DNA from: Euprymna scolopes
Taxonomy: Eukaryota
Length of the DNA stretch: 64,000 nucleotides
Direction: 5' to 3' (one strand)
NCBI GenBank assembly: GCA_053919585.1
Contig: CM132799.1
Positions 1 through 64,000 of this stretch are shown piece after piece (within the stretch, counting starts at the first letter, position 1; every line of letters starts with the position of its first letter). The position numbers and the translations under genes are program-made. Below the pieces are notes generated by a model. The model worked only from the letters and a program-made list of their open reading frames with translations. It made no database searches and was not told the DNA's origin.

Positions 1-237
1 TTTTTTTCCCCGTTTCTGTTTTTTTTTTCCCCGTTTCTGTTTTTTTTTTCCCCGTTTCTGTTTTTTTTTTCCCCTTTCTGTTTTTTTTTTCCCCTTTCTG
101 TTTTTTTTTTCCCCTTTCTGTTTTTTTTTTTCCCCTTTCTGTTTTTTTTTTCCCCTTTCTGTTTTTTTTTTCCCCTTTCTGTTTTTTTTTTCCCCTTTCT
201 GTTTTTTTTCCCTTTGTTTTTTTTTCCCCCTTTCTGC
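1..237. repeat. ~20-bp tandem minisatellite (T9-11 CCCC[G/T]TTTCTG-like), ~11-12 units
   Basis: Direct reading: repeated ttttttttttcccctttctg units, decaying toward 237. Confidence 0.9.
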
Positions 238-362
238 TTTTTCATATGCTTACCCTTATTTATTTTTTAAATTCCTAATTTTCCTTTTGTGTTATTAGGA
301 TTGTTCTGTTTTTGTTGTTTTTGTTTCTTTTTTCTATCTCTCTCTCTCACCCCATCACTTAG

Positions 363-469
363 GTGTGATAATAAGACGTCTTGTAGTGTTCAAGCCTCCA
401 ACGATTTATTTGAGGATCCGTGCGGCGGCACACCTAAATATCTTGAGATAATATATTGGTGCAATTATG
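363..469 (+). CDS. Coding exon: C-terminal half of SUEL/rhamnose-binding lectin (Gal_lectin) domain, variant A
   Basis: Pyrimidine tract + cacttag| acceptor; g|gtaaga donor; 107 nt, phase 2->1; encodes (R)CDNKTSCSVQASNDLFEDPCGGTPKYLEIIYWCNY with the SUEL DPCxGTxKYLxxxYxC motif. Confidence 0.88.
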
Positions 470-1230
470 GTAAGAGGACAAACTGTTCTGAGCACCTGCA
501 TGTCTGCCGTCATAATGTTTTTGATAACTTACCTGATCCCCAACCCCTTTATTTCCCCCTGCCCCCTGTTACCATTCTCTCCTACTCTCAAACTCCCTAA
601 ACCCAAAACCCCACCTTCAATAATTTTTACCTAATCCCATGCATATTGTGATCCATCATAAAGATATAACATCCAATAAAAGAAAACACACACAAAAAAT
701 GGTTACACGTTCTTTCTCCCTTTAGATATCACCAAGATATACTTCTGTTTGACCAGTATATATCTTATGAAATATTAACACCTTCATTAAATCTTAGTTT
801 AAAGATATATGGTTATTTATTTTCTATTTTGATATTAACTTACATAATAGCATTGTAATGGTCAGAGCAATAACTTATTGTCGTTGCTGATGTCTATAAG
901 GTTTTATAAAGATGCTAAGCACGGATGATGATGATGCTAAAATTCAACAGGGTAGAGATAGATTTATCACTAGCATTTGGAGTGGAGTAGAATCTATTCA
1001 ACAAAGACTCGCTGTAGGGGTTGTATTAAAAAAAAAATTTGTGAGTTCGTTCCCCAGTGACTCTGAAACAGCTAGGCCTATTTTTAAAAAATTTCACAAA
1101 AATGTACTTTATGTGCTTGGTAGTGTTCTTAGATAGATTTATCACTAACATTAGTAGCAGAGTATAAAAAGCAACTAGTAGAATGCAATAAACAAAGACT
1201 CCCTATGGAGTTTGTACTTAAAGAAATATA

Positions 1231-1943
1231 TCTATAATATAAAGCTGAACGTCTGTATGTGCCTGGTCACGAATAGGCTCCTATATGGTTGACTATTATA
1301 GAAAACTGATCACGTATAATGATAGATGTATCGAGACACAGGAATGGGTATTGTGGGGTCTGCGTACGCGCCTGGTCCACAAAGTATGGAAATAAATTTA
1401 AAAATTAAAAAAAAACGTTTACAAGTGTTTTTGATATAGATGTACATAATAATACTTTGATAAGTATGTTTTAACTTAAATAGGGATGGTATAATAAAAT
1501 TGTGGGGTCTGCGTTCGAGCCTTGCCTCTATAGAATGGAAATAGGCACAAACTTTAAAGACTTTTCGTATCTATCTGCGTAAGTATACTTTGATAATTAT
1601 GTTTCAGTTTGAAGAAATATGGTATAATAAAATTATGGGGTGTTCGTTCGCATCTGACCTCCATAGAATGTAAATATGTCACAAAGTTTAACAAGGCTTT
1701 TTAATATAGATCCACAGAATATTGTGATAAGTGTTTCAGTATGAACGGGTATGGTATAATAAATTATGGGGTTTATCTATTTTATTTTTACTTTCATCAT
1801 ATTTTGCTTTGGTTTTGATACCCCCAAATTCGAAGCTATCTCTTTACAACCCTTCCTGTTCATAACCTATCATACTTTCATAAATCAGAGTCCATTTTCT
1901 GTGGGCTGTTTTTGAACCCAATCAACGACGGGTACTTTTGCTA

Positions 1944-1944
<1 letters not shown>
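1231..1944 (+). mobile_element. Non-autonomous Helitron-like element with internal ~120-bp tandem subrepeats
   Basis: 5' TC(tataatataaag), 3' accc...gggt hairpin then CTAG, inserted between A and T; repeated ggtataataaaattrtgggg units; homologous copy at 5370-5830 (-). Confidence 0.65.
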
Positions 1945-1981
<37 letters not shown>

Positions 1982-2168
1982 GGATTAGAACAAGAGTCTA
2001 AAGAGCAGAGTATATTTTAATGTATTAGTACATTCATTAATACAATTAAAAGAAAAGTGCTTGTTGTAATGTAGATATATAATAAGCTTGATAGGAATAT
2101 ATCATAAAGCTATTTTAATATTAAGTAAGATGATTGATAATTTATAAGGAAGAACAAACAAAATCAAT

Positions 2169-2269
2169 AAATTGTACGATCGTTTCGGAAACTGTTTTTA
2201 TTGTGATAGACATTGAGTCTTGAACAATAATTTTATAGTTTTTTGAAACAGTTTCCTCATCAGCAATTT
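2169..2269 (-). ncRNA. Type I hammerhead ribozyme motif with extended stem II
   Basis: Minus strand: AAATTG-CTGATGA-GGAAACTGTTT[loop]AAACAGTTTCC-GAAA-CGATCG-TA-CAATTT; stem I 6 bp, stem II 11 bp, palindromic helix III, GUA cleavage triplet. Confidence 0.7.
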
Positions 2270-2427
2270 TTTTTTTTTTTTTTTTTTTTTAGACTATAAA
2301 CTACGTTTACCATCCAAATGAATGCATTGACTTTTAGAAGGGGAACCATTAAGATACATCTGCCTTACTTCAAAAATGCAAGGTTTATTTTTGGTGTCTT
2401 TAAAAAAAAAAAAAAAAAAAACTCGCC

Positions 2428-2543
2428 CAATATTTTTGCTGATGAGGAACTGTTTCAAAAAACTATATGATAAAATTATTGTCCAAGATTCGATGTCTAT
2501 CACAATAAAAACATTGTTTCCGAAACGATCGTACAATTTATTG
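2428..2543 (+). ncRNA. Type I hammerhead ribozyme motif (second arm)
   Basis: TTG-CTGATGA(2439-2445)-GGAAC...GTTTCC-GAAA(2522-2525)-CGATCG-TA-CAA; stems I and II imperfect. Confidence 0.6.
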
Positions 2544-2629
2544 ATTTTGTTTGTTCTTCCATATGAAACCGATTTTTAATTTTAATTATAAATTATCAAT
2601 CATCTTACTTATATATATGTGTGTGTGTG

Positions 2630-2668
<39 letters not shown>

Positions 2669-2672
2669 GTGT

Positions 2673-3019
2673 GTGTGATGGGACGATTTCAATGTTTTTC
2701 CAGATTCTGAATACAATTACGGATTCCAATTCTTTATAGATCTCTAAATATTTACCTTTAAAATTATTGTTCCTGAGTACTGTAAAAACAGTAAATGGGC
2801 AGATATTTTCTCAAAAATAAAAACACTTCTAGGGTGTGGGTTATCTATCGATTTTAGTTCTTATTGGTAGTTTAAAATCAATAAATATTTATTTTATTAT
2901 TACTACCGGCAGTGAAATATTGTTTTGAATAAAATCAAACAAAAAAGACTATTAAAGGAACCGTTTTTGGTATTGGAAAATAGACGAACACTTTTCCGAT
3001 TTTTACGATCCCAACACTA
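2673..3019 (+). mobile_element. hAT-like MITE (TIR TAGTGWTGGGACGAT family)
   Basis: Ends gtgatgggacgat ... cgatcccaacacta; internal similarity to 18426, 37647, 44017 copies. Confidence 0.75.
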
Positions 3020-3032
3020 TATATATATATAT

Positions 3033-3230
3033 GCAGGGTGATTGAAAAGTAACTATTTTAAAATACATACAATTTGTTTTTTGAAATTAATGAGAAGAGT
3101 ATAGTGTATGGACTTTTAAAATTCAATATAGACGCCATCATTTGCCACCAGCTTTTCAAGTCGTCCAGGAATCGCATCAACTGATTTCACAAACTCTTGC
3201 AGAATAGTATTTACCCTTGTGGAGGAGCTC
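3033..3230 (-). mobile_element. Tc1/mariner 3' end fragment
   Basis: cagggtg TIR-like start; minus strand reads ...VKSVDAIPGRLEKLVANDGVYIEF*, a typical mariner/maT transposase C-terminus. Confidence 0.6.
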
Positions 3231-3439
3231 CATCTTGCATAAAAATCAAATTTTCAATATTGTCTCAAGCACTAATAATTGGCTAAATTTCATCTCAACA
3301 TAGTGAACTACCTTTACACTTTGTCATTGTCTGTGATTGGCTGAATGCCTAATTCCCTGTAAGATGAATGGGTCGTCGGGTTTGCACGAATGGCTGGCCT
3401 GAATTCTCTGGGGTTGGCCGAAAGAGCAAGTCTACTCAG

Positions 3440-3590
3440 CCAAACCTAGAAATTTAGAAGAACGTGAAGGGCAATTCTTCTCCCTTTGTCAGAAACACTG
3501 CTCATGGAATGTGAGGACTAAAGGACAAAATAAGGGAAACGAGTTATCAGGTTGCTAAAATTAAGTCCAAACGTCCACTTTCTACTCTGC
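3440..3590. repeat. Dispersed repeat of unknown class (reverse-complement copies at ~26335-26480, ~52530-52620, ~55970-56060)
   Basis: Shared gcaattcttc...gtcagaaaca...catggaatgtgaggactaaagga core. Confidence 0.65.
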
Positions 3591-3596
3591 TAGATA

Positions 3597-4181
3597 CAGG
3601 GTGTCCCAAAAGAAGTTGATGGATTTTAAATGTGATTAACTTCCTCCATATTTAAGTTATGCTTACCAATTTTCATATATATATGTAGATGAGCCTCTCC
3701 GTGATTTTTTGAGATATAGTAAGATATCATAATCTACTTATTCTATTTTTAACTTAATCTAGGGTATGTTTTTCACAAGGTCTAATTTTAGTTATGAAAA
3801 ATGATGTTACTCAAATGTCCATTTTCATTTTCACATCTTGTGCTCTCTGCAGAACATTGTCCAGCACATCGCTTCATGTTTCAGGGCTTATGACCCTAAT
3901 TTTCTCCTTTATATTGTTTTTAAGGGCAGTTATCGTAGCTGGTGTTATTGCATTGGAATTTCTTGAAGTTTCGTCGTAATTCTTTGAGTTTCTGATATTG
4001 ACTCCTTCAACTGTAAATTTGACTTTACGATAAATATCCGCTCCTCGGTAGTGTAACGACTCATGATGACCTTTTGAAGGGTTACTCTAGATGATCTGAA
4101 AAAAATAAAAGAAAAATATAAAAAATTAAGAAAGTTGTGAATTTTTTTTTTTTAACCATCAGCTTCTTTTGGGACACCCTG
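3597..4181 (-). mobile_element. Tc1/mariner internally deleted element
   Basis: TIRs cagggtgtcccaaaagaagttgatgg / ccatcagcttcttttgggacaccctg, TA on both sides; degenerate transposase C-terminus on minus strand (~3790-3920). Confidence 0.85.
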
Positions 4182-4958
4182 TATAGAAACGAATGTCACC
4201 TTTTGGAAGTGTATTTATAATCGTTGTCGTTGACAGGATGGCATAATTTGAATTGGGAACAATTCATTAGAAAATGAATAAAATCGGATTTTTTTTTATC
4301 TTAGCAACATCAGATTAATCATTAATCTTTGTTAATCAGACGATCTTTTGTTTTTTATGCAATAAAAGGTGATAACGTAAAAGTGTTTAGCGTATTTAAG
4401 ATATAACGTGTTTAATTAAACCCTTGCCACTATTGGGCATGACCTGTGATTGCACAGAACGCCAGCCTCATATGCCATGAGTATTTGTTGCAGATAATGT
4501 CAAGTTAATCCACCGTGCATTTTGTATCCTCATGCAAAGAGTGTCTGTTGAATAGATTATGCATCACATATATTGCAACGATCGGCCTTCTGTGCTGAGC
4601 AGAACGCCGGTTTCGTTTATGTTGCATCACATTCATTGTTCAGGACATTAGCCTCGTGCGTGGCGTACACATGGCGTACACATGGCGTTATACATCTTTC
4701 CTATATGGTGTGATAGTCTTATATAATGTTCAGAACATTAGCCTCATGCACGATGCATCGTCTGAAATGCATTCAGCGTTTCTTTTTTTTTGTTTTTTCA
4801 TTAAGTTTTTATTTATTGCATCTGCAGGGTCTTAAAACCGTTATTAGTGCACATGATTCTTGCGGTTTTCTTTTTTGGAGGGGGATGTTATAACGTTTCA
4901 AGAATTTTGATAAAAGGCAAGTAAACTGTTTATGACGTGGAAATTTATTTTTTACTAG

Positions 4959-5097
4959 TGTTCTCATCTTTGTTTCGGCCGATGTAATCTCCAACCTTAT
5001 TTTATGCACATCTTGTTGAACTCAGAGATTCTAGAGCTTGACGAGATGCACTTGAATAAGCCTGGAGGTTACGTTGGCCGAAACGTTGTGAGAATAA
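4959..5097. repeat. Tail-out palindrome with degenerate hammerhead core (same family as 32811-32955)
   Basis: ttctca..gtttcggccgatgtaatctcca / tggaggttacgttggccgaaacgttgtgagaa arms. Confidence 0.65.
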
Positions 5098-5369
5098 TAC
5101 TCGAGCTGAGAACAGTGGTTTAAATAATTTTGACGATTGTCTATGGAGATGAAACGCGGACATCTGTTGTTTAATTTCCATAGTAATTTTCATAATTTAC
5201 TGTCCATAAAGTCCGTGTGCACATTAAAATATTTATAATTTTGTGTTTGCAATAGAAATAATCTATAAAAAGAATTCGCTTTTAAAACAATTCATTTTAA
5301 AATTACACACGAACTTTATAGACACCCTCTGTGTGTGTGTGTGTGTGACATATTTCCAATCTATGGAGG

Positions 5370-5818
5370 TATGGCACGAACGAACACCCCATAATTTTAT
5401 TATACCATATTTCTTCAAACTGAAACATAATTATCAAAGTATACTTACACAAATAGATATGAAAAGTCTTTATTAAAGTTTGTGCCTATTTCCATTCTAT
5501 AGAGGCCATGTGCGAACGTAGACTCCACAATTATACCATCCCTATTTAAGTTAAAACATAGTTATCAAAGTATTATGTACATCTATATCAAAAACACTTG
5601 TAAACGTTTTTTTTTTTTTTTTTAATTTTTTATTTCCATACTTTGTGGACCAGGCGCGTACGCAGACCCCACAATTTTAATGAATCATCATTATGCCAGA
5701 TCAAACATACCCATTCCTGTGTCTCGATACATCTTCTATCATTATACGTGATCAATTTTCTATAATAGTCAACCATATAGAGGCCTATTCGTGACCAGAG
5801 ACACACACAGACCTTCAG

Positions 5819-5830
<12 letters not shown>
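5370..5830 (-). mobile_element. Helitron-like element, 5' part (same family as 1231-1944)
   Basis: Reverse complement of ~1235-1650. Confidence 0.75.
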
Positions 5831-5860
<30 letters not shown>

Positions 5861-6768
5861 GGTGAAAAAAAAACTAAATAAATTATAATATTTATTAATT
5901 CATCAAATATTGTAATTTATTCAATTTTATTTTCATTTTCTATTTTTATTTTAAATTCTGTCTAGTATATGGATTTTTTTTTATCTTCATAGGTTCTAAT
6001 TTTAAGATTTATTTTTGTAATATATATATATATATATATAACCATCTAAAACCAGTATCTGTATACATTCTTTTTAAAGTATATGAAAAAAAATTAAAAT
6101 ATTTAAATTGGTTTTGCAGTGCTAAGCTGTTTCCTTAACAATCTAGTTATAATCATCTCTATTTCTATAAAAGTTGTTCATGTGTATGTTTTTATATTTC
6201 TATGTACACGAATAACTTCTAAACTAATTATGAATGATATACTAAACATGAGGGGTCGTAATGTAGGTTATATTTACTTTAGGTTTACTCAAAGAGTGAG
6301 GAGGGTGTCGTAGCCCTTTGTTAAAACTCGGTTATCTCATTCTTTTTTAGCAATAGATATTAGATATCAATTGATGAATATAAATACATTTGGATTCCTC
6401 CTCATAAGAATGTGGTTGGCTGGTTAGTCCATAAATATGGACTGGTAGAGCAGTCTAGGAGGAATGTAGAAAGATATATTAAGGATATTACTAGCTCTGT
6501 CCATGAACACTATACAGTAAGGCAACTTACTATATTACTCGAATATAGTAGCCAAGATCACTCTGCTACTTCAAACGAATATATCCCTTTCACAGGACAT
6601 ATCATTACCAACATTTCAGTTTCTTTGGGGTATTTTGAAGGGAGGAAGCATAACCTGGGAAACAATCTTTCTTTTCAAATATTTCAGATTTACATTAAGT
6701 TTTTTTCATAGTCACAAGATTTATTAAGCAAGAGTCCCTGAATATAAATTTCTGCTATAGTCAAGATT

Positions 6769-7039
6769 GGTCCTGGATATGACCTTAAACTATATCCGAT
6801 GGTGAGGCCCCAGCTTGCGGGTTTGGGGGAGTGTGGAGCCACCCTTTAATTGCCATTGCTCCCAGGTCCACTCTGACCCGGGGTGGTAGTACCTGTTAGT
6901 CCCAACTATGGGTTAAATAGAAACCGAATTGAAAAAAAACAAAAACAAATATATTCTATTAAAAAACTTTTCTTCAAAATTACTGGATGCTGCATTAAAT
7001 AACCTGATAAGGGTTGATATGCCGTAAAACAAAAACAAT
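6769..7039 (+). mobile_element. Pseudoknot-headed SINE-like element (family PK), short form
   Basis: Begins GGTCCTGGATATGACC; 13-bp TSD tatagtcaagatt (6756-6768 / 7040-7052). Confidence 0.9.
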
Positions 7040-7654
7040 TATAGTCAAGATTGTAACTTTCAGTTTCTGCTGGATAAGTGAACTAGAAAACCATTATTAA
7101 CTTGGGAAGAGGGGAGGAGGCATTCATATTAGCTGAAAGGAAGATAATCATTAATCAAAATAGACCCTATCTTGATTGTCACCATCGTCTCATCTGCTGA
7201 GCACAAACGAGTCAAAAAGAACAGGCAGTTTTAACCTAAATTTCTTCTAAAGACCTAAACCTTAAATTTTAGACATTCTCTAAAATCAGAATCATGTAAT
7301 AAATTTGGATCAAGATTAGAACAAGTATTCTAGGCATAAGTTTTAACCGATATATCTTGATTTTCATAAGAGGACACGGGGCTTTGTTGAGAGTGAAACG
7401 GTCACATTTGCAAGTGATTTCTTTTTTTCAAAATGGCGACTATAAATAGTAAAACGCTCACCTTTTGGCAATTGTGTTTCTTTCCCTGATAATTTTCTGA
7501 AGCTCATTACTTAATGGAAAATGTCTTTTCAACCTTTAATTTATTTAAACAAAAAAAAAAAACGATCAAAATCAAATTATTCAAACAAAGGTTTAATAGA
7601 ACAATGTACTCCTTTTTTTTTTTTAACAAAGGCGGTTAAAAAATACTTCTGAAG

Positions 7655-8820
7655 ACATTTGAATATTATACTTGTGGAAAAATATGAAGCACTTGATGAA
7701 ATCGACATTAATAAGCTATCTGTTCTTAATAGCATTTATGACACTGGAAAGATGCCCGCAGATATACTTAGTTCCACATTCACCACACTCCCCAAGAAAC
7801 CTGGAACAACCGACTGTGAATGTCACAGAACGATTAGCCTGATGAGCCATACATTGATTTTCCTAATGAAAATACTAATGAAGAGACTGTGAAAGAAAAC
7901 AAAAGTGAAATTTGGGTTTGTCACAAACAAGTGCCATATTCACGATGCCATGCTGACAGAAATTGTATAGAGGCAGAAAGACCCGTGTTTTATCAATTTT
8001 TCAAAAGCCTTTGATAAAGTAAACCATGAAGACCTATTCAAAATGCTAAATAAACGAGACGTTTATGGGAAAAACCTTAGAATTCTGAACAACCTCTATT
8101 GAAGACAAATGGCGACAGAATAGGTGGAGAACACAGTGAAGAAACCTTAATAAGAGGAGGAGTCCGTCAAGGGTTTTGTCACTAGATTTATTCAACCTCT
8201 ATGGCGAAAATGTACTGAGAGAAATTGAGGACATCAAAGGTATAAGTTTGGGTGTACACAACATTAATCATTTCTAAGGTATGCAGACGATACTGTTAAT
8301 AGCACAATGTGAAGAGACCCGCCAACGCATGCTGGGTACTGTAGTGGAAGCAAGTGAAAGTAAAGGTTTTGCTTTTAAACATCTCAGTAACGGTCAGCAT
8401 GACAGTATCCAAGAATACGCAAACTCCAACATGACGGCTACAATGTCACAATGTACCAATTAAACAAGTTGATATCTGGGCTACTAGATTATATCTGATG
8501 GAAGGTGCACTACCAAAATACAAACTTGCATAGCTGCAGCCAAAGTCGCCTACAAGAGATTGTCATCAATCAAGACCAATGGATACATTCACCAAATTCA
8601 AAATACTCCGAACATATGTATGGTCTGTTCTATTATATGGTTGTTGTGAGTGCTGGACAATCACCAACACCACAAGGAAAAGATTAGAGGCAACTGAAAC
8701 TTGGTTTGTGAGGAGAATTTTGAAGATATCCTGGACACAAAAGAAAACAAACCAGGAGGTATTCGAGTGGCAAACACAGAAAGGTCTCTAATAAGAACGG
8801 TACAAAAAAGACAACTGAGA
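7655..8820 (+). mobile_element. Degenerate RTE-clade LINE reverse transcriptase fragment
   Basis: TLPKKPGTTDCECHRTISLMSHT, FSKAFDKVNHE, GVRQG, YADD-like region, YVWSVLLYGCCECWT..RRILKISW; many frameshifts/stops. Confidence 0.9.
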
Positions 8821-9163
8821 TAAAATTTGGTGTTTATTTAGAATTACACTTATTTAAAAATAAATAAATAAAAAATAAGGAAGAAAAATCTTTGATGTAC
8901 ATAATCGTTAAGGAACGAAGATATATTCCAAAAATCATGTGGGTTTGGTTAGTAACTTTTCTATTTGGCTGTAAACAGAAACATTTAGTTGTCAAAGGTC
9001 AGCCAAAGATAAATTTGTTTGTAGAGCCCTGGGACATAAATATGGTGATAAAATATTCTGTTCAGGAATTTTACCCGTCCTGGGTATCATCAATATATTC
9101 TGCTCAGAAAGTTGTCTATGTACTGTTTTCTTAGAACTTAAAACCAGGAAACCTTTATTAAAT

Positions 9164-9199
<36 letters not shown>

Positions 9200-9559
9200 A
9201 TTAGGCAAAATGCATAACATAAAACATGAATGGCGTCATCAGAAAAAAGGTTCAATTACTTTATTTCATACAAACTTCTCCCCCTTTCTCAATAGCACTT
9301 TTTTTCTTTTTTTTTTAACCTCTTCTGCTAGATTGAAGCAGAATACCGTAAAGCTGTATTCAAATTCTATTGGTTTCCTCTCTTTGGCAGCCATCTTGTC
9401 TCCATCTATACTTTAGCAGCTGTGGAAAAAGGATTTCTGTAGGCCGGATTTTCCATGCATAACTATTAGTGGATCCGATACTCCTCGTCTGTGTACCTCC
9501 TTTCTAATTGGTTAATTGCTGTAAAGAAGAATGACCGTGTCACTTAATTGCTAACTTAA

Positions 9560-11210
9560 CACGGTCCTTGTCAAAATATAATCGACAAATCGAATTTTTA
9601 ATTATATCGTTTTTAGCAAAAGCAATATTATATACTTAATTGTCATGTCAGAAATAATATATCCTAAAATTATGAAAATTCATCAAGTAGAACAACTGCT
9701 AGTCAGTTTTTATTTAAAAAAAAAAAAAAAAAAAAAGTCTATCGCTATAGACAACAAATATTACATGCCATCGTTCCGAGTTATGTTCCCTGTGTGAACT
9801 CAACTGTCTACATTATAATGTCTAAGAAAGATTTTTTTTTTTTTTTTTTACACAGTGATCACCACTTATCAAGGCCCGGAAGCCACTCAGGGATAAGGGT
9901 TATTGCAAGTACATTACGTTAGTGTGGAGATTTGATGAAGTGTTTAATTAAGGGGGCGGTTCATTAGGAATTTGTTAACATTGGACTTGAAGACATCCAA
10001 GTTGTAGTCCGGAGGGAAGCAGGCAGACGGAACAGAGTTCCACAGGTGTGCAGTTCTAAGAAAGAAGCTTTGTTCATGGAATCCGCGTTTTGATTTAGGC
10101 ACAGATATAGTGGGGGAAATTTTTGACAGTGGATTCAGCTAGACGGGTGTTTTTCGTGAAAGATTGACGAGGGGGGACCAGAGATTGGAGTTCAGACGAG
10201 CACCTGCCATGGAAATAACGATAAAACAAGGATAGGCTCGCAACGTCTCTTCTGTGGGAGAGAGGTTGCAGGGTAGAGAAAAGGGCATCCCCCACTAAGC
10301 CACGAAGTCTATTTTGTACTCTGTCAAGGCAGGATAGGCTGTTTTTAGCAGCTCCTGCCCAGATATGGCAACAGTATTCCATCCTTGGACGTACTTGGCT
10401 TTTATATAGATAGAGAATTGCATCAGTAGTGAGATATCTTCTGGAGCGGTAGAAGGATCCCACCATCTTTCCAGCGACCTTGGCAACAGACTTGATGTAC
10501 GTGTTCCATTTCAGATCAGGAGTAAAGGTCAAACCCAGAAGCTTGTCAAAACACGGGGCCTCACCCAGCCGAGAGCCATCCATCACAATTGATGCCAGCT
10601 GGGGATCAGAGCGTTGATGATGTAAGGATAGGAGTTTGGTTTTGGATACATTAAAGGTAACCAGCCACATCTTCCCCCACTGAACCACAGGAGAGAGGAT
10701 CAAAGAGAACTTTGTCATTTACAGCCTTTGATGTGTTGCCGTAGATGGTCGTGTCATCAGCATAGATGTCAACGAATGATTTAAGTATGTGTTTAGGGAG
10801 GTCATTGATGTAGATCAGGAAGAGAGATGGGCCCAGGATTGACCCCTGAGGGACTCCAGCATTTATATTTCAGGCCTCCGATTTTTGTCCATCTACCACT
10901 ACTCTTATGAGCCTATCGGAGAGAAATGATTTAATGATTGAGAAAACATTTCCAGTTATACAGTAGCTGGAAATCTTGTGAAGTAGACCCTTATGCCATA
11001 CCTTTTTGAAGGCCTTTGATATGTCAAGAGCAATTGCCCTAGAAAGGAAGATGCAGTTTTACCCAATTTTCCATACTTTTAACTATAAATAGCTTTGTAT
11101 TCGATGAATTTTAGTCATTTTTGGATATATTACTATTTTCGGGATGACAATTGAGTACATAAAATGATATTTTAAAAAATCGATCCGTCAACTATATTAA
11201 CAAGCACCGA
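9560..11210. mobile_element. MITE-like TIR element hosting the CR1 insertion; partial direct duplicate at ~11380-11655
   Basis: Ends cacggtccttgtcaaaatata / tatattaacaagcaccg; the sequence interrupted at 9830/11041 is contiguous in the 11470-11510 copy. Confidence 0.5.
9832..11041 (-). mobile_element. 5'-truncated CR1-like LINE (RT domain, C-terminus, 3' UTR, poly(A))
   Basis: Minus strand: [31 protein letters not shown] 10095-10718 (LYLYKSQVRPRMEYCCHIWAG, LSHRRDVASLSLFYRYFHG); T-run 9832-9849; agaaag on both flanks. Confidence 0.92.
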
Positions 11211-11689
11211 CACAACAGTAGTAGTAGTAGTAGTAGTAGTGTATTGACAAGTGTATAATCCCGACATACATGCTCATTGTTTGAACCAGGCGTGTCGTCC
11301 TTGCCCTCGATCAACACGGGCTCTCTTTAAAATGGAGGTTGTGTTTTAGTAAATAAAAAAAAAAATAAATAATAATAATAATCGATCACTATAGACAATA
11401 AATATGGCAACCATGAACAGGTTATGTTTCAGAGCTATTTCCCTTGCGTGTACATTCTTATTGTCTACTTTATAACGTCTAAGAAAAAATGCGATTTTAC
11501 CCAATTTTCCATAAAAATTAGTTTTAATTATAAATGACTTCTTACTCGATTCTATTTACTATTTTTGGTATGACAATTAAGTATGTAATATTGTTTTTGG
11601 TTAAAACGACATATTTAAAAAAAAATCAGATGTTGACTGTATCTTAACAAGCACCCTTAACAATATCGAGTAGATAGCCTCTCTAAATA

Positions 11690-11800
11690 TGCTATAATCC
11701 CATTGACTAATATATACCCATTAACCCTTATCCTCGAGTGGCCTCCGGGCCTTGATAAGTGGGGACTCCTTGGTAAGTGGGGACTCCTTGGTAAAAAAAA
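11690..11800 (+). mobile_element. CR1-like 3' tail fragment with duplicated terminal 18-mer
   Basis: ttaacccttatcctcgagtggcc...ccttgataagtggggactccttgg, terminal unit x2, then A-run. Confidence 0.8.
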
Positions 11801-11952
11801 ATAAAAAAGGATCTGCAGAATTTTCGTTGTGGAATACACCAACTTAGAAGTTCAACTAACTAATTTCTCAAACTTGTTTAGCATATAAATACTGAATATT
11901 ATTCACTGTGCTAATATATCTGGTTATTTTCTGTTATTGATAATTTATAGCA

Positions 11953-12180
11953 CTAGCAGGGAGACCCGACATTGCCTGGGGTCGAATAAGGATCAACGAA
12001 TGTTTCACCCTCTGATATTTTATTGTCATCAAAATCGGTGAAATCGCACATTATTCAATCGAATCTGTTGGTTGCATGCTCTAGTTTGGAACCAACCGTG
12101 GTGGAAGCAGGAGGAAGCTTCACATGCCTACCCGCAGCGACTTTGTCCACAATACATTGTCTATATTGCACTGTAGTGAA
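11953..12180 (-). mobile_element. Helitron-like 3' part (family of 15293-15951)
   Basis: actagcagggagaccc end; ~12075-12175 matches reverse complement of ~15743-15840. Confidence 0.6.
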
Positions 12181-12489
12181 TGAATTTGAGAGAACGGCTC
12201 AACAAGAATTTAACATTAAACTTGATAACTACCATGTTATTGTCGGTTGGAAAGCAGCTCCATTGTATTGTTCCACAAGCCAGCTTTGCTCATAGTTGTT
12301 CTGTTTGGTTTTAGATACGGAGGAAATTATTTATAGTGGTTGTAGATAGACGAGTTTTCGTTGTGAATGTTTTACATAAATTGCAGTTCAGTAAAGCACC
12401 TACTATGGCAATGACGATGGAGTAGACAAATAGCCTTTTTTCTATGAGAAAGAATCTGTGCAGAAGGGCTTCATGAGTTATATCCTTCG

Positions 12490-12750
12490 CTTGGTGCAGA
12501 TTGCGAACCAACGTGATTTATTTTTCGTCATTCCTACCGATCCAGGGCAAGTTGGTTGATGGATGCCCAACTGTTGATAGATGTTCAATCAAAAACATTT
12601 TCTCTCCACTTTCTCATTGCCCTTCCTCTGCCTCTTTTGCCTTCTAACATGCCGTCAAAGCATAACTTTGACAGACCAGTGGTTGATCGGTTGACATGGC
12701 CAAAAAGTTTAAGGATTTTACTTTTGATTTTATCAAATAGAGAGGGGTAG
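12490..12750 (-). mobile_element. RTE-like LINE C-terminal fragment
   Basis: Minus strand LKLFGHVNRS...GMLEGKRGRGRAMRKWRENV, the characteristic RTE ORF end. Confidence 0.7.
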
Positions 12751-13249
12751 GAAAGTAGTTTGACGGAGGATGGATATTTTTTTTTTTTTTTTTTTTTCGG
12801 TCAGGCGATGTCCCGTAATAAAACGCATTACGTGATTTTTGAACACCTCAATACAATTGGCTAGTTGCTAGTTGCTGTCCATGTGATACAATCAAAACCA
12901 TATTAAACTACTGTGAGAACATAAAATGAACTTTTACTTAAACAGTTATCGGCACTCATTTTGATTTTAGAATGGTGCTGTGTTTTTGGAGAAAATGACT
13001 TATTCCACTAGATTTTGAAATCTGTTTCGTGCTTTATTATCACATGTTTCTCCATAGACCTCAATATTTTTTCTGTGAATTAAGGACTGGGTTTATTTTA
13101 CTCTTCCCATAATAATCCCTATAAATATTTGGTCATCCTTCCGCATAAACGTGTTGGCATTTAATACATAAATAAAAAAGAAAAAGAAAAACCTAGCTAA
13201 CTAGTTTTTTTATTTTTTTGAAAGGGTGCCAGCAATTATGGTCTGGAAG

Positions 13250-13620
13250 TCACTCAAGGATAAGGGTTAACGACTGTAATGTAATCAGTGAAAAAACAGT
13301 GTAGTGATCGGTGGTGGTGGAAATTGGGCAGAATTTGATTATTTAAGTGGATGCGTCAACAATTTGTTTATATTGGACTTGAAAACGATCATATAGTCAA
13401 TTGCAAAGCAGACCCGCAATATAGTTCCACAGGTATACAGTTCTAGGAAATAAACTTTGCTTATGGAATTTAAGTTTAGATTAAGGCACAGATAGAGAGT
13501 AGGAGAAATTAGTAGTGGTTGTAGGTAGACAAGTGTTGTAAATGTTTTGCAGGACGGAGGGGGGCATAAATTGAGGCTAGATCGAGCACTTGCAAGTAAA
13601 ATAATGATAGAGCATAAATA
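13250..13620 (-). mobile_element. CR1-like 3' fragment
   Basis: Aligns by eye with 9885-10240. Confidence 0.75.
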
Positions 13621-13756
13621 GATACTTTTAAGTCTTTGGTTACCTTCTGTTTGATGAGGCAGCGATGTCCGACCTTACTCACTTTGTGGAAAAAAAAAAA
13701 AAAACAGCAACAAAAAAAAAAACTGACAGTCTCAATTAGAAAAGATCTAAAAGAAA

Positions 13757-13819
<63 letters not shown>

Positions 13820-14748
13820 GGAATTTCACACATGGCTGTTCCAAACGTGTCCTATTTTGTTAGCATATACAAATTAACAAACAATATGACCCCTATTGAG
13901 CGGTAATCCTTTTTATAGTCCAAGGGAAATGGAACTGGGGCCTTCAACTTGAAAGAATAAATGTTCTGTGTCTAAAACATTTTTTTTTTTATTTAATCCA
14001 TCTGAAAACCTTAACATAGAACCATATTGTTATAAGATGATTGAAAACATGACAAACACAAATGTATACAAAAAATATTTTTAAAAATTAAACAAAATTA
14101 AAACAAAAAAAAACAAGATGTTGGCAAGAATTAAAAGAAAAACTCAAGATAAATCGAGAAGGGCTAATACTCTCGCCCGTAGTTGTATGCGTACATATGT
14201 ATGCATATATATATATATATATATACACACACCGCACCTTGTGGTAATTGTGTCAACTAGCTAAAAGTGCTCTTTTGGCAACCACGCATATAAAGAGCAC
14301 TTTTTTAGTTGGCGCAATTACCCTCTGGATTTGGTGCAGTTATCCCAAAGTATGGTATATATATATATATATATATATATAAGCAGACCGCCCAGTGTTA
14401 CCCGGTCATAAAATATGCTTAATATATTTGGATGCAGATTTTGTATTTAACCAATTCTCTATCGATTGTTATATTATACCACACATATATAATAGTGATT
14501 TCAAAAGTTTAAAGAAAAAGAAAAAGGGGCTTGTGTGTCATCAGCTAGAAACCAAAACGCGTAACTCTCCGGCTTCATCCATTAGTGTATGATTTTAAAC
14601 CCATATGTATACAAAACCTGCAAAAAATGTTATTTAACCTATAACTTTTGATTAGCACATGCTTTTTAAAATTTTTTTCTTTCAATGTTGACCTCTTAGC
14701 AGCTATTTTACCGGCTAAAATTGAAAGTGTGCTACAGGTCCAAATACC

Positions 14749-14806
<58 letters not shown>

Positions 14807-15292
14807 CAACTTTGTAGATCAAATTTTCATAGGAGTTTGGTAGACTTTTTGCGCATACCAGCAAGATGACCAGTGTGTGTATATTTCCGTGCGCTAGAAC
14901 GTTTTCATCTTAACTTCTATGCAATTATGTAGAAACTATGCATAAATGGAATTCAGCGTAATAATGAATTGAAACCAAACATAAGAAACCATAAAAATGA
15001 ATAAGTAATTAACGCTCCTTTTTTTTTTTTTTTTTTTTTTTTTCGAACGAATATGCAAATTGGTTAACTTTCATGTAGTTGCTCGCATATCCATGACCAG
15101 TATATTAAAACGTTTTTAATAATTTTCAAATAGGAAAAGTAGGCTTTTAATATCAATGTCAGAACGAAAAAAAACAAAAAAAAAACTCAACTTTATAGGT
15201 ATGAATAAATGTATAAGTTTATCACGCCTGTATTCTCATCAAAACGGTTTAAGATGATTTAAATCAATAAGTTTTTAAAATACTGCATCGCT

Positions 15293-15951
15293 ACTATAAT
15301 ATAAAGGAACTTTAGGTGTATGTAAGTTCGTTCCCTTTGAACTCCTAAACGGCTAGGCCGATTTTTGAAAAAATTCGCACAAATGTACTTTATGTGCCTG
15401 GTAGTGTTCTTAGAAAGGTTTTGTATTGGAATGTTGTCGATAAATATTGATAATTGAGAACTGAAATAAAATTTGGTGAAAGAACAACCGGGCGATTTGA
15501 CTAAAGTTAACACCTTATACAGCTTAACATCACCAGGACATTTGAGAAGTTTATTACCATACTAGCAAAAAGGTACGGTGTATAAAATCAACAATAGGTT
15601 CTTTGATATGACAGGGGTGCATTCGAAATGAATGTTTCTGTTTAAAGCACAATCGAACCGTGATACTTAACTTTTGCATTTTAAACTTTAATTCAAGATG
15701 TTATATACAAAAATAATTTTATAAAATCAGCAGTAGGTTTTCTACAGTGCAATGTAAACTAGAGTGTATATTGTAGACTGTCATTGTGGGGACGCATGTG
15801 AAGCATCCTCCCGATGCACCATGGTGATCTCGAACTAGAGCAGATAATTGATCAATTTGAAGAATAACTGATTTCACTGACAGTAACATGAGAGGATGAA
15901 ACCTGCGTTAATCCTCATACAATCTCGGGCAACATTGGGTCTCCCTGCTAG
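15293..15951 (+). mobile_element. Non-autonomous Helitron-like element
   Basis: ctataatataaagg start, ctcgggcaacattgggt hairpin + CTAG|T end; 5' part also at ~1040-1135. Confidence 0.6.
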
Positions 15952-16000
15952 TATATAGTGGAGATTAAAAACTCAGATGCAGCTATTTGTATGTCTCTAG

Positions 16001-16351
16001 CAGTGTTTCCCAAGCATTTTTACATGACGGCACGTTATTAAATTTTCGCGGCACTCCTATCAAAAAGAAAACAAATATTCATATTTAACAATGCTTATTA
16101 ATTCTTAGGGAAAATTGAACATACCAAAAAACTTAGACATACGATTTATTATACATTTTATTTTATTTTTTATCAACATCACATAAGTAATGTGTGAGTA
16201 TTTATTAACAAATAACTCTGTTTATAACGATATGAAAACTGTATTTCCACCTAAAACAACTCGTAACTTCCATTTATAACCTATTCACAGCCCACCAGTA
16301 ATTATTTTGTGGCACATGAATGTGCCGCAGCATGGTGGTTCGGAACCACTG
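16001..16351. mobile_element. hAT (Charlie-like) MITE
   Basis: TIRs cagtgtttcccaa / ttcggaaccactg with subterminal gcggcac motifs; flanks gtctctag / gtctatac (imperfect 8-bp TSD). Confidence 0.7.
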
Positions 16352-16356
16352 GTCTA

Positions 16357-17521
16357 TACCGGGTGAAACGATAAAATTGTGGCCCTAGAAAAGACGGCAG
16401 GATTCCATTTCCGTTTGATTAAAAAATCGGTTTTCTATTTTTGCTATTCCATGAAAAAAGCTTCTTTCTAAGAACTGCACACCTGTGGACCTCTCTTCCG
16501 TTTACCTGCTTTCCAGCTGACTTCAAGTCCAATGTAAACAAGTACCTGATGAGCCGTTCCCCTTAAGTAATCCAATTTACCAAATTTACACTACTAACGA
16601 TTACTATATTGTCCTTTTGACCACTGTACACTCTTTAACTCTTATCCTCGAGTGTCTTCTGGGCCTTGATAAGTGATGATACCTTTGTAAAAAAAAAAAA
16701 AAAAATAAATAAATAAAAATAAAAAAAATAAAGACCATCTAGTAGTTGGCCAGTTGTGTATAAATCCCGAGAGCAATAGGAGCCTTCTATCATGTCTGAA
16801 AGTGACACAATGTTCAACGAGCGAGATCGGAGATGTGCTGCTGTACAACTCATGCTCTTTACTGATCCAAGTTATAACAGGACCATTGCCAGCACCCTCA
16901 AAATGCATTGTTCGATTGCCACGAATAACAGGGATGTGCTCAGGGTGGTCCAAGTAAAGTTTACGGCCACGGTTATGGTCTTTGGTGTGGTTTTAAGTGA
17001 GTCACATCATGCCACCTCACATCTTCGAAGTCGGCTTGAAAGTCAACACCAAAGTGCACCTGAATGTACTAGAGTGTGGTGCAATCAGGTGCCTGCTGAC
17101 AGACCCTGGGTGTGGCAGCAGGGCCCTGCACCAGCCCACAAGTCCAAAGAGACCCAGGCTTAGCTTCAGAAGGAGTGCTATGACTTTGTACCCTTCTTTC
17201 ACTGGCCTCCATTCTCCCTTGACCTGAACCCACTGAACTATTTCGTTTGGTCAAACATCAAAAACATCACCAACTTGACCTCCCACAGCACCAAAGCCAG
17301 CCTGATCGCTACCATCCGCCGAGTATTCGCCGAGCTCCCAGCAGTGGCTATGGAAAAGGCATGTTCTCAGTTCAGGACCCGTATCGAGGCGGTGATTGAG
17401 GCTGAAGATGTCTACATTGATTCAACTACATAATCAAGTTACCTGAATTGATATTTTCAATAAGTTTTAAAATAAAGCTGTATTGTTTCTTTTAGGGCGA
17501 CAACTTTATCGTTCCATAGTA
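16357..17521 (+). mobile_element. Tc1/mariner (maT-like) transposon remnant with transposase pseudogene; CR1 3' fragment nested at ~16440-16715
   Basis: TIRs aacgataaaattgtggcccta / tagggcgacaactttatcgtt; frameshifted VMVFGVV, WVWQQGPAPAHKSK, WPPFSPDLNPLNYFVWS motifs. Confidence 0.9.
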
Positions 17522-18425
17522 TAGTTAAGCAAATTAGGCTTACAAATACCGGCTTGGGTTTTTAATCTCTAAACTAATGCACTCGTTATGAAGTATGAGG
17601 CATAAGTGTAAGTTTGATATAAATATTTCCCATTCATTCTGTTTGAAATCCTATACGTCTTGTAAGGTTTTATGAGCTCTTATCCTCCTGTTCATTGAAT
17701 ACTCGGTACATACAAAGTACTTAGAATGCTAACCTACTTTCAGCATCTCGTGTCCTCCTGTTTTATTAAATCTAGTAGGCAACTCAATCCTACTTGTTAT
17801 TGAAAAGAGAGAGGGCGAAAAATAAAAATAAAACTCCCTTGACAAGATTATTGCCTCTTTAAGATTATAATGGGGTTCTTTTCCTCAATCCTGGCATTTG
17901 TACTTCTCAGTGGAAAGCAATCCAAAGCTCAGCGGGACGTTTTCATATCTTCATATATATCCAATCGTTTGCAGAGTTTTGTACAAGATGTACTTAACAA
18001 TCGTGTTTCTCTTGACGCCATATTAAATCTAGATTTGTAACAGAAAAAAAAAAAAAGGAGATAAAGATTCCAATTAAAACATAACGTTTGTATGCAGTTT
18101 GTTTTTGAAGTCGATGTTCTCTGCAACTGTTGCCTGGATGGTAAACAATTGTGGTGCATCAAATTCGCCAGTAAATCAACATTATGTATGAAATGGAATA
18201 GTGGTTAAGCATGGTAATATACAAGTAAAAAAAAAAAAATTTTTTTTTAAAGTGACACAAGCTAAGACAGAACCAAGATATTCAGCCAATTCAATCAGTC
18301 TATCAGTTTATCAAAATATCTTAGTTCTGATGTGTTTGTGTCCTTATTTTTACTCATGTTCCTATATCTGTCCACTATTCTATACATTCTATGTTTTTAA
18401 CGCGTGTATATATGCATATATATAT

Positions 18426-18785
18426 TAGTGTTGGGACGATTCCAATATTTTTCCCCCGATACCGTACGAAATTCCAGATTCCGATACAATTACTGGTAGG
18501 GATTCTTTATAAATCTCTAAATATTTTACTATAAAGTTATTTTGTCCCAATTACTGTAAAAACACATCTTAAATGCGCATATATTTTCTCAAACGTAAAA
18601 CCACACTTGTGAGGGTATGATCTAGAGATTTTAGTCTTGCTGGAAATTTAAATCAATAAATATTTATTTTATTATTACTACAAGCAATTGCAGACGTTCT
18701 ATAAAAAAAAAAAATAAATAAAATAAAATAGATAAAGGAATCTGTTTTGGCATCGGAAAATAGGCTCAAATTTTCCTGAATCCAA
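18426..18785 (+). mobile_element. hAT-like MITE (TAGTG family), 3'-truncated
   Basis: tagtgttgggacgattcc start; homologous to 37647-37999. Confidence 0.8.
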
Positions 18786-18859
18786 AAAAAATATTCCTTC
18801 TAATATAAGATTACAATAAACTTGTATAGTATCTAACTTTTATATCTGTTTTATTGCGA

Positions 18860-19208
18860 GTGTATTGAAATCAGAAAAATTTGTGCCTATTTTCCGATGC
18901 TACAAACGATTTTTTTTTTTTTTTTTTTTTTTTTAATTGATTTTGTTTAAAACAAAATCTTCTACTGCTTGTAGTAATGATAAATAATAATGATTTTAAA
19001 TTAACAGTAAAACTAAAATCTATAAATATTCCCACACAAGTGTATATTTACGTTGGAGAAAATGTCTGCACATTTAACATGTTTTTATGATAATTGGGGG
19101 GAAAAATAACTCCATAGTTAAATATTTAGAGATTTATAAGAATCTGAATTGGCAATTTAGTAATGAATTGTATCAAAATCTGAAAATATTGGAATCTTCC
19201 CATCACAC
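18860..19208 (-). mobile_element. hAT-like MITE (TAGTG family), inverted relative to its neighbour
   Basis: Ends ggaatcttcccatcac; reverse complement of the family body. Confidence 0.75.
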
Positions 19209-20287
19209 ATTATTACGCCCCTCCCCCATTTTTATTTATTAATGCTCTATTCGAAATATTGAGCATACTTTTATCACACTAGGAATTAATATAAAATTTT
19301 ATAATGGTATAGTGGATATAGTACTTGGTAAAATTCAGTTGTATAATTACTCTTATGGAGGTTAAAAGTTCAGTCTTTACTGCGGGCAATACTCAAAATT
19401 ACAATTGTGAAATATTTTGGACTTCTATCCAGCCATGGCTAATAGAACGAGTGCATGTTACCTCCCCCTCCTCTGCTGATTAAATAGATTAAACCATATA
19501 GATTTGTTATATTTAATTATTTTTAATGTGCTTACATGAAAAAAGAAAAAAAAATTGACTGCTAATAACTGTTTATTAGTGCCAATCTTAACTTCATCTG
19601 TTTTGGCTTTTAAAAAAAAAAATTTTTTATTTATGTCTCCTCAAAATGTCAACTCAAAACCTCCCAGGTTGGCATCGATTCCAGTCTAAGATTACTCATA
19701 GGAGCTTATTTTTAATATTCAAATTCCTTTTTTTTTTCTTTTTTTTTTTTTCTTACTTATTAGTAAGAAAAAAAAAAGGAATTCTAGAGAAAGAAAAAAA
19801 AGTGATAGACTTTAAACTTAGTTCTTTATGGTAAGCTGTAGATAAGTTCCCCCCCTCTCCCTTTCAGATTCATTTTTATTTTTTTTGTTATCATACCATA
19901 AACTTCTGACAGGAAGCGCGTTTCTCTCAGCGAGATAGGAGTGGTTGGTTATACCAAATTGGTGTAGGATAACAATAATATTCTCAACTGTTCAGAAGAT
20001 AATATCACCCAAAAGAAAAAAAAAGCATAAGTTAACTTTTAATATAAAAGAACATTCATTAGTTTAATTTTATTCATGTCTCATGATACTTTGTTAGATT
20101 ATTAACGATAGAATTAGAAATACAAAATAAATTAAAATCCTAATAGGTTAATGTAGTTTGCTTGAAGCATTGTTAAGCGTGTATAAAAGGAAATTTATAG
20201 AAGGCAATGACAATGCAGAGATATAATGGATACACTGAAGCAAATGCAGATATAAATAACTGTAGACACATGCAGAGTTGCCTTTCA

Positions 20288-20335
<48 letters not shown>

Positions 20336-22702
20336 ACTGTATTGTCTGTATGCATGTTTGAACTAAAGTCGAACAGGTCTGAAAAACAATTTTCCTGAAA
20401 CATTACAATATATATTTTCCCTCTGGTATGCTGACACAAGCATAAAATACTAGCAGCGATAGCTGGTTTTAAAATATTGAACTTTATGTTAACAGAAGCA
20501 AAATTTCACATAAACTTAGAATAAACTTTTAGCTTTAATATGATTTTTATTTTTGAACACAAAAGAATTGATTTCTGGTAAAAGTCGAACATTTTTCAGA
20601 GGTTCAACAGAATATGTTTGCTATAATCATAGCTAAGATAAAAATCCACTGGTTTCCCCCCCCCACCCTCCCCACCTAAAAGCATCGGTAATAAAAAGTA
20701 AAATGTTTATTATAATTGAGTTACTTGATGCCAGAGAGCTTCACCACATAATCTTAAAAGGGTTGACATGCGGTAAAATAAAACCAAACTAAACATTCTG
20801 AATAATGACGATCCATATTACTAACGGAGATTTAGTATATCTGAAACGGAAAGTACAGAGTATTCAAAATGTCCCTGAAGGGTGTTGAACTTAAATTCTT
20901 TATTTTTTATTTTAATTTGATCTGTAATTTTAACATAATCTAAAACATTGGGAAATTAAAAAATAATAATAAATAAATAAAAAATGCAAAATTCAAATAA
21001 TCTTTATTTATGAAACATAATGTCTTTAAAATGTTATCCATTTGTGCTCTTTCTAAAATATTATTCATGGCAGATTACAGAATCTCTGGATTGCGATTTA
21101 ACTCCCTTATTTCGTTCCTGGTGTTTTCCTTCCATTCTTGCAGGGTTTGGGGTTTGTTTCGAATTGTGTTCTGACTTGAGCTATCTCTTACATGAAAATG
21201 CTGCCGATAAGCTTTTTGAGTCAACACCCCCTGATTTTGGTAAAACAATTTCGCAACTTGCGTTCATTGTTCAACGCTATTCTTATGCATAATTAATTTC
21301 CAAAATAAAATATCTGAAATAGAGGGGAAAAAAATCATTAATGATAAAATGACGAAGATTTTCAACACTTCAGTGACTTTTTGGGCATCCTATATAATTA
21401 ATTGTAAGATTCAATTAAGTTAATTGTACCATCTTTCGATGCTTAATTCAAGGGGGAGAGGAGGATAGTGAAGTATCTGTTATGTGGTCATTGTATTATC
21501 ATCTTAGGGTATCTTTTCTTTTGTAAAGGTTTTAAAAGAAATTAAAATTCATGTTTCATTCCCAGAGAAAATCACCAGGCTAATTACTAGATAATTTCCT
21601 CCAGGAATTAAACATGGATATTTCTATGTAGCTTACTTGCCATATATTTTCATACTACTGCTAAGCTCTGCTCACATATTAAAAACTGTTAAAGTAAATA
21701 CTGAATATCTGCATATATATATAAAGTTATTTCTTGCAGTAACATTGATATTAAAAGCCCACTTTTCTATTTTAACAGTGAATACACACTTAGACACTTA
21801 GTCGTGAATATACCAACGACATCAAAAGGGATAATCTGCATATTCCTTCAGAAATGAATTTTCATTAATTCACTGTTTTTTGTCTGTTTTCTTATTGGAT
21901 TAGTTTAATTTCACTATTATGCTCAGTTCTATTCGTGCATATTTTCTGCATTGTGAATACTTGTGTAGCATTTGGAGCTGCATTTAAAATAAGTGACTTT
22001 GTTTGCCTGTGCAGAATGGTCTCTACCAAACTGTTTTTTGTCTGCTCGAACCTGGGAACAAAATCGATTTAGTTTTTATCTGGAAAAATAGATGCTAACA
22101 GGTCAAAATTATAAAACTGTAACTTGGCAAGAGTAGTTTAATGTAATGTGCTTAATCGATGCATGCACAAAAATTGCGTTAAATTTGGATGTGTCGTTAG
22201 CTCAGGGTGATGAATACCGCTAGAGCTAAATGTTTTGGTTTCGATTCAAGCTGATGGCACCAGAGTCGTCGTTTTTTTTTTGTTTTTGTTTTTTTTAATC
22301 ACTACTATATATTGAATAACGTATAATCAGTAGAGTATTGGTTCTATAATAACTACAAAACCTGCACAAATTAAAATATCGTATTTAAACGTATTTTACG
22401 ATCAGGCAGCACCATGTAGCCTGTTGATATATAAATGTGATAAAGGAACCGTCCTACCCACAAATTCTTATATCTTTATCAACGTCTAATTTTCATTTTA
22501 GGACTTTCTCAAGATGACTGATTTAAAGAAAAACTAAGAATATTTGAAAATATGTTGTGTAAAGTGTTTTGGTTCTTTGTTTCCAATGAAACAATAGACG
22601 CTAGAATTTCAAATTATCTGGTGCGTTTATTTTAGCCTTTTAGTCTATGACTTTCCTTTAAGTTTTTCCAAGAATCTTTTTGTCTTTAGAAGAATTGTCT
22701 GC

Positions 22703-22742
<40 letters not shown>

Positions 22743-22995
22743 AAGGTTTTCAAAATAAGCATGGCAAGTGGAATGTTTAGGATAGTAGGCATGTAATTTC
22801 TATGGACATCTTATTGTCTAAATCCATTTTTTCAATGCATTTCTCTGTTTCCTTCATGCGGCCTAAATCCAGATTCTTTCATATTTTGCATTGAAATTTC
22901 TTTATGTATAATGCACGGCATAAGAAGTCTACATTTTTTTTTTATATTTAAAAACAAGAACAATCTTTATCTTGCAGTTAAAGTAATTTTAATCT

Positions 22996-23035
<40 letters not shown>

Positions 23036-23087
23036 CTCCTCCAAATGTTTGCATAAGTAAATAGGTTATAAAATGTTTTCTTTTTTT

Positions 23088-23561
23088 TAAGAGGCGGCGA
23101 ACTTTAAATTGAGACAAATCACAGAAAAATGTTTTTATTATACAAATATGTGGTTTATTCCAATGATTAATTTTCGCTTTTCTAATTTTGATACAATTTC
23201 AAGCACCTGGCTCTATCTAAAGACACAATTTTCAGTGTACGCATTAGATTAGGCTGCATTTCAACAATACTGCATCAAGTGTCTTAAGTGGTCTTGTGTG
23301 TCCGGTTTATCAGCATAAACATGGGACTGTACATATCCCCAAAGAAAATAATCTAATGGGGTTAAATTACACAAGGTGTTTATTTCGTGAAATTATTCGT
23401 TAGGCATCAAATGTTTCTCTCGTGAAGTTGATTGTATCATTTGCAATTTACAAACGGTGCTCAAGATGAATTGGCAAACCAAACTGAACTTTAAATTACC
23501 GATAGTTGCCAAATCTGCAATTAAAGAAAATAGTTGTCAATTTAAAAGTTTACTGTCTCTA
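23088..23561 (-). mobile_element. Tc1/mariner deletion derivative (second copy 38853-39353)
   Basis: Minus strand NLTPLDYFLWG at ~23337-23368; inverted termini aactttaaattgag / tcaatttaaaagttt. Confidence 0.7.
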
Positions 23562-23789
23562 AAAAATCCAAAAAATCACACCTTGTGGAATTTTTAAGAG
23601 AATATGTAAGACATGAAACAAACAAGAAGTTGGTATCAAAAAGTTATATCAGTGTACTAGTTAACCATATCCAAGTATATACTTATCGGTAATGTACTAG
23701 TTTCAGAGCTGTGGTGGGCATGATCTTGAACCTGGATTGAGCAATAAAAGTAGTCTAGATTTGCTTCAACTCTGCCATGAGCATCTGTC

Positions 23790-24350
23790 ATTGACTGGTG
23801 CGAACTTTGAAAATCAAATCATGAGTTTCTAGTAAGGAGTCACTCTCGATTTATGGGAATCAAAACTGCAGGTGATTGTACAACAACAGCAAGTTTATCT
23901 GATGTGATCCTGTCTCTGCTCTATCATTATTTTCATGGCAAGTACTCGTCTGAGCTCCAATCTATAGTCTCCCCTTGCAAAACATTCACAAACAAAAAAC
24001 CTCACTAGATTAGCTACAACCATTATCAATAATTTCCCCCGACTCTCTGTGCCTAAATTTAAACAGATCCCATCAACAAAACTTCTTTCCTAGAACTGCC
24101 AATCTGTGGAACACTGTTTCACTGGCCTGCTTCCTGGATGATTACAATATGGTAGTCTTCAAGTCCAATATAAACAGGTTCTTATTTAGCTGTCCCCTTA
24201 AATAACCCAAATTCTACCTAATCTACACTATTAACGATCACTAAACTAATGAATTCCAATTAAATATATACTGCACTACCACCTTACATTGATTAACCCT
24301 TATCTGCGAGTGGCCTTTGGGCCTTGATAAGTGGTGGATCCCTTGTAAAA
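23790..24350 (+). mobile_element. CR1-like 3' fragment
   Basis: Homologous to the 3' part of 9832-11041; ends gagtggcctttgggccttgataagtggtggatcccttgtaaaa. Confidence 0.8.
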
Positions 24351-24675
24351 GAAAATAAGGATGCAGCAAATTGTTTCCATTGGTTGAACAGAATAAACCG
24401 AAATTCTTAATGTTTGAAATCTCTTGGCTTATAAAGAAAAGTGAGAAAAATAAATCTAGTGATTTGTGAACAACGTTTTGATTTTTTAACCAAGGAAACA
24501 AATTTATCATTATCTTGATTTTAATCCATTAAAGTTGAGTCCCGTTGAAGCCAGAGTGGAAACTGTTTTTATGGAGTTTCAAATCCCCCTTTCAAAAGAA
24601 TTATTTGAAGCAAAATGGTTTTGACATTATTCCCAAAGCCACTTATTCTTTTACTTAAAATCAGATTTTAATTTA

Positions 24676-24708
<33 letters not shown>

Positions 24709-27040
24709 CATTCTTTATAAAACTATAGAAACTCTTGCAGACAACTATGACTGTTTCTCTTTGCGTAAACTTTTGAAATGTATTTTTTATTATATAAAAC
24801 CATTCTGGAAGAAAAAAAAAAAAAGACTAAAGAAATTTTTGTTTATAATATTGTAGTAATAAAACTATTCTGAAAAGAAGCATTTCAAAGTAAAGACTAT
24901 TTTTTTCATGTAAAACATTAAAGTTAGACTAGAATTATGTAAGTATTAATCAGAAGAGATTTTTCATCAGTACAGACCCTCAAGATATGGCAAGACTTCC
25001 GCTCAGCATAAAGCAGATGTCAAAAAAAGAAACGAGTTTATTTCACATGACAAAATAACCATAGCAAATTGAATGGCATACAGGTGAATGAAAACTTACT
25101 ATGTTGAAAATATCAAGGACTTTTCACAAGATGCCAAGACGAAAATCAGGCTTTTTTTTTTTTTTTTTCAACAAAACGATTTAAATAGGTCAAATGTTTT
25201 CGTATTAACAAATAGAGCACGCATGTTGACAAAAGGAAACCTGATTAATACATGACATTTATTGATAGTTTGTTGGAATGTGTTAGAAGCGCCAACTGAA
25301 CATTAAAGGCAGGTTAAAAAGACATGTAAACACACAAAGAAATTCTACAAGGAAAAATGAATCCTAAGAAATACAATGTTACACGACAATACAAAAAAAT
25401 TCACAAGTTAATAGAAAAAAAGAAATAAGTGTAAATAAATGAGAACATAGTTATTTTTAACGGTTGAGACACACCAGAGAAAATACAATCATTTGATTGT
25501 GTAACCATTGTCAGAGAGCTGGTTGACATGATCAGAAAATAAACCTGAATTTGAAAATAATACCTAATAGCAAAGCAGGTCGGACAACATTTACCCAGTT
25601 TGAATGTCACACTAATAAGAGGCGGTGCGATCTTAATATATATATATTTTTTTATTTATTTACTGCCATTTTAAGAATTAAAGAATCAAATCTTATGACA
25701 GTTGCACCATCTTAAGTTAAAGCCAAATATCTCCAAAAGGAGATAACTCTGGTCTCAACAGAGCCATAATAGACAAATATTCTTCAGTTCTATTATTTTA
25801 AAGGGAGATTGATTCGTATTGTAACATCACAATAGTAAATGAATGTCATCTACTTAAGAAAAAGAAAAGCCCAAACCCACCCCCATCCTTCCCAAAATCT
25901 ATTCAGTCCTTTAAATGTAAAGAAAAACTTATTTCATATTTTTGAAACCTGAACTTTCGCAATTTGTTTCAGAGCAAGAAATAAGGATGTTAAATGTTTG
26001 TAAGATGTATCATTTTGATCAGCCCGAGAGCATACATTGAATTGTTGACTGTTCATCCATTCGACTGATTGGTAATCTTGCAATATAGTTAACATAAGGT
26101 TAAAAAAAAAAACAAAAAAACTTCAGATACAACAAAACCTTATATCAAATACAATAGAATTTCATTTACTATTGACCTATATATTTTTAATGTGCTGAAT
26201 TTTTTTTTAGGGGGGGGGGGCCTTTGTTTCAAAATTTGTTTTACACTGTATCATCAGGCTAAAAGTTTGAGATATCAAAATTTATAGTGAAATAAAAAAA
26301 AAATTTACATAGTTTCATAACATTAAAAGAGTATAGAACTGAGAGTAGAAAGTGGACTTTGTCTACTTTTGGCAACCTCATAAGTCTCACTTCCCTTATT
26401 TCATCCTTTCTTACATTCCATGAGTGATGTTTCTGACATGGAGGAAGAATTGCTGTTTTCCGGGTCAGAATATAACCATCTAATACTTACTGTTTAGTTT
26501 TTTTTTTACCTTGATGTGGTATTATGTGATAAAAAATATTTTTTTATTTTTAAGCTCTTTGCAGTAAGTGACTTCATGCATTGTCTGGGATTATTTCTAT
26601 AACAAAAAATACAGCTCTGTATAAAATTAAATTTTAATGCATTTCGTTAAAGTTATTGTAAATTTTTTTTCCTATTTCTCAATCGATAGCTATAAGATCT
26701 CAAGGCAGAAGGAAAAATGTTGGCGGCCATGTTTGGATTTTTATTGGATCTGAAAATAGAGATACATCTTATTTTGAAATTTAAAAAAAGAAAATAAATT
26801 TTAAGACCGTTTCAGAATGTTAAAAGTATACAGGTCAGGAGAAAATTAAATTTTGTGTTTGGTTAAAGTTATAATTTTTTTATTAAATGTTTCTTTGCTA
26901 ACTATACTGCAAAATTACTGACTGATCATATTCAAAATTTCTTAATCATAAGTCCTAAATGAGAATCAGTTTTAGGAAAGTACTATTTTTTTTTTTTTTT
27001 TTTTTTTTTTAACGGTATCACCTTTAAAACTTTTTTCAAA

Positions 27041-27289
27041 TTATATACATTACGTAAGATTAGAAAAGCATTGGTTTAAAATACAAACAAAAGGGACCCA
27101 TATCTAGTTGTCTGTTGGACTCTCTTCAGTCTCTGTTTATGTCTCCCTAGAAACGACACCATTTCCAGGCAGCCAAATACAAAGAGGCTGAAGAGAGACT
27201 GACAGAGGCGACCAGATATCAGTTCCTTTTAATTGGATTTAAAACCGATGAAATTAATGTTTTTCTGATCTTCTGTAATGCATATATAA
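27041..27289. repeat. Imperfect palindrome with outward-reading CTGAAGA motifs
   Basis: Arms cattacgtaagattagaaaagcatt..tctcttcagtctct / agaggctgaagaga..tgtttttctgatcttctgtaatg. Confidence 0.6.
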
Positions 27290-27356
27290 ATATTACTCAT
27301 TTCTAAAATCTAACTCGAACGCACTACTAGAGTTCTCTCCCACTTATATACGCGTT

Positions 27357-27408
<52 letters not shown>

Positions 27409-27534
27409 TGCAGTATTCCTACTTCATCTGTTTCTCAAATGACCAATTGTAACCGTCTTCCACATTCGATCATTTTCTTGTTTCCACACTGATTCTAAAT
27501 TTTATGGATACACTAAAACATTTGTTAAACCTTA

Positions 27535-27568
<34 letters not shown>

Positions 27569-29319
27569 GCATCTGATTATTTCCCCTTTTAATTAGTCTG
27601 AAATATACATTGTATTTTTTAGATGAACAGAACGTTTCATGTACAAAAAAAAAAAGCATTGTTTTTCTTTCTTTTTTTCAAATTGACTCTATTGAATTAT
27701 TGGAATGTGATATTGCATGATACTTTTGTATCATTTTCCAAATCTGTGCCTTGGCAAGTAATGTAATGGATCTGCTCTCTAAAAATTTGTAGAACGTTCA
27801 AGATAGACTTTTTTTTCTTGTCTCGTTATCAAAACATTTTCTCCATAACCCCTGTAAACCCGATACCAGCTTTTCAAGCAACACTCCCTCCTTACAAATT
27901 GATGCATATACCAAAGTAAAAAAAGAAAAAAAAATTGCAAATATAAATTTTACTGAATTGTATCACATTGTGACTATTTGCTTGGACAATTCCTTCCTCC
28001 TTTCAATTCTTTCTTTGCCGTTCCTAGTATGAAAAACAAATTAGTATTTTTCTTTCTGTGTAGCCCTCCTTACATGTTATGAATTTTTCTTTTTTTTCCT
28101 TTATAACATAATGTAGTCCGTACCTGATTTTCCAAGTCAGACCCGAATAGAAATCCATCTGACATATCGATACTTAATTCAGACTAGCCTATTTTTCGTT
28201 TTCCACTGTTATTGCCATCAGTATTTATTTTTATCAGTTTTTTTTTTCTGAAAATGATTGTTTCAACTAAGAAAATTTTTAGAATAGATGCATTTTCCCT
28301 TACTCATCGAATCTTTTTAAACATTGAAAGGGAAGTAATTGCGTAATGAGTAGAAGAACCACATCACTCTACATAAAAAAAAAAACATAAGATATCAATG
28401 GATATATACCTGAGAATCCAAACAAGGAAAGGAATATGCCGTTGTCATAGCCCTAGTAATGAGTTATTGCCCTTAACTTCTGCAAACAAAATGTCTAAAA
28501 ACACTTGGTTTTTAAACAGTAAAGGAAGTTTCCATGTTAATTACACGATTTGTTCTTTACTTTTAAATGTCGTATACTAAAACAAACTTTTTAACAAATT
28601 CCAGTTGTACAAAATAATTTGATTAATAAATAAGTCACCAAAACTAATGTTTCTTTCAATAAAAAGTATTTTTTTATAAACTGGGTAGGTACAGCTAGTT
28701 TATAAAATATTTTCTTTTTAAATCTGATTTTTTTTTTTTTTTTTTTTTAATAAATCTGATTTAAAATTTTTTTTTTTTTTTAATAAAAAAAAAAATTTAA
28801 GTAAATTTAACTCCAATAAGAGAAATAATGAGATCTAAATCTGTAAAATCCAGTATAAAAAATAGAAATTCAAATATTTCGTTGAGAAAATTGCAATAAT
28901 TACTTACCTCAGAGATCCATGTGTGTGTCTGCATTTTGTAAAGTCCAGTTAATAAAAAAACAAAAAAAAAAAACAACAAAATGGCGACACAGTTGATTTT
29001 ATCCTCGATGGTCACATTAAATTATCACCATTCATTTGCAAATTAGATGATTCTGAGCTTTATAAAAGCAAGCCGTTTGAAGAACGAGAGAATTTGTTTA
29101 AAGAAGACAAGCCGTGCATAGATACCACATTGAGGCATAACAGATTATTTACTTGAGTCAACAGAGAATTGAAATTACAAAGAAGAAACTACAGTTATTC
29201 ATTGCTGAAGAAAATCACATGTTTCAGTGATTTTCTTTGTTTTGTTTTTTCTACGTCCAAATGGAACTTTAAAAATATTTGAAGTATATCATAATTTGAA
29301 ATGATTTTTATAATATAAT

Positions 29320-29493
29320 GACTAGGGCTATGACAACAGAACGATTCTTTTGACTCTCAAGTATATATCCGACACAGTAATACAGTCAATCAACCGAGAA
29401 CCACACCAGTCTATTTAAAAACATAGTATATTAACGGATATATACTAAAGAGTCGAAACAACGAAAAGAATATGCTGTTGTCACATCCCTAGT
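29320..29493. mobile_element. Palindromic MITE-like family (TIR ctagggctatgacaacagc); other copies ~48846-49018 and partial ~28350-28458
   Basis: Inverted termini and shared internal gagaaccacatcactctacataaaaacataagatatcaatggatata. Confidence 0.7.
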
Positions 29494-29609
29494 GATGATT
29501 CACAAAAATCTATTTAATAAAAACAAAGCTAAAGAATAAGAATATAAGAGACAACATTAAACATTGACACTGGTTCCTACCATTCTTCCGTATCTCTCAC
29601 ACATGCCAT

Positions 29610-29842
29610 CTTGAGAGATGATGGATAACCCTTGTAAGGGCTGTTGCAGGTGGAATTGTGAAGCAAGGGTTGTGCAATCTCCAATGGCATATCTCTTGAG
29701 TTGTCACTGCTTGATTCCAGTGGCAAGAAGAAATCCAGGACAACTGGAAAGATTCCCAAGTTGTCACCCATTTTAATACTGCCCAGGCTCAACATTGCTT
29801 AACCTCAGTGATCTAATGGGAACTGGTGTATTAACTCGATTG

Positions 29843-29846
<4 letters not shown>
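29610..29846 (-). mobile_element. 5S rRNA-derived SINE (SINE3-type), internally deleted
   Basis: Minus strand: acaccagttcccattagatcactgaggttaagcaatgttgagcctgggcagtattaaaatgggtgac, followed by the same body as the 36861 and 45821 copies. Confidence 0.8.
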
Positions 29847-29889
<43 letters not shown>

Positions 29890-31272
29890 ATTACTTTATT
29901 TAATCACGTAAATTAATATCATTTAATCACATAAATTAATATACAAGGATATAATTTTATGCCTGAATTTTTCAGTATTTACTTCAACAGTGCTCAATAC
30001 ATAGAGCTAGGTAGTCAACTTGACGAATTCTCACAAGAATGAAATGCGGAATATTCTGTGTAGCTTAATTACCATATATACTTTCATAATTTACTATATA
30101 CACACACCCTTAATTAAACCTTAAACATAGACTCAAATTATTTGTCTGGTCCATGAGCGAAAGCAGGAGTTTGAGTTCTTTAATTATCCCAGGCAACACC
30201 TTCAAGGCACAGCTTCTGCTAGTCTATATTTCTATTAATCTCTCATTTTTGTTGGAAACTACTCTGCTGATCTGGTTGAAATTTTGTATGGGCACTTACA
30301 TGGTGCAGCAAACTAAGTATTATGGCATCCATTCGATGTACAGTTAATGTTCAACCATCAATTTGGCATAAAGCACTCGGTCTACGTCAATGGGCTATAA
30401 CTTTTACCAGCTTTTAACGGACTAAAAAGTTATGTATATTAGGATTAGCTATATAAAATATGCACGTCTGAAAAGAACACATTCATCTAAATCTGGTTTC
30501 ATTCATAACCTTGATTTCACAAGTTATAAATTTTTGCACCCAACACTTAGTATTCTCAAATGCTCACCAGTTTTTCTACTGACCAAGCTCAACATAACTT
30601 TAGTGATCTATCTAGTAATGTTTAAAGGTTGCGGTCAAGAGAAGAATGCTAGAAAAATTCTGTATCTTGACAAAAAAAAAAATGGTTTTCTTTTCTTTTT
30701 GTTAAATGTTATTAATCATTTTTAGTTAGAAACTGGCAGAAGCACCCGGTTGTAAAATATGCTTGAATATATTTTAATTTATGCAGATTTCATATCATTA
30801 TAAAGCCAGTTTTATATTGGTTATTATATTGTATCCAATATATAAGTGGTTAAAAAGTTTAAAAAAAAGAAAAAGACTTGAGTGCCATCAGCTAGAATCG
30901 AAACTGAAACAGAAACTTATGAATAATTCTTAATAAAATTATTTATTTCACGATTCAAGCAAGCAAGAATGCCAGGACCGTTCGCAGTTTTATAATTAAG
31001 ATTTTAGTTTCGTTTTTAGATAAACACACCATCAGGTCAAATTCAGTGACCATTTTGTTTTTCTATAGTTTATTCACACGGTTTTCTCAATGTTACATGC
31101 ATCATAATAAATGGATATTAAATGGAAATGATTTAATATATCACAGAAATAACATTAAAACCATTTTAAATGCCTATACAGAAGTTTTTTTTCACATTCT
31201 TCTGACTGACCTTTAAGCATTACGTTAACGGGAACCGACGTGTCAATGATTATGATGTATCATTATCTGTAA

Positions 31273-31313
<41 letters not shown>

Positions 31314-31502
31314 GCCCACCCACCCCTTACCCAACCCACACCCTTTCCGATAACGTATTCTTACCTGCTAAAAGGTAAGTATATTAGAATAGTCTTTGAG
31401 AGTAGAAGAGCATGTGACGTACTTCTTGCCTTGGCCGACAGTATTGCATCCCCGAATGATAATGATGATTACTAATGGCATGCTAACTACTACTACACTT
31501 AG

Positions 31503-31612
31503 GTGCGATGGGCGAGTCACTTGTAACATCGCTGCGGAAAATGATGTGTTTGGAGCTGACCCATGTCCTAGCACTTACAAGTACCTGGACGTGCATTACA
31601 TTTGTGAGAAAG
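31503..31612 (+). CDS. Coding exon: C-terminal half of SUEL/rhamnose-binding lectin domain, variant B
   Basis: tgctaac branch-point-like motif (31481-31487), cacttag| acceptor, aag|gtaggt donor; 110 nt, phase 2->1; (R)CDGRVTCNIAAENDVFGADPCPSTYKYLDVHYICEK. Confidence 0.9.
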
Positions 31613-32810
31613 GTAGGTTTTGCCTAAATTATTTACTTGTTTTATGTGAAATTCTCAAATCCTGTTAAATATTCATTAGCGGGACTACATGGTAATTACA
31701 GTGTTTTCTACACCAATCTGTATAGTATGTTAATAATGTGACACGAGTCTTTTTGTACACACAGTAAAGAAAAAAAAAAAGGTTCATTTTTAGTTAGTGT
31801 AGCGAAATTTGAAAATCGAAATATTGGATTTCAAGTAAAACGAATGATTCCTACCTGTCAGAATAATGAAAATACCAAAAATAAAAACAAAAAATTTACA
31901 AAAAGTAATAAGATAAAAAAATTAATTATTAATGAAAAGTTTTTCAATGACAATCAGCAAAAATTAAGTTTTACTAAATTGGCTAAATATTTTCAGTTTT
32001 CGGAAAATATTTTCCTCCATTTTGGTTACAATTTTAGAACTCTTTTTTTTTTTTTTTTTTTTTTTTGAAACTCTATTTTTGCTAATTGCCTTTGAAAACT
32101 TTTTGTATGAATAATTGTTTTTCATAATTTTTTTGGATATGTTCATTACTGGGACATATTAATTCAGTAGATTCTAATGGTTTTACTTGAAATTCAGTAT
32201 TTTAAATGTCGAATTTCACTACAATAACAAAGAAAAACCGAAAAAGAATTTCATAAAAAAATAATTGTCAGCTAAATATGCAATTCTTGTCTAGAATTGC
32301 CTTTACATTAAAAAACAAAAAGAAAAATTTGTATGATGTACATACACTTGACAAGATGAAAATATCATATTCCAAAAATGATGTCAATTGATCAAGTGGT
32401 TTTATTTCTATGGAGATCATTTTTAAGAGATTAATAAGAATTTGTAGACATTATAACTTAAATCTCGCAAATTTGACTTATTGTTGAGTTGTCTCCTTTT
32501 TTTTTGTTTTTTTATTTTTGTTTTAGATTGTTTAGAAAATGGCAAAGACAGTTGCTTTTCGGTTACTCATAAAATTTGATTTTCTTATTGAAAACTAAAA
32601 CTACTTGATCAATTTATGTGACTTTTGGAACATGTTTCCATTTCATCATGGGCATGCATATCATACAGATTTTTCTGTTTTTGTTATTTAATGCGAATTC
32701 TGGACAATAACCAAATATTTAAATAAAATGTCTGTGTTTGGTTAATATTGTAGCAATTTAATTAGTTTTAAAACAAATATTTTAAATTATTCAGACTTTC
32801 CTACTTTCAC

Positions 32811-32955
32811 TGTTATTTTCTCAATGTTTTGGTCTATGTAACCTTAAACCTTCGAGTTGTATTATGCTGAACTCTGTAATCTGTATGGAATTTCCAGAGT
32901 TCAACAGGATACATTTGAAGATTAAAGGTTACATCGACCGAAAGTGAAAATAACA
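32811..32955. repeat. Tail-out palindrome with degenerate hammerhead core
   Basis: ttgaaga...ggttacatcgaccgaaa right arm; same family as 4959-5097. Confidence 0.6.
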
Positions 32956-33425
32956 TTCAATATGAAGACAAATAATACCAATTCTCGATTCTCATCTCAA
33001 AATTCAGAAACTGGATTTTTTTGTCTTATCATAAAAATAATTATTGGCTAACTATTATTTAAATCATTAAAATGAATGTCACTTTTTAAAAATTTATCTA
33101 AAATGTTACTTGGCATTCAGACTAGGATGAAAGTGTAATATCTCTTTCCTCCTAGATCAGATGAGATTCTTTTTGACTGGGGCAACTTTTAGTTCTTGTC
33201 CCAACCAGACAGCCTTTTTTTGGGGGGGTGCCAGATTTTCTCCACATTAAACACCGACTTTGTGTCCAATTTTGCTCTTGTGGGGAGGCAAGTTAATATT
33301 GATTTTCAGTTTTAATCAATTTACATATACAAAATTATTGTAAAGATTCCTTTTCTGCTGTAATATTCCTTAGATTTTTCTTTTTTAAGAAAATCTAAAT
33401 TAATACAAACGGCCTTAAGAGTTTT

Positions 33426-33775
33426 CGGCCCTGCTGTCGGTGGGGCATTAGAATACGCCGACTGTCCCCCCCCCCCTTGCAGAGGGTAAAAGTCCCTCAA
33501 TGGGGGTCCTGGATATGACCTTAAACTATATCCAGTGGTGAGGCCCCAGCTTGTGGGCTTTGGGGAGTGTGGAGCCACCCTTTAATTACCATTGCTCCCA
33601 GGTCCACTCTGACCCAGAGTGGTAGTACCTGTTAGGGTCCCAACTATGGGTTAAATAGAAACCGACGTGAAAACAAATATATTCTATTAAAAAAACTTTT
33701 CTTCGAAGTCTTTGAATTCGGCATTAAATAACCCGAAAAGGGTTGATATGCCATAAAACAAAAACAATCAACCAA
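33426..33775 (+). mobile_element. Pseudoknot-headed SINE-like element (family PK), long form
   Basis: 13-bp TSD ccttaagagtttt (33413-33425 / 33776-33788); ~80 nt extra 5' sequence; (CAAC)n tail. Confidence 0.92.
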
Positions 33776-33963
33776 CCTTAAGAGTTTTGCATTTATTTCT
33801 CTTTGGTCATCTCTTACATTACTCACTAGTTCAATTCTAACTTGTCCAGAATTCAAACTTTTTAAAATAAAACATTTTTCTGTATATTTATGTACATACC
33901 TATCACAGAATGAAAATATCGTATTTCAAAAATCATGTAAATTATTTTTTTTTGCATAGAAAA

Positions 33964-34001
<38 letters not shown>

Positions 34002-35486
34002 CCGGTTTTGACAGTTAATAGTAAATTGTAGCCATTATGTGGCTGCTTTTGATCTTGGTAGTTCGAATTTTCTCCTTTTTATTAAAAAATAGCAGAGCTA
34101 GACACACTATATTTGCTTCAGCATAAAATTTTAATTTCTTAGTAAAAAAAAAAAAAGAAGCTATTTGTGATTTTTTGCTACATTTTTATTCCCTGACAGG
34201 TATGTACATCAAAGATTTTTCGGTATTTTTTTGTAATTAGATCAAATTCTCACAATGAATTCAACATTTAGTAAGAAATGTAAAATTATTTAAAAGAAAA
34301 AAACTGCTTTAATGTTTTGTATTAACGTAAGTATCCTGTTTTTGTTAATTTTCTAATTTGAGTTTTGTTTCTATTTGTATTTATTTTTAAAGAAATTTTA
34401 ATTTCTTGTGATCTTTGGAACAAGCCTTTGTCCTTACCAGCATTTACATGAAATATCAAAAAAATTATTTTAAAATTTTCCTCTTAAGAATAATATAAAT
34501 GTTAGGCTTTCTATTTGTATAAACATTATCCTTGTTTACCTTGGCAATTCGTGTATTAACCATGACTCCCTTTTCTGCAATAAGAGTGATACTGGCCAGA
34601 AAGAGATTCCCTATGGTACACTTATTTGATCCTTTGGGCTCGGCTCAAAGTGTAGTACATGTTCTGTCTTGTTTTAGTAAAGTCATCCTTTTAGATTGGT
34701 AAAATTTAAATTTTTGTCCCAATGCGGAACTCTTTAAGTGAATTTTCCTTACATTAAAAACTAATGTCTTGCTCTGCTTTTGTGTGTGTATGGGGAGGGG
34801 GAGTAGAGGCATTGATATCTGCCTTATTCAATAAATGATTCAACATTTTTACAAAATGTGAATGATAAAAATTTAAGTCTATCAAAAGCACTTCCAACCA
34901 CTAAGTTTGAAAAGCTTTTTAGAACATTGTTTCATTGGATGTCTTACTGGCTTGATAGGCCTAGAGCAGGTTTGTGCTATTTTTTTTCTTTTTGTACATG
35001 GAAGTTCCCACATATTAAGGCCCAAAACCTGCTCAAAGGATTAATAAGTGTACGGTAGTCACTGAGACAACAGCATATTCATAGTGGTAGAAATGGATTA
35101 GTTAAGGAGGGGGTGTGGCCTCCAGAAGAACTTGTTTACATTGGACTTGAATTTAAAAATAAAACCGTATATTAAATCATGACTCCCCAGCAGTGTTGAT
35201 CTAACACCACCTCCCTTAAACAACACACACACACATTAAATGATTTTGAAAAACAATTATGCCCCATTTAGATCCTTAAATTATTACTTGAACCGAATTA
35301 TTATAAAACTGTAATTGTTAAGATAATGCTTTAATCTGTTTATAAGATGATTGGATGGAAATAAACTTCCGATCCTTCAATTCCAGTGAATTTAAAGTTG
35401 GAATAGATTTGTTAATGAAAGAATGGAGATGCATCTGGTTAATTTTGTAAATTAATCTTAAAAAAAATAGCATTTGAAAAATTTCG

Positions 35487-35525
<39 letters not shown>

Positions 35526-36860
35526 TGCTGCAATTTTCAAGTACATACCTATGTTAAGTGTGGATTTTTTTTTTTTACTTAATATAAAAAAAAAAAAATG
35601 TGGAAGACTAAAATATTGAAGAGTTAGGAGTGTCTTACATTCACCTATATATTACAACAGTAGTTAAGAAACGCCAGGCACAACTTCCCCACTGACGTTC
35701 ACCATTATTATTCTATACCAGATATTTAATACAGGATATGTTGATTTATGTGAATAAAAAATTTTCTTGTTTTTTTTTTTTTTTGCATTTTATTACAAAT
35801 AGGCTTTATGGGTAGAATATATATTATATTGATAGGTGTGCCACGAAAATTAAATAAAAGTAAATAGGTTCTGGCCATGTAAAAAAAACAAAAAAAAAAC
35901 GGAACCATTGTTCTAATTTATGAAATTTTGCAAATATTGTACTTTTAACAGGACTCCAACTTGCAATCCTTTACATAGATGGTGCGTATTAGTGATATAA
36001 TTCTATAAAAGTTAGATATAAGAGAATATGATACGAAAGTGCTTTCGTTTAAGTTGAAAGTATCTACAGACATCGCTAGAGTTTATCAATTTAATTGTAT
36101 AGTTTGGGCGATTTCAAAATCGATAATAAATGCATTAATATCAATTATGAATCTGGCTTAGTTCATATATATACCCCCTTTCCTAGACAATTTTCACATA
36201 TGGTAATTTCCCATAATTCCTTGTGTATATGACCTACATTCACCCCCCCCCTCTCAGTTGATTAAACAACTACTCCTAGCTCCCCCCTCCACAATACTTG
36301 AAATATATGGCATTCTGTCGTATACACAACAAAATGAAAATTCTTAAAACGGCAAATATATAACAATTAAATGTTACCAAAGGCAAGATAAATTACTCTA
36401 CCTACCTGGATAGTATTTTGTGGGTTTAACTTAAAACGTTTATTTAGTTCGAAACACAAATAGTATAGAATGCTTAAGTTAGAACGAGAGCAAAATGGTT
36501 GGCATGAGACAATCATCTGAGGAGTCTTGATAATTGCTCAAAATTGAAAATTAAACAAACTGGCTTCATACTACCTTTTACTTTTAATGTGCGATATTTA
36601 TTGGGTGGGTTTCTATCAGTATTTTATTTGATTTTCAATTAATTATTGAGACTACGCAGATGCCAGTCTGATCAGCTGTTTTGTTTTTGTTCCACAGAAG
36701 GTTTTATACATGAGATTTAAATCTAAACAAAAATGAGATCTATTTGAAGTTTTAGAGGCAGGTGGGCATTTAAAGATTCAAGACCACTTGTCTTTCTACG
36801 AAACTGCATTTTTAATTATGTAGATTCTAGAACCTCTTTCTATAAGAAACCTCCACACAC

Positions 36861-37135
36861 ATATACAACATAATCGCGTTGACACACCGGGTCTCGTAAG
36901 ATCACCGAAGTTAAGCAATGTTGAGTCTGGTTAGTACCAGATGGGTGACTATTTGGGAATTCTCGGTGCTGTATGTGCTCTCCGCTTATCTCGGCATTTG
37001 TTTCCAGTCGCCCAGTACATACACTTCACTTGCAACTGGTATTTAACTATGTTGCCTCAGGAGAGGTATGGTTGGAGATTGCGCACCTCCTGCTACAAAA
37101 ATTCCATGCGCAGGCAGCCCTTCGTGGATATCCAT
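36861..37135 (+). mobile_element. 5S rRNA-derived SINE (SINE3-type)
   Basis: 36861-36975 resembles 5S rRNA (acaccgggtctcgtaagatcaccgaagttaagca...ggttagtac..gatgggtgac..tgggaat..cggtgctgta) followed by a non-5S body shared with two other copies. Confidence 0.85.
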
Positions 37136-37646
37136 ATTGACAGACTGTGTGTGTATGTATATATATATATATGTGACAGATACAATGCTTGAGTTTATAT
37201 AAAAATATTTTTAAGGTATATATCTCATAATATCGTTGGAATTGTTTTAAAAAAAAATAAAAATACTCAATGAAGTTAGGTTCCCCGAACTCTAGAGTAT
37301 ATATACTGGTTGGTTGCATTCAAATGACAAAGAATCTGTCCACAATCATAATTTTTTATTATGGCGTATACTCATATTTTCTTTACTATCTTATGTGTTC
37401 CACAACTCCTAATGGAAAACATTGCCTTTTGTCTGGCTGCTCATCAGAGACGATCAGATATCAGTAACAATGGGTACAGTGTTCTAAAAACCAAATAAAA
37501 AGAAGGTGCTCAAGATAGATGAAGAACGATAAAGTCAAAAACACTCACTGTAAAGATAATTAGAGAAAAGACCTTCCTATCGGCAAAACCTCATTTTAAC
37601 ATTCTAAAGCTGCCATCAAGATATATATATATATATATATGTAAAT

Positions 37647-37999
37647 TAGTGATGGGACGATTCCATTATTTCTCCCGATTCCATACTAAATTACCGATTC
37701 TGATTCTGTATAAATCTCTAAATATCTAACTCTATAGCTGTATTTTTTCTCTAATTACCGTAGACACACATATTAAATGTGCATGTTTTCCTAAACATAA
37801 AAATATACTTGTGGGAGAAAATCTGTCGGATTTAGCTTCACTGGTATCTTAAAATCAATAAATATTTATTTTATCATTATTACCAGCAATGGAAGATTTG
37901 CTTTAAACAAAATCAAATAAAAAAAGACAAAAGAATCGTTTTGGCATCCGAAAATCTATACAAATTTTTTTCCGATTCCGATTAATCGTCCCAACACTA
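37647..37999 (+). mobile_element. hAT-like MITE (TAGTG family), complete
   Basis: TIRs tagtgatgggacgatt / aatcgtcccaacacta. Confidence 0.85.
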
Positions 38000-38480
38000 A
38001 TATATGTATGTAATATTTTTTACTATTGTGGAATTATGTTTTTGTATTTTGATCCTTATATTTACTTCCGATAAATAAGATTCTGTGCATATGGCAAAAT
38101 TCCCAGTGTTTGGAGATTAGTGATCAGAGTATTGATTTGTGTATGAGAATATTAATTCCTACTTCCTCTTGATATCACTAAGAAAAAAAAAATAACTTGC
38201 TCGTCTGGATTTTGGTTTTGATGAAATAGATTTGAAATGCATTTCGTTCCCAGTCTCTGTCAGTTAAGTATTGAGCTTGTATGCTATATAATTGAGATGA
38301 ATTAACAAATGGAATTTATTTCTGGCTATTGTATAAAATACTGCTCTCTGGTTGAGACTAGGTTTTGTGTTTGAAATAACCGTATTCATTCTGAAGCTGA
38401 GAATATTTTAGGTGTCTCTCTATACTGCAGTTGGTTAAAGCAACCTTAACTAGAACTCTTTGTAGGCACAAGCTTGTGTG

Positions 38481-38510
<30 letters not shown>

Positions 38511-38518
<8 letters not shown>

Positions 38519-38708
38519 TATTATACAAGCCTTATTGGTTACATATGTGCATATGTTTCAGTGGAATCCCAATTCAAGGATACTACTTCATCAGACCAAG
38601 AAAGGAGATCCTTTCTTTGTCTGAAGTGGTATCCTTGAATTGGGATTCCACTAAAATATGTATGCACATATGTAACCAATAATGCTTGTATGATAACCAG
38701 ACTATATA
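38511..38708. repeat. Near-perfect palindrome with hammerhead-like core on the minus arm
   Basis: Minus: CTGATGA-AGTAGTATCCTTGAATTGGGATTCCACT-GAAACATATG; terminal sequence shared with 42074-42251 and 52259-52385. Confidence 0.8.
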
Positions 38709-38785
38709 CCAGATGCCCTACACTGAGCACTCTTTAATAATGTGAGATTCATTGGATTTAAATCTAGCAAACCAATCTATACAAT

Positions 38786-38835
<50 letters not shown>

Positions 38836-38852
38836 GCCCCCCCCCTTTTTTT

Positions 38853-39353
38853 TGTAGCAGCAAACCTTAAAGTAAATCACAGAAAAATCTTTATTATACA
38901 ACTCTGTGGTTTATTCCAACGATGAATTTTTGGCATTTATAATTTAAATAAAAATTCTGGTATATGACCCCGTGGCTTGCACGTATATAGCTTAATCTAG
39001 AAGTTTAATTTTCAAAAAATGTACACATTCAGCGAGTTATTTAGGCAATAACTCGTTGAATATTGTCTTTCAAGTGCTCTATTATGTCTGGTCTATCAGA
39101 ATAGATATGAGACTTGACATATCCCTAAAGAAAACAATCAAATGGCGTTAAATCACGTAAACAAGGTGGCTAGTTGACAAGTCTATTTTGTGGAATATTC
39201 ATTCATCAAATGTTTCAAAACGATTTTCAAAAGTTGTACAATTTGCAAACACTGCTTCATGATGAATTGGCAAACCGAGCTGAACTCAAAATAAACGATA
39301 GTTGCCAAATCTTCAATTAAAAAAAATAGTAAATTTAAAGTTTGTTTCCACTA
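38853..39353 (-). mobile_element. Tc1/mariner deletion derivative
   Basis: Collinear with 23088-23561; DLTPFDCFL*G on minus strand. Confidence 0.7.
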
Positions 39354-39728
39354 AAAAAAAAAAAAAAAAATCCTGTAACAGAAAATCAAAAGCAAGTAGA
39401 CAAAAAAAATACATAAATGTGCAACTTACGATTAGGCTGTCCAAGTGGGTTGGGGGAAAAAAATCTAAATTTCATTTTTCTTTACGAAATTTGAAATGTC
39501 CTTTTCGAGAACATTTCACTTCCACTGCCTTTTATGAACAAGTCTGTGGGTATTAAAAATGATTTATAATTATTTCTGCTCTTTTAAGAAACTTGTTGAG
39601 CATTGTCTGTGAATGAAAAGCTTGTCATTGAGCTTATGTGCGAGATCGTGACCTGTAGCCACTTGACCACTGTAGATCGACATTTAATGAAGTTTATAAA
39701 TTCACTTGAATACCGTTGCGGTTGATGG

Positions 39729-39999
39729 AGATCCTGGATACGACCTTAAACTATATCCGATGGTGAGGGCCCAGCTTGCGGGCTTTGGGGAGTGTGGAGC
39801 TACCCTTTAATTGCCATTGCTCCCAGATCCACTCTGACCCGGAGTGGTAGTACCTGTTAGGGTCCCAACTATGGGTTAAATAGAAACCGACTTGAAAAAA
39901 AAACAAATATATTCTATTAAAAAAATTCTTCAAATCACTGGATTCAGCATTAAATAACCTTAAAAGGGTTGATATGCCGTAAAACAAAACCAACCAACC
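39729..39999 (+). mobile_element. Family PK SINE-like element inserted in a tRNA/hammerhead element
   Basis: gatcctggatacgacc start, caaccaacc tail, degenerate TSD tgcggttgatg / tgtggttatg. Confidence 0.88.
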
Positions 40000-40067
40000 T
40001 GTGGTTATGTTCCTTCAGATGGCTTCATTGCGAGGTTAAAATCACATGAGCAGCAGCAATCATAATT

Positions 40068-40112
40068 CCTGCACTGATGATTCTGGAAGGATGAAACACT
40101 AGTGTCTGTAGG
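40068..40112 (+). ncRNA. Type I hammerhead ribozyme motif downstream of a degenerate tRNA-like head
   Basis: CCTGCA-CTGATGA-TTCTGGAAGGAT-GAAA-CACTAGTG-TC-TGTAGG: 6-bp stem I, intact core, palindromic helix III, GUC triplet; U-U at the base of stem II. Confidence 0.72.
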
Positions 40113-40614
40113 TATTAAAAATTATATTACACACTACCTGATGTCACAAAAGTTCCTAATTTCTATAAATTACAGAAATGAAAGCAAACTAATCATGCAC
40201 AAAAGATGATAGTTTACCCCCCCCCCCCAAAAAAAAAATTTGAGTGTCCAAAAATTCAAGGGACATAATTTTGTTTCTAAAAAGTATTGCAAAGTCTTAT
40301 ATAAAAACCCCTCTTTTTGCTGTTTCTAGAAAAAAAAATTTAATATTAATGTATTCTTGATCTACATTGACAATGCCTTGAAGGCCTTTCAAAATAATAA
40401 AACTGATTTATAATAAAGCTTTGAATTTACTTTTTAGCCATGTAGAATAACGATTAATCGCCTGCAAATGAAGTCTTAATGAAACTTTATTTATTTAACA
40501 TTAGTTATTGAACCGGTGATCAGATTTTGGATGCTGTTTGTATTTTTCTGTATTTGTAACACATGCAACGATTTCTTTAGCAAGTCCACATAGATGATTA
40601 GCCAATGAAAAATT

Positions 40615-41530
40615 GAGGAATGTCTCTTATTAAAGGAAATATTCAGATAGTTATATCATGTAATCTAAAAATCGATTAAAATTTCTTTTTTTTTTTTATT
40701 GTTTTAAAAATGCAGACAACAGAATTGTCAAGTGACTGGCTAGTTAGAATCAAATATTGTCAATTTAAAGTTTGCTTCCTCTAAAAAAAAAAAATATGGT
40801 AGAATACAATACAGTAGCCTTTAAATCCAATGTAAACAAATTCTTGTCCTCATAATCAAATTCTACCCAGTTTACACCATTAACGATTCTATACTACCAT
40901 CTTACATTCACTAGCCCTTATGCTTGAGTGGCTTTTGTGCCTTGATAAGTGGTGACTCCCATGTTGTTGAAAGCCTTCTGTGACTAAAATAGAGAACGAG
41001 CCTTTTATTATGTAGATATATATTTTATGTTGAATGTTTTGACTTTTTTTTTCTCCCCTTTTAGGTTTCTCAAAAAAAAAAAAATCACTAATTAAATATA
41101 GTGAATTTAATAAAAAATTTAGTGATCTATATTTTCGTTTTTTTTTTTTTTTTATCTTACTGTTATATCTGATTGATAAAATGATAATTGGGAAATGTTA
41201 GAGGAAATATTCTGACGGATATATTATGTAATCTATAAAATTGATTAGAATTTCAATTTTTTATTGATTTAAGAACGTTGACAACATACTTGTCATACAT
41301 GACTAGCTAATTTGAATTAAATATTGATTTTGTTGAAAGAAAACTTTCTATGACTAAAAAGGAGAGCCAGACTTACTATATAGATATGACCTATTTTTTT
41401 TACTTTTTTTTTCTTCTTTCAGGTTTCTCAAAAAACAAAACCAAACACTAAATATAGTGAATTTGATAAAATTTAGTTCTTTATTTTCATTTTTTTTTTT
41501 TTCTTTTGTCTTAACTTGCTGATTGAAGAG
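40615..41530. repeat. Old tandem duplication (~330-bp unit); first unit carries a later mariner-TIR/CR1-tail insertion (~40757-40965)
   Basis: gaaatattc..tgtaatcta..gacaaca..aaatattg..tgactaaaa..aggtttctcaaaaaa..aaatatagtgaattt appears twice. Confidence 0.7.
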
Positions 41531-42073
41531 TGTATAGAAATTGTATTAAAATGATTTATACATGTTCTATAATGTTAGCGTATTTTAAGACTGGTTACTG
41601 GTGACCAAGCCTTGATGTTTTCCAGTGAAATCAATGAAATTCTTTTACGATATAGATTTTTCTTTCTTTATCCTTAACACACCCACCCACACACACTAAA
41701 TTGGTTTTATACTATTAATTCTTTTATGTTCTCGCTCATTCCCCCAATCATCAACTTATTTCACTTATCTCTATTTAAATGTCTATTATTTACTTCAAAA
41801 GCCGATTTCCTCAAATAGAATTTTATTGAGAACATCAGAATTCTCAAATGTGAAAACTTTGAATAAAAATTCTATAAGGCTTTCTTTTTAGCGGGGTTTG
41901 AACAGAGAGAAAATGGTGTCCTGCTAAGACAAAGATATTTGCTGATCGACTTTTCTTTCGAGGCAATATTCATATTTTTCTCAAATTTAGATTTTGGAAT
42001 CTATTCTTTCTTTGTCTTTGAATGCACACACATTCATATGTGTCCGTTATTGTTCATGTATATATAAAATGAG

Positions 42074-42251
42074 AATATATTTGTTTATACAAACGTTGGC
42101 TACATATGTGCACACACGTTTCAGCTGCAGCTCATTTTAGATAAACATCTTCAGGCCTCATCTTTTAAAAACCAAGCTCTGTCTCTGAAATGAGTTGCAG
42201 CAGAAACATGTATGCACATATGTAGCCAATGTTTGTATAAATAAATATATT
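42074..42251. repeat. Tail-out palindrome with degenerate hammerhead core
   Basis: Minus arm CTGAAGA...cagctGAAACGTGTG; plus arm ...cagcaGAAACATGTA. Confidence 0.7.
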
Positions 42252-42702
42252 ATAATTATGCACTGCTTGTGATTGCTGGAGTTTAAGTTGATTTACATCT
42301 AGGAAACTACTACAATATAACTAATATACACACACACACACACACACACAAATACATGTATCTATGCCTTTTCTTTTAAATACTTATATATATATATATA
42401 TATAGTGTGTCAGTGTTTAAGGGAAAAGGCATAGATAAATATATTTGTGTCGGGTGTATGTTGAAAACAAACCAAGAAAGTGCTCAATCATGAGAATGTG
42501 AGAGCTAAAACCTATTGTCCATTAGATTCTAAATGTATTATGGTTTCATTGACACAGGTAGGTCTTTATTATTAAAAAAGTTCCTTAGAACTCATTTCAA
42601 ATCATTAACCTCTCGCAAAGTAAAGACAGTTTTAAACATGGAACAGCTGGCAATGATCACCACTTTTATCACGTTCCCCCCACCCACTAAGTTATTTATT
42701 TG

Positions 42703-42750
<48 letters not shown>

Positions 42751-43549
42751 TTCTAAACTTTTACAGCTCGTCAGTGTGACTAGAAAAGTTGATCCTTTAA
42801 GCAGAGATCAAAACTAGACTGTTGGGTTAAGTCTGCCCTTAACCCATATGCTGTCTATGCTACAAAGGAAGGAATATTTAAATGCCTTTGTTTACACATT
42901 ATCTGCTTCCTAGATTGCTCTATTTTTTTACCAAAAGCTATGCATTGTTTTTACTGAATCTCTCGATCAGAACAAAACTAAATTGATACAGGAGATCTTG
43001 AACAAAGGTCTCGCTATACTTCCAAATGCAATTGTCATTTTTTTTTTCTTTTAATTGCATTTGGCTTAACATGTTGCAGTTTTTACAGCATTAGTGATTA
43101 GCAAAAATGTATCAACCAATCTTTAGCATCTGGCATACTTCTGCAGATGATTATGATGCTGCAGAACTACAATAACATGTTAAGCTAACTACAATCATTT
43201 TTTTTGTTTATTATTATTGATATAGTTCGCCTGGGCAGCACTTGATAAGATTACTATAAAGTGAGGTGTTTACCCATTTAATTTTATTTCAAATAGAAAA
43301 ATAAAGACTACCTATAAATTTCATTGATTTTTTTTTTCTTTGTATAGAAAAATAAAGATTGCTTGTAAACTTCATTGATTTTTTTTAATGCCTATAAAAA
43401 GTAATTCTTTGTTCCTTTTCACCCTCAATTTATTTCATAAAAAAAAATTCGTCAGTCAGTCATTTACTTTTTTTATTTTTTTTATTTTATTTTAAAGTTA
43501 AGTTTTTCTCTCTTATTAACATCTACCACAATTGCCCTAAGTTCATATA

Positions 43550-43697
43550 CAGTGTAACCTGGTTATGAGACCAAACATAAGAAAAACGGATAAAAGATTT
43601 TCTTTGGTCCCAAATTAGAGCCTGTGTACAGTGTGACCCGGATATAAGATAGCTGTGGGGACCAGAGAAGAAGTCTCTTATATCCGGGTTACACTGT
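43550..43697. mobile_element. Short pogo/Tigger-like MITE
   Basis: TA|cagtgtaacctgg ... ccgggttacactg|TA with an internal second cagtgtgacccggatataaga copy. Confidence 0.7.
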
Positions 43698-44016
43698 ACT
43701 TTAAAATATCGGAATTTAAACATCAACATTAATTGAAGTGAATATTTTGTCTCTAGACATTGGAAATGCTAATTTAGTGCCATTATATTTCTTTTCTTGC
43801 TACTGAAAACCAAGTGACTTGTTTAAATGCGAGTCATTTGTTATTTTTGCCTTTGTAAAGCCACAAATCGATTTCAGATTTTTTTCTTCAGAAATTAGTT
43901 TATTTGCACTTCATTCTTTTCAACTATAATTATTTTATAATCAGGTTTTCTTTACTTGCATCTCAATTATTTTGTCAGTTATGATATGTCATGAAATTGT
44001 TAAAATATGTAATTAC

Positions 44017-44715
44017 TAGTGATGGGACGATTCCAATATTTTTCCCCGATTCCGATACAATTACCGATTCTGTACAAAATTCTCAATTCCGATAAAATTT
44101 CTGATTCTTTATAAATCTCTAAATATTTTGCTATGAAAGTGTTATTTTGTCCCGATCACCGTAAGAAAGCATCTTAAATGTGCATATATTTTCTCAAACA
44201 TAAAAACGGTCCTGGATATGACCTTAAACTATATCCAGTGGTGAGGCTCCAGCTTGCGGGCTTTGGGGAGTGTGGAGCCACCCTTTAATTACTATTGCTC
44301 CCAGGTTCACTCTGACCTAGAGTGGTAGTACCTGTTAGGGTCCCAACTATGGGTTAAATAGAAACCGACTTGAAAACAAATATATTCTATTAAAAAAATT
44401 TTCTTCAAAATCTTTGGATTCGGCATTAAATAGCCCGAAAAGGGTTGATATGCCGTAAAACAACCAACCAATCAAACATAAAAACACACTTGTGAGGGGG
44501 GTTATCTAGAGATTTTAGTCTTATTGGAAGCTTAAATCAGTAATTTATGATTACTAGAAGCAGTGGAACATGTTTTATAGAAACAAAATTAAATAAAACC
44601 GATAATTAAAGGAATCGGTTTTGGCATCGGAAAATAGGCTCAAATTTTCCCAATACCGATTCCGATATCCCAAAAGCTCCGATTTTTAAGATTCCGATTA
44701 ATCGTCCCAACATTA
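44017..44715 (+). mobile_element. hAT-like MITE (TAGTG family) with nested PK SINE
   Basis: TIRs tagtgatgggacgatt / aatcgtcccaacatta; perfect 8-bp TSD gtaattac (44009-44016 / 44716-44723). Confidence 0.9.
44208..44471 (+). mobile_element. Family PK SINE-like element, short form
   Basis: Starts GGTCCTGGATATGACC; 14-bp TSD tcaaacataaaaac (44194-44207 / 44472-44485). Confidence 0.92.
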
Positions 44716-44722
44716 GTAATTA

Positions 44723-45202
44723 CACTGCGCAACAATCAAAAGTACAGAAGATCTGCAGGCATTTTTATATGCGCAATAGCATGTAAAATCCGTTTTTGGC
44801 TTTTTTGTTGAATTAGGTATAGTTTTCTGCAAAACTGTCACTTTTGAGAATTTTGTGGAGAATGTTAGGGATGAAAATGGCGAGAAATTCCATCAAGATA
44901 TTTCAGTGATGGAGAAACGTTTTAAAAGAAAATGGAACCCTGGCATGCTTGCTAGACTACTGCTGGAATAGAAAAAGGGTTGAGTAACACTCAACATAAA
45001 AGGGTTAAGAGGAAAAATGTTTGAACTGAGAATTTTATGTTTTTCATTTGTAACCAATAATAATGATAAAATATGATTACATGAAAACGGTACCTAATCT
45101 AGAGAAATAAAAGTCAGATTTAGAATCAGGATATTTTTTCTTGCATTGAAACAGGTCTTATGTGGCATGTACTTTCTTTAATCTGAAATTTGTTGCACAG
45201 TG
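44723..45202 (+). mobile_element. Chapaev3-like (CMC) DNA transposon deletion derivative
   Basis: TIRs cactgcgcaacaa / ttgttgcacagtg, tta on both sides; residual ENVRDENGEKFHQDISVMEKRFKRKWNPGML matching the SDExGERFHQD motif. Confidence 0.8.
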
Positions 45203-45820
45203 TTATTGAAAAATTTTTCTTTAAGGAATCTACTTTAAATTAGCCAATGAAAACGTTTAAAGTTATTTATTACTGGTGAATATCAAAAAACTTATTAAAT
45301 TTGTTCCTCCTGTGTTTTTGGTAACGTTGGAGAACTTCTAATTATGGTTATTCAAAAATTAAATAGTAAACCGGATTAAATATTAAAATAGATCAGAAAT
45401 GAAAATTTTCTTAAGAACACATACCAATATTTGCCTTATGACTGATTTAACGAATTTTATAAATTATCACGTATTTAAAAAGAATATTTAAATCAAATAC
45501 ACCTGTCAAGGACTGGCTCTAATTTATATATGATATAGTGTAATTCAGTGTGATGGGGAAAAGGAGTGCTCAATTACTTGTGAAAAGCATGTTTTTTTAT
45601 GGACACTATTATGATTATCCTTTGGTTTTATGGGAACATTGAAAATTCAACCCGCAGGATTAAGGATACCAAATGCGACCGGTTCATCAGCCAATATAAT
45701 GATAGTGGCTATTCTTTGTCTGGTGAGTAACACTAGCATCACCCTGTGGGTTGAGTTTTCAATGCTTTTGTGTAACTGAAGGTATTCATGAATAGTCATA
45801 AGGTATAAGTGTCGAAAAAA

Positions 45821-46095
45821 TATAATTTCCTTGACATACTGGTTCCCATTGTATCACCAGAATTAAGCAATGTTGAGCCTGGTCAGTACTAAAGTGGGTG
45901 ACCATTTAGGAATTCCAGGTCCTGTATGTGCCCTCCACTTATGTCTATTGTTTCCAGTCATCTAGCTCTTCTCCTTGCCACTGGACTCGAGCAGTGTTGA
46001 TCAGGAGAGGTGTGGTTGGAGCTTGCACAACCCTTGCCTCACAATTACACACACCGGTACCCTTACAGGGGGGGGGGGTCCATTGTCTCTTGAGA
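45821..46095 (+). mobile_element. 5S rRNA-derived SINE (SINE3-type)
   Basis: 5S-like head 45821-45928 plus body shared with the 36861 and 29610 copies. Confidence 0.8.
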
Positions 46096-46585
46096 AATAT
46101 TTATTTGAAATTTGACTTAAAAAAATAAAATAAATAAAAAAAATGACTGTAAAAGATAATGATTCACGATTTCCACAAAGCCAGAGCTGTCACTTCACTT
46201 CTGGAAAATATGCAGATTTCGTTTTTCTATTTTTGTCTTTTTGTAAAGAGATAAACTGCCATAAACAATTTTATCTGATCATTTAGGCGGAACTAGTTTA
46301 TTCTTGGCAGTTGAATTTCTGGGGAGCCGAGATAAGTATAAGAATTCGGCAGACTCATGGAGACATGCCCAGAATTTTTCTGCTCTTCAACTGAAATCGT
46401 GTTCTATTTTGGCTTTTGTTGCTCTGTGAGAATTTTGTCTCAATTTATATACAGCTCCTGATACAAGCACATACAAACCTTCACATTAATGGTGCTTTGA
46501 AATTATTCGGCCCGTTTGTTATAATGGTAAGAATTTCTCAATTGAATCCTAGTAAAGACTAAAAAAAAAAACAAAAAAAAAAAAC

Positions 46586-46750
46586 AATGGTACTTGATGT
46601 CCTCGTTGCTAAAACACTCGGCGTTATAAGATCAAGGGCAAGTGGAGTAATCCTAGGAATGGGATGGTGCCCTTCCATTACACCTAGGTGTAGTAGCTAA
46701 TGAAAAGGGAGCTTTTAAGTTGCCTTTGACTATAGTCGTCCACTTAACTT
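46586..46750 (+). mobile_element. SINE body fragment resembling Meta-domain SINEs
   Basis: aatggtacttgatgtcctc..gctaaaacactcggc..aagggcaagtggag..ggtgtagtagc..aaagggagc..actt; family assignment from recall, single copy here. Confidence 0.5.
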
Positions 46751-46769
46751 CTTTTTTTTTTAACAAGAA

Positions 46770-47030
46770 AATCACTTATCAAGATCCAAAAGCCACTTGA
46801 GGATAAGTTTTAATGAATGTAAGATGGTAGTGTAGTAATCGTTAATGGCGTAGATTAGGTAGAATTTGGATTATTTAAGAAAACGGCTCAACAAGAACTT
46901 GTTTATACTGGACTAAAAACTACCATATTGTAGTCGGTCGGGGTGCAAGCCAGTAGAACAGTGTTCCATGACGGGCAGTTCTAGGAAAGAAACTTTGTCC
47001 ATGGAAGCTGCGTTTAGATTTAGACACATT
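46770..47030 (-). mobile_element. CR1-like 3' fragment
   Basis: Same 3' UTR as the 9832 element; further pieces at ~34990-35150 (-). Confidence 0.75.
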
Positions 47031-48521
47031 TTAATTTCAAAAGCTATGTTTACATATTTCTATGTATAGTATCGCTTCTAAGCTAGTTAATCCATCATGA
47101 TGAATTTTTCTAACACCACTGCGATGTATAAAGGATCGTAATGTGATCTATTAGTTTTCTACAAAAAGGGTGCAACAGCATCAATGTTATTTTTTTCTCC
47201 TTTTCCTTTGCAAAATTCTTATGTTCTGCAAAACCCAAAACGTAAACGATTTTCCTTTACAAAACAACCAAACCAAACACCATGAATAAATATTTGAAGA
47301 TATCAAGAAGTTGAAGCATAAAAACTTACCGAAATGACCTATAAGAACCCTAAAAACAAAAACGAACCTTTACTTAGCATATGGTTTTAAACAAATCCAC
47401 TCGAGTGAAGTAGAAACCTTTTGTGAAAATTCAGGTACTTACCGATTTATTTGTAAAATGTTCAGAATAACTGAAAAATATCAATTATTAAATAGTCCCC
47501 AAATTCCAATTTCTTTAGAGTATGTTAAAATTAAAAGCCAGCAAGGTAAATATATATATATATATATTTTTTTTTTTATCGAAAAATATAGTTGTCCCAC
47601 TTACAACTAAAATTTTATTGCTTTTCTGTATATACAGGGAAAGAAAGGAAGCGGATAAACGAAATATACAATAAACTCAAATGGTAGAATTTGATTCTTT
47701 ATTCTATTCATTTTTTTATATATACTATAGGGATGTGAATTGACTTTTTAACAAAATTCTTTTTTTTTTATTTTTAAATCCAGAAAAATTGCTCAAGCTA
47801 CTCAGATGCGAGTTGTTAGACTTTTGATTGGATTCCGCCTTTGATTTCATGATTTCATTGATCACAGAATAAATAAAAATCGTTCAATCTCATTGGTCAG
47901 TCTCTGAAGAGAAAATAACCAATATTTTATTCATCATAAACTGGAAATGAAAATTAGTCATCTTCATAGATATATATTAGTGTTTCTTATGTATGAAGCT
48001 CTCTATCTAGCAAGTGAAGGATGTAAACAAAGTAGGGAAAACTGCTTGCAGGTTGCGAATTCAATGGATTGAAGATAACTCGGCACCGTTTCTACAAATT
48101 TTATCTCCTACAAAGTTTTCCCTGTGGTTTGAAATTAGAAGCAATTTATTATCAAGAAGAAAACTAAATTTTAAAAAAGTATGTTAAAAAAAAAAAAAAA
48201 AAATTGCCATCCCTTCATCTATTAGCAAGTTCATGAAAACCAGCTGTTGTTTTTGCCATGAATTGCAAGTTCTTACTCATCAAAACTGTTACATAGAATT
48301 TTTTTTTCTGTGCTTATAGAAATATGTGCACAGGTAAAAATCGCACTTCCAAATAAATTAACTGAAAAGCTCTGACAGACAAAAAAAAATGAGGCAAAAA
48401 AGAAAAAGTATCGGCATTTAAAAATTAGGAAAAATTATCAAGTATAATCTTGATTAAAAAATCAGTCATATTGTATTTTTCCGATCCACTATTGAGAGAA
48501 ATGGAAATCCCATGAAACAAG

Positions 48522-48794
48522 GGGTCCTGAATATGACCTTAAACTATATCCGATGGTCCGGCCTTAGTTTGCGGGCTTTGGGGAGTGTGGAGCCACCCTT
48601 TAATTGCCATTGCTTCCAGGTCCACTCTGACCCGGAGTGGTAGTACTTGTTAGGGTCCCAACTATGGGTTAAATAGAAACTGACTTAAAAATATAAATAT
48701 AATCTATTAAAAAATTGTTCTTCAAAATCACTGGATTCGGCATTAAATAACCTGAAAAAGGTTGATATGCCGTAAAACAAAAATAACCAACCAA
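48522..48794 (+). mobile_element. Family PK SINE-like element, short form
   Basis: gggtcctgaatatgacc start; TSD cccatgaa(a/g)caag (48509-48521 / 48795-48807). Confidence 0.9.
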
Positions 48795-49754
48795 CCCATG
48801 AAGCAAGAGGGAGATAAGCCTGTCTGTCATTTAACCAAGTAATAATTAGGGCTATGACAACAGCATATTTTCATTGTTTTTACTCAAGTATATATCCGGC
48901 ACAGACACACTTAATCAAGTGAGAACCACATCACTCTACATAAAAACATAAGATATCAATAGATATATTCCTGAGGATCGAAACAATGAAAAGAATATGC
49001 TGTTGTCATAGCCCTAGTAATAATGAATGGCGAATGTACACAACATGGAAACTGATTTTTATTATTAATCCAAATTTTACTCATTAATTTTTAATTTTTG
49101 GTGAGGATGCTTTTTACTTGAAATACTTTTACCTATGCCTCATACTGTATAAGCACCTGTTTTTTCTTTTTTTTCTTTTTCAGAACTTATTTTTAACGAG
49201 TTATCTTTTTTTTATTTTGTTTTTACTATCTATTATGAAATATCTTTTAACTCTGATATTATTTATTCAATAATTGGTTTACCAACATTGTCATAATTAT
49301 GATTATATATCAAGTTGATGTATTTTTTTTTTTGATTGGTTTCTTCCAATTAATGTAGTAAAGTCAGACCCAAATAGCATTTAAGTTGACAAATCAAAGC
49401 CTTTGCTTCTTACTAACCAATTTTCATTTGTACTTTTATACCATGTTACTGGCCATACACTAATGTACTTAGCCACTATTTGTTTGAAACCTTTAGTACA
49501 ACCCAAATGACTGCTGGTAGAATTTTTTATTGAATCCCCTAAAAAAGAAAAATCAAGAATAGTGATAAGTAATTTAATGATATTCTCAAGTTGTGGACAC
49601 CTGTTTACCTTGATAATATTGTAAGTTGACTAGGATTAAAATAATTTTTTCGCAATACTATTATGTATTATATGATCCTGCCGAAATGTTTTTTTTTTTT
49701 TTTCTTAGATGTACTTCATATTGAGCATTAAAAATTGTTTAAAATTATATTTTC

Positions 49755-50110
49755 ACCTCAAACAAGGCGCACTGCCACTTTGAAGTAGGGGGTTACTATC
49801 AGGGACATAAGTTGCAGGGATACTATGTAGGAAGTTGAGCAGCAAGATGTCTGTTCACATTACACTTGAACTTCTGCATGTCAGTACAGTTGGAGAAGCA
49901 GGAACTCTGAAAGGAATTCCCAAGTTGAACAGTTCTGGGGAAGAAACTACTAGAATAGAAGGCTTTCTTACATCTAAGGATCTCTACTGTGTAGGGGCTA
50001 GACTTTGCTGCTTGTTGGGTTTGTCAAGGGTATTTACATCGGGGGGGGGGGTACGAGGGCACCATTAAAATACTTGTAAAACAGGCAGAGGGATGCTACA
50101 TTTTGTTGAT
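49755..50110 (-). mobile_element. CR1-like 3' fragment, different subfamily
   Basis: Minus strand resembles the CR1 ORF end (SFFPRTVQLG, frameshifted) but with a different 3' UTR. Confidence 0.55.
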
Positions 50111-51774
50111 GGGACAGAGATTGAAGCTTAGATGACATTTATACATATATTAAGTATTTGTTTGTTTATTTTTTTTTGTTTTTTTTAGATGCAGATCATT
50201 CCAATTTGTGCAATATAATATTTACACATTAACAGATAGAAAACAAAACCTAATTTCCTATTCTGGGAAATTTCAAACAAAGAATTCTCCAGTTTCCTTA
50301 GATATAATTGTTGTTGTTGTTGTTATCTGAAAGAAAGAACTGTTTTATTCATTTAAGTGTGACAATAATGAGCTTGGAATAGATCGCGGCACATTTACAA
50401 AAGATTTATTCAAATTTTGTGATAATGAAACCGCATGAATATAACTTATTTTTCATAACATTTGTTTTGATTTTATTTTTAATCTAATATTTCTTTTGAG
50501 AATTTGTGTGCATTAAGAACTAAATCTCCCCCCCCCCCACAATTTGCATTTTTAAACTTTAAAACCTGTGCATATGCTACTTGTAAAAAAAAAAAAAAAC
50601 TGCATGTTTTCATCTTGTTTGCTGTTTGTTCCTTTCTCCTTCTGATCCTATATATAAAGTTTGGATTTTTGAATGTCTTCTTGTGTAACATGAATTTCTT
50701 CATAAATTTCTTCATACATTGTATGTTGGCTGCATTTCTTTCAGTTTGTATTTAATCGTATTTGATTTTTGTCCTTTCAGATTCAATGTTATGCAAATAT
50801 GAAAATTACATTGGCACTCTGTCGTCGTTGCTTTCTATTTTTCTAATCTAATATCATGCTTATATATTAATGTTTCTAATTCACTGGCAGATGTTATACC
50901 ACTAAATTAATTGTTTATGATTGACCAGTAAAACAAAAGTTCAAAACTATAATATAAAGGGTCTGTATGTTTCTATGTCCAACTAAAATTTAAAAAATAC
51001 AAAACAACCAATCACAAAATTGGTGTTTTCTTGATAGGATGAATAATATCTAAAATTAAAGAAAAAATTTTTTTTCTTTTTTTTATACCTTGACGGGACG
51101 CAGACTTTTCAAGGTTGAGGGGTATTGGTTTTCCAGCCATTTGACATACTAAAGGGAAGTAACTCTGCTTCATTTAATCAGGGACTTCTCTTATACTGAC
51201 TCATTCCTGAAGAAATTTATAAAAATAAGTTGCAAGTGAGAGGAATGGGCTGGGCAGAGAAGAAAGAAGGGAGGGAGTGAAGCTGAAAATGAGAAGATAG
51301 AATTTTTAACCGAAATATGTGACACTTTAGCCTCGCGCTAGTATAATGTAAAACGGAAAACAATTAAGAATAATATAACTTTATTAAAAAAAAGCTTTAA
51401 TTTTTAACATTCATTTATTATGAATTTGAAAGTCTTTCGGTATGATGGATGACAAATGAAAAAAGGAATCTAGATTTATTCAGAATAGATAGTTAAAAAA
51501 ATTTTTTTTTAATGATGTTTAGCTAATGAGTAAGCTAAAGGAAGCTAAAAGACGATGAACAAAGTGAAGAAAACTGCTTGAGAATCAATAATTCAACTGA
51601 TCGCTGATAGCGCAGATACTTTGGTACTAAAAGAGTGGTTTCCATGTCCTTGCAGATGACGGGTTTCGTAATAACTTAAGTTCAGATAAGGAAATCATGA
51701 AAATCACACATACACACACAATTCCTACATCTATGTACCAAAAAAAAAAAAAAAATACGACACTGTTAAACCTA

Positions 51775-52050
51775 ACATAGTGATGTGGGACCAGAAGCAG
51801 AAAGAAGCAACTAAGAAGTTAGCGCTGTTTAACATCATTGGGGACACTGAGAGGGGAAAGATAACGAAATATCAAAGTCTTGTGTACAACCTAAAAAGAA
51901 AGTGGGATCTTAGGAAAATCTCTATCACTCCTGTAATAATACGAGCCATTGGACTCATGAAAAATAACCCAAAAAAACTACCTGGCAAATATACCCAGTG
52001 AATCAAGTGTAAGAGAGATAGAAACAATTTCACTTTAAGGGGCAGTTAGA
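51775..52050 (+). mobile_element. R4/Dong-like (restriction-like endonuclease) non-LTR retrotransposon C-terminal fragment
   Basis: ERGKITKYQSLVYNLKRKWDLRKISITPVIIRAIGLM fits the RLE pattern EKxxKYxxL..LKRxW...PxxIGAxG. Confidence 0.6.
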
Positions 52051-52258
52051 ATCTTAACAATCTCTCAGATGGAATGTATGAGATAGTGGGTGAATGTCCG
52101 GAATGCAGTAGGATGCCTCATCCCCAGCTAGAACTAAGAAAATTTAAGTGCTTATATTGTTTTGTAGATGTTAACCCAAACTCCAATGTTTCTAAAATAG
52201 TGCTCAATAATAGGTAGAGCTGAATTATAGTATAAATTTCTTTATTCATAGAACTATC

Positions 52259-52385
52259 ATTGGCTACATATGCGTAGATATGATTCAGCTGCAATCTTGT
52301 TCGGAATCCAGCTTCTTCAGTTGATATGCAGACCTGGAGAAGCTGGGCTTTGAATAAAATTGCAGCAAAACATGTATGAGCCGTC
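52259..52385. repeat. Tail-out palindrome with degenerate hammerhead cores
   Basis: Minus CTGAAGA-AGCTG..CAGCT-GAATC; plus CTGGAGA-AGCTG..CAGC-AAAACATGTA. Confidence 0.6.
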
Positions 52386-53454
52386 AATCTTAATGGAAAT
52401 ACAAATCAAATTGGATATTAAGTTGCAATCTCCGTATTTAGCAATATTAATTCTATTACAAAGATAAGCTATGGGAAAGTAGAAAATGGATCTTGGCTTT
52501 ACTTTCAGCAGCCTTGTAATACTCATCTTAATTTTGTCCTTTAATCCTCACGTTCTATGGGTGATATTTCTGACAAAGATGGTTGAATTGCTGTTTTTTG
52601 GTTTGGAATCTATCCATTGTTACAATATTTTTGCACTATAATGGGGTATGATCCCGCACAGTCGGGAGATTCTATTTATAAACGATGCTGCTAGAAACTG
52701 ACGAATCGAATTAATTCACGTTCTGCTACCAACCAATCAGAAACCAGAATTGCTCCATAAATATTAAACCTTTTCTGTAGCAATTTCGCATATGTTTTCT
52801 TTGTGTCAACACGGGAAGAATCTTTTGCTCTGTGGATTCCAACTCGAGAACTGTCTACTGCGAACCAGTCACCTCCAGGACTTGTGTAGAACAACGAACC
52901 ACCGGAAACTGTTCTGAAACAAAAAAAAAAAAAAAAAATGATAGGTCAATTTTATCCCATCTAAAGCTGCCTCTTTGAAGTACTGGATCTCCCCCTCCCC
53001 TCTCATAAAACTATAAAACTATTTTGTGTCTCATTTTGAAATATTTATTTGCACAAAATATAAAAATACATTATGAACAAATCAGGCACAAGGTCATTCA
53101 AAGGCGTGGAGATAATGGGTGTCCTTGGTCTCAAATACTTAAAATTGTCTATCCTGCTCTTAATTAAAAATGTCACCACAATACCACATTAACTCCAGGG
53201 GCTGTCCTACTTAAGATAAACCAAAATTTGAAAAGAGGCAAGTAAATACGGACCTAGTTTTGTTACTTAATGCAGATGCTGTCGAAGAATAAGTTTTTGG
53301 TGAATGGAAACCTCTCTTTGCAATAAACATTTGTTAATGATCGATTTTCAACAAATTATTCCTAGTTTCTACCACCTGAGAAAATCAATCATTTGAAGAA
53401 TAAGTAAGTTCCATTCTTCTGCTAATTTGATTCAGTTGGTCACTAAGTACGCAT

Positions 53455-53489
<35 letters not shown>

Positions 53490-54200
53490 TTATTTTTTTT
53501 TTTTTTAGAATTATGTTTTTGAATTGATTGCTTAAGAAATTACGGCTGCTGTTAGAATCGAAACCAGCTCCAATATGAAAACCATTGTACCAAAATTTTT
53601 AATTAGGCCTCCCTCGTCAGAACGAGGCTCTTTCATTTAGCACTCAATATACAGACTTCTAAAATCGATTGATAAAGTAATTGTAAAAATCTGTGTTCCT
53701 TCTTCGTCTTACATTTTGTAGAGAAAAAAAAAAGAGGGAAAGGTGACTAGAACATGATTTTATGTGCAGAAAAAATCCATTCATTTTCCTTCATTTCGTA
53801 TGAAGTTTCAAGATTCGCGAAAGCCACGAGGAAAGGAAACACTGTATTAACATTGGCCTTCGGACCAAGATCACAGTGTAGTATCTGTTCTGATGCTGCA
53901 CTTCATCTTTTTGGTCAATTTAGGAAAAATCCTTCACGACTAAGACAATTTTTATTTTTGTTACTACCCCAGAGTGCCCCTTTTTTTTGACCTGGATTTT
54001 CCCCACATTAAAAACCGACCTTGTGTCTAACTCTGCCCTAGTGGGGAGGCAAGTAAATAGGAACATCAGAGATATCGTTGCAAAGTAATAAAGGAAGTGA
54101 ATGGAAAGGCAGAGGGAGAAAAGGAGATAAGAAAAGGGCAGTGTAAACGGGTTAAATTGATTTTGAATTGCCTACTAGATGGGATCAAATGTATTTTTAA

Positions 54201-54476
54201 CCCTTGAGCTACGATGGTATTTTTACACACATTGACGACGATGGGTGTGAATTTTTTCACGTCACATAAAATCAAATCTAGGGTCTTTGAAAGATAATTT
54301 TTTATCAAAAAACAATACAAACATTCAAACATGGGTTTCAAGCATAGATTTCATTCATTGATTAACGCAGTTAGGGTAAAGAATTCCATAGTCCTTGAAG
54401 ACATTGTTACAGTTGTTTGTAATAGATGGTGTAATAGATAGGTGTTTAAAAATTAACAGCCAGCATAGTCTAAGGG
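54201..54476. mobile_element. piggyBac-like MITE
   Basis: TTAA|CCCTT ... AAGGG|TTAA with imperfect ~18-bp TIRs. Confidence 0.65.
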
Positions 54477-54714
54477 TTAATATATAACTGCCATTAGTTT
54501 TGACTCTTTTGGTAAGAACGTTCCTCTGCGAATAGGTGTGAGGCAATTAGCCAGGTGCTTTGTTTTTCTATTGTCTTCAGTATGTCTGAAACGAGTATGT
54601 GATGCACTGAAACATGTGTGAAGTTGTTCTAGGTCAGGAATTAGTTTACATAGGAAAACTCAGGTGTACTATTTAATTACTTTTCTAATATTTTAAAATA
54701 AATATTAACAGTTT

Positions 54715-54857
54715 CTATAACTACAGATGCATGTTTCATGCTTATGAAGTCATCAGTGTAGGAATTTATAATTACTGCTGATCGGGAGATTCAAACCTAG
54801 TCTACAAAGCCACTCTTGACTTAGCAGACTAGTGTCCTTCCTCCAGGCCACTGGCAG
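54715..54857 (-). mobile_element. tRNA-Ser-like head + hammerhead motif element
   Basis: Minus: A-box tggcctggagg, ctgctaag loop, long arm, B-box ggtttgaatct, then CTACA-CTGATGA-..-GAAA-CATGCA-TC-TGTAG. Confidence 0.7.
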
Positions 54858-54905
54858 TTATACACACACATGTGTGTGTTTATATGAAAGATAGAGAAAG
54901 AGATA

Positions 54906-55132
54906 ATTAATACAAACAAATTAACGCGGTCGCGATACTGGATATGCTTATATTTTGGACCAATGGTCGTTTAAAAGCACAAGTCCTTGTCAGACGACTT
55001 AATAATTGTTTTCCACAGAAGAAACCGGTCCTCAGATTTGAGACCTGACAAGGACTTCTGATTTTTACCGACCATTTGTCCAAAAGATTAGCATGTCCAG
55101 TGTCATGACCATGTAAATTTGTTTGTATTAAT
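54906..55132. repeat. Tail-out palindrome with degenerate hammerhead-like core
   Basis: Arms attaatacaaacaaatt..gtccttgtcag / ctgacaaggac..aatttgtttgtattaat. Confidence 0.7.
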
Positions 55133-55235
55133 AAAAATGTCTTGCTCTTCTTTCATTGAGCACTCATAATAACCTTGTTAAATTCATTAGTTATCACTCT
55201 TGAATACCTTTTGACCTGGTTTGTATGCATGTACG

Positions 55236-55267
<32 letters not shown>

Positions 55268-56099
55268 GGTGTGTAAAAATTCTCTCTACAAACTGAAATT
55301 GGCATTCTAGGTTCGATTTCTATTCAAATCGTTTTAGAAAAGGCATAAATCTTCCTCTTCCACCCTCTAGCTATAAAAAGCAAAATGCGACAGACTTGGT
55401 CAACTCTTGCCAGAGAAACAAGTTTCTAACAAAGCCTGTGATGTCAACGTTATCACAGCTATTACCATTTTATCCAGATTTATTTCTGAAAAAGTGCTGG
55501 GTGGGATGAGTTCTGCTTTCCAGACTTACACTCACTGGAAATTATCAGAACATCTGCTGCACCCATCAGTAAAAAAAAAAAAAAAAAAAAAAATTTTTTT
55601 AATGAATATTCTTATGCAGGATTGCAGCGTCCAAAATCTGATTGAGGAGCTCTTGCAAAGAGTCTGGATTTTTTTTTTTTTTAAATCTCCGAAGAATCGG
55701 TAGATGGTCTGATTTAAAATAAGATAATAGGGTTGATACGCTGTAAAACGGCCAAACAACCATCAAGTTTAAATGTGACAGACTAAAAGAGATGCATGGA
55801 TTTATCTAAAAATGCTTTTCAAGCGCGTGTGACAAACTGTCTGACCTATAAAAATGCTAATATGCATCCACAATTAAGGATAAGTGAAGTGACATCTTAT
55901 GGTTGGGTAAGAATTAGTTGAAGTTTGTTATCAGAAGTACTTATTGTGACATTCAATCTTTCTGGCTTCTCTTATTTTCTCCTTTAGTCCTCACATTCCA
56001 GGGGCAATGTTTCTGACAAAGAGAGAAGAATTGCTGTTTTCTAGGTTAGAATCTATTCCATCTAACACTTCTCATTAGCAAGTTTTTGACCTTGAATTC

Positions 56100-56131
<32 letters not shown>

Positions 56132-56189
56132 CTCTTTACATTGAGTGGCTCCATGCCTCGTCTGGAGTGATTTATTTTATATATATATA

Positions 56190-56730
56190 CTAGCGAGGGG
56201 TACCCGGCGTTGCCCGGGTGTTTGGAGGTGTGTGTGTGGGGGGGGGGGTTAAAAAAAAAAAAGTAAGTATGAGGATCGAACCCGAACCATGGAGGCAGTG
56301 TTGTGAAAAAAAAAACATGCGACGTTAACCATTGCCCCACCGCGACATGCTTACGGAAACACGTTTGAATTTATTTAATTACTTGGATTTAGCAGGTGCT
56401 CGTTTTAATGAGTTAATGAGGTCAAGTTTGACTGCGGGATTTCATTTAGTGCTGAACGCTTTTTTTCCCCCTCAAGATGTTATAGGAAAAAGACTAACCC
56501 ACATGCGGCGAACGACAAATGTTGAATATTTATCTTCCCGAAATCGAGCAAATTAAATAGACAGGCGAGCTTCGTTGTTAACTCTGAGATATTATGATTT
56601 ATATGTGATATAAAAAGTTTTAAAATGTTGTGAAGCGACCGACCACTTCCCTGAAAGAAGCCTTTTGTAGACACACAGAAAAAGCGAACACACATACATA
56701 CATACATTTTCGCTTTTATATTTATATATA
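56190..56730 (-). mobile_element. Helitron-like element containing tRNA-like A/B boxes
   Basis: Minus end cccgggcaacgccgggta..CTAG|T; related to 63013-63686. Confidence 0.6.
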
Positions 56731-58904
56731 AAATAAAACAAATCTATTTGGGTTGTGTTTTTGACATCAAATTTATGGCTTATGCACATCTTGGGAGTTT
56801 TCATTGTGGAGAAATAAACACCATACAGTAGCTGATTGTGTTGGTGCACTCTGAAGTTCCATTCAAGCTAGCTATTCTGGCAGATTTTAAATACGGGAAG
56901 TGGCATTACTTGAACGATTCCCATTAACTCATGCTGGGCATCCAGGTCACATTAAGATCATTTAGCTTGCAATGTTTATGTAGTGTGTAGCACAATTCTG
57001 CGTTTCAAAAGTTTCCTCTGAAAAATGCTTGGGTTACTGGTAGAGCCGGTCTGATTTAAAAGCTGTAATGCAACCAGTTCATTGAATGATCTGAAAGATG
57101 TATTTTGCTAATTAAGTTTATCCAGTGCTGAAGAAATTATCCAATCAGCTGTCAGAAGACGAGTTTCGGTAGAAGCATGGAATTCAATAACCCCCCCCCC
57201 CCCGAAAATAACCCCTTAAAACTAAAAATTTTCGACATATGTCAATGAGAAATTCCCCATCTTAATGACTTTCTAAATAAACTTCTATTTAGAAAGCCAT
57301 TCTTAACATGCAGATGTGGGGGAATGCTGCATTTTGAATTAATGATCGGGCAATCTTCGCTTGGGCATTTTTTAGTTGCTTACTTAACTTTGTTGGAAGA
57401 TGAAGCTATGAAGTTGCCTGAGATTGAGTCGCAAACTGAATAAGTACCTGTATCTCACAATGTGCAATATTTTTTCTAATCGCATGAATTGTATATTTTG
57501 ATAATTAATTCCAAGTATATGTCGACAGAATTTGGTAACTGTATTCTTAGATGTTGGAATGGAATTCTTGATTGCTTTTTCTTTATGTATTTCTTAGTTT
57601 CATAGCAAATGTTGTCCGAAAAGTCCACCTTTGCTCCTACTTTGCACAATCCTATTGAACAGATAATAATAAACAAATTTCTAACCTTATTTTATCTTGT
57701 ATATGAAATTGTCAGACATATTTTAAAAGTTAAACCTAAATAGCATTTAAGTTGACAAACCAAACTTCGACCAAGCCAATTATCTGAATTATTTGGGTGA
57801 CTCTTCTCATCTTGAATGTCGTTCAGAAACTATTTCTGCTCGTGTAACCTCTAAACTTCTTCCAGTGCGTCTTGTTGACTGTGACTCCATGGATAAAAGT
57901 GCTAAATGATTAGTTCTAAGTGACGGTCTTCAGGAGTTTAAGTACAGGTGATACTAGGAATACAATAATTAAAACATCTACCTGTTCGAGGCTGATGGAA
58001 CAAGAAGAAGCCTTCCCACTGAATTAAATAAAGTGTTCTGTTAAAAATCCCATGCAGATTCCGGAGTTCAACATGACTCTGTTGAAGAAGGTAGGCTAAA
58101 AGGTTAAGATGGCATCCAAGATGAGAACAGTAGTCTAAATAAAAAAAAAAATTGCGAAACGCAATACATCATATCTTAATCATGTGTAAGTTTTATAGAT
58201 ACAGTTAGTATTTTGAAATGAAATAATAAAATACATACGTTGTCTAAACTCCAATCGAATGTTTTTTAACATCTTATTTCAATAGCACTGGTGCTACCAG
58301 ATCAGGCTGTCTGAAGATCTTGGCTTCCCGAGACGAAATGCACCTAACATTAATGCTTTTTGTTTTCCTACTTCCTTTTGCAAAACTTATGTTCTGCAAA
58401 ACCAAAAACAAAAACAACCCACCTCCCCCCCTTCCTTCTTTCTATTTCCCCTTTCTCTTTCTATCTCCCCAACTTTTTAACTTAAAATGTACCAAACATT
58501 AATACTGTGACCCTTTTTCCTCTCCTATTGCAAAACTCATTCATGTTCTGCAGTACGGGGAATAAAGACAATAAAATCCACTATAAAACAACCGAACTAA
58601 CTCAAACATTACAAACTAGTGATTGAAGATACAAAGAGCTTGAAGAATAAAAACCTTCCACAAAATAACTGGATGCAAGATGAATATTGTTTCCAGAATT
58701 ACTGGATTCGGCATTAAATAACCTGAAAAGGGTTGATATGCCATAAAGCAAAACAACCTTATTTCAATAGAGAAAAGAATATGGGGAAGAGTTAACCATT
58801 TCTATATAGAAGTAACTTTTATTTTATATTTTATTTATTTTATAATGCATTATGGTCATTTACTAGACAAAAGATATTTAGCTGTGATATTTAAAAAAGA
58901 AATT

Positions 58905-59167
58905 GGTCCTTGATATGACCTTAAACTATATCCGATGGTGAGGCCCCAGCTTGCGGGCTTTGGGGAGTGTCGAGCAACCCCTTAATTGCTATTGCTCCCA
59001 GGTCCATTCTGACCTAGAGTGGTAGTAGTACCTGTTAGGGTCCCAACTATAGCAACTAACTTGAAAACAAAAACATTTTATTAAAAACATTTTCTTCAAA
59101 ATCACTGGATTCGGCATTAAATAACCTGAAAAGGGTTGATATGCCGTAAAAGAAAAACCAACCAACC
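58905..59167 (+). mobile_element. Family PK SINE-like element, short form (plus 3'-tail-only copy ~58693-58758)
   Basis: ggtccttgatatgacc start; TSD aaaaaagaaatt (58893-58904 / 59168-59179). Confidence 0.9.
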
Positions 59168-60567
59168 AAAAAAGAAATTAATACCTTATCAATTGCTGCT
59201 TAAGTCGGTAACAAAATCTTTCGGTCATGCTGACTAAATTTTACTAATAATTTTGCTTTGATAAGCTTGCAGCTATGAATGTTTTAACAACCAATTAGAT
59301 CATAACATACGACTTGTAAGTAGACTTGATGAATAAATGTTTGAAATGCCTCAAGAAATGTTAAGCTGATGAAACGAGGCCATTAGCTCTAATAAAGATG
59401 CGGTGATGGGTTTTCAGCAAACAGGAAGTAAAGTGTAGACAATAAAATTTATCAAAACATTTTCTCGTTATAAATTTTTCAAACAAAAAATGAATCACAA
59501 CTAATTGAAAATATGGTAATAACAAATGAAATGTAAACATTTTTTTTTTTTTTTTTTTTTTAGAAAGATGTGTCTGGTTTCACTATGTCTATTCTATGAT
59601 GTGTGTGTGTGTGTATACATGCGAATATATAAAATTTTGAGGTTGTCATTGTTGAGAGATAAGGTAACCAGTGAAGAAAGATGTGTCTGGTTTCTCTATC
59701 AGTTTATTCTATGCTGGGCTTGTGTGTGTGTGTATGTGAAAAAATATATATGTATTTATTCCAGGTAGAAAGATATCCAAAGATTAAAAATAATTGAATT
59801 TCAACAAGAGTCGTTGATAGTGCTCAATCAAAGAGCAAATTATATATATATTTTTTTATTATTCTTTATGTGAATACAGTCATATCTTGTTACGATGTGC
59901 AGGCCGTTTCAATCATATTTGATTTCTTCAGACAAGAAAAATTAAAATACAAAAATTAAAAAGGTTCCAGACCTTTTCAAATTTTGAGGAGAGAAAAAAT
60001 GCCATGACTGGCATGAAGCAAAATTAAAGTTCTTATGGGTTTAAATTAATTACAAAAATCAAGTTTCCATTAAAGAAGGGGGAAGGGTTAAAAGGATAGC
60101 TTTAGGAAAAGTTAGAGAAAGTGATAAGGAGGAAGGGGTAATATAGTGATATAGAGGGGGGGGTATGAATACACTGGGGGGGGGAGTGAAAACAGTTGTC
60201 ATGGTTTCAGCCGACAACAATAATGATGTTATAATTCAAGTCATTTAAGTGTTCCAAGTTTAACTAAATTGGGTCATCTTGTCTATCAATAAAATGTCTT
60301 TCGTTCAATTTTTTATTTATCTATTTTTTTTATTTCTATTGTTTTGAAATTAACGTTCACTTTTTTCCATTTGCATCAGATTAGATATTTATATATTTAA
60401 TTTATATTTTAATAAATTAGAATATTTAAGCTTATCAAATAGTAGTTATTTTAACTTTTATTGTTTCCTTATCTATATACACACACATAAATGCGCAGGT
60501 ATACAGATATACCCGCGCAGATGCACCCACATAATCAAATGTGTGTATATTATATATATATATATAT

Positions 60568-60720
60568 GAGAGAGAAATAAAAAGGAACAGTTATGTGTTC
60601 ATCAACGTTTTGTTTTTATTTAGAGACTTTCTCTGGATGAATTCATTCAGAGGAAGTCTTGAAATATAAGATGAAACGTTGAACACATAACTCCGTTTGT
60701 TCCTTTTTATTTCTCTATCT
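60568..60720. repeat. Tail-out palindrome with degenerate hammerhead-like core
   Basis: Arms agagaaataaaaaggaac..tcaacgttt / CAGAGGA-agtctt..aagat-GAAACGTTGA..gttcctttttatttctct. Confidence 0.7.
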
Positions 60721-61153
60721 TGTCGGAACACCATTTCCATTATTCTCATCATATATATAATTTTGAGGTTGTTATTGTTCAGAGATAAGGTAAGCAGTGA
60801 AGTGTAACGAGATTAATACAAGTGTGCTCAATGCTCATATAATATAATACGAGAGTGCTCAATGCTTAGGACACTTTAAGTGTAAAAGGGATGTAATCAT
60901 TTGATAATTAGCATGGAAATAACTTTCTTTTTTTTTTTTTTTAATTTGCATAACATTGAATTTTAAAATGAAAAATGTTTATTGAAATATACAGCTTAAA
61001 AATTGCCACTTATTTTTTAATCAATATTTTATTTCATTCAAGCTAATCTTTGTAATTAGCATTTATAGAATTTAAAAAAAAAGAAAAAAAGTGAATAAAT
61101 AATCATTCAAATTTTGTGGTCAGCCTTCATTTTTCTTGTCATTTTTCTTGTAG

Positions 61154-61234
61154 ATCGTACACAAACGGTACCCAAATCCCAAGTTGCTAAAGTGGGTGAT
61201 GTCGTAGAGCTCATTTGTTCCAAGGATGATATGG
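61154..61234 (+). CDS. Probable coding exon: N-terminal strands (A'-B) of an Ig-like domain
   Basis: Strong ttttcttgtag| acceptor, g|gtaaat donor, 81 nt, phase 1->1 (compatible with either lectin exon); (D)RTQTVPKSQVAKVGDVVELICSKDDM fits PxxQxxxxGxxVxLxC. Confidence 0.7.
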
Positions 61235-61794
61235 GTAAATACTATTTTTTTTTTTTTTCTTTTTTTTTTTTTTTATTCAAATTTTTGTTTTCAAGGCCAC
61301 CTTGCATTTCCCAGGTATAACACATTTCGTCGTTTTGTAACTATTCAGTTTAGCTACACACATCTAATGAATCAGCCACAAAGTTCAAACCAAAGAATTT
61401 TAATATTGTTACTACCTCTTGCATCAACTCAATAATATGTATGGATACTCCAGGCACAATTGTGCATGGAAGACATAGCTTAAATGTGTACAAATTGACA
61501 TGACTGCTTACAACATGAATGATATAAACTCATTAGACTTGGACCGCATAAAGAGCAGGCATAAGACGTTACTTGGTGTTGCTCACCTCTTTAAATACCA
61601 AAACCAGATGATGATAGCATTCAAAACATTACATATGTAGCATTACCTCCCTTTCTCAACACTTAACTACTCATCACCAAAGGGCGTTTTCAAATCTGAG
61701 TTATCTGCCCTTTGTAAATGCCAGTTGGTGCTTTTATCAGTGACTATAAAATGAACTGCATAGGCAAATTCAACCTCATTTTTTTTATTAATGA

Positions 61795-62065
61795 CGCGGC
61801 ACTTGTCAAGACTAAAGGCCACTCAAGGAGAAGAATTAATTAGAATGATAAAGACTATTATGAGAGGATTGCAAATAAATTGACTTAGGACTTTTATAGC
61901 AAGTACTTATTGACATTAGATTTGAAAGCAATCAAGTTGTAGCCACCCATGAGGAATGCTGGGTGGCTACTTTATTTTCAAATCTAATGTCAATAAGTAC
62001 TTGCCATAAAAGTCCTAAGTCATTAGATTTTGTTCATTCAATTTATTTGCAATCATCTCATAATA
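61795..62065. mobile_element. CR1-like 3' fragment (-) folded back into a near-perfect palindrome
   Basis: cacttgtcaag..gccactcaaggag tail; 61857-61948 is the reverse complement of 61959-62065. Confidence 0.75.
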
Positions 62066-62506
62066 TTTATCATTCCCCATGTGTAGATATATTATTGGTC
62101 GGAAATAGTTTTCAATTACAATTTTTTAGCCTTAAATGCAAAATTAAAAATAGCAGTCAAAATATGAGGTCAAATAATAATAAAAAGGGGGGGGGGCATG
62201 GACAAATGGTTTCAATATATTTATTTTAAATCTTATAAATACAAATAAAAATTGATGTTAAAACGTTTTCTTGAAATATACTCTTTACTGAGATATTCTT
62301 TGCTTAATGTTACTTTTTCTTTTATGTAACCTAAAAAAAATGAATTTACATTGTAATAGATTTCATGGACCTAACCGAATACTTGCCTTTAATGACCTCA
62401 GAATTGAACGAAAAATTCAGTAATGCCTTTTAGATTCTTTGAAAAAAGTAAACACTTACTGAAAATTGTTTGAATATTTTATTCACATATAGATTACTAT
62501 AACGCA

Positions 62507-62702
62507 NNNNNNNNNNNNNNNNNNNNNNNNNNNNNNNNNNNNNNNNNNNNNNNNNNNNNNNNNNNNNNNNNNNNNNNNNNNNNNNNNNNNNNNNNNNNNN
62601 NNNNNNNNNNNNNNNNNNNNNNNNNNNNNNNNNNNNNNNNNNNNNNNNNNNNNNNNNNNNNNNNNNNNNNNNNNNNNNNNNNNNNNNNNNNNNNNNNNNN
62701 NN
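62507..62702. other. Assembly gap (196 N)
   Basis: N run. Confidence 1.
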
Positions 62703-62720
62703 TTAAAGTTTAAATTTTAA

Positions 62721-62880
62721 TGTTAATGGTAGTCAAATGGATACACTCCTTGCTAATCAAGCCAGAGATGGCTTGTCGCCGGGTTCGAATCTATCGACTG
62801 GTGTTAATCATGACACGCTACACTGAAGATTCCCGAAAAGATAAACCACTAGTGTCTGTAAGTATTTAATTATTATAGTA
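62721..62880 (+). mobile_element. tRNA-Ser-like head + mutated hammerhead motif element
   Basis: ttgctaatc loop, B-box gggttcgaatc, then CTACA-CTGAAGA-TTCCCGAAAAGAT-AAAC-CACTAGTG-TC-TGTAA (GAAA mutated). Confidence 0.7.
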
Positions 62881-63012
62881 AATAATTATATATTTTATAA
62901 GCAGTTTTCTGAAGTTACTTTTTGCTTAATTTTCACTTTCCTAAGCGGTGAAGGAGTTACTTCCCCTTTGGTTTTAACCCCGCCTTTTTTGTGAGACTTT
63001 TTATTATCCATA

Positions 63013-63686
63013 CTAGCAGGGGTACCCAGCGTTGCCCGACTGTTTGTTTCCAGGACGGGGTGGGGGGGAGTTTTAAAAAATGTTATGGTAGGTAAGTAGG
63101 AAGGATCAAACCCGGAGTCATGAGTAAAAGTAGGAAAATAAAGTGTGAAAAAAAAAAAAAAAAAAACATCTGCAACGTTAACAGTTCGCCCACCAAGAAA
63201 AGTCCATTCCAGTTGTTTAGGAAAAAAAAAAAAAACGACTACGGTAGGTCAGCGCGAACGTGAAAATATAATGTGAATTGTCCAGCACGCTAACCACTAC
63301 GCCACAGAGCACTGCAGCTTATTTTAGTGATTTTAAATAACTTGACATGAAAGAACTACGAAGCCAAGCCGGTGTTCTCTTCTCAACTGTTCCTTGTGAA
63401 CGATCCCCAAACGGTGTTAAGTGGTGGCAGGGGGAGGAGGAATTTATTAGAGAGAAAATATTTTACCACTTCCATTGATCTTAACCGATTTTGGCCGTGA
63501 CTTCTCAGCAGAAAAAGTATAGAAATCTAAGATTATCGAGGAATTTGAGAAGTAATAAGCCTATAACACACCTCAGATATTATTCTGCCGTTTGTGCATA
63601 TTATATTTGCATGAAATATCTTGATTTTTAATCCTATTAAGGTCAAAATCCGACGGGAAAAAATGAGTTCATTTTATTTATATAGA
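63013..63686 (-). mobile_element. Helitron-like element
   Basis: Minus strand starts TCtatataaataaaa and ends cgggcaacgctgggtacccctgCTAG|T. Confidence 0.6.
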
Positions 63687-63727
63687 GATTATTTTTATTA
63701 AATGTTTAAAAATTTTAGTTTTAAATA

Positions 63728-63884
63728 TTTTTACGTGCATAAAACTTTATCCATGGACACGTATTTCTGGGTTCACTCTTCATCAGCACGAAGCAACCAT
63801 CAATGAGGATTGAACTCACAACTGTACGATCAGCTGTCTGAACTCGGAAACATGTTCATGTATAAAATTTTATGCATGTAAAAA
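63728..63884. repeat. Tail-out palindrome with degenerate hammerhead core
   Basis: Minus arm CTGATGA-agagtgaaccca-GAAATACGTGTC; plus arm tgaactcgGAAACATGTT. Confidence 0.65.
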
Positions 63885-64000
63885 AAAATAAAAAATAAAA
63901 AAAAAAAAAAATAAAATAAATATTTAATAAATGAAAATATGTATATCAACATTGTGCCTGTATTTGACACTTATAAGCTGTTAATTTCCCTTAATTCTTA

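Follow-up and report, generated by a model that had tools for sequence, protein, structure and literature searches.

The window analyzed here, i.e., a stretch of 64,000 nucleotides from Euprymna scolopes, contains two homologous exons, termed A and B, which are listed in Table 1 together with the introns around them and the next constitutive exon. A sequence-only reading had described them as a pair of 107 and 110 nt, 31 kb apart, with equal phases and acceptor context, and both were found where it had placed them. In each exon one leading base completes a codon and one extra base remains at the end; the borders are cacttag/GTGTGAT...AATTATG/gtaaga for exon A and cacttag/GTGCGAT...GAGAAAG/gtaggt for exon B. 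The encoded peptides are identical at 16 of 35 residues, and exon A keeps the DPC and KYL motifs as well as the four C-terminal cysteines present in both. Searched with the Pfam profile SUEL_Lectin (PF02140; cut-off, i.e., gathering score, 31.4 bits), both peptides scored above the cut-off, exon A with 39.5 bits (E = 7.4e-10) and exon B with 42.1 bits (E = 1.2e-10). The matches are confined to profile positions 47 to 80 of 80, in agreement with the earlier claim that only the second half of a SUEL domain is encoded. With a 563-domain SUEL profile, exon A (48 bits) and exon B (57 bits) gave the only significant matches in the window, and a DPC..KYL motif occurs, in six frames, at these two exons only.

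Table 1. Exons and introns of the window around the two lectin half-domain exons.
Feature	Position	Strand	Size and phase	Content
Intron 3' end upstream of exon A	1..362	+		20-nt tandem array and pyrimidine tract
Exon A	363..469	+	107 nt, 35 codons, phase 2->1	Alternative second half of SUEL/RBL lectin domain
A-B intron	470..31502	+	31 kb	Repeats, ORF fragments
Exon B	31503..31612	+	110 nt, 36 codons, phase 2->1	Canonical second half of lectin domain
Intron between exon B and Ig exon	31613..61153	+	29.5 kb	
Next constitutive exon	61154..61234	+	81 nt, phase 1->1	Ig domain start (DRTQTVPKSQ...)

The introns flanking A and B can be aligned with each other over the 7 bases cacttag only. The sequence upstream of exon A begins with the tandem array at positions 1 to 242 (TRF period 20, 12.1 copies, T-rich/C-rich unit), and its pyrimidine fraction amounts to 0.88, compared to 0.53 for the sequence before exon B and 0.50 for that before the Ig exon. 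This pyrimidine stretch, which continues into the acceptor cacttag, is a possible regulatory tract. A search for intron pairing of the docking/selector type within approximately 1 kb of exon A, exon B, and the Ig exon yielded longest runs of 9 to 14 nt, which were no better than those of shuffled sequences.

The gene carrying both exons is the cephalopod orthologue of latrophilin (ADGRL), an adhesion GPCR. Specifically, the protein P0190 from the same species as the window features a SUEL_Lectin domain (residues 49 to 131, E = 9.8e-19), an I-set domain, a GAIN domain (401 to 605, E = 6e-30), a GPS motif (681 to 724, E = 4.3e-18), and a 7tm_2 domain (739 to 973, E = 4.8e-68), while an HRM match at residues 333 to 386 reached 23.2 bits and thus stayed under the 26.2-bit cut-off. 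P0190 shows 90.8% identity to ADGRL1 of Acanthosepion pharaonis, and exon B matches a part of its SUEL domain at 100% identity. Exon B is also 100% identical to residues 82 to 117 of P0052, whose cluster includes the A. pharaonis ADGRL1, and P0045 is likewise 100% identical over exon B. Named relatives comprise, besides ADGRL1 of A. pharaonis, ADGRL2 isoforms of O. sinensis, O. bimaculoides, and Argonauta as well as ADGRL2/3-like proteins of scallop and Physella; octopus, scallop, and Physella have conserved the CDGR-type segment, i.e., that of exon B. The latrophilin orthologues all possess one SUEL domain, and in A. pharaonis (GCA_903632075.3) the gene spans 151 kb. The olfactomedin domain is missing from the cephalopod protein, with an Ig domain in its place; loss of such domains outside chordates, with the RBL domain always present, has been described (PMC2430599).

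Four mRNA contigs of the same species (L001 to L004) match the window at 100% only at exon B and the Ig exon (31503-31612 and 61154-61234). They lead from a first-half exon outside the window to exon B and on to the 81-nt Ig exon, with exon A absent. Exon B starts at base 636 in L002, 718 in L003, and 750 in L001, and the exon preceding it ends in ...CAAAG or, in a longer reading of its end, ...GTTCGACAAAG. The single first-half exon that had been suspected upstream of the window is thus present in the mRNA. Because this exon lies outside the window and L001 to L004 join it to B, exon A is located inside the intron preceding B, and the two exons do not belong to different genes. The octopus and A. 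pharaonis annotations likewise list B-type isoforms only.

The lack of a first-half exon between A and B, previously judged by eye, was borne out by several searches. No A.YGR motif of the SUEL first half was found in the window by regex in six frames, no first-half exon by a phase-aware exon scan, and no match by tblastn with the real first half, while profile positions 1 to 53 of the 563-domain profile, run with filters off on all six-frame pieces, returned nothing with an E value below 5. The A-B intron contains neither an mRNA-matching segment nor a SUEL first-half exon. These results bear on the idea that A and B are second halves of tandem SUEL domains. Free lectins as a rule have tandem domains, with 2 to 16 stretches in the top protein matches, and the domain as a whole, being 1-1 in phase, could be duplicated in this way, but without a first-half exon between A and B, with orthologues carrying one SUEL domain and mRNAs skipping A, the arrangement at this locus points elsewhere. 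As for further copies, the next-best profile match in the window (positions 45534 to 45611, QCDGEKEC..VF, E = 0.022) has neither DPC/KYL nor an AG acceptor, is followed by a stop, and aligns to exon B at chance level on the DNA (p = 0.14); it was treated as a chance match or a fully decayed relic.

Exon A was found in RNA from two independent studies. The X9 contig (oligo-dT RNA, study P4; 3,085 nt, depth 57.5), whose run is filed as a host-associated "metagenome" transcriptome, is unbranched through exon A and matches the window at 361 to 469 only (record positions 663 to 771), whereas the X4 contig (polyA RNA, study P2) has a length of 163 nt and a depth of 57 and matches the same segment only; neither shows a mismatch. 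Both contigs leave the genome at the two predicted splice sites of exon A, and the extra matched bases 361 to 362 (AG) are the same as those with which the exon upstream of B ends. For Logan contigs, which we take to be built with a word size of 31, a 31-mer graph branching between A and B predicts a contig of exactly 163 nt, of which 27 nt precede and 29 nt follow the exon, whereas 166 nt would be expected for branching between A and skipping. In X9, the first base of exon A is number 665, and since this is near the starts of exon B in L002, L003, and L001, the 5' length of X9 suits a latrophilin mRNA. Projected onto L001, the ends of X9 fall at 3173 or 3063; no known SNP or isoform branch is located at either position, so that the ends do not tell whether B follows A. 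Overall, the data fit a common upstream exon for A and B, which for B is read directly and for A follows from the exit at the acceptor, the AG bases, and the 27-nt flank. The A form dominates the one long contig X9 and the B form is that of the other mRNA assemblies, these contigs being a record of exon presence rather than of A:B proportions.

Given that the splice partners of A are known by flank lengths and junction bases, not by letters, exon A might also belong to a nested unit, whose product would be either a small, secreted lectin of the SUEL type or a short isoform of latrophilin with an A-specific terminal exon. This is highly improbable: the upstream flank of 27 nt, not 30, and the AG bases fit the exon that precedes B; the end of X4 29 nt after A implies a downstream partner common to another path, whereas an A-specific downstream exon would yield no branch there; the window holds no first-half exon or other SUEL piece; and the 664 nt ahead of A in X9 fit the latrophilin 5' region.

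The reading frame constrains how the two exons can be combined. A transcript with A only is open for 1,325 aa, and one with B only is open as well, the Ig exon being in frame downstream of either. As had been noted from the phases, splicing A to B shifts the frame, with a stop at residue 187, and skipping both leads to a stop at residue 109. Transcripts carrying both exons in frame are therefore impossible, and the four mRNA contigs of the same species have B without A.

Judged by its sequence, exon A is under strong coding constraint. In a neutral simulation, copies of exon B were mutated at the same number of sites and scored on the SUEL profile. None of 3,000 copies reached the score of A; the best attained 10.4 bits compared to 48.8 bits, and stops were acquired in 87%. 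The pN value amounts to 0.40, with saturation at synonymous sites. Such constraint, together with the occurrence in two studies at a depth of about 57 and with exact borders, also argues against exon A being a decaying duplicate spliced as noise; we regard this idea and that of tandem domains, taken as one alternative, as very unlikely.

The same evidence bears on a reading in which exon A acts as a frameshifting "poison" cassette, included ahead of B so that the stop at residue 187 would direct the mRNA to NMD, lowering latrophilin output with no second protein and implying the junction AATTATG/GTGCGATGGG. As AAAG terminates the upstream exon (U) as well as B, the exon orders U-A-D and U-A-B-D, with D for the Ig exon, are equally compatible with the 163-nt length and the 29-nt downstream flank, so that the contig arithmetic (27 nt up, 29 nt down, 163 nt in total) suits the cassette just as well. 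Nor was an A-only protein present in the protein collections searched. Word searches for proteins with exon A returned none, whether directed at the alignment of the N-terminus plus A (72 to 227 aa), the N-terminal region of the full protein (720 to 2290 aa), or A with its flanking ORF (33 to 105 aa); the clusters of P0183, P0052, and the octopus and Argonauta proteins contain no A carrier, all members clustered with the Sepia, octopus, and Argonauta proteins having B. For a poison cassette, however, a protein sequence would be needless, yet A keeps the four cysteines, DPC, and KYL, possesses a profile score that no neutral copy approached, and has exactly the phases of B. Moreover, with X9 unbranched through A at its full depth, almost every transcript in that sample would have to be non-productive. 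Exon A is thus unlikely to be a poison cassette.

We consider it likely that A and B are a mutually exclusive exon pair of the latrophilin gene, and the receptor probably exists in two forms with different binding pockets. Of the exclusivity proposed in the sequence-only reading, the RNA contributes B-only mRNAs and an exon A spliced at both borders, while the inclusion of A instead of B is deduced from the frame and the strong coding constraint on A. According to this proposal, the first-half exon, encoding the CE and ANYGR motifs and the first four cysteines, would be spliced to either B or A and then to the Ig exon. The A form would be characterized by the junctions ...GTTCGACAAAG/GTGTGAT upstream and AATTATG/ATCGTACACAAACGG downstream, the latter presupposing that A is joined directly to the Ig exon. 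Exon B would represent the ancestral CDGR-type form, and it is the one carried by every annotated and assembled isoform. The 35 to 36 residues exchanged comprise the last four cysteines, loop 2 with the sugar pocket, and the final strand, so that the two receptor forms would have the first half of the lectin domain in common and diverge in the pocket. Exclusivity would be enforced at least by the frame, as inclusion of both exons or of neither would cause an early stop and presumably NMD. The choice of A or B may be tissue specific, and ligand or glycan specificity may differ between the forms.

The consequences for the pocket can be assessed by comparison with the RBL domain of mouse latrophilin-1 (PDB 2JX9/2JXA; PMC2430599), which belongs to the same fold family as the cephalopod domain (match to 2jx9, E = 1.4e-16). 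Like the mouse domain, the cephalopod first half keeps the Glu after Cys1 and the Tyr and Arg of ANYGR, and in loop 2 the Lys of KYL and the Thr are retained by A as well as B. Loop 2 reads C-P-G-T-Y-K in mouse, C-G-G-T-P-K in exon A, and C-P-S-T-Y-K in exon B. Exon A thus retains Gly117, with Gly for Pro116 and Pro for Tyr119, while exon B has Ser for Gly117. Mapped onto the published residues (PMC2430599), the Lys is shared by A and B, whereas A alone has the equivalent of Gly117 and B alone that of Tyr119, which in mouse lines the rhamnose methyl pocket (PMC2430599). Rhamnose itself has been called a questionable endogenous latrophilin ligand, bound with only millimolar affinity (PMC2430599). 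An NKT sequon for N-glycosylation is present in exon A and absent from exon B.

The sequence-only reading had proposed that the exons provide alternative ligand-binding surfaces, with teneurin in mind. This holds in part: the loop of the sugar pocket lies in the swapped half (PMC2430599), but the teneurin hot spots of the vertebrate latrophilin lectin domain lie in the first half, which is constant here (PMC6978801, PMC7195488). A regulated, perhaps tissue-specific switch between two loop-2 pockets, with one extra N-glycan and a constant teneurin-facing half, is a tentative extension of the exon-pair model; if it is true, the long-questioned carbohydrate pocket of latrophilin has a selected function.

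The role of the sugar pocket in the latrophilin RBL domain is an open question. Because a second pocket-forming half has been kept under selection and is spliced into mRNA, the pocket surface appears to matter. A and B provide a natural variant pair differing in 35 residues, with lectin domains suited to comparing how glycans, teneurin, and Toll-like or other partners are bound. The A isoform has been missed by current cephalopod annotations, and no account of this exon pair was found in annotations and literature, nor in the literature on latrophilin splicing a description of swapping half the lectin fold or loop 2. The half-lectin exon pair thus appears new, mutually exclusive half-domain exons being already known in kind; it is a further case of diversification by exon duplication, which in this neural adhesion receptor concerns half a binding domain not of the Ig type.

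In FGFR2, the homologous, mutually exclusive exons IIIb and IIIc encode the C-terminal half of an extracellular binding domain and change the ligand-contact surface. As in FGFR2, the cephalopod gene would combine a constant first half with one alternative half-domain exon. FGFR2, however, swaps half an Ig domain of a receptor tyrosine kinase by exons that lie close together, whereas here half a SUEL/RBL domain of an adhesion GPCR is concerned and the exons are far apart. The half-Ig exons of Dscam1 are likewise homologous, equal-phase duplicates used singly, arranged in compact clusters. Unlike compact exon clusters, some of which are chosen by RNA pairing, the introns next to A and B display no complementarity above chance within approximately 1 kb of the exons. 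Within the latrophilin family, a mini-exon in the linker between lectin and olfactomedin domains sets the teneurin affinity of the vertebrate receptor (PMC6978801), neurons and endothelium differ with respect to exon 9 of Adgrl2, located at the lectin domain (PMC13108381), and for Lphn2/3 mutually exclusive events have been drawn elsewhere in the gene (PMC6629964). The cephalopod gene thus resembles vertebrate ADGRL1-3 in that splicing of the N-terminal adhesion region tunes, or in this case would tune, ligand binding, but the vertebrate events concern cassette exons, linker exons, or the use of alternative splice sites, unlike the half-fold swap proposed here.

The two exons of 107 and 110 nt (exons A and B) share the acceptor context cacttag followed by GTG(T/C)GAT, and in both the first base completes a codon while the last base is spare. 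Their peptides each exceed the cut-off of Pfam SUEL_Lectin but cover only profile positions 47-80 of 80, which, together with the sequence itself, fully confirms the sequence-only reading of two homologous half-domain exons with identical phases and acceptor context. Of 35 residues, 16 are the same in the two peptides, among them the four cysteines, DPC, and KYL, and DPC..KYL motifs occur in the six frames of the window in these two exons only. As the introns flanking A and B can be aligned only over 7 acceptor bases, the duplication appears to be old. An open piece further downstream, QCDGEKECSITCEKHVF, is similar to the beginning of exons A and B (profile E 0.022). It was rejected as an intact third copy, having neither an AG acceptor nor the DPC/KYL part, running into a stop, and not being significant in DNA, and is a chance likeness or a fully decayed third copy.

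Features of the window and of matching mRNA contigs
Feature	Position	Strand	Remark
Pyrimidine-rich stretch	1-362		directly 5' of the A acceptor
Exon A	363-469	+	107 nt; good GT donor
Very abundant repeat	1235-1990		about 0.8 kb 3' of exon A
ORF in A-B intron	10095-10718	-	207 aa
ORF in A-B intron	16792-17163	+	123 aa
(CA)n microsatellite	31273-31313		about 20 repeats; roughly 200 nt 5' of exon B
Exon B	31503-31612	+	110 nt; good GT donor; 100% match to L001-L004
Open piece resembling A/B start	45534-45611
Start of Ig domain, 81-nt exon	61154-61234		100% match to L001-L004
N run	62507-62702
A-to-G pair	L004:2027-2030 vs L001:2614-2617		exon outside window

The gene was identified by a phmmer search with exon B against 1.84 billion representatives, which returned two 100% matches amid many multidomain lectins: P0045 (95 aa), a read-through of unspliced RNA, and P0052 (1,309 aa), which has a single SUEL stretch at residues 82-117 and whose 90% cluster includes Acanthosepion (Sepia) pharaonis ADGRL1. 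A second cluster (P0183, P0190, and P0194) matches the next exon of the window letter for letter. P0190 comprises SUEL (49-131), I-set (137-225), GAIN, GPS, and 7tm_2 domains, with an HRM match at 333-386 below the cut-off; its sequence identity is 90.8% with the A. pharaonis protein and 55% with Octopus sinensis ADGRL2. In P0045 and P0160, unspliced pre-mRNA has been translated around exon B and the first-half exon, leaving intron-derived residues on both sides; such entries are useful for intron retention and misleading as proteins.

The mRNA contigs L001 to L004 of the same species, the first three with full coding sequence, match the window at 100% at two places only, exon B and the Ig exon. 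In the mRNA, the exon preceding B, whose end reads ...GTTCGACAAAG, supplies the first lectin half-domain, which runs from FTCEG via RANYGR to VVRQR. Within the window, the motif A.YGR was found nowhere, tblastn with this exon gave zero matches, and positions 1-53 of a SUEL profile built from 563 domains were unmatched among 3,586 six-frame pieces with all filters off, bearing out the earlier claim that no first-half exon lies between A and B. Being absent from the window, this exon is placed upstream of base 1, and A consequently falls within the intron that separates that exon from B, a position that rules out A and B as halves of tandem SUEL domains. The two longest open reading frames of the A-B intron gave nothing with Pfam at E 0.01 and by eye look like transposon remnants. 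The repeat 3' of exon A, probably a member of a SINE-like or retrozyme-like family, reaches a summed contig depth of 1e5-1e6 in all four RNA runs and has many internal deletion joints, e.g., 1351 to 1495.

Expression of exon A was assessed with contigs from four RNA runs of four studies placed on 243-2100. Two contigs cover 361-469 only: a 3,085-nt contig of depth 57.5 from oligo-dT RNA (X9; record positions 663-771, no mismatches) and a 163-nt contig of depth 57 from polyA RNA of a different study (X4; record positions 26-134). Both depart from the genome at the exact predicted donor and 2 bases 5' of the predicted acceptor, the two extra bases, AG, being the final two of the exon preceding B. 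A low-depth contig from X6 (406-574) crosses the A donor, like unspliced RNA or DNA. Logan contigs derive from a 31-mer graph, and if A is preceded by the upstream exon of B, an A-specific branch is expected to extend from 30 bases before the first differing base to 30 after the last. With GTG common to the starts of A and B and only the final G common to their ends, 27 nt of upstream exon and 29 nt downstream are expected, giving 27+107+29 = 163 nt (confirmed by k-mer enumeration of the real sequences), whereas 166 nt is predicted against an exon-skipping path. The X4 contig has exactly 163 nt (25+2 nt upstream, 29 nt downstream), and 664 nt precede A in the X9 contig, fitting the 635-749 nt preceding B in L001 to L003. 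This supports A having its upstream exon in common with B and probably a shared downstream partner. The same X4 lengths would be produced if A were a poison cassette included ahead of B, because AAAG is the 3' end of the upstream exon as well as of B; the X9 contig, however, passes through A without a branch.

Splice forms assembled by script from L001 bear on the same choice. The B-only and A-only forms have open frames of 1,326 and 1,325 aa, respectively, whereas the form with A and B stops at residue 187, upholding the predicted frameshift of a direct A-to-B junction, and the form with neither stops at residue 109. When B was mutated 3,000 times at as many sites as differ between A and B, using the base composition of the genome, 87% of the neutral copies acquired a stop, and the best reached 10.4 bits against the SUEL profile, on which the actual exon A scores 48.8 bits; the A-B comparison gives a pN of 0.40, with synonymous sites saturated. 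The score of A, far above the neutral copies, indicates that it evolved as a translated SUEL half-domain, and since it is translatable only in place of B, this constraint is the main argument for preferring an exclusive pair to a poison cassette. The predicted mutually exclusive swap of the C-terminal SUEL half is thus supported by frame, by constraint on A, and by splicing at the A borders in RNA. At minimum, the choice would be governed by a frame rule, inclusion of both exons or of neither leading to an early stop.

As leads only, the tracts next to the two acceptors are of types bound by splicing repressors or enhancers. The stretch 5' of A is 88% pyrimidine, against roughly 50% ahead of exon B and the Ig exon, and comprises a tandem array of a 20-nt unit (about 12 copies, T10 C4 TTTCTG-like) followed by a further pyrimidine tract up to the acceptor; B is preceded by the (CA)n repeat. 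Microsatellites are common in this genome, which weakens this reading. Intron-intron complementarity near A, B, and the Ig exon was not above chance.

The B type is the ancestral copy. The CDGR-type segment of Octopus, Argonauta, scallop, and Physella latrophilins is identical to B at 18-26 of 36 positions but to A at only 13-18 of 35, which would reflect either a very old duplication or fast evolution of A. The B type is found in every annotated isoform of O. sinensis, O. bimaculoides, Argonauta, and A. pharaonis and in every assembled protein in the clusters of these four cephalopods.

Further variants were seen elsewhere in the protein. Compared with L001 to L003, L004 (protein P0192) has two A-to-G changes, separated by three bases and each in the first position of its codon, which convert the GPS cleavage site from HL/TS to HL/AG (Thr719Ala, Ser720Gly). 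A-to-I RNA editing is common in cephalopods, and the pair is consistent with such editing or with a rare allele. A real change of this kind would remove the Thr needed for GAIN autoproteolysis. L004 also lacks 12 nt (FISK). In the third intracellular loop, a 26-residue insert, NGHLSTSSDLALCGSQSK.SYLADIP, replaces one Lys (P0157, P0184, and P0196 compared with P0052, P0198, and P0197), an alternative form seen in A. pharaonis as well as in both octopus species. A micro-insert of 8 residues, VRDTLKSD, is variable in octopus, and P0183 and P0190 diverge over roughly the last 20 residues.

In the lectin domain of mouse latrophilin-1, loop 2 (C115-P-G117-T118-Y119-K120) makes up most of the sugar pocket, with contacts from N of Gly117 and N and N-zeta of Lys120, a methyl pocket lined by Thr118 and Tyr119, and further contributions from the first-half residues Glu42 and Tyr63; substitutions of E42 and K120 abolish binding (PMC2430599). 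The cephalopod first half retains CE and ANYGR. Loop 2 reads C-P-S-T-Y-K in B and C-G-G-T-P-K in A, so that relative to the mouse protein Lys and Thr are kept in both, Gly in A only, and Tyr in B only; close to its start, A additionally carries an NKT sequon. The proposal that the swapped half carries the sugar-pocket loop therefore holds. An altered teneurin surface does not follow, as the hot spots reported for Lphn2 Lec 30-137 (D55, D68, and D73; PMC6978801) and LPHN3 (S38, R44, D49, and D67; PMC7195488) map to the constant first half, and the side of the domain more likely to be altered by the swap is that of the pocket, not the known face for teneurin. Going by the title of PMC6422961, it is a matter of debate whether teneurins are bound by invertebrate latrophilins at all.

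Mutually exclusive exons and splicing of the latrophilin ectodomain are already known (PMC6629964, PMC13108381, and PMC6978801). Neither the annotations nor the literature in open-access text yielded a lectin domain that itself has alternative halves. In its logic, the arrangement is closest to FGFR2 IIIb/IIIc.
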